In this document: one piece after another, positions 1-64,000 of the stretch | Numbering within the stretch: position 1 is the stretch's first letter | Layout of the letters: each line of letters opens with the position of its first letter | Assembly: GCF_016432865.1 (NCBI RefSeq) | Contig: NC_067400.1 | Span: forward strand, 628,990,001 to 629,054,000 | Reading direction: 5' to 3' | DNA from: Antechinus flavipes | Taxonomy: Eukaryota | Length of the DNA stretch: 64,000 bases | Program-made: the position numbers and the translations under genes | The notes under the pieces: generated by a model | Seen by the model: the letters and a program-made list of their open reading frames with translations, nothing else | Databases searched by the model: none | Told to the model about the DNA's origin: nothing

Positions 1-64
1 ATTCAAATAATGGTCAGAGAGTCATCATCTATTATTCGGATGAGGGGGGAGAAAGGGTCTCCAA

Positions 65-542
65 CTTCTATGTTCCTCTAATTTATTTATAATCTCGTTC
101 TTTATGCCTAGGTCATAGACCCATTTTGATCTTATCTTGGTATATGGTATTAAGTGTGGGTCCATGCCTAATTTCTGCCATACTAATTTCCAATTATCCC
201 AGCAGTTTTTATCAAATAATGAATTCTTTTCCCAGAAGTTAGGGGCTTTGGGTTTGTCAAACACTAGATTGCTATAGTTGACTATTCTGTCTTGTGAACC
301 TAGCCTTTTCCACTGATCCACTAATCTATTTCTTAGCCAATACCAAATGGTTTTGGTGACTGCTGCTTTATAATATAATTTTAGATCAGGTACAGCTAGG
401 CCACCTTCATTTGATTTTTTTTTTCATTAATTCCCTTGAGATTCTCGACATTTTATTGTTCCGTATGAATTTTGTTGTTATTTTTTCTAGATCAATAAAA
501 TATTTTCTTGGAAGTCTGATTGGTATAGCACTAAATAAATAG
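65..542 (-). mobile_element. LINE-1 ORF2 fragment (post-RT region), cut by the assembly gap
   Basis: Minus-strand translation ...LYYKAAVTKTIWYWLRNRLVDQWKRLGSQD...LFDKNCWDNWKLVWQKLGMDPHLIPYTKIRSKWVYDLGIK matches typical L1 ORF2. Similarity is lost below about position 65. Confidence 0.9.
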
Positions 543-1042
543 NNNNNNNNNNNNNNNNNNNNNNNNNNNNNNNNNNNNNNNNNNNNNNNNNNNNNNNNNN
601 NNNNNNNNNNNNNNNNNNNNNNNNNNNNNNNNNNNNNNNNNNNNNNNNNNNNNNNNNNNNNNNNNNNNNNNNNNNNNNNNNNNNNNNNNNNNNNNNNNNN
701 NNNNNNNNNNNNNNNNNNNNNNNNNNNNNNNNNNNNNNNNNNNNNNNNNNNNNNNNNNNNNNNNNNNNNNNNNNNNNNNNNNNNNNNNNNNNNNNNNNNN
801 NNNNNNNNNNNNNNNNNNNNNNNNNNNNNNNNNNNNNNNNNNNNNNNNNNNNNNNNNNNNNNNNNNNNNNNNNNNNNNNNNNNNNNNNNNNNNNNNNNNN
901 NNNNNNNNNNNNNNNNNNNNNNNNNNNNNNNNNNNNNNNNNNNNNNNNNNNNNNNNNNNNNNNNNNNNNNNNNNNNNNNNNNNNNNNNNNNNNNNNNNNN
1001 NNNNNNNNNNNNNNNNNNNNNNNNNNNNNNNNNNNNNNNNNN
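543..1042. other. Assembly gap (exactly 500 N)
   Basis: Run of 500 N. A round number suggests a scaffolding placeholder, so the true size is unknown. Confidence 0.99.
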
Positions 1043-4000
1043 TATAATCTGTAATACATATTATAAGTATATATATATAATATAGAGCAAAAGAGGCTCC
1101 CCTCTATATATAATCTGTAATACATATTATAAGTATATATATATAATATAGAGCAAAAGAGGCTCCCCTCTATATATAATCTGTAATACATATTATAAGT
1201 ATATATATATATATGTAGAGCAAAAGAGGCTCCCCTCTATATATAATCTGTAATACATATTATAAGTATATATATATAATATAGAGCAAAAGAGGCTCCC
1301 CTCTATATATAATCTGTAATACATATTAAAAGTATATATATATAATATAGAGCAAAAGAGGCTCCCCTCTATATATAATCTGTAATACGTATTACAAGTA
1401 TATATATATAATGTAGAGCCAAAGAGGCTCCCCTCTATATATAATCTGTAATACATATTATAAGTATATATATATAATATAGAGCAAAAGAGGCTCCCCT
1501 CTATATATAATCTGTAATACATATTATAAGTATATATATATAATGTAGAGCAAAAGAGGCTCCCCTCTATATATAATCTGTAATACATATTACAAGTATA
1601 TATATATAATGTAGAGCAAAAGAGGCTCCCCTCTATATATAATCTGTATTACATATTATAAGTATATATATATAATATAGAGCAAAAGAGGCTCCCCTCT
1701 ATATATAATCTGTAATACATATTATAAGTATATATATATATAATATAGAGCAAAAGAGGCTTCCCTCTATATATAATCTGTAATACATATTATAAGTATA
1801 TATATATAATATAGAGCAAAAGAGGCTTCCCTCTATATATAATCTGTAATACATATTATAAGTATATATATATATAATATAGAGCAAAAGAGGCTCCCCT
1901 CTATATATAATCTGTAATACATATTACAAGTATATATATATAATGTAGAGCAAAAGAGGCTCCCCTCTATATATAATCTGTAATACATATTATAAGTATA
2001 TATATATAATGTAGAGCAAAAGAGGCTCCCCTCTATATATAATCTATAATACATATTATAAGTATATATATATAATATAGAGCAAAAGAGGCTCCCTCTC
2101 TATATAATCTGTAATACATATTATAAGTATATATATATATAATATAGAGCAAAAGAGGCTTCCCTCTATATATAATCTGTAATACATATTACAAGTATAT
2201 ATATGTAATGTAGAGCAAAAGAGGCTCCCTCTATATATAATCTGTAATACATATTATAAGTATATATATATATAATATAGAGCAAAAGAGGCTTCCCTCT
2301 ATATATAATCTGTAATACATATTATAAGTATATATATATAATATAGAGCAAAAGAGGCTCCCCTCTATATATAATCTATAATACATATTATAAGTATATA
2401 TATATAATATAGAGCAAAAGAGGCTCCCCTCTATATATAATCTGTAATACATATTATAAGTATATATATATATAATATAGAGCAAAAGAGGCTTCCCTCT
2501 ATATATAATCTGTAATACATATTATAAGTATATATATGTAATGTAGAGCAAAAGTGGCTCCCCTCTATATATAATCTGTAATACATATTATAAGTATATA
2601 TATATATATAATATAGAGCAAAAGAGGCTTCCCTCTATATATAATCTATAATACATATTATAAGTATATATATATAATGTAGAGCAAAAGAGGCTCCCTC
2701 TATATATAATCTGTAATACATATTATAAGTATATATATATAATGTAGAGCAAAAGAGGCTCCCTCTATATATAATCTGTAATACATATTATAAGTATATA
2801 TATATAATATAGAGCAAAAGAGGCTCCCTCTATATATAATCTGTAATACATATTATAAGTATTATATATATATAATATAGAGCAAAAGAGGCTTCCCTCT
2901 ATTATAATCTATAATACATATTATAAGTATATATATATAATGTAGAGCAAAAGAGGCTCCCCTCTATATATAATCTGTAATACATATTATAAGTATATAT
3001 ATATAATGTAGAGCAAAAGAGGCTCCCTCTATATATAATCTGTAATACATATTATTAAAGTATATATATATAATATAGAGCAAAAGAGGCTCCCTCTATA
3101 TATAATCTGTAATACATATTATAAGTAATATATATATATAATTAGAGCAAAAGAGGCTTCCCTCTATATAATCTGTAATACATATTTAAGTATATATATA
3201 TAATATAGAGCGAAAGAGGCTTCCCTCTATATATAATCTGTAATACATATTATAAGTATATATATATAATATAGAGCGAAAGAGGCTTCCCTCTATATAT
3301 AATCTGTAATACATATTATAAGTATATATATATAATATAGAGCAAAAGAGGCTTCCCTCTATATATAATCTGTAATACATATTATAAGTATATATATATA
3401 TAATATAGAGCAAAAGAGGCTTCCCTCTATATATAATCTGTAATACATATTATAAGTATATATATATAATATAGAGCAAAAGAGGCTCCCCTCTATATAT
3501 AATCTATAATACATATTATAAGTATATATATATAATATAGAGCAAAAGAGGCTCCCCTCTATATATAATCTGTAATACATATTATAAGTATATATATATA
3601 TATAATATAGAGCAAAAGAGGCTTCCCTCTATATATAATCTGTAATACATATTATAAGTATATATATATAATATAGAGCGAAAGAGGCTTCCCTCTATAT
3701 ATAATCTGTAATACATATTATAAGTATATATATATAATATAGAGCGAAAGAGGCTTCCCTCTATATATAATCTGTAATACATATTATAAGTATATATATA
3801 TAATATAGAGCAAAAGAGGCTTCCCTCTATATATAATCTGTAATACATATTATAAGTATATATATATATAATATAGAGCAAAAGAGGCTTCCCTCTATAT
3901 ATAATCTGTAATACATATTATAAGTATATATATATAATATAGAGCAAAAGAGGCTCCCCTCTATATATAATCTGTAATACATATTATAAGTATATATATA

Positions 4001-5625
4001 TATAATATAGAGCAAAAGAGGCTTCCCTCTATATATAATCTGTAATACATATTATAAGTATATATATATAATATAGAGCAAAAGAGGCTCCCCTCTATAT
4101 ATAATCTATAATACATATTATAAGTATATATATATAATGTAGAGCAAAAGAGGCTCCCCTCTATATATAATCTATAATACATATTATAAGTATATATATA
4201 TAATATAGAGCAAAAGAGGCTTCCCTCTATATATAATCTGTAATACATATTATAAGTATATATAAGAGGCTTCCCTCTATATATAATCTGTAATACATAT
4301 TATAAGTATATATATATATAATATAGAGCAAAAGAGGCTTCCCTCTATATATAATCTGTAATACATATTATAAGTATATATAAGAGGCTTCCCTCTATAT
4401 ATAATCTGTAATACATATTATAAGTATATATATATATAATATAGAGCAAAAGAGGCTTCCCTCTATATATAATCTGTAATACATATTATAAGTATATATA
4501 TATAATATAGAGCAAAAGAGGCTCCCCTCTATATATAATCTATAATACATATTATAAGTATATATATATAATGTAGAGCAAAAGAGGCTCCCCTCTATAT
4601 ATAATCTATAATACATATTATAAGTATATATATATAATATAGAGCAAAAGAGGCTTCCCTCTATATATAATCTGTAATACATATTATAAGTATATATATA
4701 TAATATAGAGCGAAAGAGGCTTCCCTCTATATATAATCTGTAATACATATTATAATTATATATATATAATATAGAGCAAAAGAGGCTTCCCTCTATATAT
4801 AATCTGTAATACATATTATAAGTATATATATATAATGTAGAGCAAAAGAGGCTCCCCTCTATATATAATCTATAATACATATTATAAGTATATATATATA
4901 ATATAGAGCAAAAGAGGCTTCCCTCTATATATAATCTGTAATACATATTATAAGTATATATATATAATATAGAGCAAAAGAGGCTTCCCTCTATATATAA
5001 TCTGTAATACATATTATAAGTATATATATGTAATGTAGAGCAAAAGAGGCTCCCCTCTATATATAATCTGTAATACATATTATAAGTATATATATATATA
5101 ATATAGAGCAAAAGAGGCTTCCCTCTATATATAATCTGTAATACATATTATAAGTATATATATATAATATAGAGCAAAAGAGGCTTCCCTCTATATATAA
5201 TCTGTAATACATATTATAAGTATATATATATAATATAGAGCAAAAGAGGCTTCCCTCTATATATAATCTGTAATACATATTATAAGTATATATATATAAT
5301 ATAGAGCGAAAGAGGCTTCCCTCTATATATAATCTGTAATACATATTATAAGTATATATATATAATATAGAGCAAAAGAGGCTCCCCTCTATATATAATC
5401 TGTAATACATATTATAAGTATATATATATATATATATAATGTAGAGCAAAAGAGGCTTCCCTCTATAATATATAAAATTTATATATATGTTAATACATAA
5501 TTACCCATGTGTGTATATATAACATAGAGCGAAAGAGACTCCCCTCTATAATATATAAATTTTATATATGTTAATACATAATTACCTATGTGTGTATATA
5601 TATAATATAGAGCGAAATAGAGGCT
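1043..5625. repeat. AT-rich ~66-68-bp tandem array (~66 units plus two diverged ~80-bp terminal units)
   Basis: Unit TATAATCTGTAATACATATTATAAGTATATATATATAATATAGAGCAAAAGAGGCT(C/T)CCCTCTATA with variable (TA)n. It explains all the MYYRLYIEGSLFCS ORFs. Confidence 0.97.
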
Positions 5626-6639
5626 TCCCCCCGCGTTCCCAGGTCGGAGTGCCTGCCGCCCCCTGTGTGCCCAGCACGGCCCGGGACTGAGCAGCAGAGG
5701 CCTCTCCGATGTCCAGCTGAGCCCCATCACTAGGACGCTTTGGGGCCCTGCCCTCAGCTTCCCTAAGCTTTGACCAAGCCCAGGGCCAGCTCTTCACCTC
5801 CGAGAGCAAGCTGTCCCGCTCCCGGAGGCAACTTGGGGCTCCCTAGTGTCCCCCCGGCTCCTGTCGTCCTTCCCGAGCAGAAGCCTGGGCTCAGCTACTG
5901 CGGGGCCCTCTAAGAAGCTGGTTTTCACGCCCCACATTTCCTTACGTCTGTCCTCTAGCCCTAGAACAGACTCCTCGGGCCCCTGCCTCGCTGCCCCTCC
6001 CGGGCCCCTCCTCGCTGCCCCTCCCTCGCTGCCCTTCTCGGGCCCCCGGCGCTCAAGGAGCGGCACGAGTCCAGCCCTCAGCCCCGCATCACCCCGGCGC
6101 CCAGAGGATGAACGTCCAGCGAGACTTCTCGGGGCTCCAGGGTAACCAAAGAATTGCGGAGAAGAGAAAGGAAAGTCGAGAAAAGGGCGGGACCTCTCAG
6201 CGCCAGGCCTGGCCGGGCCCTGGCCAGCCTTCAATGGATACACAAGCCCGGGGAGGGGGGAACTTGCCCGGGAGGAGGGAGAGCAGAAGCCGGACACCGG
6301 ACCCTCAGCCCCTCCCCTCCCCCTGCACACAAGGCCCGCTTTCTCAGAGAGCCTCCCACGCAGCCTCGGCCGCCTCCTCCCGCTCGTCTCCTCCTGCCAG
6401 CGGAGCGCGGGCTCTGAGAGCTTGGGGCCCCCACCTGGGGCCTTCGCGCGCCCGCCGGCTTTCCGCCCCTTTCCCGAACCATTCCCCGATGCTGCAGCGC
6501 CTTCTGCCCATCCGGGTGGCGCCTCCCGGGCCCCGAGGCAGAGGCGCCCGCCCCGTGCAAGGGTCTTGTTCTCAGCCCCGTGTCTGCCCGTGAGAGCCCT
6601 GGGGGCGTTTCTGGGAATGCCTCGGCACTGGCCGTCGGG

Positions 6640-6995
6640 TGCCGGGCGGGGATCACCGGCGTGAGCAGAACGGGGGGCGGGGGCGGGACCACTGGCGTGG
6701 GCAGAAGGGGGTGTGGGGGCGGGGTTCACCGGCGTGGGCAAAACGGGGTGTGGGGGCGGGGTTCACCGGCGTGGGCAGAACGGGGGGCGGGGGCGGGACC
6801 ACTGGCGTGGGCAGAAGGGGGTGTGGGGGCGGGGATCATCGGCATGGGCAGAACGCGGTGCCGGGGCGGGGATCACCGGCGTGGGCAGAACGCGGTGCCG
6901 GGGCGGGGATCACCGGCGTGGGCAGAAGGGGGTGTGGGGGCGGGGATCATCGGCATGGGCAGAACGGGGTGTGGGGGCGGGGATCACCGGCGTGG
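6640..6995. repeat. GC-rich 37-bp minisatellite (~9 copies)
   Basis: CGGGGATCACCGGCGTGGGCAGAA(C/G)GGGGTGTGGGGG-like unit, e.g. CGGGGAT at 6867, 6904, 6941. Confidence 0.9.
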
Positions 6996-9089
6996 CCGGC
7001 CCGAGTGCACAGAACAGATGCCCCCAAGTCCTGGAGGAGAGGAAGTAGGGACCACCAAGGGCAGAAGAGCGAGCATCCCCCATTCTGCCGAGCTCCCATA
7101 GCCCCTGAGGGGAGAGCTTCTGGGCGCTCGGGGCAAGGGCAGAACTGGGAAAGCAGAGGGAGGGGCCAAAGCTGCTTCCCATCTCTTCCTCTCTCCTTCT
7201 ACCTGAGTAGCTCCAGGAGACTAAAGGCCCAGCCAACAAGCCTTTAGTAAGCACCTACTATATTCCAGGTACACAAGTGAGCTTGGGGTCCGGCAGGGGC
7301 AGCATGCAAGGGCACTAGCCCCTCCCTGGAAATTCACTTTCTTGGGCTCTGTGCCCACCTACAGGCCCTCCCCCCCCCCCCATCTGGTGCCTTCATTTCC
7401 CCTGTTGTAAAACTGGACTTGATTTTACCAAACAGGAAATGAAGGGCCTGGGGCGCCGAAGAAACGTTCTGCACAAATCTGCCCAGATGAGGTCATTTCA
7501 ATCATGTTAATTCCCACAAAGCGCCCAGAGCTTACTCGGCTTTCCCAGGACCAGAGCTGGGCAGATCCGAAGCCAGGTTTTCCAGCCGGCAGGGCAGGAG
7601 TCCTCTCCCGGAGTGAGCCGGGGGGATGCCGAGGTGCAGGACTCCCCAGGAGCCCCGGATCTGACCCCCAGCCCCAGCCCCGCGACACGGAATGGCCGTC
7701 TTCTCTTCCCTTCCAACGGAGCCCAGCACTTGCCGAGCGCGCCTTCCCGGCTCCACTCCTGGCCCCTCGGTCCCGTGGGGTGGGCGCAGGGCCGGGAGAG
7801 GAGGGGGGTGGGGGGTGGGGAGGGGCAGGCGCTGGGCTGAGAGCCACTCAAGGTGCCGGCTGTGGGCGCAGCACTGGGGGCTCCCAGGGGGCTGCTCTCT
7901 GGCGGACAGACTCAACAAATGGGACAAAGCTCCGGGGCCCCGGAGAGTGACCACCTGCTCAGGAACGCTAACGAAGCGGAGATGGATGGGAGGGGGGTCC
8001 CTGGAAGGAAGCAGGACTCTAAGGGACAGGGAGGGCACTGTGTGCGGAGGGGGAGGTCGGTCTCATGGCCCCTCCCCCCGCGTGATGTTGGGGCGTGCCT
8101 GAGCCCCGCCCCCCCGGACCTGATGTTGGGGCGCGTCTGAGCCCCCGCCCTCTGGCCGTGAAGCAGCCCAAGGTCCATACTGGACAGCACTGCCCTCCCC
8201 ACCAGGGTAGGTGAGCTCTCCCCTTCGGACCCTCCGGAGCCCGTCTGGGTTCCCTGCGCATGGTTTTCCCTCTCCCTCTCCCTCTGGGGCTGGTCCCAAG
8301 CAGTCCCGAACGCCCATCTGTGAGTCCGCGGCGGCTCCCGTCGGTCTGTCCCCCTCCTCTGCCCCGCAAGCCGGGCCCTGGTCTCCCAGCACGCACGTGG
8401 ATGGAGCCGCGGGACTCTGGGCCGCGCTCTGCCCGGCGCAGGGAAGAAGAGTCCTTGCTGGTCCCCTCAGCTTGCAGGCTCCGCCCTGCCCGGCCCCGGG
8501 CTCTGCCCAGGTCAAGGCCCAAGTCGGACGGGCACCCCGTGCCCCCTCGTGCCGGGGGGGGGGCCGGGAGAGCTCGGTCCCCCCCAAGGCGGGTGGCTCC
8601 CACAATTTCCAAGGAGATGAAGCCAGAAGGGCCTCGGGGTCCCAGTGAGAATTCCCCCAAGGGGGTGCTCAGGGGCCACCTCCCAGGGTTCAGCAGCCTG
8701 CCTGGCACGCAGTAGGTGCTTTGGGCATTGGGAACGGTGGGGGGAGGGTCAGCCGCCCCAGCTTCTGGCTGCCCACCACTCCCCCATAAAGGAAATTGAT
8801 CCCGGCCACCCCTGCCCCCATCGCCTCCAGGAGCAAACTCCTTTGGCCTAAAACTGGGTGGAATGGGACCCCAAAGGCCAGCGAGCCACCCCCCTCAGGG
8901 CCCAGGAGAAGAGCCGAAGGCCCTGGAGGGCCCCGGGAATGAGACACAGTTCATAGGCCATCTCCCTGGCTCAGCCCCCCCCCCCCAGGGTCACATGGGG
9001 GAGGCAGGGCCAACGGCAGAGCGGCTCCTGCTCCGCATGTGAGACCTGCTGGGGTTCCCGTGTGCCCTGCAGCTTCCTGGCTGCAGACC

Positions 9090-10532
9090 ATGGGCCGCTG
9101 GCCGCCTGTCCTGCTCTGCCTGGGTAAGTCAGCGCGGCCCCAGCTCCCCCAAAGTCGCCGTGGGCTCTCCGGCCGCTGGGGGCTCCCCATGTGGCAGAAG
9201 GGCTGGGACCCCGGACCCTCCCCAGACTTGCTCCTCGGCCTCTCCCTTCCCCAGGGCTGAGGGAGCGGGTCTGGGGGGCGGCCTCTCACCGGACCTCTTT
9301 AACAGGGCTGTACCTGAGCCAGGAGACCAGGGCACAGAATGGTGAGTAGCGAGTCTCCCCTACCCAGGCCCGCATGGGGGAGGGAGGGCGGGGCCCCCAG
9401 CTGCCGGGGCCACCTGGACCTGCAGGGTTTGCTTCCCTTCCAGAAACCTTTCCCAGGCCCCAGATCATTTTCGAGACCGGCTCTGTGGTCATGGTGGACA
9501 AGCCCGTGTTCATCCGGTGCCGGGGGCCCAAGGAGGCCCGTGTGTTCGTCCTGCAGAAGAGGGAGGACAAGGACTTCATGGAGAGCGAGCACTCCATCTG
9601 GAACGAGGCCCTCTTCTTCTTCCCCCACATGAACGACACCATGGCCGGCCACTACAGCTGCTTCTATCAGTCCGCCTCCGGCATCTCGCCGCTCAGCGAG
9701 AGCGTGAAGCTGGCTGTGGCCGGTACGCGGGCGAGGGGGACGGGGCCCGGGCCGGCCCCCGGGGCTGGAGGCCGTGCACGCCTTCGGGAGGGCGTCAGGG
9801 GCCGCCTCTGCCTCGCTTTCCCCACCAGTAAAATGGATGCTTGCAAAAAGCTCCGGGGACGGCTCCCGGCACCCGCTGGGACTTGTAAGTGCTTCTTCCT
9901 TCGCGGGCCCTGCTTTTTCTCTCCCTAGCCCCCTTTGCTTCTCTTCTCCCCCTTTTCACTTCCTCTCAGGACACCGGGATCGTCCCCACTCAGTCCCGGC
10001 GTCCCGCCGACTCGGAGCCCTCTTCTCCCGCAGGCGTGATCCCCAAACCCCACCTCGTGGCCAGTCCCGGCCCCCGGGTGGCCCCGGGCAAGGCTCTGTC
10101 CTTTAAGTGCTGGTCGGACCAAAAGCTGGACCGGCTGGTCGTGTATCAGGACGAGGGGCTCATCCCGCTCATGTACCGGCTCGCCCCCGACGCGGAGATC
10201 CAGGTCTCCTTCCCCAAGGCCGGCGCCAAACACGAGGGCATCTACTCCTGCATCGGCTTTGCCAGCGAGGAGCCCCTCAGGTGGTCGATGCCCAGCGACC
10301 CCCTGGTGCTCACAGGTGGGCCCGGCCCCTCCTCTCCTCCCGGGAGGTCAGGGGTGGGAGAGGAGACTTCCAGGGGGAGGCGAGGAAGGGTCCCAGCTCA
10401 GAGGTGAGGGGGATATGGGATAGCTCCAAGGCCTAATGGGAAACCTATCCCTCAGTCTCCCGCTCTCCGAGGCTCACTGCGAGGATCACGGTCCTGGTGC
10501 TGCTGCCGGCCCTGGGCACGTTGCTGCGCTAA
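9090..10532 (+). CDS. Gene A: LRC-type (GP6/FCAR/NCR1/LILR-like) two-Ig protein, 235 aa, putative GPI signal
   Basis: Exons 9090-9123 (MGRWPPVLLCL), 9306-9341 (GLYLSQETRAQN), 9444-9722 (Ig1 ETFPRPQI..RCRGP..GHYSCFYQ), 10034-10315 (Ig2 VIPKPHL..KCWSD..GIYSC..WSMPSDPLVLT), 10456-10532 (VSRSPRLTARITVLVLLPALGTLLR*). All introns GT-AG, phase 1. The last acceptor has a short pyrimidine tract. Confidence 0.88.
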
Positions 10533-10609
10533 GCACGGACCGGACGGACGGGGCGCGGGGAAGGCGGCCGATCGCTGCCCCAGGCCAGAGCCCCGGTGCA
10601 AGCACAGGC

Positions 10610-10615
10610 AATAAA
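10610..10615 (+). terminator. Poly(A) signal of gene A
   Basis: AATAAA 77 nt after the TAA stop. Confidence 0.7.
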
Positions 10616-11003
10616 CGCGAGGTCAATGTCACGTCGGTCTCTCTGTCCTGGGGCGTGCGGGGGGGGGGGGGGCTCGGTGGGCACCCCCTGGCCCTCCGGC
10701 GTACAGGGAATAGTGTTCTGCGTGACTGTGTACATGAGGGTTGTGTGGGCACGACACCAGTGCGCCGTGGACTCTGCCTGTGTGAGTTGGGTTTGGCGTG
10801 GAGGGCGAGTGTGTGCGCGCGTAACTGTGACTACTACGTGTGCACGTGCGTCTCGGCGCGTGTGTGTGACCACGTGTAGATTGCGCGGGCACGACTACGT
10901 CGGCCACAGTCACTGCCGAGCACGAGGCCCGGGTCAGGGCTCATCCATCATACATGGAGAAAGGAGAGAAGGTCAAGCTGCGCCAACGGCCTGCCCAGAG
11001 TTT

Positions 11004-11092
11004 CCCACAATGCTCTGGAGGGAAGTTCCCAGAGCCCCGGGGGATCTCCCCCAGCCACACCCAGGGTGACAGCGTCTTCAGTTAGGAACTGC
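11004..11092. repeat. 89-bp duplicated block X (copy 1; identical copy at 16940-17028)
   Basis: CCCACAATGCTCTGGAGGGAAG...CAGTTAGGAACTGC is present at both places. Confidence 0.92.
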
Positions 11093-12278
11093 CCCCAAAG
11101 GTGCCCAGTGAGTGGTCTGTGTGTCCGGGAGCCCCCACCCGCCTGGCGGCCTCTGCTTCCCCTGCCGGGCCCTTCCCCCGGGGCTGTCCTCCGGGTGGCT
11201 CGAAGCTGGGCACTGACCTCCCGGCCCTCGGACCCTTTCCTAGCCTTCGGGGTGCAGGCGGCCTCCGTGGGTGGGCACACGGTGAGCCAGCAGCGTCCTA
11301 GGGCAATACCTCCAAGCAGGCTGGGCCCGACATCGGGTCACTGCGGGTGCCCGCGGGCTTGGTTTCCCCCTCCGTGTAGCCAGGGCACGGAAAGGGGCAA
11401 GTTCGGGTTCGTTTCTGCACGATTCTGAGTCCCCATGTGCCCTCCTTCCCTTCCCTTCCCTGCCCCTCCCCAAGACCATGAGCAAGCTGCCGCAGGTTGT
11501 ACCTAAGTGCATTTTGAGCACATTTCCACGGGAGAAAAAAAGCCACAAAACAAACGAGAAAGGAAAAAAGACGAAAGCCACGTGTCCGTCCCCACGGAGC
11601 CTCCTTCCTTCCCCGGCGCTGCGATTTTCGCTCCCGCCTCTGAGGAATGGTCCTGCCTCCCGGGGCCGTGGCTCGGGCCCGGGCTTGCTGTTCCCGGGAA
11701 GGAGGCTCTCCCGGGCCGGCCCTTCCTGTAAGCCCGGGCTTTTCTGGGAGCTGCCTGCTCGGCGTTCCCGATAGGACCCGAACGTCCCATCACTCGCACG
11801 CGGCAGTTGATCCGCTGCCCGGCTGGGGGGCGGCCGCCCCCTTCCCGGGTCCTTGCCCCTCCGCCGGGAGCTGCTGCGGTTGTTTGCCCACGTGGCCCCC
11901 GTACGGACCAGTCGCCATACTGGTATTTAACAAAGCGGGTCGGACCGACCCCCGGGAAAGGGGAGCACAGGAGGGGGCTGGGCCGGGGACCTTCCACTGG
12001 GCACTTCGGAGAAAAGCCGGCGTTCCGCTGGGGAAGCCTCTTGCGGGGGCTCCGGTGCCGCTTGCAATCGTGCCCCCTTGTGGGGGATGAGACCTGCCCT
12101 GATTGCACGAGGATGGGCACGGACTGAGAGCGCGGACCGCGGTCAGGCCGGAGCAGCGGTGCCCATCGGGGGCGCCCCGGAGACAGGGCGGGGGCACGTG
12201 GACACTGGGTCCGGCCGGGCCTTGGTCAGAGCCGGCCGGGGGCGTGGCTCCCCCAGCCCAGGCGGTGCCTCTGGACTG
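11090..12278. repeat. ~1.19-kb duplicated block Y (copy 1; ~99% identical copy at 19627-20805)
   Basis: By-eye alignment shows roughly ten substitutions and a few short indels. Confidence 0.93.
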
Positions 12279-12514
12279 GGGGGGTGCCTGAGTGCGAGCA
12301 CTCGCCGCGGATCCCGAGGATGTCGGTGCTCACTCCCCGCTCCGCACGTGGCCGGACAGAAAGGAGCCGCGGCCCCGCCCTCCGCGAGTCTCCGCCCCTT
12401 TGAGAGCACTTGCCCTCGGGCGGGGCCCGGGCAGAGCGGGGCCGACAGCGGAGCGGCTCGGGATCCTCCTCCAGTTCCCCAGGCTCCCCGCGGGCCTGGG
12501 ACCCGCTCAGCACC

Positions 12515-14618
12515 ATGGGCTTCCACAGGCCCTTCCTGCTCTGCCTCGGTGACTGAGCCCCACCGGGGTCTAGGGGGCGAGGGGGGGGACAAGGGCTGAG
12601 GACCGAGGGAAGGAGGCAGGAAGACTGGGGGACGCAGACGAGCAGCTGTCATTGGGGGGAACTTTCTACAGGCTTCTATGTGGTCCGGGCTCTGCAAGAG
12701 TTCTGTGAGTCTTTGCGCTCCCCCCTTCCCCTCCCCCGTTCCACTTTCCCTCCCTCCTCTCCCCCCATCCCATCTCCCCCCTCCCTCTCCCGCCGGCGGC
12801 CCCGGGGGCGGGCTCTGGGCTGCGGGGGGCGGGGGCGCTCGCGGGGCGCCGGGGTCCCCCTGGACCTCCGGGCTGCCTCCCCCGCAGACGAGCTGCCGGC
12901 GCCCCGCTTGGAGGTGGAGCCCAGCTACCCGGTGCCGCTGGGGGCGACGCTGCTGCTGCGCTGCCGGGGGGCGTACGACTCGTTCAGCTACCGCTTCTAC
13001 AAGGATGCCCTGCAGGAGGCCCTGAGCCTGGAGAACTCGTGCTGGGAGAGCATGACCCCCCACCTGCGCCACCCCCAGGCCACGGCCAGGCTGGGCGGCC
13101 GCTACCGCTGCCAGTACGACTTCCACTCCTTCTGGTCCAAGGTCAGCCTGCCGCGGGACGTGCCGGTGGCCGGTGAGTGGGGGGGACGGCGAGGGAGGGG
13201 CGGACTGGGGGGAAATAGCGGGGGGAGATGCGGGAGGGGGCACGAGGGAGGCCGAGGAGCCGGGTCCCCCCCACCCCTCCCTCCTCCCCGACCCCCACAC
13301 GCCAGGGCCCCTCAGGGAGGCCGGACCGCACCTGGGGAGGGCGGGGGTGCGGGAGACGCCGCCTCTCTGCCCCTACCAGTCCCGGTTCCGTGAGCTCAGC
13401 TGGGGTCACGCCCCCTTTTTCTCTCCGCATCCTTCTGGTCGGTCGGGGGTCCCCAAGCTTTCCTTAAGCGCTTCCCGTGTGCCAGGCCCGAGGCCAGGGG
13501 GCCCAGGGAGGAGGGAAACAGCTGTTCTCGGGGCCCTGGGCTAAGGGCTGACAGCCGGGGGCGAGGGGGGGCATTGTCTTGGACTCGGGGGCTTGGGCGG
13601 GCTCTCAGCCGCTAGTCTGTCTGGGGCCGGGCTGGAGCCTGAGGCTGCCTTCGGACTCCAGCTCAGCCCTCCTGGGCACCGGCCTCTCCCCCACCGGGAG
13701 TTGCTGGCCTGGCAGGGAGTCTGGGCACTCTGCAGCCTGGAGGGAGGGAGGGGCCCCCCCACCTTTCCCATTTCCTTGTTGACCACCATCGATCACCAAG
13801 CCCAGCCCCTTTAAGGGGAGCTTCTGGAGCTTCTGGTGCAACAATCCGTCCTCTAGTTGCCAGCAAAAGTCAGGGGACGCCGGTAAGTGTTGAACACCCC
13901 GGCCTCTGCCCGATAATTCTGCCTTGTTCCCCTTTCGCCGCCTCTTTACGCTGAGTCCCGACGAGCCGTCCCAGCACCCTGCCGTGACCCCTATTGCAGA
14001 CTGACCGTTTGCCCCGGGCCCCCCTTGGGTGCATTCGCAGGGACGTTCCCGGGGGTCCCAGGCCTTTCGGAGGGGAGCCCCTCGGGCTGCCCTCAGCCGG
14101 GAGGAGACCGCGCCCCTTGATCTCCAAGGTCTCTCCTTACAGGCCTCTATGAGAAACCCTTCCTGTGGGCGACTCCCGGGCTCTCGGTGCCCGCGGGGGG
14201 GAGCGTCACCTTCCACTGTAACTCCAGCGTGGGCCTGGACACTTTCGTCCTGTACCACGGCTCGCCGGAGAGCGGCTTCCGGACCCTCGAGGCCGAGAAC
14301 GCGGGCAGGAACGAGGCCGTCGTCGCCCTCCACAACAAGACGGAGCAGATGAATGGGCAGTACAGGTGCTACGGCTACGTGAGCAGCGAGCCCCATAGCT
14401 GGTCGGCTGCCAGCGACAGCCTGGTGCTGAGCGGCGGCGGTAAGCGGCCCCGGGAACGGGGACTTGCCTCCCGCCCCGGGGGATTCTGGGCGGCAGAGGG
14501 GTCGCGCCCTCGGGCTCCACATCCCCTCCGCTCTGTTCCCACAGGGGAACTCCCTCCTGGGTGCCGGAACGCGGTTCTTCTCCACGTGGTCCTGGCCTTG
14601 GCCACACGGGCAGCTTAG
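12515..14618 (+). CDS. Gene B: LRC-type two-Ig protein, 240 aa, putative GPI signal; chimera of D-like exon 1 and E-like exons 2-5
   Basis: Exons 12515-12548 (MGFHRPFLLCL), 12672-12704, 12888-13172 (Ig1 ELPAPRL..RCRG..GRYRCQY), 14143-14439 (Ig2 LYEKPFLW..FHCNS..GQYRCYG..WSAASDSL), 14545-14618 (GELPPGCRNAVLLHVVLALATRAA*). GT-AG, phase 1. Confidence 0.9.
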
Positions 14619-14738
14619 GCCCGGCCCAGCCAGATGGGCAGTGCTGAGGCCCGGGAGAGCCAGAGCTGTTTCCCTGGACACAGACGGACGGAGTTCCCCG
14701 CTCCCCGATTCCCAAGCCCAACCTCCCGGGCAACCCCC

Positions 14739-14744
14739 AATAAA
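14739..14744 (+). terminator. Poly(A) signal of gene B
   Basis: AATAAA 120 nt after TAG. A homologous signal follows gene E. Confidence 0.7.
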
Positions 14745-14921
14745 CCGCTGATCGCATGTGCTGTGGCTCCTTGTGTCGGGGGGAAGGGGGGCCTGATGGA
14801 CAAAAGGGCCCTCGGGGACTGGGGAGGACGGAGAGGAGAGCTTCAGCACCCAGACCGGACAGTCCAGAAGGAGACAGAGAGAAGGCCCGGCCCAGCTCCT
14901 CGTTGTCCTCCGTCTCCACAG

Positions 14922-15128
14922 CCTAGAAAGTCTGCCAGGCCAGTTTCTGAGCAGCAAAGGCCACAGCGAGTCGTTTTTCCGGGCCAGGGAAGCCTGGGGA
15001 GGGGACAGAAGGGACCACAGCCTCTGGTCCGGAGCGACATGCCCGGCACATAGGGCAGGAAACGCCAGGCCCAAAAAGGAGCCCTGGACAGTGCCTGGGG
15101 CGGCTCTGGAGATTGTGGTCACGGGGCC
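14922..15128 (+). pseudogene. Possible decayed Ig exon downstream of gene B
   Basis: Strong acceptor (ctcctcgttgtcctccgtctccacag). Mixed frames give LESLP.., RVVFPGQ.. and PAHRAGNARPKKEPWTVPGAALEIVVTG, which resembles an LRC Ig exon end (..WSAPSDPLELVVTG). No donor, and shorter than a full exon. Confidence 0.4.
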
Positions 15129-15415
15129 AGAGAGGAACCCGCGGGAGGCTCCGGCCAGCACGGGCTTGAGCCGTGTACTGGGTATCGTGGTGGGATGAGC
15201 TCAGAAAAGAACGGAAAGGAAGGGAAAAGCAATGCACTGGGAGAAGGGGGAAGGGAGAGGAAGCGTGAGGGAAATTCTCTTCTATACTGGGCTGTGTGCA
15301 AAGTTTGCACATTGGAGGGGGAATAGGGAGGACGTAGCCTACCCTTCAACTTGACTCTCACATAAACTGATTTAAGGAGGAAAGAATATACATGCACACA
15401 ATGCTGGGTAAAGAA

Positions 15416-16410
15416 ACACGTCCAATAGGAACAGACAATTTTCCAATGATGAAATTGAAACTATTTCCACTCATATGAAAGAAAATCACTATTGATCAGA
15501 GAAATGCATATTAAGACAACTCTGAGATACCCCTACACATCTGTCAGATGGGCTAAGATGACAGGAAAAAATAATGATGGATGTTGGGGGGGATGTGGGA
15601 AAACTGGGACACAGATGCATTGTTGGTGGAGTTGTGAATACATCCAGCCATTCTGGAGAGCAATCTGGAATTATGCCCCAAAAGTTATCAAATTGTGCAC
15701 CCCCATTTGATCCAGCAGCGTTTCTACTGAGCTTATACCCCAAAAAGATACTAAAGAAGGGAAAGGGATCCACATGTGCAGAAATGTTTGTGGCAGCCCT
15801 GTTTGTAGTGGCTAGAAACTGGAAATTGAATGGATGCCCATCAGTTGGAGAATAAATTGTGGTATAAGAATGTTATGGAATATTATTGTTCTGTAAGAAA
15901 TGACCAGCAGGATGAATACAGAGAGGCTTGGAGAGACTTATGTGAACTGATGCTGAGTGAGATGAGCAGAACCAGGAGATCATTATATACCTCAACAACG
16001 ATCCTGTATGAGGATGTATTCTGATGGAAGTGGATTTCTTCGATAAAGAGACCTAACTGAGTTCCAATTGATAAATGACGGACAGAAGCAGCTACACCCA
16101 AAGAAAGAACACTGGGAAATGAATATAAACTGCTGGCATTTTTGTTCTTCTTCCCGGGTTATTTTTACCTTCTGAATCCAATTCTCCCTGTGCAACAAGA
16201 GAACTGTTCGGTTCTGCAAACATATATTGTATCTAGGATATACTGCAACATATCTAACATATATAGGACTGCTTGCCATCTGGGGGAGGGGGTGGAGGGA
16301 GGGAGGGGAAAAATCGGAACAGAAGTGAGTGTAAGGGATAATGTAAAAAAAAAAATTACCCTGGCATGGGCTCTGTCAATAAAAAGTTATAATTATTAAA
16401 AATAAAAAAG
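15416..16410 (+). mobile_element. 5'-truncated LINE-1 (ORF2 C-terminus + 3'UTR + A tail)
   Basis: Translates to [33 protein letters not shown]. Ends ctgtcaataaaaag plus an A-rich tail. Closely related to 44801-45885. Confidence 0.92.
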
Positions 16411-16939
16411 GAGAGAGAACAACATAAGAAAAGAAGATAGAGGAATAAACACCAATAAAAATAAAATCAAATAAAATGTCATCTCCTACATGGAAAAAAA
16501 AAATAAGGAGCCTTAAATAAACAAAGATTAACGGGGATGATCTCAGAAAAATATAAAATAAACCTAATTGAGAGATAAACAGAAAAACTACATTTTGTTT
16601 TTTAAGTCACCCATAATGAATTAATGTGACTACTAAGCATATATACATCTAAATTCTTGTTTCTTATTTAATTCAATAGTATTTACTTTTCCATCACACG
16701 TGAAGACGGCTTTCAACATTCATTTCTGTAAGACAGGGTTCCAAGCTTTTCCCCTATCCCTCCCTTAGCCGTCCCCTTTCCAAGATAGCAAGCAATCTGG
16801 GTTATAGCTGGGCCATCATTTTAAACATTTCCACGTGTCATATTGTGAAAGAAAAATCAGAACATAAGGAAAAAAACATGAGAAAGGAAAAAACAAAACA
16901 AAAGGGGGAAAATAACGTAGAATACCATAGAAGACAGAC

Positions 16940-17028
16940 CCCACAATGCTCTGGAGGGAAGTTCCCAGAGCCCCGGGGGATCTCCCCCAGCCACACCCAG
17001 GGTGACAGCGTCTTCAGTTAGGAACTGC
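16940..17028. repeat. Duplicated block X (copy 2), upstream of gene C
   Basis: Identical to 11004-11092. Confidence 0.92.
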
Positions 17029-17748
17029 ACCCCTGTGGCTGTGCTTGCCTGTTGGGGGCAGGTCTCTTGGGCCCCAAGGGCTCAGCTCCCCCCCCCACCA
17101 GCCATCCCGGGGCTCCCAGGCTCCGTTACCTTAACCCCAAATCTCTCTGGCTCCCCTGGGTTGGCCAGGAAGGGGTCCCAGGCCTTGTGGTCTTGGGTCC
17201 AGATTGGCTCAGAGTGAATGGAGACATCAAGTACTTCTGCTTTGGCCAGAAACCCAGAGGGGCCCCTCCCCCCTTCCCCCCCAGCCAGAATCCCGGGACG
17301 GCCGTTGCCTCAGCCCCACTGAGCCTGTGGGAGGCCCTGGCTGAAAAAGGCTCCCAACCCCCCCACACCGGGCCACCTGCCCTTGGCCCTTACCTGGTGC
17401 GGGCGGCCGCCCCCAGCTCCCTCCCGGGCCGTGACCCCCCCACCCTACCCCCTCCTGCTTCATTGAGCGGGCTCTGCCAGGCGACAGAAGCTCAGGGCCC
17501 CCGGGCCCTGCTGTGGGGGGGCAAAGTTAAGCTCCTCCGTGGCTCCCCAGTGGCTCGGGGCCCAGCAAGCACCTGCTGCCCCCTTCCCCCACCAGAACTC
17601 CGCGCGCCGGCCGGGAGCCCCCGCGGCACCAGAGCGTCCAGGGGGGGCTCCCCCTCGCCCTCGCCTAGGGCCCCTCCCCCGCGCCAGGCGGCCAGCAGAG
17701 AGCCCCAGGCCGAGTTCTAGAGTCCTTCCCTCTCCCAGAGGACCCACA

Positions 17749-17922
17749 TGACGTCACCACGTGAGATCCCATGGGTTACAGTGTATCCCACGGGCCTGAC
17801 CCGACCAATGGGAGCGGGGCGCATTCTGGCACGGGGAGCTGGGGGCCCAGGGAGGGGGCGGGGTCACCCCACCTCAAGGTTCCGGCCCAGCCACCTGATC
17901 CTGACCTCTCCCTATTGGGCGG
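17749..17922 (+). promoter_or_regulatory. Gene C proximal promoter: CRE, E-box, CCAAT boxes, GC boxes
   Basis: TGACGTCA 17749-17756, CACGTG 17758-17763, CCAAT 17805-17809, ATTGG 17914-17918, GGGCGG 17917-17922, in a CpG-rich region before ATG 17971. Motif match only. Confidence 0.55.
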
Positions 17923-17970
17923 AGCTGGCCTCGCCCTCCAACCTCGTGCCCAGAGCATCCCGGAGGCAGC

Positions 17971-19554
17971 ATGGAGCCCAGACTTCTGCTCCTGCTCTGG
18001 CTTGGTGAGGGTCTGCGCCCGCGGTTTGAGGGGCAGGGGGAGGGAGGAAAGGAGGAGGGGAGGGGAGAGAAGAGGAGGGAGGGGGGAGGGAAGGGAAAGG
18101 AAGGGGGGGCGGCCCTCATGGTGTCTGCCGCCTCTCTCCCAGGGCTGAGCGCCAGGATCCAGGCTGTATGTGAGTGCCCTCCCAGTCTGCACGCATTGGG
18201 TGCCAGCTGTGTAGCTGGTGCGGGCCCTGCCCGGAGAGGAGAAGGGAGGGAGGAGAGGGGATGTCCTGAGAGGGAGGGGGGAGGAAAGGCCTGGGAAGAG
18301 GAAAGGAAGAGGGGGAAAGGGACTAAGACGGAGGGGAGGGTCCAGGAGGGACCCCCTGGGGGAGGAGCGGGGCAGGGCCGCGTGCCCCCCTCCACGGCTC
18401 CCGCGGCCTCTGCAGATTTCAAGGTCCCCAGCCCCGAAATGAGGATCCGGCCCCACAACATCCTCCCGGTGGGCAGCCCCGTCACCATCAGCTGCTACAC
18501 GCCCATGATCGCCGACTACTTCCGCCTGATCCGATTGGACTTTTTAGAGGAGGGAATCGCGGGCGATGAGATCCCGTCCATTTACCCCGGGCACGAGGTC
18601 CACATGTACCACCCGGCCATCAGGCCCGAGCATGCCGCCAGGTACTACTGCCAGTACCGGCTCAGCGAATTCTGGTCCTTCCCGAGCTCCTACATGGACC
18701 TGATAATCTCAGGTGAGCGCCTCCCCTCCCCGCTTCCCACCCCCGCCATGAGCCCATCCCCCAGTCTGCCCCCTGCTCCCCCACAAGCCCCTCTGCTGCA
18801 GGGTTCTCGAGGGCTGAGAGAAGTGGAGACCCCGGCCCCCTCCGCACACACGCGGACCTGGCCAGTTCTGAGAGCTCCCCCTCCCGCCCAGGAGGCCCGC
18901 CCCCCCCCCACGTGCCCCGCCCACCCTACCTACAGCCCCAGCCTCGAAGGCCTGGGGGTTGGGGGGGGGGAGGCGCGGGCCGTGGCTGACGGGCTCCCGG
19001 TCCCTCAGGTTTCTACAGCAGCCCGCACCTGGTCATGACCCCCACCAAGGTCAAGGAGGGCGGCTCGGTGAGCGTCAAGTGCACTACGGGCGGCGAACGC
19101 CTAATCATCTGGAACCTGATCAAGGGGGTGACGGACTTCCGGGGCTACGTGACGTCCGCCGTGGACCTGCAGCTCGAGGAGACCCTGAGCAACCTGAAGC
19201 CCAGCCAGTCCGGGCAGTACGCGTGCTACGGCAACAACGGCACCCACCAGCGCCTGTGGTCCCTCCCTAGCAACTTGGTGACCCTCACCGTGGGGGAGCA
19301 GCGTAAGGAGGCGGCGCCGGCCGGGAGGGGGGGAGGGGCGGGCAGGGAATACGTGGGGGGAGACCGGGGTGCCAGGCAGGAGGAGGGGCGGGGAGCCGGA
19401 GGGACAGGGGGGGACGCCGGAGAGAGGGCCGGGGGCGCCCGTCCCCACACCCCTCTCCCTTCCCACAGGGGCCTCGGCTCCCAGGGCTGCTCGCGGGACC
19501 CACGTCAGCCGCGTGTTCCTGGCGCTGCTTCTCCTGCAGAGCCGCTGGATGTAG
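17971..19554 (+). CDS. Gene C: divergent LRC-type two-Ig protein, 245 aa, putative GPI signal
   Basis: Exons 17971-18004 (MEPRLLLLLWL), 18143-18169, 18416-18712 (Ig1 ..SPVTISCY..ARYYCQY..WSFPSSYMDL), 19009-19302 (Ig2 ..SVSVKCT..GQYACYG..WSLPSNLVTL), 19469-19554 (RASAPRAARGTHVSRVFLALLLLQSRWM*). GT-AG, phase 1. Confidence 0.9.
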
Positions 19555-19619
19555 GGCTGCCCCGCCGGGCGGGCACTAGGATGGAGCTGGACGTCTTCCC
19601 CACGCCCCCCACCCCGCTG

Positions 19620-19625
19620 AATAAA
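19620..19625 (+). terminator. Poly(A) signal of gene C
   Basis: AATAAA 65 nt after TAG, immediately followed by block Y. Confidence 0.7.
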
Positions 19626-19626
19626 G

Positions 19627-20805
19627 TGCCCCCAAAGGTGCCCAGTGAGTGGTCTGTGTGTCCGGGAGCCCCCACCCGCCTAGCGGCCTCTGCTTCCCCT
19701 GCCGGGCCCTTCCCCCGGGGCTGTCCTCCGGGTGGCTCGAAGCTGGGCACTGACCTCCCGGCCCTCGGACCCTTTCCTAGCCTTCGGGGTGCAGGCGGCC
19801 TCCGTGGGTGGGCACACGGTGAGCCAGCAGCGTCCTAGGGCAATACCTCCAAGCAGGCTGGGCCCCGACATCGGGTCACTGCGGGTGCCCGCGGGCTTGG
19901 TTTCCCCCTCCGTGTAGCCAGGGCACGGAAAGGGGCAAGTTCGGGTTCGTTTCTGCACGATTCTGAGTCCCCATGTGCCCTCCTTCCCTTCCCTGCCCCT
20001 CCCCAAGACCATGAGCAAGCTGCCGCAGGTTGTACGTAAGTGCATTTTGAGCACATTTCCACGGGAGAAAAAAAGCCACAAAACAAACGAGAAAGGAAAA
20101 AAGACGAAAGCCACGTGTCCGTCCCCACGGAGCCTCCTTCCTTCCCTGGCGCTGCGATTTTCGCTCCCGCCTCTGAGGAATGGTCCTGCCTCCCGGGGCC
20201 GTGGCTCGGGCCCAGGCTTGCTGTTCCCGGGAAGGAGGCTCTCCCGGGCCGGCCCTTCCTGTAAGCCCGGGCTTTTCTGGGAGCTGCCTGCTCGGCGTTC
20301 CCGATAGGACCCGAACGTCCCATCACTCGCACGCGGCAGTTGATCCGCTGCCCGGCTGGGGGGCGGCCGCCCCCTTCCCGGGTCCTTGCCCCTCCGCCGG
20401 GAGCTGCTGCGGTTGTTTGCCCACGTGGCCCCCGTACGGACCAGTCGCCATACTGGTATTTAACAAAGCGGGTCGGACCGACCCCCGGGGAGCACAGGAG
20501 GGGGCTGGGCCGGGGACCTTACACTGGGCACTTCGGAGAAAAGCCGGCGTTCCGCTGGGGAAGCCCCTTGCGGGGGCTCCGGTGCCGCTTGCAATCGTGC
20601 CCCCTTGTGGGGGATGAGACCGGCCCTGATTGCACGAGGATGGGCACGGACTGAGAGCGCGGACCGCGGTCAGGCCGGAGCAGCGGTGCCCATCGGGGGC
20701 GCCCCGGAGACAGGGCGGGGGCACGTGGACACTGGGTCCGGCCGGGCCTTGGTCAGAGCCGGCAGGGGGCGTGGCTCCCCAAGCCCGGGCGGTGCCTCTG
20801 GACTG
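19627..20805. repeat. Duplicated block Y (copy 2), between genes C and D
   Basis: ~99% identical to 11090-12278. Confidence 0.93.
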
Positions 20806-20894
20806 AGTACATCTGGGTCTACACTTGAAGTCACCCCTCCCCCTCTTGGCGATCCTCGGGGAGGCAGTCCTCCCCACTGGCCGGAGAGAAAGGA

Positions 20895-20983
20895 GCCGCG
20901 GCCCCGCCCTCCGCGAGTCTCCGCCCCTTTGAGAGCACTTGAACTCAGGTCCGCCTGGATCACGTGGGGCCGCTCGGGCCAAT
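20895..20983 (+). promoter_or_regulatory. Gene D promoter: GC boxes, then CACGTG-N12-CCAAT
   Basis: CCCCGCCC and CTCCGCCCC around 20900-20927, CACGTG 20961-20966, CCAAT 20979-20983. Same spacing as in the gene E promoter. Confidence 0.55.
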
Positions 20984-21053
20984 AGCAGAGCAGCTGAGGA
21001 TCCTCCTCCAGTTCCACACGCTCCCCTCGGGCTCGTGACCCTGGCTGGGCACC

Positions 21054-22894
21054 ATGTGCTTCCCTCAGCCCTTCGTGCTTTGTCTCGGTGATTGAGCCCG
21101 CCCCACCCTCCCCCCTGAGTCTTGGGGCGCGGGGATCGAGGGACAAGGGCAAGGGCTGGAGGGAGGGGGGAGAAGGGGGCGGGGCCGGGAGAGAGAGGGG
21201 CAGAGCAAAGGGTAGGCTGGGGGCGGGAGCGGGGGTGGGGCCGGCCTGGGAGTTGGGCTCAGGGCCCGGGGCACGGAGGGGGCGGGTCTGGGGGGGAATG
21301 GGGGTGTCCAGTCTGGGCGGCGGGGGTCGGGCTGCCCCTTAAGGGGGTCTGGGCGGGGCAGGCCTATTTCTTGCAGGACTGCAAGTGGTCTCCAGTGGAT
21401 TCGAAGACGTACAATTACGTAAGTGCCCCTCCCCCAACCTGTCCCTCACTAGTCCCGGGAGACCCCCGGGCGGGAAGGGGAGGGGTGGCGGGCGGGGGCG
21501 CTCCGGGCAGCCCCAGCCGGACTCTGGCCGGTCCCTTCGCAGAGATGCTGCCGCCCCCCAAGCTTTCCTTGGAACCCGGCTTTCCGGTCAAGCTGGGGGG
21601 CATGGTGTCGTACCTGTGCGTGGGCGCCTACGGCTCCGAGAGGTACCGCCTGGTCCGAGAGATCCACGGCCGCCTGCGGACCGTGATCAATCTGGAAGCC
21701 CTGTGGGGCGGCCGCGGAGCCACGTTCAACTTGACCGACCTGGTGGCGGAGCAGGCGGGGCCCTACCTGTGCGTCTACAAGTTCGGGGAGCTCTACTCCA
21801 AGAACAGTGACAAGGTCCCGCTCATTATAAGAAGTGAGTGGGGGGCGTGCTCGGGGGCCGCCTGGCGCCCTTCGGAGATGCCTCTGCCCTGGTCCCGCCG
21901 GCCAGCTCGGGAGGCCGGGGGGGAGGCCCCCCACATGCTGAGAGGTGGCTGGGGTTGGGGGCTTCCTCCGCCGGGAAGGCCTTCTCCCCCTGCTCCGCCT
22001 CGGAGCCTTTCTTCGGTCAGATGAGCCGAGTGCGGATTGTCCATTGGGAGGAGAACGCCCCGGAGCCCGGGGCGGGGACCAGGACAGGGCCGGAGCTCCC
22101 CAGATGAAGCAATGGGCAGAGGGAAAGGAGAGCCCCCAAATAATTTGTCTTCCTGGAGGCCCGCGGAGACATCGCTGGCACAGACCCGCTAGCCCTGTAC
22201 TTCGGGCACATCCCCTTAGCCTTCCTGAGCCTCAGTTTCCCCATCTGTCTAACGGGCCAAATCATCCCCAAGTCCCTCTGCTGACCTCTCAGCTCCCCCC
22301 ACCCGGTTTTGGGCGTTGTCTTCTTCGCCTCCCCGGGGAGGCCGCCCGCTCCGAGGGTCCTCTCCCCCCCCCTCCATGCCCTCTCCCCTGCTGCCGCATC
22401 CCAGACACCCCGGGGGCTGGCTGACTCCCGGCTCCCTCCCGCAGACGTCCTGGAGAGCCCCTTCCTGTGGGTCTTTCCCCCCGGCTTCGTCAGCCCGCGG
22501 CAAACCCTGTACTTCCACTGCAACTCCAGCCTGAACCTGGACAGGTACTACCTGTACCACGGGGCCATCGAGGCCAACAAGCCCTTCATCGAGCCCCTGA
22601 ACATCTCGGCGCACGAGGCCCAGTTCTACTTCCGGGAGATGCACCGGCGCCTGCTGGGCGAGTACCAGTGCCTGGCCTACCACTCCCGCAACCCCTATCA
22701 CCTGACCGGCCTCAGCAACAAGGTGCTGATCACTGCCGGTGAGTGGCCGGGCCCGGGGAGCCCCCGAGCCCCGCGCCCGGGCCCCTCACACTCTCCTCCG
22801 TCTTCGTAGGTGCCCCCCGCTGCCCGCCTCCTCCTGGACGTCGTCTGATCCCGCGGCCCTGACCGTGGCTGCCCTGGGACGGCTGCTGGCCTAG
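21054..22894 (+). CDS. Gene D: LRC-type two-Ig protein. As assembled 237 aa ending GAPRCPPPPGRRLIPRP* (22862); a GPI-like tail lies one base out of frame (to TAG 22892-22894)
   Basis: Exons 21054-21087 (MCFPQPFVLCL), 21377-21418, 21543-21833 (Ig1 MLPPPKLSL..YLCVG..GPYLCVY), 22445-22738 (Ig2 VLESPFLW..FHCNS..GEYQCLAY), last exon from 22810. AATAAA at 22949-22954. Confidence 0.87.
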
Positions 22895-23624
22895 GCCGGG
22901 CCGCCGGGGGAGCCCCCCCCCCCGGATCCCCACCCCCATGGAAAGGAGAATAAAAAGCTGATTGTATCTTCTCTGTGGCTTCCATGTGAAGGGTCTGGGA
23001 AGGGCAGAGAGCTCCTTTGTGGGTCTGGGGGCTCCGGGAGAACGAAGAAGGAGGGAAGCACCTTCTCCTCCCAGAATCCAGCTGTCCTCGCACTGGTCAG
23101 GGCCGTCGGTCTGTGTCTGTCTGGGACAGAGAAGGGCTCGTACGGTCTCCTTCGGAACAAAGCTCCCCTTTCTGTGTGGCGCGTTTCCTCTCCCAGCTCG
23201 GAAACCCCCGGCCAGGGAGAGGGCACCCGTTCCAGCCCCAGAGGGAAACCCCTTGACAAAGGAGGGGGCAAGCTGGGGGCCTCTTCTTCCCCACTCCCTC
23301 CATGGCTCGCATCTCGGAGCCTCGCCTTTCTGCCAGCTGCCCGTGGGCCTCCCCCCCTCTCCGCCGGTGCTGGCTAGGCCCAAGAGGGAGGGCACCCGCT
23401 GCCCAGCCCGTCCTGGGCAACCCCAGTTCTGATGTGGACGTCGGAGACAACTGCACTGCCCCGAACGCTGGGCAGAAGTTCATTTTAGATTAAAGTCGGG
23501 TCTCGGTTTAGCAATAGCCAGAATGAGAATGGTGCCCTCTCCTCCTCCAGCCCTGGCCTTGAGACACTGGGCTTCTGTCAGGGGAATGGGACGAGGGTCC
23601 CTAAAACTGGAACTGACTTATTAC

Positions 23625-24345
23625 TTCGTATGCACAGGTAATGTCACAGCACTGACAATCGCCAAACCTTTTGTTCCAAATTTTCCCCTCCTTCCCCCCA
23701 CCCCCTCCCCCAGATGGCAGGATGACCCATACATGTTAAATATTTAAAGTATAAATCAGATACACAATAAGCACACATGTCCAAACAGATATTTTGCCGC
23801 ACAAAAAGAATCGGACTCTGAAATATGGTCCAATTAGCCTGTGAAGGAAATCCAAAATGCAGGCGGGCAAAAATAGAGGGAGTGGGAATTCTATGTAGTG
23901 ATTCCTGGTCATCTCCCAGAGTTCTTTCCCCGGGTGTAGCTGCTTCAGTTCATTCCTGCTCCACTGGAATGATTTGGTTCCTCTCCTTGCTGAGGAGGGC
24001 CAGGGCCACCAGGATTGGTCATCATATAGAATTGTTGTTGCCGGGTACAATGATCTCCTGGCCCTGCTCGTTTCCCTCAGCCCCAGTTCCTGTCAGTCTC
24101 TCCAGGCCTCTCTGAAATCCTCCTGCTGGTCGTTCCTTACAGAACAATAATATTCATACACCCCAATCTATTCTCCAGTTGATGGGCATCCCCTCAGTTT
24201 CCAGCTTCTGGCCACTACAAACGGGGCCACAAACATTCTGGCCCATCCAGGTCCCTTTCCCTTCTTCAGTATCTCTTTGGGGGATAAGCCCAGTGGTAGC
24301 ACTGCTGGATCAAAGGGGATGCACAGTTTGATCACTTTTTGAGCT
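23625..24345 (-). mobile_element. LINE-1 3' end fragment
   Basis: Reverse complement of the same ORF2-end/3'UTR family seen at 15.4-16.4 kb and 44.8-45.9 kb, but more diverged. Confidence 0.85.
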
Positions 24346-25129
24346 TAGGAACTGACTTACTACGAGAGAACTAACCATTTCTCTCAGGTGAGAGGCAGAC
24401 AACAGCTCCTGCTGGAGAGGCCCCGGACACACGGAGATATGGGGGAGGGCAGAGAACCAGCCTCCGGGAGTTTCTCATTTTCACTAATCCTTGCCAACCA
24501 GGAACCACGTTTAACAGTTTCTCACAGCGAAAGGAGGCAAGTAATAGCCCTGTCCCAATGGTGCCCCTTCGTGGGACAAAGACCCGCAGTGGGTGCAGCC
24601 TTTCCCCCCAGGTGGCGTCCTCTGGCTGGGGAAGGAGCAGACCCAGGGACAGCGGGACCTGGGCACAGGGCCTCTCGTACAAGCAGATCCGTAGAGCTGG
24701 GTCCCCCAGACTCACACGGGAGCAACCGGAGCTCTCCCTCCCGCACCGGACACGAAGCTCCCACCTGGCCCACCCGCAGGGACCCAGGAGCGGGCGCTCT
24801 CCATCAGCCCGCTGAAGATGAGGCGAGTGACCCTGGCGGGCAAAACCCGAGGCATAAAAGGTAGGGACTTAAAGCTCAACTCCTTCTAGCTGGGGACAGA
24901 ATGAGGAACAAATACCGGAGCTGGCCTTTTTATGGCAACTTAGGGTTCTAAAAACAGTTTACTTCCATTTTCACAACCATCCAGGGAAGACCACAAATGG
25001 TAAAATAAACCATTTCACTTCCATAAAATTAAATCATTTTTTGTAGAAACCAAACCAATGAAGCAAAAATTGGAAGAAGCAGGGAAATGAGATGAAAAAC
25101 CTTAGCAGCAAGTTTCTTGGAAGAAGGTC

Positions 25130-27240
25130 TCTTTTTAACATTTAATATTTTTATTTTCCCCAGTTACATGTAAAACAATTTTTTTACATTTATTTTTGAA
25201 ACTTTGAGTTTCAGATTCTTCCCCTTCTTTCCCACCCCCACCCCCATTAAAAAGGCAATGTGAAGTTCATGAAAAAACATTTTCATGAGTCATGTTATAG
25301 AAGAAAACATAGATCCCCCCCCCCCCCAAAAAAAAAAAAAACTTCAACCTGTATCCAGACACTCAGTTCTTTCTCTGGTATGGATAGCATTTTTCATCCC
25401 ACAACATTGCCATTACTTCACGTATAATACGTTTTACTTTACTTGGGTTTGTGGAGGACTTTCCAGGTTTTCTGAGAGCATCCTGCTCATCATTTCCCAT
25501 AGAATGATAATATTCCATTATAATCACACACCACAATTTATTCAGCCATTCCCCAAATGATAGACATCTCCTCAATTTCCAATTCTTTGCCCTGAGAAGA
25601 GTTACTATAAATATATTTTTACATATAACTCTTTCTCTCTTTTTTTAAAATCCTTTTTGGAATTCATTCCTACTACTGTTAGATCAAAGGATATGCATGA
25701 ATTTATGGCCCTTGTGGTGTAAATCGTGTCTTTTGATCATTTATCAATTAGGGAATGACTCTTAGTTTTTATAAATTTGATTCAATTCTCTCTGTTTGAG
25801 AAATAAGCCCTTCATTAGAGAAACTCGCTTTACAATTCTTTTTTCCAATGACTCTTGCTAACTAAATTTCCTCATTTATTCTTTCTCTCCTTTCACCCTG
25901 ACCCTCCTCAAAAGAGTTTTGCTACTGACCACTCCCTCCCCCACTATATCTTCTCTTCTATAGAAAGTCACATTTCTAAGATCTATAGGGAACCAATTCA
26001 AATTTATCAGAATAAGAGCAACGAATGGTCAATGGATGTAAAAAGACATTGTCAGAAAAAGAACGTTTTAAGGTATTAAAAGCCATATGAAAACTTCCAA
26101 ATCACTCATCATTAGAGGAAATTAAAACAACTCTGAAGTTCCACCTCACTTATTGGCAAAGCTGATCCCCCAAAAGACAAATACTGAAGGGGCTATGAGA
26201 AAGGAGACACAATGAGGAGCTGTGAACTGGTCTATCCATTCAGGAAAGGAACTGGCAATCGTGGCCTAAAAGTTATTAAACTGTGCATGACGGTAGATCT
26301 GCACCTGCTCCCACACCCCAAAGAGATCAAAGGAAAATATTTATAGCATTTCTTTTTCTGTCATGGGAGAAAAAAAATTGGAAACTGAGGCAGGATCCAT
26401 CCATTGGGCAATATCTGAGCAAATTATGATACGTGAATGTGATGAAATATCGCTGGGTTGTAAAAAGTCACGGAAACGGTTTTGGAGAAATCTGATCCTG
26501 AGTGAAGTGGAAAGAACCAGGAAGACAATTCTTTAAACTCGTTTGACATTTTATTCTATTAATTTTTTTCCTTCTCTCCACTTCCTCCCAACCCATTGGA
26601 AAGGTAAGAAATACATGCCCACCACACACATGAAATCATGCAAACCATAATCTATACTAGCCATGTTCGTGCAAGGAAAAGAAAGACAGGAAAAGGTCTG
26701 CTTCATCCGCTCAAGATGGGAGACGGACAGCATTAACGTCCCGAGTACTTTGGAGTTGGGGGTGAATTATTGTATCGATCAGAGGTGAACTCTCTCACGA
26801 CTGATTATCTTTACAATATTTATTGCTTTCATTGGTTCCAGAACTATTTATTTATTTATTTATTGGCTGTATTTTATTTTTTAATACTGGCTTTTTATTT
26901 TTGAAATGCTTGCAGACAATTTTCAACATTCATCCTTTTTTTAATATACAATATCATTGTTTTTATTTTATTTTATTTTATTTTTATTTCAACATTCATC
27001 CTTGCAAAATCTTATGTTCCAGATTTTTCTCACTCCCTTCCTCCTACCTCGTCACCTAGAGAGCAAGTGATCTACTATAGGTTAACCATGTATGGTTCTT
27101 TATTATTATTATTATTATTATTAAAGCTTTTTACATTCAAAACATATTCATGGATAATGTTTCGACATTGATCCTCGCATAGCTTTGTGCAGAACAATTT
27201 TTATAAAACAGTTTTATCATCAAAAATATGTTAAAACACT
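25130..27240. mobile_element. Nested old LINE-1 3' fragments (both strands)
   Basis: AT-rich block with degenerate ORF2-end motifs (aaatcactcatcattagagga..aaaacaactctgaagttccacctcac on +) and minus-strand 3'UTR pieces. Boundaries approximate. Confidence 0.65.
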
Positions 27241-28619
27241 TGGAATTCTGAGAGTGGCAACGACCAGCCACGGTTCTGGAGGATGGAACGTGTTGCCCAT
27301 TCCATGCAGAGAGCGGGATGGACTCAGTGTATGTGTGTGTGAAAGACAGAGACAGAAAAAGAGAGAGAGAGAGACAAAGAGAAAGAGAGAGAGAGAGAGA
27401 GTCATCACTATTTGTTACAGAGATTTTTTAAAAATGGGAATTAGGATAAATTAGAAGAGAAGGAACGTGGATTTTGTTCATTGAAAAAAGAATAATCAAC
27501 AAGCAAGGCAAGTGTCGCCTCTGTTGTTCAGTTTAATCTTTGTTGAATTATTAGCCCCATTTCACAGATTGGGAAATTGACAGATTTAGATTTGCCCAAG
27601 ATTCCTAGACCAGGGACTGAGCTGGGATTATACCATATCATCCCCTGGTGGTCCCATATAGCAGTGACTGTTGGGGAGGTGGACCCCATTGGAGAGGGCA
27701 AGGCTAGCCAGAATCCCATGGAGAGGGAAGGGGCAAGGTTATTTATTAAGCACCTACTATGTACCAGACATCAGCACCCCCTCCCCCCATTTTGTTCCTC
27801 CCACCCTGCAGTCATGGGCTTTCAGCCTGGAATTCCAACTCAGAGCCAGGTTCCCTGGCCCCCTCCCTCCATCTACCTCAGTGACCTGGAGTTCAGGGAA
27901 GGAGCAAGAAGGGATGGAGAGGCAGCCCAAGGAGGGGCCTTGGGTTCTAGGGACAAACCTGGGGACTGTGAGCGTGGCTGAGAAATCCCCACGGCATCCC
28001 CAAGGGCCGTGTAGGGACCCGAGGAATCCGACGCTGCCCTCCCCCCCCCCCCCCCGGCTCGGCCGAGGCTGACACATCCAGGGGAAGAGAAACGGGCTCC
28101 AAGGTGGTTCTGCTAGGGGGCCAAGCTCTGCTTCCCAGCTGGACTTCGGCTCTGGGGACTAAGACCAGAGGCTGGAAGAAGAAAGATGCGCTCCCAGTGC
28201 TGGGGCCCCTGGGAAATCCAGCCTCGGCCCCCCTGCTTTATGTCCACTTGTTTGCCCATAGCCCAGCTGGCATTTTGTCTCCCCGTGTATCCCCACGTCG
28301 GGGCTCGGGGGGACCTGAAAATTCTGGGATTCCAGACTGGGCGTGTGGGCATCTCAAAAGACTTTGTTTTTATTTAAAAATTTTACTTTTAATACACGTG
28401 ATCTCAAAAGGCTTTGGAGGCTTAGCCTGTCTCAAGCTAAGTTCCCAGAGAGGAGCTGTCTCCCACACTCTAGGTCGGACTTCAGGGGGATTGAAATGAT
28501 CCCAGCGACAAGAAAAGAAACTGAGGCAGAACTCTGAGCCAAGGGCGCGTTCTTAAAGCGTCCACGGTTCCCGATCATGCAACGGACCTGGATCTTCCTC
28601 ACAGCCCGAGCCACCTCCC

Positions 28620-29545
28620 CCTTCCATTTTTCCGGGGCTAGAGAAGAGTTATTGGAGAACAGCTCTATGCCATTGGCCGGACTATGAGACCACAGGCCAA
28701 AATCGGCGTGGGCAGGACGGACACGAGGACTATCCCCCCACCGGGGACCGGGGACTCCTTAGGGGGGACAGGCGGAAATGGCCCGGGCTACCACGTCAGT
28801 GACTAAGCCGCCATAGGGTGGTCACCGGCTCCTGTGGGACAAGGCAGCAGAGGCAGGGAAACATCTGGGGGCCTTTCCAGGCAGGGGGAGCTGCCGCGCT
28901 GGGCTCGGTCAGCGTGACAAGCAAAAGCAAGAGTGGACGACCTTCGGCTACCTTCCCGAGACTAAGCGAGCGGACTCAGAATCTGCAGCTCCCGGCTCTG
29001 GGGCCTTAGGTTCGGAACTCTGCCCAACTGACACCCATGGGACCAGAGGGGCCCAGACTCCTCCTAACGGGCAGACTCACTGGCCCAGCTCTCTGAGCTC
29101 ACCAGGATGATGGAGCCCCCTCATTTACCCCAGAGCGCCCCAAAGGCGCCCAAAGAACAGCGGGCCGGCGCTTGTGTCTCGGGTCATCCTGCCACTGCGG
29201 CCCTTTCCCACCTCACCTGCAGAATTCAAGCGCTAATCGGCTCCATCACCGCCGGAAGAGACTCCACTGGACGAGCTTTGGACCCAGAGCTTTTCTTCCC
29301 CAGAAAGTGACAGAAGCCAGAGAGCTCCATAGGCAAGGAGAGCAGAGCTCTTGCTGCTGCCTCCCCCCCCCCCCAAGGAGGCTGGAAAGATGAGAAAACA
29401 AGAGAAAAAGCTATTGGGGCGAGAGAAGCTCAAGATCCAGAGGAAGAGTGACCCCCCCACACAAACTGACAATCAGAACCCCAAAGAAAGACACAGCTTG
29501 GGCACAAGTTTAACTAGAATTCCTGGAAGAGAAGCAGCATTTTAT
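28620..29545 (+). mobile_element. Old LINE-1 5'UTR and ORF1 start
   Basis: Degenerate MRKQEKK..QTDNQNPKERHSLGT..actagaattcctggaa. The same motif recurs at 36350-36450 and 46050-46210. Confidence 0.5.
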
Positions 29546-29594
29546 TTAAGGGCTGTAAATGGGCATTGGGAATAAGATGCCATTTAACTTATTC

Positions 29595-29713
29595 TTTTTT
29601 TATTTTTTGCTGAGGCAATTGGGGTCACACAGCGAGGTGTTAAGTGTCTGAGACCAGATTTGAACTCCTGATTTCAGAGGTGGTGCTCTATCCACTGCGC
29701 CACCTAGCTGCCC
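29595..29713 (-). mobile_element. Short CORE/tRNA-derived SINE (WSINE1-like)
   Basis: Reverse complement starts gggcagctaggtggcgcagtggatagagcacc..tcaggagttcaaatc..tcagacactt..ccccaattgcctc, with an A tail. Confidence 0.75.
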
Positions 29714-29994
29714 TCATTTTTTTTTTTTTTTTTTGGATGAAAGGAATGGGGTTTTCTGGAAAACTGCCTGTTGGGCTGAGAGGGGCTGAGCCTTTTCAGG
29801 GCTGCTCATCCATCTTTGGTGTCCGTCTGTCCCCCAACGTTGACCTGTGGCTCCAAGAAGCTGCAGCAGGTGCGGCAGCCATGCCCGGAAACCAGCTCAG
29901 CACATGGGCTGAGCCAGCTCGGGGGCAGCCCCGGGGCGTCAGACTGGTCAGTTAGTGGGTGTCACTCCCCACAAAGTCCCCCCTGCAGTAGAAC

Positions 29995-30765
29995 GGCTGG
30001 AGGGGGGCGCCCTGTGTTCCCGCAGCCCCGATGGAGGGGGGCGCCCTGTATTCCCGCAGCCCGGCTGGAGGGGGGCGCCCTGTGTCCCGCAGCCCCGATG
30101 GAGGGGGGCGCCCTGTGTTCCCGCAGCCCCGATGGAGGGGGCGCCCTGTGGTCCCGCAGCCCCGATGGAGGGGGGCGCCCTGTGTTCCCGCAGCCCCGAT
30201 GGAGGGGGCGCCCTGTATTCCCGCAGCCCGGCTGGAGGGGGCGCCCTGTGGTCCCGCAGCCCCGATGGAGGGGGGCGCCCTGTGTTCCCGCAGCCCCGAT
30301 GGAGGGGGGCGCCCTGTATTCCCGCAGCCGGGCTGGAGGGGGGCGCCCTGTGTTCCCGCAGCCCGGCTGGAGGGGGGCGCCCTGTGTTCCCGCAGCCCCG
30401 ATGGAGGGGGGCGCCCTGTATTCCCGCAGCCGGCTGGAGGGGGGCGCCCTGTGTTCCCGCAGCCCGGCTGGAGGGGGCGCCCTGTGGTCCCGCAGCCCCG
30501 CTGGAGGGGGGCGCCCTGTGTTCCCGCAGCCCGGCTGGAGGGGGCGCCCTGTGGTCCCGCAGCCCCGATGGAGGGGGGCGCCCTGTGTTCCCGCAGCCCG
30601 GCTGGAGGGGGCGCCCTGTGGTCCCGCAGCCCCGATGGAGGGGGGCGCCCTGTGTTCCCGCAGCCCGGCTGGAGGGGGCGCCCTGTGGTCCCGCAGCCCC
30701 GATGGAGGGGGGCGCCCTGTGGTCCCGCAGCCCCGATGGAGGGGGCGCACTGTGTTCCCGCAGCC
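29995..30765. repeat. GC-rich 33-34-bp minisatellite (~23 copies)
   Basis: GGAGGGGG(G)CGCCCTGTG(T/G)TCCCGCAGCCC(CGAT/GGCT). It generates the long repetitive ORFs at 29.8-31.6 kb. Confidence 0.95.
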
Positions 30766-31504
30766 TGGAGGAGGCTCAGAGCCGCCGCACGCGGGGGTCG
30801 CCAGCTTCACCTTCCGCCTCCCGGGCCCTTGCCAGGCGCCCTGCCGCTGGCCCTGCCCCCGGCCTCGGCGGTTCTGGAGGGGCGGGGCCGAAGGCTCTGG
30901 ACCCGAGCTAACCCAGAGCGCACAGCAGTCCTCCGTCCTTGGGAAAGGAAGGACAAACAGCGCGGGCTCCAGAAGAAAGGAAAAGCAGCTCGGGCTCCTG
31001 GCCCCCCTGCTCCCAGGGAAACTCGCGTCTGCCCAGAGGGAGACCCCCGGGCTCTCCGAGAAGGGCTGCTGGTCGCGGAGCCTGTCCACCCGCTCCCTCC
31101 AGTGCTGCCCGTCAGGGGGCAGGATCGGGACCCCTGCCCGGGAGCCACCTCGGGGCCCCTCACCTCCCGACTCCGTGGCTGCCGAGTCCCGCCCATTGCG
31201 GGAGGGGGTGGGCCCCGGCTCTGCCCTCATCCCGGCACTTTCAGGACGCACTCTCGTTGTTTCTGGAGCACTGTAAACAATAACTGGGAGGGGGGCTGCT
31301 GGCCACAAGCCTGTCCCCCTCCCGCCCTCCCCTCCCCCCGCTCAGCCGTCAGTCGGCCCTTGCTACCCCCTTGCTCTGAGGCCGTCCCCCGCCCCCAGAA
31401 CTTCTGTTTGGTCCCATCACCTCGGGGATCGTTCCAAGGGGATAGGTCACTTGGGGCTGTGAGGTTGGAAAGTGCTCCACGTGGTACCGCAAGTGGTTCC
31501 CACA

Positions 31505-31665
31505 GACCCCTCCCAGCTATTGTTATCCCACTTTACAGGTGGGGAAACCAAGGCAGACAGACGTTAGGTGACCCGCCCAGGGTCCCACAGCTTGTTAGAG
31601 GCTGGATTTGAACTTGGGTCTCCCCGACTCCGGGTGGAGTATCCTAACCACTGCGCCACCTGACT
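31505..31665 (-). mobile_element. MIR/CORE-SINE
   Basis: cccactttacaggtggggaaaccaaggcag..gacccgcccagggtcccacagc..ggatttgaacttggg..ccactgcgccacc. Confidence 0.75.
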
Positions 31666-32020
31666 GCCTCAAAGCCTCGGACCTCGGGCTTTCCAGGCTC
31701 CCAGTGACAATGGCCGCGCTCCATCTCCTGACTAAATGCATTCTCTTTGGAGGCTCCTCCTCCTCCTCCCCCGAGGCTGGTGCTCCCCTCCCAGACGTCT
31801 CCCATGGCTTTGCCAGATGTTTCCCCATTAGACTGGCAGCTCCCTGAGGCCGGGGCCTGGCACAGGGGGAGGGGGGCCGAGCCGTCCCCCCAAGCCTCTC
31901 CCCAAGACAGAGCGGAGGTCCTGCGGCCCCAGAGACTGCCCCCAGCTGGCGCCGCCTCCGGGCAGAAGCCAGGCTCCGAGCGTCCCTACTCTTACTGTAG
32001 GACTCACACGCGGCCTGGGG

Positions 32021-32116
32021 CGTCACTTCCCGCCCTCGGGTCCCAGGAAGGGTCACGTGGGGGAGGATGAGCCAATGGCAGGGCCACTCCCCCCCTCCCG
32101 CCGCAGCTCCCACGTG
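32021..32116 (+). promoter_or_regulatory. Gene E promoter: half-CRE, CACGTG-N12-CCAAT, second E-box
   Basis: CGTCA 32021-32025, CACGTG 32054-32059, CCAAT 32072-32076, CACGTG 32111-32116, ATG 32150. Confidence 0.55.
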
Positions 32117-32149
32117 CTCCCTGCCTGTCTGCAGGGGCTGCTCAGGACC

Positions 32150-35100
32150 ATGCGCCCCGCGCTGACCGCCCAGCTCTTCCTGAGTGAGTGCGGTGGGGGA
32201 GGGGTGGGAGCGAGGAGTCCTGGGGGGCAGAGACGGGAGGGGGTAGAGAGGGGGAGGAGTCTGGGGTTCTGTCCTGGGGTGGGACTGGAGTGTAAGGGAG
32301 GGGAAGAAAGGGAATAGTCCTGGGGTTCTGTCCTGAGCTGGGGCGCGGGAAAGTGGAGGAGGGAGGCTGGAGGCCAGTCTCCATGGGGAGGCCCCAAGGA
32401 GGGAAGCGAGGAGGGGCAGAAAGAGGGGAGGGGGGAGAGAAAGAGCAGCCGGAGCCCCCAGGGAGGGAGGCAGGAAGAATGGGGTCCAGGGGAGCAGTCT
32501 CTCACGGGTGGGGGGGGGACTTTCTGACAGGCTTCTCCGTGATCCAAGCGCTGCAAGAGTCCTGTGAGTCTTTCCCCCCCTTCTCCTCCTCCCCCGTTCC
32601 ACTTTCCCTCCCTCCTCTCCCTCCCTCCTCTCCCCCCATCCCATCTCCCCCCTCCCTCTCCCGCCGGCGGCCCCGGGGGCGGGCTCTGGGCTGCGGGGGG
32701 CGGGGGCGCTCGCGGGGCGCCGGGTCCCCCTGGACCTCCGGGCTCCCTCCCCCGCAGACGAGCTGCCGGCGCCCCGCTTGGAGGTGGAGCCCAGCTACCC
32801 GGTGCCGCTGGGGGCGACGCTGCTGCTGCGCTGCCGGGGGGCGTCCGACCCGTTCAGCTACCGCTTCTACAAGGAGGCTCTGCGGGAGGCCCTGAGCCTG
32901 GAGGACTCGTGCTGGGAGAGCATGACCCCCCACCTGCGCCACCCCCAGGCCAGGCTGGGCGGCCGCTACCGCTGCCAGTACGACTTCCACGCCTTCTGGT
33001 CCAAGCTCAGCGTGCCGCGGGATGTGCCGGTGGCCGGTGAGGGGGGGGCGGCGAGGGAGGGGCGGACTGGGGGGAAATAGCGGGGGGAGATGCGGGAGGG
33101 GGCACGAGGGGCCCCTCAGGGAGGCCGGACCCCACCTGGGCCCCGCCGGCCTACCCCTCCCCCCACGTGGACCCCCACAGAACCGCCCACATCCCCGCGC
33201 CTCGGGCTTCTGGGCCGCAGAGGTGACTAAGGCCGGGGCTCGTCCCCGCTCTCAGACTCCGTCCATACGCTATTGAGTCCAATAATTGAGGTCAGTAAGA
33301 AAAAAAATTAGTGGCGATCAAAGGAGTTGGGCCGGGCTTTCTGGGCGGCTCATTCCAGCCCACGGAGGCTCAGAGAAGTTCTGGTCTCCCCTGGAATTTG
33401 GAGCTCTCCTTGAACTCCATTTAGGAGATTAAAGCGCCCGGGAAACATAAGGGCCGTGACGTTTCTCCCTTAAACAGGTCACGTTGCCTGTGCATTACAT
33501 ACACGTGGCTGGCGGTGAAATTTAAAGACAGCCTCGTTATCCTCAGTCCCTACTGTGACAGGAGCCACGTGACTTTGGCCAAGCCCCTTCTTTCCTCTGA
33601 GACTCAGTTTCCCCGTCTGTCAAGTGAGACGTGCGGACCGAAGCGTAGCAAAGTAGGCTCCCAACTCCGTGGGACTGGGACCTCACCTTCCCAGCTTCCC
33701 GCAGGGGTCCACCATCCCTGAGTGGGCTCGGTGACCCGCAGAAGCCACCGGGGTCTCCTCCGCCTGCCGCTTCCAGGGGCCTCGGCCGTGCTTGGGGTGG
33801 CCCCTGACACCGCAGCCCCGTGGCATTTAAGCACTGCCGGCCGTCCAGAGGGAAAGCTTCCCGTTCTCCCCCCACAGTGCTCTTCTCCGGCCTCCTCGCT
33901 GACTTGCCTCCCAAGCTATAGAACAAGGACTATTCGTGCTGCACGAGACCCCGGCAGTGTTTAGATTCAGAGAGGGCCTGGGACCGGCTGAGCACAAGCT
34001 GACGTCTTCAGACCGCCATCCCTGGCTGCTCCTGGCCCGGCCCGTTCCTCCTCAAACCGGCTCAAGCCCCTTCCGAGTCAGGCTGAGACTTTCTTTTTCT
34101 TTTTTTAATTGGAGCTTTTTCTTGACAAGACATATGCATGGGTAATTTTTCAGCACTGACCCTTGCAAAATGTTCTCTTCCAACTTCTCCCCGCCTTCCC
34201 CCCATCCCCTCCCCCAGAGGGCAGGCAGTCCCATACGTGCTAAATCGGTTAAAGTATATGTTAAATCCAACATATGTATACATGTCCTAACACGTATATA
34301 TGTATACAAATACAACATGTACACTTGCTGCCCAACAAGAATCGGACTCTGCAATAGTGTCCAATCAGCCTGTGAAGGAAGTCCAAAATGCAGGCGGACA
34401 AACATAGAGGGACTGGGAATTCTATGTAGTGGTTCGGAGTCATCTCCCAGAGTTCTTTGCCTGCGTGTGGCTGGTTCAGTTCATTCCTGCTCCATTGGAA
34501 CTGATTTGCTTCATCTCATTGTGAGGGGGCCGATCAGAATTGCTCATCACATAGTATTGTTGTAGTATAGAATGATCTCCTGACCCTGCTCGTCTCCCTC
34601 AGCATCAGTTCAGTTTCAAGGGACATAGGGACCATCAGCCCCTAGGAGAAGGGGAAGGAGGAAGGTGGATCTTGCAGTAGCTATACCTCCTAGAACCGGG
34701 GGACAGGATCAACCCTCAGCTGACCCTCTGCCTCTCAGAGCCCAGAAGTAGGAGCCAGGAAGGAGGAGACCGGCTCCCTTTGATCTCCTCCGTCTCTCCT
34801 TACAGACCTCTATGAAGAACCCTTCCTGTGGGAGACTCCCGGACTCTCGGTGCCCCCCGGGGAGAACGTCACCTTCCACTGTAACTCCAGCGGGGGCCTG
34901 GACAAGTTCGTCCTGTACCACAGCACGCCGGAGCGTGGATTCCGGACTCTCAAGCCCCAAGACGGGAACGAGGCCGTTGTCCCTCTCCACAACGAAACAG
35001 AGGAAATAAATGGGAATTACACATGCAAGGGCTACGTGAGCAGTGAGCCCCATCGGTGGTCGGCTGCCACTGACAGCCTGGTGCTGAGTGGCGGTAAGTG

Positions 35101-35369
35101 GCCCCGGGAATGGGGACTTGCCTCCGGCCCTGGAGGATTCTGGGCGGCAGAGGGGTCGCAGCCCTCATGCTTCACATCCCCTCCGCTCTGTTCCCACAGG
35201 GGGCCTCCCTCCTGGGTGCCGTAAAGCCGTTCTTCTCCATGTGGTCCTGGCCTTGGCCATGCTGAGGGGCTTAGGTGCAGTGCTGAAGCCTGGGGGACCC
35301 AGAGCTGTTCCCGTGGAGACAGACAGATGGAGTTCCCTGCTCCCTGATTCCCAAGCCCAACCTCATTAG
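32150..35369 (+). CDS. Gene E: LRC-type two-Ig protein, 267 aa, paralog of B with an extended C-terminus (possible TM + 27-aa tail, no Tyr motif)
   Basis: Exons 32150-32183 (MRPALTAQLFL), 32531-32563, 32758-33036 (Ig1), 34806-35093 (Ig2), 35200-35369 (GGLPPGCRKAVLLHVVLALAMLRGLGAVLKPGGPRAVPVETDRWSSLLPDSQAQPH*). AATAAA 35378-35383. Confidence 0.88.
34093..34615 (-). mobile_element. LINE-1 3'UTR fragment in gene E intron 3
   Basis: T-rich tail followed by the reverse complement of the L1 3'UTR (gggtaatttttcagcactgacccttgc..atctcccagagttc..). Absent from gene B intron 3. Confidence 0.85.
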
Positions 35370-35580
35370 GAACCTACAATAAATCGCTGATCGCATGTGG
35401 TGTGGCTCCTTGTGTTTGGGGGAAAGGGGGGCCTGACAGAGAAAAGGGCCCTTGGGGACGTGGGGAGGACAGAGAGGAGAGCTTCTACACCCAAACTGTA
35501 TTGTCCAGAAGGAGACGGTGTCAGGATGGCAGAGAGAGAGAAATCCCAGTCCGGCTCCTCATTGTCCTCCGTCTCCACAG

Positions 35581-35797
35581 TCTAGAAAGTCTGCCAGGCC
35601 AGTTTCTGAGCGGCAAAGGCCGCAGCGAGTCGTTTTTCCGGGCCAGGGAAGCCTGGGGAGCGGACAGAAGGGACCGCAGCCTTGGGGGTGGGTCTGGTCC
35701 GGAGCAACATGCCCGGCACATAGGGCAGAAAATGCCAAGCCCAAAAAGGAGCCCTGGACGGTGTTCGGGGCGGCTCTGGAGATTGTGATCACGGGGG
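35581..35797 (+). pseudogene. Possible decayed Ig exon downstream of gene E (homolog of 14922-15128)
   Basis: Same acceptor; ..PAHRAENAKPKKEPWTVFGAALEIVITG. Confidence 0.4.
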
Positions 35798-36299
35798 CCA
35801 GGAGCATTGTGGGTGTGAACACGCAGGAGGGCTCACAAATTCCAGAAATGCAGCCAGGTGGCTCCGATCTCAGCAACGACGCAGTTCTAGCCTTTAGTCC
35901 AGCACGTAAGCGTGCAATGGAGTAACTGAGGGCAGGAGTCCCAAACCAAAGGAGAGTCCCTGCAGAGCCACCCCAGAGGCTCTCACAGTCTCGAAGAATT
36001 CTCAACTAAGCCCAAGGCGCCAGACCCAAACCTGGGTCAAGAACTTGGAAAACCCAAAAGAGAAAGGCAGTGAAGAGATCGCTCTTTCCCTGGACCACAG
36101 CACTTTACATCTGAAAGCCTGAAAGACCCCAGTCTGGGCTAGACCTTACCAAACTACACACAAAAGTAAGCAGAGCCGAATTATCAATCAATCAACATTT
36201 ATTAAGTGCCTCCTACGGGACAGCTAAACTCTGGGGACACAAAAAGAAGCAAAAGAATCTGCCTTCAGAATCTCACAATCTAATAGGATCTAAAGGCCA

Positions 36300-37840
36300 G
36301 AGTTTAGAAAGAGACTATAAAGTCTATAAAGAGGTTCTAGGGAGCTCAAGACACAAACACACAAGAGGATGACTCAAAAACATCTAGAAACAAAGCCTGA
36401 AGGAAAAATGCAGCTTGGATACAAATCCAACAAGAAATCCTAGAAAAATGAAAGCATGAGTTGGGTCTGTTTTTTGGTACAGTTTTTGGCCAAAAATGGT
36501 TTTTAAAGTGAAATGAGAGCGCTAGAGTGGAAAATGGAGAAAGAAGTAAGAATGATGGGTGAAAAGATATGAAAAAACAATTTCTAACTTGGAAAAAGAG
36601 ATACACAATTTATACTGAAGAAAACTGCTTGAAACTTAGAATGGGTCATTGGAAGCTGATGATTTCATAACACATCAAGAAATAATAAAAGTCAAAATTC
36701 TGGAAAATAGAAGCAAATATGAAATATTTCACAGGAAAAAATAACAACTGAAAAACAGACTGAAGAAAGATAATTTAAGAACCATTAACTACCTGAAAGC
36801 TAAGGACAAAAAAAAAAAGTCTAAATATCATATTTTTTAAAATCAGAAAAGACGGCTTCCCAGATCCCTTAGAACTAGAGGGAAAAGTAGAAATTCAAAG
36901 AATCCAACAAAGGACTCCTGAAAGAAACTACAGAATGAAAACTCCCAGGAATACTGTAGCCAAGATCCAGAACTCCCAAGTCAAGAAGATAAGACTGCAT
37001 GCAATCACAAAGAAGGAATTCAAGTGTAAGTCAGGATCATATAAGATTTAGTATCCATATCCCTAAAGTAACTGAAAGGCAGAGAATCTTGGATTATGGT
37101 GAAGAATAACCTACTCAGCAAAATTTAGTACAAATCTACAGAGGAAAAATAGACCTTTAAGGAAATAGAAATATTCTTAATAAAGATTCCATAGTTGTAT
37201 AGAAAACTTGGCATATAACTACAGGAATCAAGAGAAGTATAAAAAGCCTCAATGTTAATGAGAAATCATAAGAGATTAACCAAAGTTTAAATTGTTCAAT
37301 ACACAAAGATAATAGATGTAACTCCTTGGAACTTTATCATCACCAGAGATCTTAAAAGAAGCCTAATCAAGAAAGGGGCAGGTGTGATTGTATTATGTCT
37401 GGACGACTTCAAAAAAGAAGAATGGAATGGATGGGAAAGTATGGTAATAAATGGGGCGTTCCTTTAAAATGATAAGTAGCATTTATCTAAAACCAAGAAC
37501 AACTATCATCTCTGAATAAGATAAGGCAGAAGGATTGTCAATAACATCAGGAACGAAACAAGGATGCCCATTGTCACCGTTCTTATTCAGTATTGTACTA
37601 GAAATGTTAACTATAGCAATAAGACAAAAATAACAAAGTAATGGAATAAACACAAAAAGAAAAGAAAATTATAATTTTTGTGGCTAGAGAACCCTAAAAA
37701 GTCTACTAAAAATTAATCAAAGCAATTAACCACTTCAGTAAAGTTGTGAAACATACAGTATAACCACACAAATTAACAAAATCCGGCAGAGATAAACAGA
37801 AAGAGAAATTCTTTGTAAATTATAGACACTATAAAATACC
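36300..37840 (+). mobile_element. Old LINE-1 (degenerate ORF1 plus ORF2 RT fragment)
   Basis: gaaactcccaggaatactgtagccaagatccagaactcccaagtcaag (KTPRNIVAKFQN-like) and ggaacgaaacaaggatgcccattgtcaccgttcttattcagtattgtactagaa ([18 protein letters not shown]-like). Confidence 0.75.
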
Positions 37841-37849
37841 TATTAACTT

Positions 37850-38330
37850 GAACCCAGCTGGAGATCACAGAGATCAAATGGATGAAAATGATACCTACAA
37901 ATACCTTGGCCACCTCTAGGCAAGATTCACCGAATATAAAGATATCAAGAAGGTGGTAGCTTGATGGTACAGTGGTTAGAGCACCTCAAGAGGACCTGAG
38001 TTCAAATCCAACCTCAGACAAGTAAGACTTCCTAGCTGTGTGACTCTGGACAATTGCCTCATCAAATAATAATAATAATAATTTAAAAGATATCAAGGAA
38101 AAGATGAAAAGTGAAGATGTTAACAGGCTTACTGTTATCTTGAAATCAAAGCTGAGTGGATACAACCCATCAAAAGCAATTGATATCCATGTAATACCAG
38201 ATGTACTGTATACTTTTAGAACTGAAAAATGTATGTGACATGTTTGGAAAGTATCCTAACAAAATCCTATACAACAATAAGTCACCATTCTAAGGCATCT
38301 AAAGAAAGAAAGAAAAGGAGATGCAGGTAT
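37850..38330 (+). mobile_element. Ancient non-L1 LINE fragment (R4/Dong-like, Mam_R4 candidate), split by a SINE
   Basis: Joined halves translate DENDTYKYLGHL*ARFTEYKDIK/EKMKSEDVNRLTVILKSKLSGYNPSKAIDIHVIPDVLYTF, resembling the R4/Dong YKYLG..ILKSKL..KAIN..IPVL.Y pattern. Confidence 0.5.
37952..38085 (+). mobile_element. WSINE1-like SINE with target-site duplication
   Basis: ggtggtagcttgatggtacagtggttagagcac..gagttcaaatcc..(AAT)n tail. Flanked by aaagatatcaag(a/g)a at 37938-37951 and 38086-38099. Confidence 0.75.
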
Positions 38331-38729
38331 TCTTAGAGCATGTGACAAGATCAAAAACTTCAGACATTTATCATCATTAGATCCTCAAGAGCAGGAGCTG
38401 TCTTTTGGCCTTCTCTGTATCCCAGAACTAGCAGTGCCTCGAACACAGGAGGTGCTTACCAAATGCTTGATGATGAGCTGACTCCAGATAGAGCCTCTAA
38501 AATAACTAAAACTCAAGAGTGGAATCAAAAGGCCCTCCTCGGAAGAATGCAGGAATTCAGCCTGACAGGTCGACAAAGAAGCATCAAATAATGGTCATCT
38601 GGAGGGTTTGTTGGTGGAAATCGGTTTATGATGGCAAATGAGGAGGAGATCTTTGCCAGCAAAAATCACAACAGTAGAAACTGTGCCGTATGTTACTGAA
38701 GGCTGTAAAATATTAGCATCTGCTGAATA

Positions 38730-38970
38730 CCTAGGAAGCTAGCAGATGCAATACACAGAGCTCTGGGCCTGTCAGGAAGATTCATCTCTATGAGTTGAAA
38801 TCTAGCTTCAGACATTTACTAGCCCTGGAACCCTGGCAAGTCACTTCGCCCAGTTTGGCTCAGTTTCCTCATCTGTAAAATGAGCTGACTCCAGTATCTG
38901 CCAAGAAATCCTCAAATGGGGTCATGAAGAATAAGACAAAATCAGTACGGCTGAACTACACTGAATACCT
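38730..38970 (+). mobile_element. MAR1/MIR-type CORE SINE
   Basis: gagttgaaatctagcttcagacatttactagc..gtcacttcgccc..ctcagtttcctcatctgtaaaatgagc..ctccagtatctgccaagaaa..ggggtcatgaaga. Confidence 0.75.
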
Positions 38971-40164
38971 AGAAAACATGACTTGGAGGCTAGAATGCTA
39001 CCTCTGAAGCTCTTTATCTTTCATGAATCGGCAGACAACAAACCCCCATTCTGCACATACAGACCTTCAGATATTCCAGACAACTCATCCAGTAAATTAT
39101 CATGGCCCCGGTCCCTTGGACATCACACCCATTCCTACAAAGTGAAGAAGGACGCTTTTGATTCCTTATCCTGGTCGTCTCGGAGCTACATGGAACAAAA
39201 GTGTCCGGGCTCCAGACCTAGTAAAGAAGACTAAATCACAGGGGAATAAGCCATCCCTCAATGGTTGTTTCTCAGAGATCTGGGATAAATCTTCACCCTT
39301 GTATTCACGTACAAAAAGGAGTCATTTATCCTGGGCAAGAACCCACAGAACACACAATAGAAAAGAGATTTGTCCCAGGGATGCTTCTATCTAAACTTCA
39401 CAAAGGGAAGGAAGGAAAAAAGGAAGAGATGGAGGGAGGGGGAGAAGGAGAAGGAGAAAGAGAGAGAAGGAAAGAGGAACAGAGAAAGAAAAGGAGGAAG
39501 GAGGGAAGGAAAAATAAAGCAAGTATTTATTAATGTGCCAGGCACTGAACTAAGTGCTGGAGATGCAAACACAGGCAAGAAAGAAGCTAGCCCCTCGCCT
39601 AAAGGAACTTACGCTAATGAGGAAAAGAACAGCCACCAAAGGGAGCTGAAAGGCGGGGCAAGGGGAGATGGGGCAAGGGAATGAATATTCTAGGAGACTT
39701 TTGGAGTCCTGAGGAAGTCCAGGAGAGCAATGGAAAAAGAACTCCCTGAAAATCAGCAAGCTAACGAGCCCCTGCAGGAGAGGAAGGAGAGGAGAAGGAG
39801 GAAGAGAAGGGGAAGGGCACAAAGGGCAGAAGGGCACAAAGGGCGGAAGGGCTAGCAGGTGAGTGTATGTACTTTATGTAAGATATTTGCATCCTTTGAC
39901 TTCTGACAAATTTGGAAACACTTGAAAGAGAACAGTATGTGGGATGAGGAGCAAAAGGGAGCCCCGCCTCCCCCAGCCTCCTGGGACAGGATCGGATCTC
40001 ATCTCCCTTCCCCGATGGTTCTCTCCATGGGGGGGGGGGGGGAGTCAGAAGAGCTCTCCGCCGCTGCCAGATTCTTCCAAAGGGCCTCATCTCAGACAGG
40101 AGAGAAGGGAACAGATGCTGGCCGTGCAGGACACGAGTCAGCGCTGGCTCACACTTTGATCTAG

Positions 40165-40390
40165 GTGCTTGTCATCGCTCTATCTCCCTCCCCCCTCTCT
40201 CTGTCTTCCGTCTTCCCTGTCTCTCTCCCTGTATTTGTCCGTCCCTCTCTTACTCTCCCCATCTATCTCCCTCCTCCCTCTGTCTCCCTCCCTTTCTCTT
40301 TCTCTCCCTTCCCTCTGTCTCTCTTTCTCTCCCCGATCTCCCTCCCCCTTCTCCGTCTCCCCCCTCTCTCTGCGTCTCCAATTCTCTCCC
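40165..40390. repeat. CT-rich polypyrimidine low-complexity tract
   Basis: Almost only C/T on the + strand. Confidence 0.85.
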
Positions 40391-41149
40391 TCACCAGAGA
40401 GATCCCATTTGTCCCGGAGAGCTTTCACAAGGGAGGCGCAGCGTCCCCAAGAGCCAGCCGTCGGATGCCAGAGAAGGGACACTGACCTCCGCCCGCGAGT
40501 CGGTCCCCTAGCGAACAAATGTGACGGGGACTGCTCAGGGATTCTTTCCCCGCCGGAGGCGGGCTAGGCTGGGACTGGGTCTCGACCCGGACGGGGCGGG
40601 GGGAGGGGCCGCCGTTTCGGACCGCGCCCCGCCCTGGGCTTTAGGGCAATCCCCCGGGGCCGGAGTGTGAGTTCCAGAGGGGAGCGGACTTCCAGGGGGA
40701 ATGGTTGCGGGGTGCGGCCGCCGAAACTGACCAGCCCTGCTGGGGTCAGGATCCGATGCGGGGGTGCAGGCTTCGTTCTGACTGGGCTTCCTCCTCTCCC
40801 CCAACGTTCTCTTCCCCTCGGAGCAGCCCAGGGAGAATGAGGGGAGAGAGGCTCGCGGGAGGCTGGGGTGAGAGGGGCCGCTGAGAAGAGTGGGGCGGTT
40901 GAGAAGCCTCTGCCTCCCATCCCAACACCGCCTGGAGCCTTCTGGGCTCTGAGATTTCCCGCAGCGACATCGTGGGGGCCCGTCCCCTAGCCCGGGTCCC
41001 CCAGCCTGAGCCCCAGCCCTCTGCCCAGGAGCGCCGGGCGCCCCTGGCCTCCCGCCTCCCGCTCCCCTTCTGGAGCACGCCCACCCTCTCCCGTGCTGCT
41101 CTTCTTCCCTTTTTTAGAAGTCATTTGGTAATGATTTATAGAGCTGTTG

Positions 41150-41665
41150 CTGCGGAGGAGGAGGACGACGACGACGAAAAGGATGGAGGAAGGGAGAAAG
41201 GGGAAGGGGAGGAAGAAAAAGGGGGTAGGAGAGGAGAGGGAAAGATAGGGAAGGAGAGAGAGGAGGAAAGGAGGTGAAGGGGAGGGAAGGGAGAAACGGG
41301 AGTGGGGGAGAGGGAGAGAGGCAGGAGGATAATCGGGGGAGAAGGAGGAAGAGAAGGGGAAGGGAACGGAGGAGGAAGAGAAGAAGGAAGGGAGGGAAAA
41401 AGGAGGGAGTGCAGAAGAAAAGGAAGGGGGAGGAGGAGGAGAAGAAGGAAGGGGAAGAGGAAATGGAAGAGGAGAGGGAGAGGGAAAGGAGGAAGGGAAA
41501 GAGAAAGAAGAAAGAGAAGAGGGAGAGGAGGAAGAGGAGGGGAAGAGAGGAAGGAGAAAAGTAAGTGAAGAAAAAGGAGGAGATGGAGGGGAGGAGGAAA
41601 TTGAAGAGCGGGAGAGGGAAGAGGGGGAGGAGGAGAGGAAGGAAGAGTAAGGGGAAAAAGAAGAT
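41150..41665. repeat. ~500-bp polypurine (GA-rich) tract
   Basis: Almost only G/A on the + strand. It explains the R/E/G-rich and S/P/F-rich ORFs. Confidence 0.9.
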
Positions 41666-41799
41666 GGACCTTTTAGAAAGTGTTCTGGAGCTGTTCTCTG
41701 GGTCTGCATCATTGCCACCGTCCCAGTGACCCCCACCCGTCCCCTCCCTTGAGACCAAAGTAACTCACTCCAGCCCTCGGGGGTTATGGGCACTGAGTA

Positions 41800-41930
41800 G
41801 GGAAGCGGGCAGGGAATCCGTGAGTCCGGAGCGCCCAGCCCAGACTACAAGTTCCAGCAGACCGCACGGCGGCGGCAAAGGAGCGCGCACGACGTGACGC
41901 GTGCAGCGTGGGCCGAGTGGGCGTGGCTTC
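41800..41930 (+). promoter_or_regulatory. RDH13 CpG-island promoter with a ZNF143-like motif
   Basis: GACTACAAGTTCCAGCAG 41843-41860 resembles ACTACAATTCCCAGC; GACGTGACGC and GGGCGTGG lie near the ATG. Motif match only. Confidence 0.5.
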
Positions 41931-43967
41931 ATGAGCCGCTACGTGCTGCCGTTGTCCGTGGCCGGGACCCTTCTGGGGGGCGCCGTGCTGCTCCGGTGAG
42001 TGGGGGCTGCATTCAGGGTCTCTCACGGGAGAACTAAGAGCCCATGTTTCATCACCATGCCCTCCCCCGTCCTCAGTTTTTTACTCCCCCCCAGTCTTTG
42101 CTTCCCGTTCTGTGAAATGGGTTCCTTCCTGCACGTGGAGACGTGAAATGCAGGGGGGAGGGGCGTGGGGCGTGGCCGTTCTCTTTCCCCCGCCTCCAGC
42201 CCTCCCAGTTTAGTCTCCCAAGATCCGTGGCACCGAGAAGACGGCCCATTTTACTGATGAGTCCACTGAGGCTCAGGAAAGAGGGATTGGAGGACAGGGC
42301 TTTTTATATCTCCTTCCGAAGGCAGGGCTTCCAGCCTGGAACGCTAAGTACTTAGTAAGAAACTTCTGTGTCCAAGCACGCAGGCCAGGAAAAAACGGAG
42401 GGGTCAGCAAATCTTGGGGGCTAGAGAGGACACCAGAGTGAGCGGCCCAGCTTGGGACGCTTCCTCTCTACCGAGCACTGGGCGATTATCCGATACTGAT
42501 AGGATGATCCTTAATGATTGCGGTTAACCTGCAATGCAAAGGTTTGCGAGAGCAGCTCATGGCATCAGCTCTGGGAGGGAGGGCCGTTCTTATCCCCATT
42601 TTACAGGTGACCAAACTGAGGCAGAGGGGAAATGGGAACAACTGTGATCTTATTGACATAGGGAACTCTTAGATTGGGGAACCTCTTCTATCAATCTCCG
42701 AGATTTGTGGAGATCAAAGAAAGAGGCATAGGATTCTGTTGGACAAATGTCTTTTTGTGGTGGCAGAGAATTGGAAACTGAGGGAATGCCCATCAGTTGG
42801 GGAATTGCTGAACAAGTTGGGGTAGATGACTGTGGAATGGGATTGTTCTTATAAGTATTGTTCAATACTATTGTACCGTGCTATTGGAATACTATATGGT
42901 ACTGCCTTGGTGTCGTAAGCATTGTACAATACTATTGTGCTATACTATTAGAATACTATATTGTACTACCTTGGTGTTGTAAGCATTGCACGGTACTGTT
43001 GTACCGTTCTATTGGAATACCGTATGGTACTGCTTGGTGTCGTAAGCATTGTACAGTACTATTGTGCTATACTATTAGAATACTATATTGTACTACTTTG
43101 GTGTTGTAAGCATTGCGGTACCGTTCTATTGGAATACTGTATCGTACTGCCTTAGTGTAATTAAGCATTGTACAATATTATTGTGCTATACTATTAGAAT
43201 ATTACATTGTACTACCTTGGTGTTGTAAGCAATGCGCAGTACTATTGGATCGTTCTATTGGAATACTGTATTGTACTGCCTTGGTGTCGGAAGCATTGTG
43301 CAGTACTGTTGTACTGCGCTGTTGGAATACCGTACTATACTACCTTGATGTTATAAGCACTGAATAATACTGTTTTGCTGTTCTTTTGTACCGCACTACA
43401 TTGTTGTAAGTGTTGTACAGTATGGTTGTATCATATTATTGAACTATTTTATCGTACTGTAATTATCTTGTGCTTTAAGAAGTGGTAAAGAGGATGATTT
43501 GAGAGAAACTTGAGGAGGCATGGATAAACTGAGGCAGAGGGAGCTGAGCAGGACCAGGAGAATGATTGATAAAACACCTAGGATACCATAAAATTAATTC
43601 TCTTGGGATTAATCGGGAAGCCAAGTGGGCTCCGCAGTGACCCGCAGAGAATCCATGGGGAGGCAAGTTGCCTACCCCCGGACAAAGACAAAGATGCACA
43701 TGCAGTTGGAGCTTCCATTTCTGGACGTAGCCACTGTACGAATTTGCTTGCGTCTGTGTGTGTTACAAAGATTTTGTTTTTTTTTTTTTCTTTTGAATTG
43801 GAGATGTAGATGAGAGAGAAAAAACATTTTTGTTCATTGAAAAATAAAATAGAGGGGGCAGCTAGATGGTGCAGTGGATAGAGCTCCAGTCTTGGAGTCA
43901 GCTTCAAATCCAGCTGATACATTTAATGTGTACTAGTGTGTGACCCTGGACATGTCATTTAACCCCA

Positions 43968-44021
<54 letters not shown>

Positions 44022-47000
44022 AAAAATAAAATAGAGTTGTTAAGAACATTGGTGTCAACCTCAAATAGAAATGGGGTCCCTAAGCCATATAGAAGGCTTC
44101 CAAATAATGGAGAGAAGCAGCATGTCTTTGCAGTGGATAGAGGCAGCTTTGGTTAGATCCATGTCCCACATCCGTCACGTCTTAGCTATGGGACCCCGCT
44201 CGGTGCTAATCTAGGACTAGAAGTAAAATGGGAGTTGCTGGCCTGTTACAGAGTTACCCTCCTTACGGTTCTGCCCAAGTATGATTATTGTTATAATCGG
44301 TAACAAAAGTAGCCAGGGCCCAGCTCCCTTCCAGACTTAATCCTGATGGCGAAATACAGGAGTCACAGTGAGTCATTTGGCTCGCCCAGCTCAGCATAGG
44401 AAGACAGACCGGGAGGACAGGCTCAGGCCAGGAGCACACAGTATGCCACAGAATAGCAACCCACACTGGGATAGGTGCCAGCCAGCAGTTTTGTCATTCA
44501 CTACCTCTTCCCAGGTTGCAACAGGGCAGGGAACCTGCACACGATGATTGAGAGGCCCTGGGCTGTATCCTGAGAGAGGAGCAGAGCAGGGTCTCAGTTC
44601 CAGCTTCTAGCCTAGTCTGAAGCTGCAGTGGAAGAACCAGTGCAGGAATCCCAGGCTAATGGGAAGCTGTCAACCCTGATGCTCTGATCTAGCAAAGTCT
44701 TGTAGCTGATTGACAAGGGTGGAGTCCAGCGGCATCTACTTACTCAATCAAAATCCAGGTCAGAGCTCAGTCCTGGGAGCAGCAATAAGACTCTGCCCTA
44801 AAAAATATCTTCACAGTTAAAGGTTCTGATAAAGGCCTTATTTCCAAAATATAGAGAGAATTGACTCTAATTTATAAGAAATCAAGCCATTCTCCAATTG
44901 ATAAATGGTCAAAGGATAGGAACAGACAATTTTCCGATGATGAAATTGAAACTATTACCACTCGTATGAAAAAATGTTCCAAATCATTATTGATCAGAGA
45001 AATGCAAATTAAGACAACTCTGAGATATCACTACACACCTGTCAGATTGGCTAAGATGACAGGAAAAAATAATGATGAATGTTGGAGGGGATGCGGGAAA
45101 ACGGGGACACTGATGCATTGTTGATGGAGTTGTGAACGAATCCAACCATCTGGAGAGCAATCTGGAATTATGCCCAAAAAGTTATGAAAATGTGCATACC
45201 CTTTGATCCAGCAGTGTTTCTATTGGGCTTATATCTCAAAGAGATACTAAAGAAGGGAAAGGGACCTGTATGTGCCAAAATGTTTGTGGCAGCCCTGTTT
45301 GTAGTGGCTAGAAACTGGAAAACGAATGGATGCCCATCCATTGGAGAATGGCTGGGAAAATTATGGTATATGAATGTTATGGAATATTATTGTTCTGTAA
45401 GAAATGACCAGCAGGATGAATACAGAGAGGACTGGCGAGACTTACATGAACTGATGCTTAAGTGAAATGAGCAGAACCAGGATATGAAGATGTATTCTGA
45501 TGGAAGTGGATTTCTTTGACAAAGAGACTTAACTCAGTTTCAATGGATCAATGATGGACAGAAGCAGCTACACCCAAAGAAAGAACACTGGGAAATGAAT
45601 GTGAACTATCTGCATTTTTGTTTTTCTTCCCGGGTTATTGTTACCTTCTGAATCCAACTCTCCCTGTGCAACAAGAGAACTGTTCGGTTCTGCACACATA
45701 TATTGTATCTAGGATATACTGTGACATATTTAACATGTATAGGACTGCTTGCCATCTAGGGGAGGGGGTGGAGGGAGGGAGGGGAAAAATTGGAACAGAA
45801 GTGAGTGCAAGGGATAATGTTGTAAAAAATTACCCTGGCATGGGTTCTGTCAATAAAAAGTTATTATTAAAAAAAAAAAAAAAAAAAGACTCTGCCCTAG
45901 ATCAGACTCGTTGGCAAGTTCTGAAAGCTGATAGGTCCCCAGCCTGGCCCTGAGATCCTGGAACAACACAACACTCAATACCTCAAGAAAACTGCCACAG
46001 GACCACCAGGAGTATGGCCGAATCCAGCGTGAAGTCAGAAAATAAGCTAGATAAATGAACAAAAAATAATCCGACCATAAGAAGTATTATGATGAAAGAG
46101 ACACTCAAGACACAAATACAAAGAAGAGAATGACTCCAAAACATTTGCAAGCAATGACTCAGAGAAAAATACAGACTGGGCACAAACTTAACTAGAATTC
46201 CTGGTAGAAATTAAATTTAAAAAATAAATTGGGAGGGGAAAAAATGGAAAAGAAATGAGAACTATAGAAAAATAATTGAAATTAACCTTGGTAAAAGCCT
46301 TGCACAAGCCACAAACTCCATAAAAACTAAAATGGACAAAGAGAAGCCTATGAGTCTAAAAGACAGAGCAAAATATCATAATAATGTAAAAATTGAAGAT
46401 ATGGAAGAAAATGTTAGGTATCATGGGAGTGAGGATGGGGAGGGGAGAGAGAGAGAAAGAGAAAAAAAAAGTAGAAGTTGAAAACAGCTGTTGATTACCT
46501 TCTGAAAGAAACCCCAAAATGAAAACATCCAGAAATATTATGGCAAACATGCTTCAAAGGTCAAAAAAAAAAAAAAAACTGCTTCAAACGATCAGAACGA
46601 AACGATGCCACGGATAGGATCACACGGGATTTAGTAGCCATCACTTTTAAGAAGCGGAGAGCTTGGAATATAAGGTACCAGAAGGTAAAGGCTTATAGCC
46701 AAGAGTAACTTACCCAGCAGAGTTGAGTGTGATCCTCCCAGGCAGGATTGGGGAAGGAGAATGAATCCTTAACGAAATAGGAAATGTCAAATGTTCCTGA
46801 TGAAAACTCCAGAGCAGCACAGCAACTTTGAAGTTCAAATACAGAACTGAAGAGAAGAAAAAGAAAGCGAGAAACCCAGATAAACAGTGATAGAGAACTT
46901 CATAGCCATGAACTGCTTACATTCGGATATGAGGGGATGATACATGTCCCCCCAAAACCTTATCCTCCTCCGGGGTCATAGAAGAACTCGAATTAGACAA

Positions 47001-50000
47001 GGTCTCGGAGCGATGGTGAGGGTGTCATTTTAAACTTTCTTTTGAAATTGTGAGTTCCGTATTCTCTCCCTTATTCTAGCTGCTTCTTTACTCATTGGGA
47101 AAGCCAGTGATATGATATCAGATATACATGTGAAGTCATTTAAAACATTTCCATGTTCACGTTGCAACAACAACAGCAAAAGGTGAGAAAAATTTAAAAG
47201 TGAAAGAGAAATGCTTCGATCTACACTCGGTTCCTCCGTTCTTTCTCTGGGGACGGATACCCTTTCCCTCCAGGAGTTCTCTGGAATTGTTTCGGACGCC
47301 GTATTGCCGAGAACAGCAAAGTCGTTCACTGCGTACGGTGTTATCCCGATTCCGCTCGTTTTCCCTTTCCAGTGGTCATGTAAGTCCAGTAGTTCCCTCA
47401 CGATTATGTCACAGCCATTCCTCAACGGCTGAGCCTCCCTTCAATTTCCAATTCTAAGCTGTCGCAAAAAGAGCAACTGCAAATATTGCTGTAGAAATGG
47501 GCCCTTTCCTTTGTTCTCTCATTTCTTTGGAATACGGACCTAGTAGTGGTATTTCCGGATCAAAAAGTATACAGTTTGTAGCCCTCTGGGCGTGGTTCCA
47601 AATTGTTTTCCGGATTGGTTGGGTTGGATCAGTTCACAGCTCCACCCATAATGCAGTGGTGTTCCAGTTTTCCCACGTGGTCCTTTTCCTTTTTTGTCAC
47701 CTTAGCCAATGTGCTAGGCGTGGGGTGATGCTTTAGAGCATTTTTTCCTAGGACTATTGTTACGTTTGATTTGTTTCTTCTGACAACCGCCCGTTCATAC
47801 CCAGCGAGAGCAGCCGGAGGGCCCCTGGTGTTTGTAGAGCTGAGACGCTATCTCTCCTGTGCAGGGACTCTCTTGGCGGCGGGAGCTGCCCCAGCAAAGC
47901 CACCATCCATGGGAAGACGGTCATTGTCACGGGGGCCAATACGGGCATCGGGAAGGAGACCGCCCGAGAGTTGGCCCGGAGGGGTAAAAGTCGTCCAACC
48001 CCACGTCCCCTCCCGGGGAGAGCTGAGGTGTAACGGAGGAAGGGAACCCGGGACTTGGAGGCGGTGCTGCCCCGACACCGACCAGCCGCTGGGCCCTGGG
48101 TCTCTGTCTCTTGGATTCAGTGGCTTCCGGGGCCCTTTCAAGTCTGTGATATTCTCATGGGTGGGGGGGGGGTTGCCCCAGTTTCCTCATCTGTAAATCC
48201 AGAGGGTGCGATGTCCGAAGTCCGTTCCCGTGGCCCTGTTTCTGGGTGGTCGCCCTTTAGCTTCAGGACCCCCTTTCTCCCAGCAGGCCCCTCCCCGCTC
48301 AGCTCTCCTTTTCCCTTGTTTTCAGGAGGCCGCGTCATCCTGGCCTGTCGGGACATGGACAAGTGTGAGGCGGCAGCCAGGGAGATCCGGGGGGACACGC
48401 TCAACCACCACGTGGACGCCCGGCCTTTAGACCTGGCCTCCGTGAAGTCCATCCGAGCCTTTGCCGAGAAGATCGTGGAAGGTAGGAAGCCCAGGGGCCG
48501 GGCCCACCCCGGGTCAGGGACGGCCTCCCCCGGGTCAGGGACTGGCTCAGGCCAAGCTCTGAGCCTCGGGGCTTCCCTGGGTGGAGAGGGACCCGGGCCT
48601 GGCCAGAACCCGCGCACTCAGCGCTTCAGACGAGGGGGGCTGCCCCGACCTCAGAACCTGCCCACGGGACCCCATCCAGATTGCCGCCAGAAAGGGGAGG
48701 AATAGGCGTTTGTGAGGTGGGAAGGGGAGGGGGGAGGAGCCGGGGCTCCCCCCGGGGCAGGGCCCAGAAGGAAGGGGCTCAGCTCCCTGCCCCGGGCTAG
48801 GCACCGAGGGGGCCCTGGAGGGGGAGAGCTCTTGGCTCAGGGCCGAGGAGCAGGTTCTGACCAGCACAAGGGGCGCTTTGGAACGGGACGGGGTGGCGTC
48901 TGGCGGGCCTTGAGCGCCCGCATCAGATCTCAGTGCACCCTGTGCCTTGGGGGGCCCCGCGCTGAATTCCGGGAGCAGAAGGGGCCGGGGCGGAGGCTGC
49001 CCGGGCAGGGCTGGGGCTCCAAGCCATGCGGCCTTTTCTAGAGGAGGAACGTGTAGACGTTCTCATCAACAACGCCGCCGTGATGAGGTGCCCGCACTGG
49101 ACCACTGAGGACGGCTTTGAGATGCAGTTGGGGGTCAACCATTTGGGTAAGTGGCAGCCCCTCCTGGGGAGCCCGGGGTCCCCAAGCCCCTCCAGCTCCC
49201 AGACTTGGCTCCCTTATCGAGGGCTGCGGGCTGAAAGGCGGCCCCTGGCTGCCAGAGTTGGAGGGCGGGCACCCGGGGGAATGACCGGGGGCCTCCTCCC
49301 CGTGCCCCTCGCCCCCCCCAGGTCACTTCCTCCTGACCAACCTGCTGCTGGAGAAGCTGAAGGCGTCGGGGGCCTCCCGCATCATCAACGTCTCCTCGCT
49401 GGCTCACGTCGCAGGCCACGTGGACTTCGAGGACCTGAACTGGGAACGGCGCCCCTATGACGCCAAGGCCGCGTACTGCCAGAGCAAGCTGGCCGTGGTG
49501 CTGTTCACCCGGGAGCTCAGCCGGCGGCTGGCAGGTGAGCCTGAGGGGGGCCGGGGGCTGGCAGGTGAGCCCGAGGGGGGCCGGGGGCTGGCAGGTGAGC
49601 CCGAGGGGGGCCGGGGGCTGGCAGGTGAGCCCGAGGGGGGGGCAGTCCGGCCCGCACAGGAAAGGCGTGACGTCAGGGGGTGACCCTCAGCTCGGGCCGG
49701 GATCCCGGGGAATGTGGTGGGCAGGCCGCGGCTGTAGATGGCCACTCCCCCTCCCCAAGCCCCCGTGAGAGTCCGAATGCCCCCCCCCCCAGCTTGCCGC
49801 AGGTGAGGAGGAGGAGGGGTCCCGAGGGCAGGACCCATGCTCCTCCCCCCCCAACAGGGACTTCGGTCACTGCTAACGCCCTGCACCCCGGGGTGGCCGG
49901 CACCGAGCTGGGCAGACACACGGGCATGCACAAGTCCACCTTTTCCAGCACAGTCCTTGGTAAGTCCCTCAGGCCGCCCCCCAGGACAATGAGCAGGAGT

Positions 50001-50417
50001 TCTGAGAGCCCCCAGGATTCCCCCAGGGAGGCACAGGAACAGAGATGGGTCATCACCTAGTGGGGAGGGGGCTTCACAAGCGTCTTCCCCTCTGAGAGCC
50101 TCAGTTTCCCCACCTGCCAGGCGAGGCGTGTCCTCAGGGCCTCCCTGACTCTCTCCCGTGTGCTGACCCCAGGCCCCTTCTTCTGGTTGCTGATAAAGAC
50201 GCCCAAGTTGGCGGCCCAGCCGAGTGTCTACCTGGCCGTGGCCCCGGAGCTCAGCGGGGTCTCGGGCAAGTATTTTAACGCCTTCCGGGAGAAGGACCCG
50301 GCCCCCCAGGCCCAGGACGACGAGGCGGCTCAGAGACTTTGGGCCTGCAGCGCTCAGCTGGTGGGGCTGCCGGAGGCCGGATCGCCCGGGAAAACCACTA
50401 AGGTGCGGGGCTCCTGA
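41931..50417 (+). CDS. RDH13: Retinol dehydrogenase 13 (SDR family), 334 aa, 7 exons
   Basis: Exons 41931-41995, 47865-47983, 48326-48481, 49042-49146, 49322-49534, 49858-49959, 50173-50417. MSRYVLPLS.., [13 protein letters not shown] catalytic motif, NALHPG. AATAAA 50663-50668. Confidence 0.97.
42690..43570 (+). mobile_element. Old LINE-1 3' fragment interrupted by a minisatellite
   Basis: L1 ORF2-end text (gtggtggcagagaattggaaactgagggaatgcccatcagttggggaa) resumes after the array (aagaagtggtaaagaggatgatttgagagaaac..gcaggaccaggagaa). Confidence 0.7.
42865..43455. repeat. 64-bp minisatellite (~9 units, alternating A/B dimer) in RDH13 intron 1
   Basis: (T/G)AAGC anchor at 42916, 42980, 43043, 43107, 43162, 43226, 43290, 43354. 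Confidence 0.85.
43855..43970 (+). mobile_element. WSINE1-like SINE
   Basis: gggggcagctagatggtgcagtggatagagctccagtcttggagtcag..gtgtgaccctgg..ttaaccccaatt. Confidence 0.75.
43971..44017. repeat. (CA)n microsatellite at the SINE tail
   Basis: About 23 CA units. Confidence 0.95.
44801..45885 (+). mobile_element. Young 5'-truncated LINE-1 with poly(A) and a 14-bp TSD, inserted into an older L1
   Basis: ORF2 C-terminus ([22 protein letters not shown]), 3'UTR and A tail. TSD AAGACTCTGCCCTA at 44787-44800 and 45886-45899. Confidence 0.95.
47030..47750 (-). mobile_element. Old LINE-1 3' fragment, CpG-enriched
   Basis: Degenerate minus-strand ORF2-end/3'UTR (ggatcaaaaagtatacagtttgtagccctctgggcgtggttccaaattg..). 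Confidence 0.7.
49520..49640 (+). repeat. 30-bp tandem repeat x4 containing the RDH13 exon-5 donor
   Basis: GGCTGGCAG|GTGAGCC(C/T)GAGGGGGGCCGGG, with GT at 49535, 49565, 49595, 49625. Confidence 0.92.
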
Positions 50418-51889
50418 GTCCCGTCTTAGGCCCGTTCTCGTCTGCTCCTCGGCGGGGGCCTGGACTGCCTGGGCGCCCCCCCCCCGGGAAGGCCCGGGGC
50501 CCCTCGCACTCACCGCGGCGTCATGGGAGGCTCCACCCGGAGACCTTCTCCCAGAGCACACGGAGCTCCCGGCCGGGGCCCCCGCTCCCAGGAGCCCCTC
50601 CGGGCGCCAGGACCGGGGAGCTCCTCACCAGTCACCGGAGATTTCAGTTAGGGATTAGCGGAAATAAAGACAATGACCTCACCAAGAACGTTTCCTTGGA
50701 TTTGCCTTCTGGATGAATGGGGAGCCTGGGGAGGAGGACTGGGGTCAAGGGGCAGAGGTCAGACCCAACTTCCCCTCTCAGCATCTCGGGGTCCTCGTCC
50801 AAAACGAGAGGGAACTTATGTCCTCGGAGCCAGCTCTCTGGCCTGCCCGGACATAAGCCCCCACGCCCCCAGCCAATCCCTCCGTCTGGGGACACCCCCT
50901 CCCCACAGTGGGACCCTTCTACCCAGGGCCCATCCAGCTCCAGCCCTGACCCCTCCCCTCTCGGCCTCTCTGCCGGAGGCCCTCCCTGGGGACGCCCCGC
51001 TTCTTAGATGGGCAGATGCCAGGAGCCCCGAGATTCTGGCCGGAGCAGGCCGGGGAGGTCCCTGAGCTTGGGAGCTCCCGGCGGGTGCTGGGAGACCCTG
51101 GGGAGGTCATGGGGGGAGGAGACCTCCCTCCAGGGCTTAAGAAACCATGGCCGGGAGCCAATCAGGGGAGGGAGAGTCTGGCTGGCCCCTCACCCTCCCC
51201 AGGACCCCCGTGCCCCCAAGCCGCCCGCACTGGGGCCAGGCTTCAGGGCAGCTGCCCAGAGGGCTCCAGTGCAGCCCAACTTCATTTTAGAGTGGGAAAT
51301 TGAGGCACAGACAGGGAGGGGCCAGGCCAGGGTCCTTTCTGGGGTGGGGCCCTCCAGAGTCAGACGGGCCGCTGCATCCCTCTGGAGTCAGAGGGAGGCT
51401 GGAGCTGGGCCTGGGGCAGACGCCGCCCCTCAGGCAGTCACTTCCCTCTGGGCACCGGGAGATGAGGGAACCACCTACTATGTGCCAAGTGCTCACAACG
51501 GCCCAGGGAAGCGCTTAGCCCCATTTTACAACTGAGGAGACTGAGGCAGAGAAAAGGGGGGAACGGGGCGGGGCCCGAGGCCGCCCAACAAGCCGGAAAC
51601 ATGAGCGCCTTTCTCCAGCTCCTGCCCTTGGCCCCACCCGGGGCTCCCTCCCGGTGAACAAACAGGGCGGGCTGGGCAGTCCCAGCCGGCCCGGCAGGTT
51701 CCCCGCCCGCCCATGGGGGAGGGGCCGGCCCCGCCCCCCGGGACCTTCCCGGTCTGGGAGCTCTGCGGAGCCTCCCATTGTTTTGGAAACGACCCGTAAG
51801 CGTTTAACACCTGATACCCGCGGGGCCCCAGGGTGGGGGCGGAGAGGAGCGGGCCCAGGCCCGGGATGGGCCACAGATGCAAATGTAGC

Positions 51890-52345
51890 GGGCGCAGCCG
51901 AAGGGAGCCTCGGACCGGGAGGGCCAGCGGTGGGCGCAGCCGGGGGTCCGGGGGCCGGGAGGAAGGGCCAGCGGTGGGCGCAGCCGGGGGTCCGGGGGCC
52001 GAAGGGAGGGCCAGCGGTGGGCGCAGCCGGGGGTCCGGGGGCCGGGAGGAAGGGCCAGCGGTGGGCGCAGCCGGGGGTCTGGGGGCCGAAGGGAGGGCCA
52101 GCGGTGGGCGCAGCCGGGGGTCCGGGGGCCGGGAGGAAGGGCCAGCGGTGGGCGCAGCCGGGGGTCCGGGGGCCGGGAGGAAGGGCCAGCGGTGGGCGCA
52201 GCCGGGGGTCCGGGGGCCGAAGGGAGGGCCAGCGGTGGGCGCAGCCGGGGGTCCGGGGGCCGGGAGGAAGGGCCAGCGGTGGGCGCAGCCGGGGGTCCGG
52301 GGGCCGAAGGGAGGGCCAGCGGTGGGCGCAGCTGAAGGGAGCCTC
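51890..52345. repeat. 43-44-bp GC-rich minisatellite (~10 copies)
   Basis: GGGCCAGCGGTGGGCGCAGCCGGGGGTCCGGGGGCCG.. at 51921, 51965, 52008, 52052... Confidence 0.92.
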
Positions 52346-52971
52346 GGACCGGGAGGGCCAGTGGTGGGCTGCCAGGCCCCAAACCGTCCCAGACTGGCGC
52401 TCTCCCGCCAGCGGGGAGCCCGGGCTGGCTACACCCCCGGAAGACTCTGCTCCGAGCCGCCTGGCCTAGGGTCGAGGGGCGCGAGGGCTCCGCGCCAGGC
52501 TCCTTGGAGCCCCGGTTTCCACAGCTGAGAAGGGCCATCTCCCCCCCCACACACACACACACACTCCCTAATTCCCGCTTTCCCGACGCTCCAAGGCTCC
52601 CGACTGCCCGTGCTCCTTCAGGGGCTCAGGGGCAGGGACTCGGCCAGGCTGGCCCAGTCTCACGTGGCTAAGGTGGGCCTGGACCCGGGGTGGGGGGTGA
52701 GGGGGGGCGCCTGAGGCCCAGCGGAGGGGGCGGTATGGGCAGCTCAAGTGCCCCGCCCCTCTCCCGGTGTGCCCCGCCCCTCTCCCGGTGTGCCCGGACT
52801 GACAGGTGTGCTGGCGGGGGCGGGGAGGGACTGGAGCAGGGGAGGAACAGGAAGCAGGGACTGGCTGAGCGCGGGAGGGAGGGACTCGGGGCTCAGTTTC
52901 GGTCACACCCAAGGCCAACCACAGGCTGCGGCAGGGCCTCTTTCCACTGTTCCACTCGGTCTTCTGCTTCC

Positions 52972-53600
52972 AGGGACCCAGGCATCCTGATCCCCCAGTG
53001 CCCGCCTCCCTAAGGACCCAGGTATCCTGATCCCCCAGTGCCCGCCTCCCTAAGGACCCAGGTATTCTGATCCCCAGGTGCCCACCTCCCTTAGGACCCA
53101 GGAATCCTCCTATGCCCAACTCTCTTAGGGCCCGGGCATCCTTATCCCCCAGTACCCACCTCCCTAAGGATCCAGGTTTTCTGATCCCCTCTGCCCACCT
53201 TTCTAAGGACCCAGGTATCCTGATCCCCCAGTGCCCACCTCCCTTAGGACCCAGGAATCCTCCTATGCCCAACTCTCTTAGGGCCCGGGCATCCTTATCC
53301 CCCAGTACCCACCTCCCTAAGGATCCAGGTTTTCTGATCCCCTCTGCCCACCTTTCTAAGGACCCAGGTATCCTGATCCCCCAGTGCCCACCTCCCTTAG
53401 GACCCAGGTATCCTGATCCCCCAGTGCCCGCCTCCCTAAGGACCCAGGTATCCTGATCCCCCAGTGCCCGCCTTCCTAAGGACCCAGGTATCCTGATCCC
53501 CCAGTGCCCGCCTCCCTAAGGACCCAGGTATCCTGATCCCCCAGTGCCCGCCTCCCTAAGGACCCATCCCTTGCGCCCACCTCCCTTAGGCCCGGGCTTA
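52972..53600. repeat. ~40-bp minisatellite (~16 units) with a 153-bp higher-order duplication
   Basis: GGACCCAGGTATCCTGATCCCCCAGTGCCCGCCTCCCTAA. A variant block GGAATCCTCC.. occurs at 53101 and 53254. Confidence 0.9.
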
Positions 53601-53851
53601 GGAGCTCCAGCCCCACCTCCCAGAGCCACACCCAGCGGGTGAAGGCTTAGGTATGTGGGGAGCGGTGGGCCGCGGGTCCAAGAAGGGAGCCTGCGGCCTC
53701 TGCCCCTCCGGGGCCCCACGGCAGCCCAGCAGCAGCGCCTGCCTTTCCCCCCCCACAGCAGGACCCGAAGGGCCCCGCCCCCCAGGCTCCCGGGGTCTCC
53801 CGGCCCCACCTACAGCCTCTCCTCTCCCGGGGCGCCTGGACTGGGGCCACC

Positions 53852-56800
53852 ATGAGCAGCCCCGCAGGGTGAGTGTCCGCCCCCCCATCCCTTCTCCCTC
53901 TTGGTTCGGGCCGTCAATGGGGGGAGGGGTCTGACCTGCTTCCCCCTGTGACTCTCTGACCCTCCCCCCAGGCCCGCTGCAGCCCCCAAGCCCAGCGCCA
54001 AGTCCATCTATGGTGAGTCGGGGGCTAGGCAGGGCTGGGGGCCGGGCCGGCCTTGGCTGTAAAGGAGCTGCCCAGAAACTCCCCCGGCCCGGCCCAGAAG
54101 CTCCTCCGGCCGGGGCCAGAAGTTCCCCGGCCCGGCCCGGATGGATCGGCTGGGGCTAAGGGGAGGAGCTCTGGAGGTGGAAGGCCCCGCCCCATAGCCT
54201 CAGGACCGGATTCCATCTTTCCTTTGGGCCTCAGTTTCCTTGTCTGTAAAATGGGTGTGGGTGGGGTAGACAGCCCTGTTAGCTCCTTCTCCCTCCAAGT
54301 GGAGGCTCCTCGGGTCCCTCCCTCACTGGCAGAGAAGGGAGACTCAGAAGGGGGTGCAGAACTTGGGGGGCGGGGCGGGAGCGACCGTCCCTCAGCTTCC
54401 CCCTCTGGTCCCAGAGCAAAGGAAGAGGTACTCCACAGTGGTCATGGCAGACGTGTCCCAGTACGCCGTCAACGTGAGTTATTGGGGGGGAGGGGAGCAG
54501 GGGAAGTAGGGGAGGCCCGGAGAGAGCCCGGGCTGACCTGCCTCGCCCCTCCCCCCAGCACCTGGTGACCTTCTGCTTGGGGGAGGAGGACGGGGTCCAC
54601 ACCGTGGAGGACGCCTCCAGGAAGCTCTCGGCCATGGACGCCCAGGGGCGCATCTGGGCCCAGGAGATGCTGCTGCAGGTGTCCGCCGGCCACGTGAAGC
54701 TGCTGGACGTGGACTCCAAGGTCAGGAGGCGGGCTCTGGTGCTGGACCTGAGCCCCAAGGTCACCCTCCCAGCCCCCTGGCCCCCCCCCCTTCTTCCTGT
54801 GGAGAAGCAGAGGGGGAGGTCGGGGGTCTGCCTCTGGGGTCAGAGGGGAGGGAATAGGGAGGGGGTCTGCCTCTGGGGTCAGAGGGGAGGGAATGGGGAG
54901 GGGGGCTGCCTCTGGGGTCAGAGGGGAGGGAATGGGGAGGGGGGCTGCCTCTGGGGTCAGAGGGGAGGGAATGGGGAGGGGGGCCGGAGACAGGCAGCCG
55001 CCCCGCTTGCGAGCCTCCACGCCCTCCCACAGGAGGAGCTGGAGTCCTACGCCCTGCCCTCCATCCTTCGCTGCGAGACCGTGCTCCCCCCGGGCCAGAC
55101 CCACTCGCTGCTCCTCCTGGTGTGCCAGGAGCCCGAGCGGCCCCAGCCCGACGTCCACTACTTCCAGGGCCTCCGGGTCGGGGTGAGCGGGGGTCAGGGC
55201 TGGGAAGGGGGAGCTGCGAGCTCCCCCCAGGCCGGGGGGGGCGGGGCGGGGCGGTGCCGGGGGAGGGCCCTCTGAGCGGCCGGAGCCCCCGGGGCTAGCT
55301 GGGGGTGCTGGTACAATCAGGGACTAAAAAGGGCTCGGGAGCTCAGCGGGGAGGGGAGAAAACAGGAGGGAGGAGCGAGGGAGACGGCATGAGGGGAGAG
55401 CCCGGCCCTGCTCCGGCTCTGGGGGGGGGGGGATCTCCTGCTCAGAGAGGGGAGGCCCTGGGGTGGGGAGCCCCCCCACATTGTCTCTGCTTGGCAGGCG
55501 GAGCTGATCCGAGAGGACATCCACGGGGCCTTGCAGGCCCAGCGCTCGGGCAGCGGGGATCGGCGGGCAGCCGCCCTGAGGTGGGCGGGGAGCCGGGCAC
55601 CCAGGGAGGGGAGGGGGCGCTGAGATCTGGGGCCCCGGCTGACCCCCGCCCCCCACAGGGCCACCCAGGAGGAGCTGAGCCGCACGCCCAGCCCCGGGCC
55701 CGGGGACGCCCCCTTCCAACGCCGGCCTTCCACTCGCGTGGCCATAGCCCCCCGGGAGCGCCCAGCGGGACCGCGGGCCGGAGAGGAGGCAGCCGTCGCC
55801 GAGGAGCAAGAAGGTGAAGGCTGGGGGGCAGCTTGTGCCCTTGGGGAGCCCCTCACCCGCGGGGCCCCTGGCCGGAGACTCAGCCCTGCTCCCGGGGACC
55901 AGTCTGAGCAGGGAAATGGCAGCCAGCCGCGGGCTAAAGCTGGTAGGGAGGTGGGCACCGCAGTGGCGGGGAGGGGGCAGCGCCGGCCGCCCACAAGCCC
56001 TGCCTCCCTCCCCAGGTACCCAGAGGCCGGCCCTGGAACTGGCCAGTCTGGAGGCGGAGCGCAACGTGGTGAGCCTCGGGCGGGGGAGGAAGGGGCGGGG
56101 AGGGGCCGTCAGGGGTCCCCTCCCTGTCTCACCCTCTCCCGGCTCCTAGGACATCCTGAACCACATCCTGGATGATGTCGAGAGCTTCGTGGCCAAGCTG
56201 CAGAAGTCGGCCGAGGCCTCCCGCGTCCTGGAGCACCGGGAGCGCGGCCGGCGGGCCCGGCGGAGGGCCGCGGGAGGTGGGGGCTCCGGAGAGGGGGGAG
56301 GTGGGACCCCCGGAGAGGAGGGAGGTGGGACCCCCGGAGAGGAGGGAGGTGGGGGCCCCGGAGAGGAGGGAGGTGGGGTCCGTGTCTCTGCCTCTGGGTC
56401 TGTCTCCCCCATCTCCCTCTCTCTGTCTCTCTCTCCTGCCTTCTCCGTCCCCCATGTCTCCTTTCCCAAGCCTCCCTGGGGTCACATCCCCCACCACCCG
56501 AGGCCCCCAGGCCACGCTGGCAGGGGGGGGAAGGGATCTGCCTAAGCTGGGCCAGGGCCGGAGGGGTGCCTCGGGGCTCTTTCCCGCACACGGAGATTCT
56601 CCTCCCCTCCCCCCTCTCTCCCTCAGAGGGGCTCCTGACCCTTCGGGCCAAGCCCCCCACGGAGGAGGAGTACATAGACATCCTGCGCAAGATCAAGTAC
56701 TCCTTCAGCCTGCTGGTGAGATAGCCCCCGTCCCGGGCCGCGAGCACCCCGCTCCCTGGGATGGGGGGGCGCGGCTGACCCAGAAGCCTCTCCCCCCAGG

Positions 56801-59800
56801 CCCGCCTCCGAGCCAACATCACGGACCCCTCCGCCCCCGAGCTGCTCCACTTCCTGCTGGGCCCGCTGCAGATGGTGAGGGGGCCCCGCCCGGGGGAGGC
56901 GGAGGGGGCTGGGCACGCGGGGGGAGGCCAGGCTGGGGCATCGCCTCTGACCCCCGCTAGGTGGTGGACACGTCCGGGGGCCCCGGCCTGGCCCAGGCCG
57001 TGCAGCAGCCCCGTCTGACGGCCGAGGCCGTGGCGCTGCTGAAAGAGAGTCTGACCCCCCGAGAGGCGGAGCTCTGGACTTCCCTGGGAGACTCGTGGAC
57101 CAAAGCCCGGTACGTGGGGCCTTCCCAGCCCCCACAAAGCCGTCTCCCCTGGTCTGCCCGGCGCCCCCGGGAGGGAGGCATTGTCCCCATTACGGACGAG
57201 GAAACTGAGGCACGCGGCGCAGGGCTGCTGAGGGGACCCTCCTGTCCCCCGCAGGCTTGAGCTCCCCCCTGAGGACGGCGCCCCCTACACCCCGGCCTTC
57301 TACAGCGGCTGGGAGCCCGCCCCCCACACCCCCGGGGGCCAGCCCTGGGAGGATCCCGTGGAGGGGCAGCACCGCCATGAGAGGCGCCGCTGGCAGGTGA
57401 GCCCTCCGGGCCCCCGTCCGGGCTTCTGAGCTTCTCTGGAGGGTCCCGGGCGGGAAGGGCCAGAGCCCCCGCCCCGCCCTCAGCCCCCTCTTCTCTCCCT
57501 GGCAGCAATCGGCCCCGCAGATCGAGGTCAATGGGTGAGTCTGGAGGTGGGCGGGGAAAGAGGCGGGGCATCGGCGCGGGGGCGGGGCCGGGGGCGGCTC
57601 GGCCCGGGGAGGCTCTAACCATCGGTCTCCGTCTCTCTGTGTCTGTGTCTGTGTCTCGGGGCTCTGTCGGGCGATGCAGGTGGGTGAGGTGGTGAGAGGG
57701 TGGGGAGGGGGCAGGTGGGGGGAGGGGCTCAGACACGATCAGCGGGGCTTTTGGAGGGGGACAGGCAGGGACGGGGGGGGAGACAGGGAGAGCAGAGAGG
57801 GTGGCGAGGGAGGGGCCGGGGCAGAGACACAGAAACGCACCCACGAGGACTGGAAAGGGAACAGGAGGACGGACGGGGGAGGAGCTCTGGGCCGGAGGGG
57901 GAGGAATCAGCTTCGGGGAGGAGAGCCGAGGGGCCGGGGCGGAGGGGCCAGCAACCTGCGCCCCTGGGGGCGGCCGTGCGCCGTGGAGGGGGCAGAAGCG
58001 GGGCTCTGCAGGGACCGGAGCCCGGAGCTGTCAGCCCCGAACAGGGAGGGGCCGAGGCCCTGAAGACCCCCCTCCCTTGCACAGGTAAGATTGGGGAGGC
58101 TCCTCCTTGCTCTCCTCAGCCCCAGGAACACATCCCCCCCTCCGCCATAGCTTCCCTCCCACTGTCTCTCTGTCTCCGTCTCTTGTCTCTCCCCCTCTTT
58201 TTTCTGTCTTGTCTCTCTCACTTTCTCCCCTCCCCTCTCCATCTCTCTTTCTCCCCCTCCATCCCTCTGTGTGTCTTCTCTCCCTCCCCTCTCCTTTTAT
58301 CTCTCTTATCTCTTCCTCCCTCTCCGTCTCTCCGTCTCTCCCTCCCCACTTCTTTATCTCTGTCTTCCCTCTCCCTGGCTCCGTGTCCATCTCTGGATCT
58401 GTCTCTCCCTCAGTCCCTCCCCCCACTTTCTCTGCCCAGGTTTCTGGGTCTCTGCCTCTGTTTCTCACATTTCACTGTTTTTGAGGCCCTGGGTCAGCCC
58501 AGCTTCCCCTCTCCCGCCCCTCCCCCCGAGAGTCCCCGCCCCTGCCCCGCCCCCTCGGGGGGCAGCTTCCCGCTGACCTCCTCCCCGCGGCCCCTCTCAG
58601 TCACACAGAGCCAGACTCCGAGCCGGAGCCCGAGTCCCAGCCCGAGCCCGAGGCGAGGGTCCCGGGGAAGTGGGTTCTCTGTAACTACGACTTCGAGGCC
58701 CGGAACGGCAGTGAGCTCTCTGTCCATCGAGGGGACCTGCTGGAGGTGACCAGACCCTGGGGCCCGGATGAGGGGGGGAGCAGCCGAAGCAGGGAAAGGC
58801 GGGGAGGCAGAGCGGGGAGACCTCGCCCCCCTTAGGCCGTCTCTCCTCCCCACGGGCTTCCCCCCGGAGCCTGCGGCAAGGGCGGCTCCCTTCCCTTCTC
58901 CCTGCGCTCTCCTCGGGATCCACCGCTCTTCCCAGGGCCCCCCTGCGTCCCCCCAGTGCTCAGCCCCCTGCAGCGTCCCTCCGGGGGGCCTTCCACTCAG
59001 GCGGCTGCAGGGACCACAGCCCAGCTCAGAGCCCCCTCCCCATCTGCCTTCTCCCCCCCCCCCACGCTGTGTCCTTCCTGCTGGGGCCCTCCCCAGGGGC
59101 CAGGTCCTCTTCCTCCCGAAGGTCTCTCCCACCAGCCATCCCTGCGCTCCCGGAGCCCGATCCGTGACCAGTTCCTAGCTAGTCTCTCCACATCCGGGGT
59201 TTCTCAAAGCTCCCCTGCCCCTAAAACCATCAGTGGCTCCCCATGGCTACAAGCTCTTCCACTTCCTGCACTCTGCCACGGGAGCCCAGGGCTCTGCCCC
59301 GACCTTCTCTCCTTCAGGAGCTCGTGGGCTTTTGTGCCCGAGTCTAGCCCCGCCCCCCCACGCCCATCCCCTGGTGGTCATTCCCCAGCCCTGTTTGGCT
59401 GCTCTGTGCTGTGTGGGGACCTGGCAAGGGATGGTGGAAGCGTCTCTATTAGACCCTGCCCTCGAGGGGCTTACACTGGGGAGGGGCTTACACCGGGGAG
59501 GGGCTTACACTGAGGAGGGGCTTGCACCGGGGAGGGGCTTATACCGAGGAGGGGCTTATACCGGGGAGGGGCTTACACCGGGGAGGGGCTTGCACCGGGG
59601 AGGGGCTTGCACCGGGGAGGGGCTTATACCGAGGAGGGGCTTATACCGAGGAGGGGCTTACACCGGGGAGGGGCTTGCACCGGGGAGGGGCTTACGCCGG
59701 GGAGGGGCTTACACTGAGGAGGGGCTTATACCGAGGAGGGGCTTATACCGAGGAGGGGCTTACACCGGGGAGGGGCTTGCACCGGGGAGGGGCTTACGCC

Positions 59801-61439
59801 GGGGAGGGGCTTACACTGAGGAGGGGCTTGCACCGGGGAGGGGCTTACACAGGGGAGGGGCTTGCACCGGGGAGGGGCTTACACCGAGGAGGGGCCGCTA
59901 GCTCCCAGACGCCTGGCGGCTGCTGAGAGCCCTCAGGAGGCTCCCTGGAGGAGGTGGTCCTCCCCAAGGCGTCACCGCAGGGCCCCGAGTGCTAGAAGGA
60001 GCCCTCCTCCAGTGAAGGAATAGAGGGAGGGACTCCTATAGGACTGAGTCTGTCTGCCCCCGCCCCCCAGGTCCTGGACGATGCCCGGAAATGGTGGAAG
60101 GTTCGGGACCTTCAGGGACAGCAGGGTTACGTCCCCTACAACATTCTCACCCCTCACCCCGGGCCCCCGAGCCGAAAAGCCAGCCCTGCCAGGGCCCTGG
60201 TGAGCAGGGGGGGAGGGGGAATCCGGGGGGGGGGGGGAGGGGGAAGCCCCGGTCCCGTGGGGTCAGGAGGCCTGAGGGCCCTCAGGTAACTTCCTTGTCC
60301 CTGCAGGAACAGAGGACCCCGCCCCCGCCCCCAGCCCCAGCCCCTCCCAGGCCCCGCTGGGGCAGCACAGACAGCCTGGACTTGGACGCTGGGGAGAAGG
60401 GTATGGGGGTCGCAGGTGGGGCCCCGGGAGGAGGGCGTGGGGGCCGCAGGTGGGGCCCCGGGAGGAGGGCGTGGGGGCCGCAGGTGGGGCCCCGGGAGGA
60501 GGGCGTGGGGCGCTTCCATCCAGGACTGCTCCCAGAAGGCCCTGTTCTGGAGCGTGTGTCCGCTCTGCACATTTCTCTGGCTCTCTCTTCCCTCATTTAC
60601 TCTGTGGGATACCTCTCCGCCTCGGGGCTGCACCCTGCTGTGGGGGGGGGGTCCCCCAGCCTTGACCCTTATTTGCCCTCCCCCCATTCTGCAGAAAAGT
60701 TCGCCCACATGTTGAGCGTCAACGAGGAGCTGCAGGCTCGGCTGGCGCAGGGGCCCCGGAATTCCAGCCGCGCCCCTAGCGCCGTCCGCCTGGCCCCGGA
60801 GCCTCCGCTCAGCCCCAGCTCCCCGGCCCCCCAGGTCCGAGCCTGGCTGCAGGCCAAGGGCTTCGGCCCCGGGTGAGTGTGCTCCGTAGGAAGCTCGGGA
60901 CTCTGGGGGCTGGGAGGGGGACGCTTTAGCTTCTCTGAAGCTCCACCCCGCCCCAGGACCCGAGTCTGGGCCCAGGCCGGCAGGACCTGGCCCTGGGAGG
61001 GGAGGCTGGGGGCTCAGGACGCCTGCGTTCTGGCGCAGAGACCGCTTAAGCGGGCAGGGGTGGGGTGGCCCGAGGGGGGAGGGGCCCCCTGACCGGCTTC
61101 TCTTCTCCCTCGTCCTTCAATAGGACCGTGAGTGCTCTGGGGGTCCTAACGGGCGCCCAGCTCTTCTCTCTCAAGAAGGACGAGCTGCAGGCAGTGAGCC
61201 CAGAGGAGGGGGCCCGGGTCTACAGCCAAGTCACCGTGCACCGAGCAATGCTGGAGGCGAGTCCGGACCGGACGCCCGGGTCCCCGAGCGGGGAGGGGGG
61301 CTCCCCCGAGGGGGCAGGGTCCTCAGCTCTGGTCCTTCCTTTCCGATCCCAGGACTCGGAGAAGCTGTCGGAGCTCCAGGCAGTGATGGAGAAGCAGAAG
61401 CGGAAGGTGGAGGGGGACACGGGCGGGGACGCGCCATGA
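53852..61439 (+). CDS. EPS8L1: EPS8-like protein 1 (PTB, SH3, SAM-like), ~698 or 741 aa
   Basis: Coding exons 53852-53868, 53972-54012, 54415-54473, 54559-54720, 55033-55182, 55498-55580, 55659-55813 (or -55942), 56016-56068, 56150-56276, 56627-56715, 56800-56874, 56961-57109, 57255-57396, 57506-57534, 58601-58745, 60071-60199, 60307-60400, 60695-60872, 61124-61256, 61353-61439. [50 protein letters not shown] 61605-61610. Confidence 0.96.
54825..54985. repeat. 39-bp intronic tandem repeat (~4 copies)
   Basis: CTGCCTCTGGGGTCAGAGGGGAGGGAATGGGGAGGGGGG. Confidence 0.85.
56275..56380. repeat. 24-bp intronic tandem repeat (~4 copies)
   Basis: GGAGGTGGGACCCCCGGAGAGGAG, starting at an EPS8L1 donor. 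Confidence 0.8.
59464..59893. repeat. 17-bp intronic minisatellite (~25 copies)
   Basis: GAGGGGCTT(A/G)(C/T)AC(C/T)G(G/A)G. Confidence 0.93.
60410..60510. repeat. 34-bp intronic tandem repeat (~3 copies)
   Basis: GCCCCGGGAGGAGGGCGTGGGGGCCGCAGGTGGG. Confidence 0.85.
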
Positions 61440-63237
61440 CCCTCGCACCCCGATTGCCCCTCCTCCTCCAGAAGCAGACCGAGCACCCCTCGAGACAAAC
61501 GGGTCCTCGCTCTTCTCCTCTCTCTCCTCGCCCGCCGGCCCCGCCCAACACGCTCCTGATTGGCTATCGGTGGGAGGGGCGGGGTCACGGGCCCGTGAAT
61601 AGGGAATAAAGTGTGTTGTGTCTTCTGCACGAGGCGTCCCCTTGGTCGCGGCTCTTCACCCAGCATGCGCCGGGGCTCCTGGCCCTCGCACCCGACTTTT
61701 TTCGGTGGCCCGTGCTGGGTGTCCCCATCTCAGAAAGCGTTTGAGAGAATGGATCCCAGGGGTTGGAAGTGCACAGGTCAGATTCCGAAGTGCTGACTGA
61801 ACCCCGGAAATTAGCAGCACTGAGGTCTAGGATCCCCCAGGATCCTACAAAAAGGAGGGAAGGGTGCAGGTTAAAGCGCAACCCTCCAAATCTGGGGTGG
61901 CCACCAGAGGGAGCCATGCCGGAGCTCCCAGGGACCTTTCCTTCTGGTTTAGGGGCTACCCAATGGCCTCGGGGCCCCCCCTGAGCTCCCATTGGGACTC
62001 CTTCCATTCATGTGGCGCCCCGCCCCCGACCTAAAAGTTTTCCTCTCTCCAAGGTCCTGCCGGCTACGCGTCCCACCCCCGCTCCCTCCATTAGCCGTCT
62101 TGTCCCATCCCACCGATGGCCCCGGCCCCCAGTCTCCACAATGAATCCTCAAACCTCCAGCTCCCCATCTATCCCCGGACACCCCAAACTACACGCCCCG
62201 CGTCACCCCAAAACGAGCACAGGAATCCCTCCTCTTGATTTGCCCCCTGATTCTCCTCCACTTCCTCTGCACGTCTGGGGCACCCGCCCGCCACCCACCA
62301 ACTAGTTGCCATGGCGATGGTCCTGTGGCATCTCCCCAGCCCGTGCCACAGCCATGAGGAGTTCCTCGAGAGGCCTGCGCACAGCAGGAGCCTAATCCAT
62401 GCCGACTCCGCTCCGAAGGCGCCCCCACACACAGACCCTGACACCCACAGCAAAGTCACACCCTTTAATCGCGGTGCCCCGTGGCCACGGCAGGTCTCAG
62501 GAAAATACTTTCTCTCAGCGTGGGTGCCCTCCCCCCACCCCCATCCCGACCCCGACCCCAGGCGGCGGGTGGCAACCCCGGCCACAAAAATAGAAGCCTC
62601 CTTCCCCTATTGCACATCATTAGTGGGCGTGGGGCCCCCAGAAAAAACCCACGCCCCTATATACACGTCCCAGCAGCCCCGGCCGAGGCTCGAGGGGGCA
62701 GGGACCATTGGCACATTCTTTGCTCCCTGGAGGGGGGAGGGGAGGAGGGGGTGGCAGCACACGTGGGGGGGGAGGGACGAGGAGGGGGAGGGGTGGCTGG
62801 GGATCTCTCGGCGCCTTGCTCCCCAAAGTCTGCATCCTCCTCCAGCCGCCCCGGGCCCCTGCCTCCTCCAGGCAGCTCAGGGCCCGGCCGCTTTCATCCA
62901 CTTCCTCCGGCCTTCCGCTCCCTTCGCTCCGCGCTGCGCCCCTCCCAGGGGCTGGTCCCATCCTTAGCAGCCCCAGCTCCCCTCCTCCAGCTCCCCGCCA
63001 GGGTCCCCAGGCTCCTTCCAGCCCAGGCAGCTGGATCCCCAGGGCCCTGAGGGGCTGGGGAGTGGTGGGGTATGGCTTTTTCAGGGGAGTGATTGGGGGG
63101 AGGAGATGCGGAGGTCCCCTCCAGGTCCCCAAGTTTCACACAAAGGAATGGTTTGTGGCAGAAGCAGCTGCATAAATAGGGGTGAGGGGAGCACGGGGGA
63201 GCAGAGTCGGCCCCCCCACCTCCCGGGGGTGGGGGAA

Positions 63238-63956
63238 TCACTTGGAGAGTTTGCTGATGACCCGGATCAGGGCTGCGTTCTCATCCTTCAAGCGCTGGTT
63301 GTCGGCCCGAAGGTCGGACAGGGCCTGAGAAGGGGGGAGGGGTGTCAAGAGGGAAGCAGCAAGACTACCCAGATTCCCCCCCCCTTCCCCCGCCCCAAGC
63401 CACTCTTCTCACCTTCAGCTCTTCCTCCAGCTGGGCTGCCTTCCTCTCCAGGGCCCTCCGCTCCTGGGGAAGGGGCCCGTCAGACGAAGGGGAGGACGGG
63501 GCCGGGCCCCCCCACCCCAGATGAAAAATCTCCCAGGGAAGCTTCAGGCCTGGGCCCACCCGGGTGCCCCTCCCCCCCTTCCCTTTCCTCCCACTTACAA
63601 ATCTCTCCAGCTCCAACATGGCCGGCCGCTCAGCGTACTGCTCTTGTCTCTGGGGGGGAAGAGAAGGTTGAGGGAAAGGAGAGAGGGAGAGCTCGGAGCT
63701 GGAAGAGGCGAGTGGGGGGAGGGGCGAGAGCAGGGGCGGGGCGAGAGCAGGGGGTGGGGCAGAGTAAGGACAGGGGGTGGGGCTGGGCAAGAGAACGGGG
63801 GCAGGGCAGAGGCGGGGCGAGGACAGGGAGCGGGGCGTGGGGAGCACTGACCTGCGTGGCCCGCTCCAGCTCCACCTTGAGCTGTGACAGCCCCAGGGTG
63901 GTCTCCTGCAGGGTCTCCCTCAGCCTCTCGTTCTCCCCCTGCAGGCTCAGGTACAG
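63238..63956 (-). CDS. PPP1R12C: PPP1R12C, last four coding exons (gene continues beyond the window)
   Basis: Exons 63956-63852 ([35 protein letters not shown]), 63649-63599 ([17 protein letters not shown]), 63463-63413 ([17 protein letters not shown]), 63324-63238 ([28 protein letters not shown]). A possible ATTAAA lies at 62469-62464. Confidence 0.95.
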
Positions 63957-64000
63957 CTGCGGCACAGTCGGGGCAGGGGGCACCGCTCAGGACTCAGAGC

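Follow-up and report, generated by a model that had tools for sequence, protein, structure and literature searches.

Five two-Ig genes of the leukocyte receptor complex type at the GP6 position of Antechinus flavipes: decayed transmembrane exons and possibly gene-specific anchoring

How are the products of a receptor gene family held at the cell surface, if at all, when the genes have lost the canonical transmembrane (TM) motif of their relatives? This question is raised by a stretch of 64,000 nucleotides of the Antechinus flavipes genome (the window), in which positions 9090-35369 carry five tandem two-Ig genes of the leukocyte receptor complex (LRC) type, A to E, all on the plus strand and with canonical splice sites. 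Each gene consists of a leader exon, a mini-exon, two LRC-type Ig exons, and a single short last exon, followed by AATAAA 9 to 121 nt 3' of the stop. The leader exon is 34 nt long in all five genes and encodes a hydrophobic, LRC-like leader (e.g., MGRWPPVLLCLGLYLSQ), the mini-exons measure 36, 33, 27, 42, and 33 nt from A to E, and all 10 Ig exons are in phase 1 and open, with paired Cys. No stalk exon is present in A to E, Ig2 being spliced straight to the last exon in five of five genes. A tblastn search of the whole window recovered exactly these 10 Ig exons, all inside genes A to E, and none in the rest of the window. Altogether, the five divergent two-Ig LRC genes are a real tandem family. 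The initial annotation had described five tandem genes with the LILR/GP6 exon signature and AATAAA after the tails of A, B, and C, and both points were confirmed. The A, B, and C tail sequences that it gave match as well, apart from spliced gene A, which reads ...LTVSRS... and not ...TGVSRS.... Annotation as characterized GPI proteins was to count against novelty; RefSeq already models the five genes with the same ends and names them "platelet glycoprotein VI-like," yet they are uncharacterized. Consensus splice sites and these RefSeq models are the grounds for assigning the last-exon acceptors, and sequencing reads over the region are DNA-like, with even depth and the introns present.

RDH13 (adh_short) starts at about window position 41931, directly after gene E. 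In eutherians, GP6 occupies the position adjoining RDH13. The five-gene cluster takes up this GP6 position, immediately ahead of RDH13. The main LRC with its canonical receptors, including the canonical NxxR receptor P0126, lies on the same chromosome at 5.3 Mb from the cluster. In phmmer searches against the PDB, the Ig domains of the cluster matched only PIR-B, LILR, KIR, GPVI, NKp46, OSCAR, and FCAR; the Ig exons of gene A matched LILR and GPVI chains, and Ig2 of gene B matched PIR-B, LILR, KIR, and GPVI chains with E values down to 3e-41, so that the LRC match is not due to chance. Identity of the Ig fold is ~30% to GPVI and 34% to LILRB4, and the AlphaFold model of the Sminthopsis orthologue of gene A (pLDDT 88.7) has LILRB4, GPVI, and NKp46 as its nearest Foldseek neighbors. 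In the tree, a branch with support of 86/81 separates the 16 RDH13-side sequences from all others. Camel GP6, the one eutherian GP6 sequence included, gave a p-AU of 0.157 when joined to these 16 sequences and of 0.107 when joined to the A group alone; orthology between the cluster and camel GP6 is neither established nor rejected by the tree.

The family had been proposed to be old and maintained, which is borne out by the four orthogroups: A, B/E, C, and D each recur in other marsupials. Every species read has intact Ig exons, and most pairs give a dN/dS of 0.15 to 0.8. It might still be argued that the genes are mis-modeled, the true transcripts containing undetected TM or cytoplasmic exons, or that several of them are incipient pseudogenes. 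Automatic LRC models often overlook short TM exons (PMC6557307), a frameshift sets the gene D tail apart from those of devil and Dromiciops, Ig2 of a B-like gene of the devil is frameshifted, and dN/dS between Antechinus and Sminthopsis exceeds 1 for A Ig2 and C Ig2. However, the plus strand between 9 and 41 kb holds no additional strongly hydrophobic or NxxR-type exon outside genes A to E, AATAAA comes straight after every last exon, none of the 10 Ig exons is interrupted or lacks its paired Cys, and orthologues keep the same five-exon architecture in up to seven species, which makes this explanation highly improbable.

The last exons give a clue to the origin of the family. Those of A to E align to canonical NxxR TM exons such as ...QDYTLGNVIRLSLAGLVLVLLGVLLAEAW (P0126, P0130, and P0157), the NxxR TM motif of LRC receptors being described in PMC6557307. 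In the last exon of gene A, SQD[HY]T and ALG.LL persist and ~5 residues are deleted relative to the NxxR TM exon, and N..H...LGILLT persists in that of Dromiciops B/E. The canonical Asn/Arg of NxxR is missing from all five last exons: the N..R core is lost in the A group, and B/E show His or nothing there. As shown by these alignments, the last exon of A to E derives from the NxxR TM exon of FcR-gamma-coupled LRC receptors, of which the canonical Asn/Arg core and all that followed are gone. We infer that neither canonical FcR-gamma coupling nor ITIM/ITAM signaling would be possible for A to E. The cluster shares with GP6, LILRA, NCR1, FCAR, and OSCAR the exon plan (a leader of 34 nt, then a mini-exon and a pair of Ig exons in phase 1), with GP6 and the FcR-gamma-coupled LRC receptors the Ig fold and the homology of its last exon to their NxxR TM exon, and with GP6 its chromosomal place adjoining RDH13. 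In contrast, A to E have neither the mucin-like Ser/Thr/Pro stalk of GP6 nor the Asn-x-x-Arg core and acidic TM end of GP6 and the FcR-gamma-coupled receptors, and they are devoid of a cytoplasmic tail, save for 27 motif-less residues in gene E. The earlier view of a lineage-specific, non-signaling branch agrees with such two-Ig LRC genes without stalk, NxxR arginine motif, ITIM, or ITAM.

Gene A (coding exons 9090-9123, 9306-9341, 9444-9722, 10034-10315, and 10456-10532, plus strand) encodes 235 aa in our splice model, and RefSeq isoform P0007 equals this model from Met40 through the stop, its tail included. The last exon (10456..10532, plus strand), which aligns to the NxxR TM exon, encodes VSRSPRLTARITVLVLLPALGTLLR and a stop, with AATAAA at 10610..10615 (plus strand). 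The tail has 14 hydrophobic residues, ending one residue from the C terminus, and S-x-S lies 9 residues upstream. A tails were compared among seven marsupial species of five orders, and those of Sarcophilus, Sminthopsis, Dromiciops, Macrotis, Phascolarctos, and Gracilinanus have equal length and an equal stop place. In a rule scan of C termini, which is descriptive and without positive or negative controls, 14 to 19 hydrophobic residues ended 1 residue before the C terminus in six of the seven species, the tail of Dromiciops having 9 that end 6 before it; S-x-S stood 7 to 11 residues before the hydrophobic run in five of the seven orthologues, and the scan gave no clean small-x-small site at the right distance in koala and Gracilinanus. 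In the published layout of GPI signals, small residues at omega-1 to omega+2 are followed by a spacer from omega+3 to omega+9 and a hydrophobic stretch from about omega+10 to the C terminus (PMC2571997). At the sequence level, the C terminus of gene A fits this layout, conserved across five marsupial orders, and for gene A only does the GPI-type C terminus of the initial annotation stand. We propose that S-x-S, a 6-residue spacer, and 14 hydrophobic residues make up a layout resembling a GPI-attachment signal, which would have been retained since before the didelphid/australidelphian split, and that the C-terminal peptide would most likely be removed in the endoplasmic reticulum and a GPI anchor put in place. 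The product would then be a raft-resident, sheddable, non-signaling binding protein. GPI anchoring of the gene A product has, in our judgment, an about even chance of being correct.

Alternatively, the short hydrophobic C termini of A and B could span or dip into the membrane with no GPI exchange, maybe paired with a partner through candidate residues such as the Arg of dasyurid A or the His and membrane-proximal Cys of B/E. The A and B tails derive from a true TM exon, and the tails of Gracilinanus A and Dromiciops B/E reach 19 to 20 uncharged or near-uncharged residues. Moreover, the A tail of the Sminthopsis orthologue is drawn as a helix of 19 residues in the AlphaFold model; this helix, together with the flanking Arg, could serve as a short TM segment, and the QD[HY]T kept in the supposed spacer of A could stay in the mature protein, favoring a membrane-spanning or secreted form. 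Nevertheless, dasyurid A has only 14 hydrophobic residues between two Arg, which is short for a plasma-membrane span, and most A orthologues have no cytoplasmic residue past the hydrophobic run. The dasyurid Arg is also off the NxxR position and missing outside dasyurids, so that the canonical FcR-gamma motif is lacking. We consider this tail-less membrane form unlikely.

Genes B and E bear on the same choice. Gene E (32150-32183, 32531-32563, 32758-33036, 34806-35093, and 35200-35369, plus strand) encodes 267 aa from the leader Met, and RefSeq P0002 has the same exons with a start further upstream, adding 25 residues at the N terminus. Its last exon (35200..35369, plus strand; AATAAA at 35378..35383, plus strand) encodes GGLPPGCRK, the 20-residue hydrophobic AVLLHVVLALAMLRGLGAVL, and a 27-residue tail without Tyr. 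The earlier statement that none of the genes has a full TM segment is not borne out here, and gene E probably encodes a type I membrane protein with a short motif-less tail. Gene B (12515-12548, 12672-12704, 12888-13172, 14143-14439, and 14545-14618, plus strand) encodes 240 aa, exactly as RefSeq P0001, and its last exon (14545..14618, plus strand; AATAAA at 14739..14744, plus strand) encodes (G)ELPPGCRNAVLLHVVLALATRAA and a stop. A conserved CTTAG supplies this stop through its TAG, which is in frame in gene B because 10 nt precede it and not 11 nt as in gene E. The B-like gene of the devil stops at the same place, and the frameshift in its Ig2, as read in the assembly, suggests that the B lineage may be decaying. 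Gene B would be a copy of the transmembrane-type E shortened by a 1-nt difference, and its product either a younger GPI form or else a tail-less membrane form. In the rule scan, the gene B tail (AVLLHVVLALA plus TRAA, with S-G-G-G upstream) is marginal with respect to the GPI hydrophobic-tail layout. Immediately outside the hydrophobic part, B/E share a conserved PPGC, which also speaks for the tail-less membrane form; its membrane-proximal Cys would be lost if GPI cleavage took place upstream, which argues against such cleavage, and PPGC could remain in the mature protein, favoring a membrane-spanning or secreted form. We hold GPI anchoring of the gene B product to be possible but less likely than not.

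Two known systems offer parallels. FCGR3A and FCGR3B have near-identical two-Ig ectodomains, FCGR3A being membrane-spanning and adaptor-coupled and FCGR3B being C-terminally shortened and GPI-anchored. FCGR3B, encoded on another chromosome, is a member of the FcR family and not of the LRC, and its switch hinges on one particular Ser of the attachment site, whereas no attachment-site residue is defined in the cluster genes. In Old World monkeys, CEACAM GPI signals arose repeatedly from the TM exon by a 1-nt deletion and then a stop (PMC2832619). In primate CEACAM5-8, small indels and a stop turned a CEACAM1-like TM exon into a short hydrophobic C terminus, as in B versus E; the gene family and locus are different, and the GPI anchorage of CEACAMs is experimental, whereas here it is predicted.

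Genes C and D point elsewhere. Gene C (17971-18004, 18143-18169, 18416-18712, 19009-19302, and 19469-19554, plus strand; 245 aa in the splice model) has orthologues in Sminthopsis and devil, and its last exon (19469..19554, plus strand; AATAAA at 19620..19625, plus strand) encodes ASAPRAARGTHVSRVFLALLLLQSRWM and a stop, with a hydrophobic run of 8 residues that is too short to support the GPI claim made for it. Gene D (21054-21087, 21377-21418, 21543-21833, 22445-22738, and 22810-22862, plus strand; 237 aa in the model) has a last exon at 22810..22894 (plus strand), with AATAAA at 22949..22954 (plus strand), which in frame encodes GAPRCPPPPGRRLIPRP, a polar Pro/Arg C terminus with the stop at 22860-22862, and the gene end annotated in L003 corresponds to window position 22862. 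The shifted frame, used by devil and Dromiciops, reads ...ALTVAALGRLLA and a stop, and, as read from this comparison, the hydrophobic end of gene D is lost in Antechinus flavipes through a frameshift. Both C and D are probably secreted.

Could all five products then be secreted soluble LRC proteins, comparable to LAIR2, LILRA3, and A1BG, with a last exon that is a drifting, functionless relic of the TM exon? In B/E, C, and D, the stop and frame of the last exon do vary from paralogue to paralogue and from species to species, and both the polar tail of D and the short hydrophobic run of C are in line with this idea. Against it, the A tail is constant in length, hydrophobicity, and stop place over seven species, which is unexpected for a drifting relic, and an uncleaved hydrophobic C terminus usually hinders secretion. 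LAIR2, LILRA3, and A1BG, which are LRC Ig proteins, lack a membrane anchor and serve as decoys or plasma binders, and the products of those marsupial LRC genes in which no TM exon was detected may be secreted (PMC6557307). Such an anchorless state is likely for D and perhaps for C, whereas A, B, and E retain a hydrophobic C-terminal peptide from a dedicated last exon. Secretion of all five products seems quite improbable to us.

The claim that all five genes appear GPI-anchored was, thus, overstated: in the rule scan, the GPI hydrophobic-tail layout is absent in C (8 residues), D (polar), and E (TM-like, with 27 residues following), and the conserved Cys of B/E adds to this. We slightly favor an LRC family with decayed TM exons and gene-specific anchoring, in which A would be GPI-like, B either GPI-anchored or tail-less, E a membrane protein, and C and D secreted. 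Anchoring may be mixed, with a lipid (GPI) anchor on the product of one old gene and perhaps on that of one young copy. Our literature search found no paper on GPI anchoring of LRC proteins.

A broader scenario, in which the marsupial GP6 position holds no canonical FcR-gamma collagen receptor, the founding member, gene A, is GPI-anchored throughout the marsupial radiation, and a second TM-to-GPI switch produced B from an E-like gene by a 1-nt difference, is on balance rather unlikely. If it is true, the cluster would bring the first members with a lipid anchor to the leukocyte receptor complex.

The window DNA is GC-rich and mammalian, very GC-rich at 48 to 64 kb, and holds one 500-N gap distant from the gene cluster. 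Between 9090 and 35369 on the + strand, we built five genes (A to E) with consensus splice sites throughout. Each opens with an ATG-initiated leader exon of 34 nt, followed by a mini-exon (36, 33, 27, 42, and 33 nt from A to E), two phase-1 Ig exons of 279 to 297 nt with paired Cys, and a single short last exon, with an AATAAA 9 to 121 nt past the stop in all five. The predicted products of A, B, C, D, and E are 235, 240, 245, 237, and 267 aa long. Among the RefSeq entries, B is identical (240 aa), E has the same exons with an earlier start, and A is found as an isoform; these three, named "platelet glycoprotein VI-like," carry the same tails (the C-terminal peptides encoded by the last exon) as our models, and the annotated end of D coincides with the modelled stop. 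The leader exon of E (32150-32183, + strand) was not obvious: the upstream ATG used by RefSeq (32075-32149) adds 25 residues before the hydrophobic leader, and the Met at 32150, opening the 34-nt leader, suits the family pattern better. RDH13, a short-chain dehydrogenase of 336 aa in the annotation, starts ~6.5 kb past E (about 41931 onward) on the + strand like the Ig genes, and the cluster therefore occupies the place of eutherian GP6.

Within the window, tblastn with the five proteins as queries located ten Ig exons and no others. Queries extended to P0126 and P0130, two canonical LRC receptors with the NxxR TM exon, and to camel GP6 revealed no extra LRC exon outside 9000-35500 and none in the 10 kb upstream of Sminthopsis A. 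The three + strand frames from 9 to 41 kb were also scanned for concealed TM or cytoplasmic exons, using 18-residue windows with a mean Kyte-Doolittle value of at least 1.9 and, as a second criterion, N..[RK] ahead of a hydrophobic run; such exons were rejected, the scan returning only the tails of A and E plus noise in AT-rich repeats. Of six sequencing runs found for the region, the four examined were DNA-like, with an even depth of ~13 to 78, contigs colinear with the introns, and no splice joints, and a search confined to RNA libraries returned no run. The predicted last-exon acceptors rest on the sequence, on the AATAAA sites, and on RefSeq models from more than one species. The last intron of B (14440-14544, 105 nt) contains no in-frame stop, and its retention would add 35 residues and leave the C terminus unchanged; the equivalent intron in E does not stay open in frame.

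The Ig exons matched only the generic Pfam families Ig_2, Ig_3, and ig, near or below threshold, and an ESM Atlas look-up returned only "LILR-like Ig protein." Matches to PDB sequences were to PIR-B, LILR, KIR, GPVI, NKp46, OSCAR, LAIR1, and FCAR, with E values down to 3e-41. The AlphaFold model of the Sminthopsis A orthologue has a two-Ig LRC fold (mean pLDDT, 88.7) whose nearest structures are LILRB4, GPVI, and NKp46, and the model gives its final 19 residues a helical form.

The family falls into four well-supported orthogroups, A, C, D, and B/E, the last uniting genes B and E. Orthologues of A were found in Sarcophilus, Sminthopsis, Dromiciops, Macrotis, Phascolarctos, and Gracilinanus, and those of B/E, C, and D in Sminthopsis, Dromiciops, and the devil (Sarcophilus harrisii). 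The 16 RDH13-side sequences lie on one side of a branch (support, 86/81); with camel as the only eutherian GP6, grouping them with GP6 was not rejected, and plain GP6 orthology of one of the five genes is compatible with the tree. In all species read, the Ig exons remain open; dN/dS ratios lie at 0.15 to 0.8 in most pairs and exceed 1 for Ig2 of A and of C when Antechinus is compared with Sminthopsis, a pattern usual for fast-evolving immune receptors. The devil locus runs A, C, B-like, C', D, compared to A, B, C, D, E in Antechinus, and its B-like gene undergoes a frame change within Ig2 at a C/G run (13380-13400 of the devil locus sequence L004), which points to a pseudogene or to an error in the assembly.

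The origin of the tails became apparent by comparison with canonical marsupial LRC receptors. Those retrieved by a profile of A, including P0126 from Antechinus itself (same chromosome, 5.3 Mb from the cluster), have the LRC TM exon that Guselnikov and Taranin described, in which DYT is followed by NxxR and this by a hydrophobic run with ...LG.LLAEAW at its end (PMC6557307). The tail exons of all five genes could be aligned to this canonical exon. The A-group tail retains its SQD[HY]T..G and ALG[TA]LL, lacks ~5 residues, the Asn and Arg among them, and stops directly past LL[SR]; the Dromiciops B/E tail reads NTIH...LGILLT and then stops, and the tails of C and D are more degenerate. This alignment shows the tails of A to E to be shortened TM exons. 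As an observation, the five-gene cluster of the initial annotation proved real and was described precisely, and the shared loss of signalling parts proposed there is borne out. The Arg of dasyurid A (LTARI) was considered as the FcR-gamma Arg and rejected: its position differs, and it is lineage specific, with Gly found there in the other orders (bilby, koala, Dromiciops, and Gracilinanus).

The initial annotation had also proposed that all five proteins are GPI anchored. GPI signals are laid out as small residues at omega-1 to omega+2, a spacer from omega+3 to omega+9, and a hydrophobic tail reaching the C terminus (PMC2571997), and we applied this layout to each gene as a simple rule scan. 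In six of the seven A orthologues, 14 to 19 hydrophobic residues form a run ending one residue short of the C terminus, while in Dromiciops a run of 9 is followed by 6 more residues; S-x-S stands 7 to 11 residues ahead of the run in 5 of the 7 species. The length and stop place of the A tail are kept from didelphids to dasyurids, whereas a relic drifting freely should have changed. This conserved layout is the strongest support for the GPI idea. Moreover, dasyurid A has 14 hydrophobic residues between two Arg, which is short for a membrane span. GPI anchoring of A is plausible.

The tail of B is AVLLHVVLALA followed by TRAA, and it stops at the TAG within a conserved CTTAG, which is in frame because 10 nt precede it and not 11. 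The TAG is likewise in frame in Dromiciops B/E, and the devil B-like gene stops at B's place with a cleaner tail of 15 residues. However, PPGC is conserved beside the hydrophobic run in all B/E genes and would be discarded by a GPI cleavage upstream of it, and the devil copy is frameshifted in Ig2, two points that count against the GPI anchor B may carry. Gene C has 8 hydrophobic residues, with a different frame and stop in Sminthopsis; D is frameshifted in Antechinus compared to the devil and Dromiciops and ends in GRRLIPRP; E has a 20-residue segment in which His and Arg occur, followed by 27 residues that include no Tyr. The GPI reading is not supported for these three genes.

Gene B itself has a composite history. 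A direct duplication of 1.5 kb (11087-12560 versus 19624-21099, 92.7% identity) carries the D-upstream region and the D leader exon to the front of B, so that the upstream part and leader of B copy the stretch before D, and the body of B copies E with 83 to 90% identity, which makes B a chimera whose 5' end is D-like and whose body is E-like. Ig1 is nearly identical between B and E (12888-13172 versus 32758-33036; dS, 0.03), in contrast to Ig2 (14143-14439 versus 34806-35093; dS, 0.33), which suggests that gene conversion occurred recently or that the origin is mosaic. Repeats also occur around the genes. The 9-kb gap between D and E contains a GC-rich minisatellite (29994-30765) of 34- or 67-nt units (about 23 or 11.5 copies, 91 to 93% matches), open in three + frames and giving spurious ORFs of ~500 aa. 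A second GC-rich repeat (6580-7250) translates into GVGR.G.GGG.HRRGQNG-like units, and an L1 ORF2-like reading-frame fragment between B and C (15490-15860) is similar to one near 45270-45620.

In humans, LRC-encoded proteins are described as type I surface receptors, with LAIR2 as the secreted exception, and marsupial LRC genes lacking a detected TM exon have been noted earlier (PMC6557307). Our literature search found no description of a GPI-anchored or lipid-anchored LRC member, nor of the present cluster. In primate CEACAM, GPI signals derived from a TM exon (PMC2832619), a route paralleled by the in-frame TAG tail of B. Should GPI anchoring fail, what is left is a marsupial LRC family, well delimited, whose proteins do not signal and are soluble or weakly anchored. 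If GPI anchoring is true, such a branch would constitute a third mode of LRC display, raft resident, sheddable, and without a signal of its own, and would follow CEACAM and FCGR3 as a second family of Ig receptors with repeated conversion of a TM exon into a GPI signal. The presence at the GP6 place of a cluster without the FcR-gamma motif raises the question of which receptor supplies the collagen signal of marsupial platelets.
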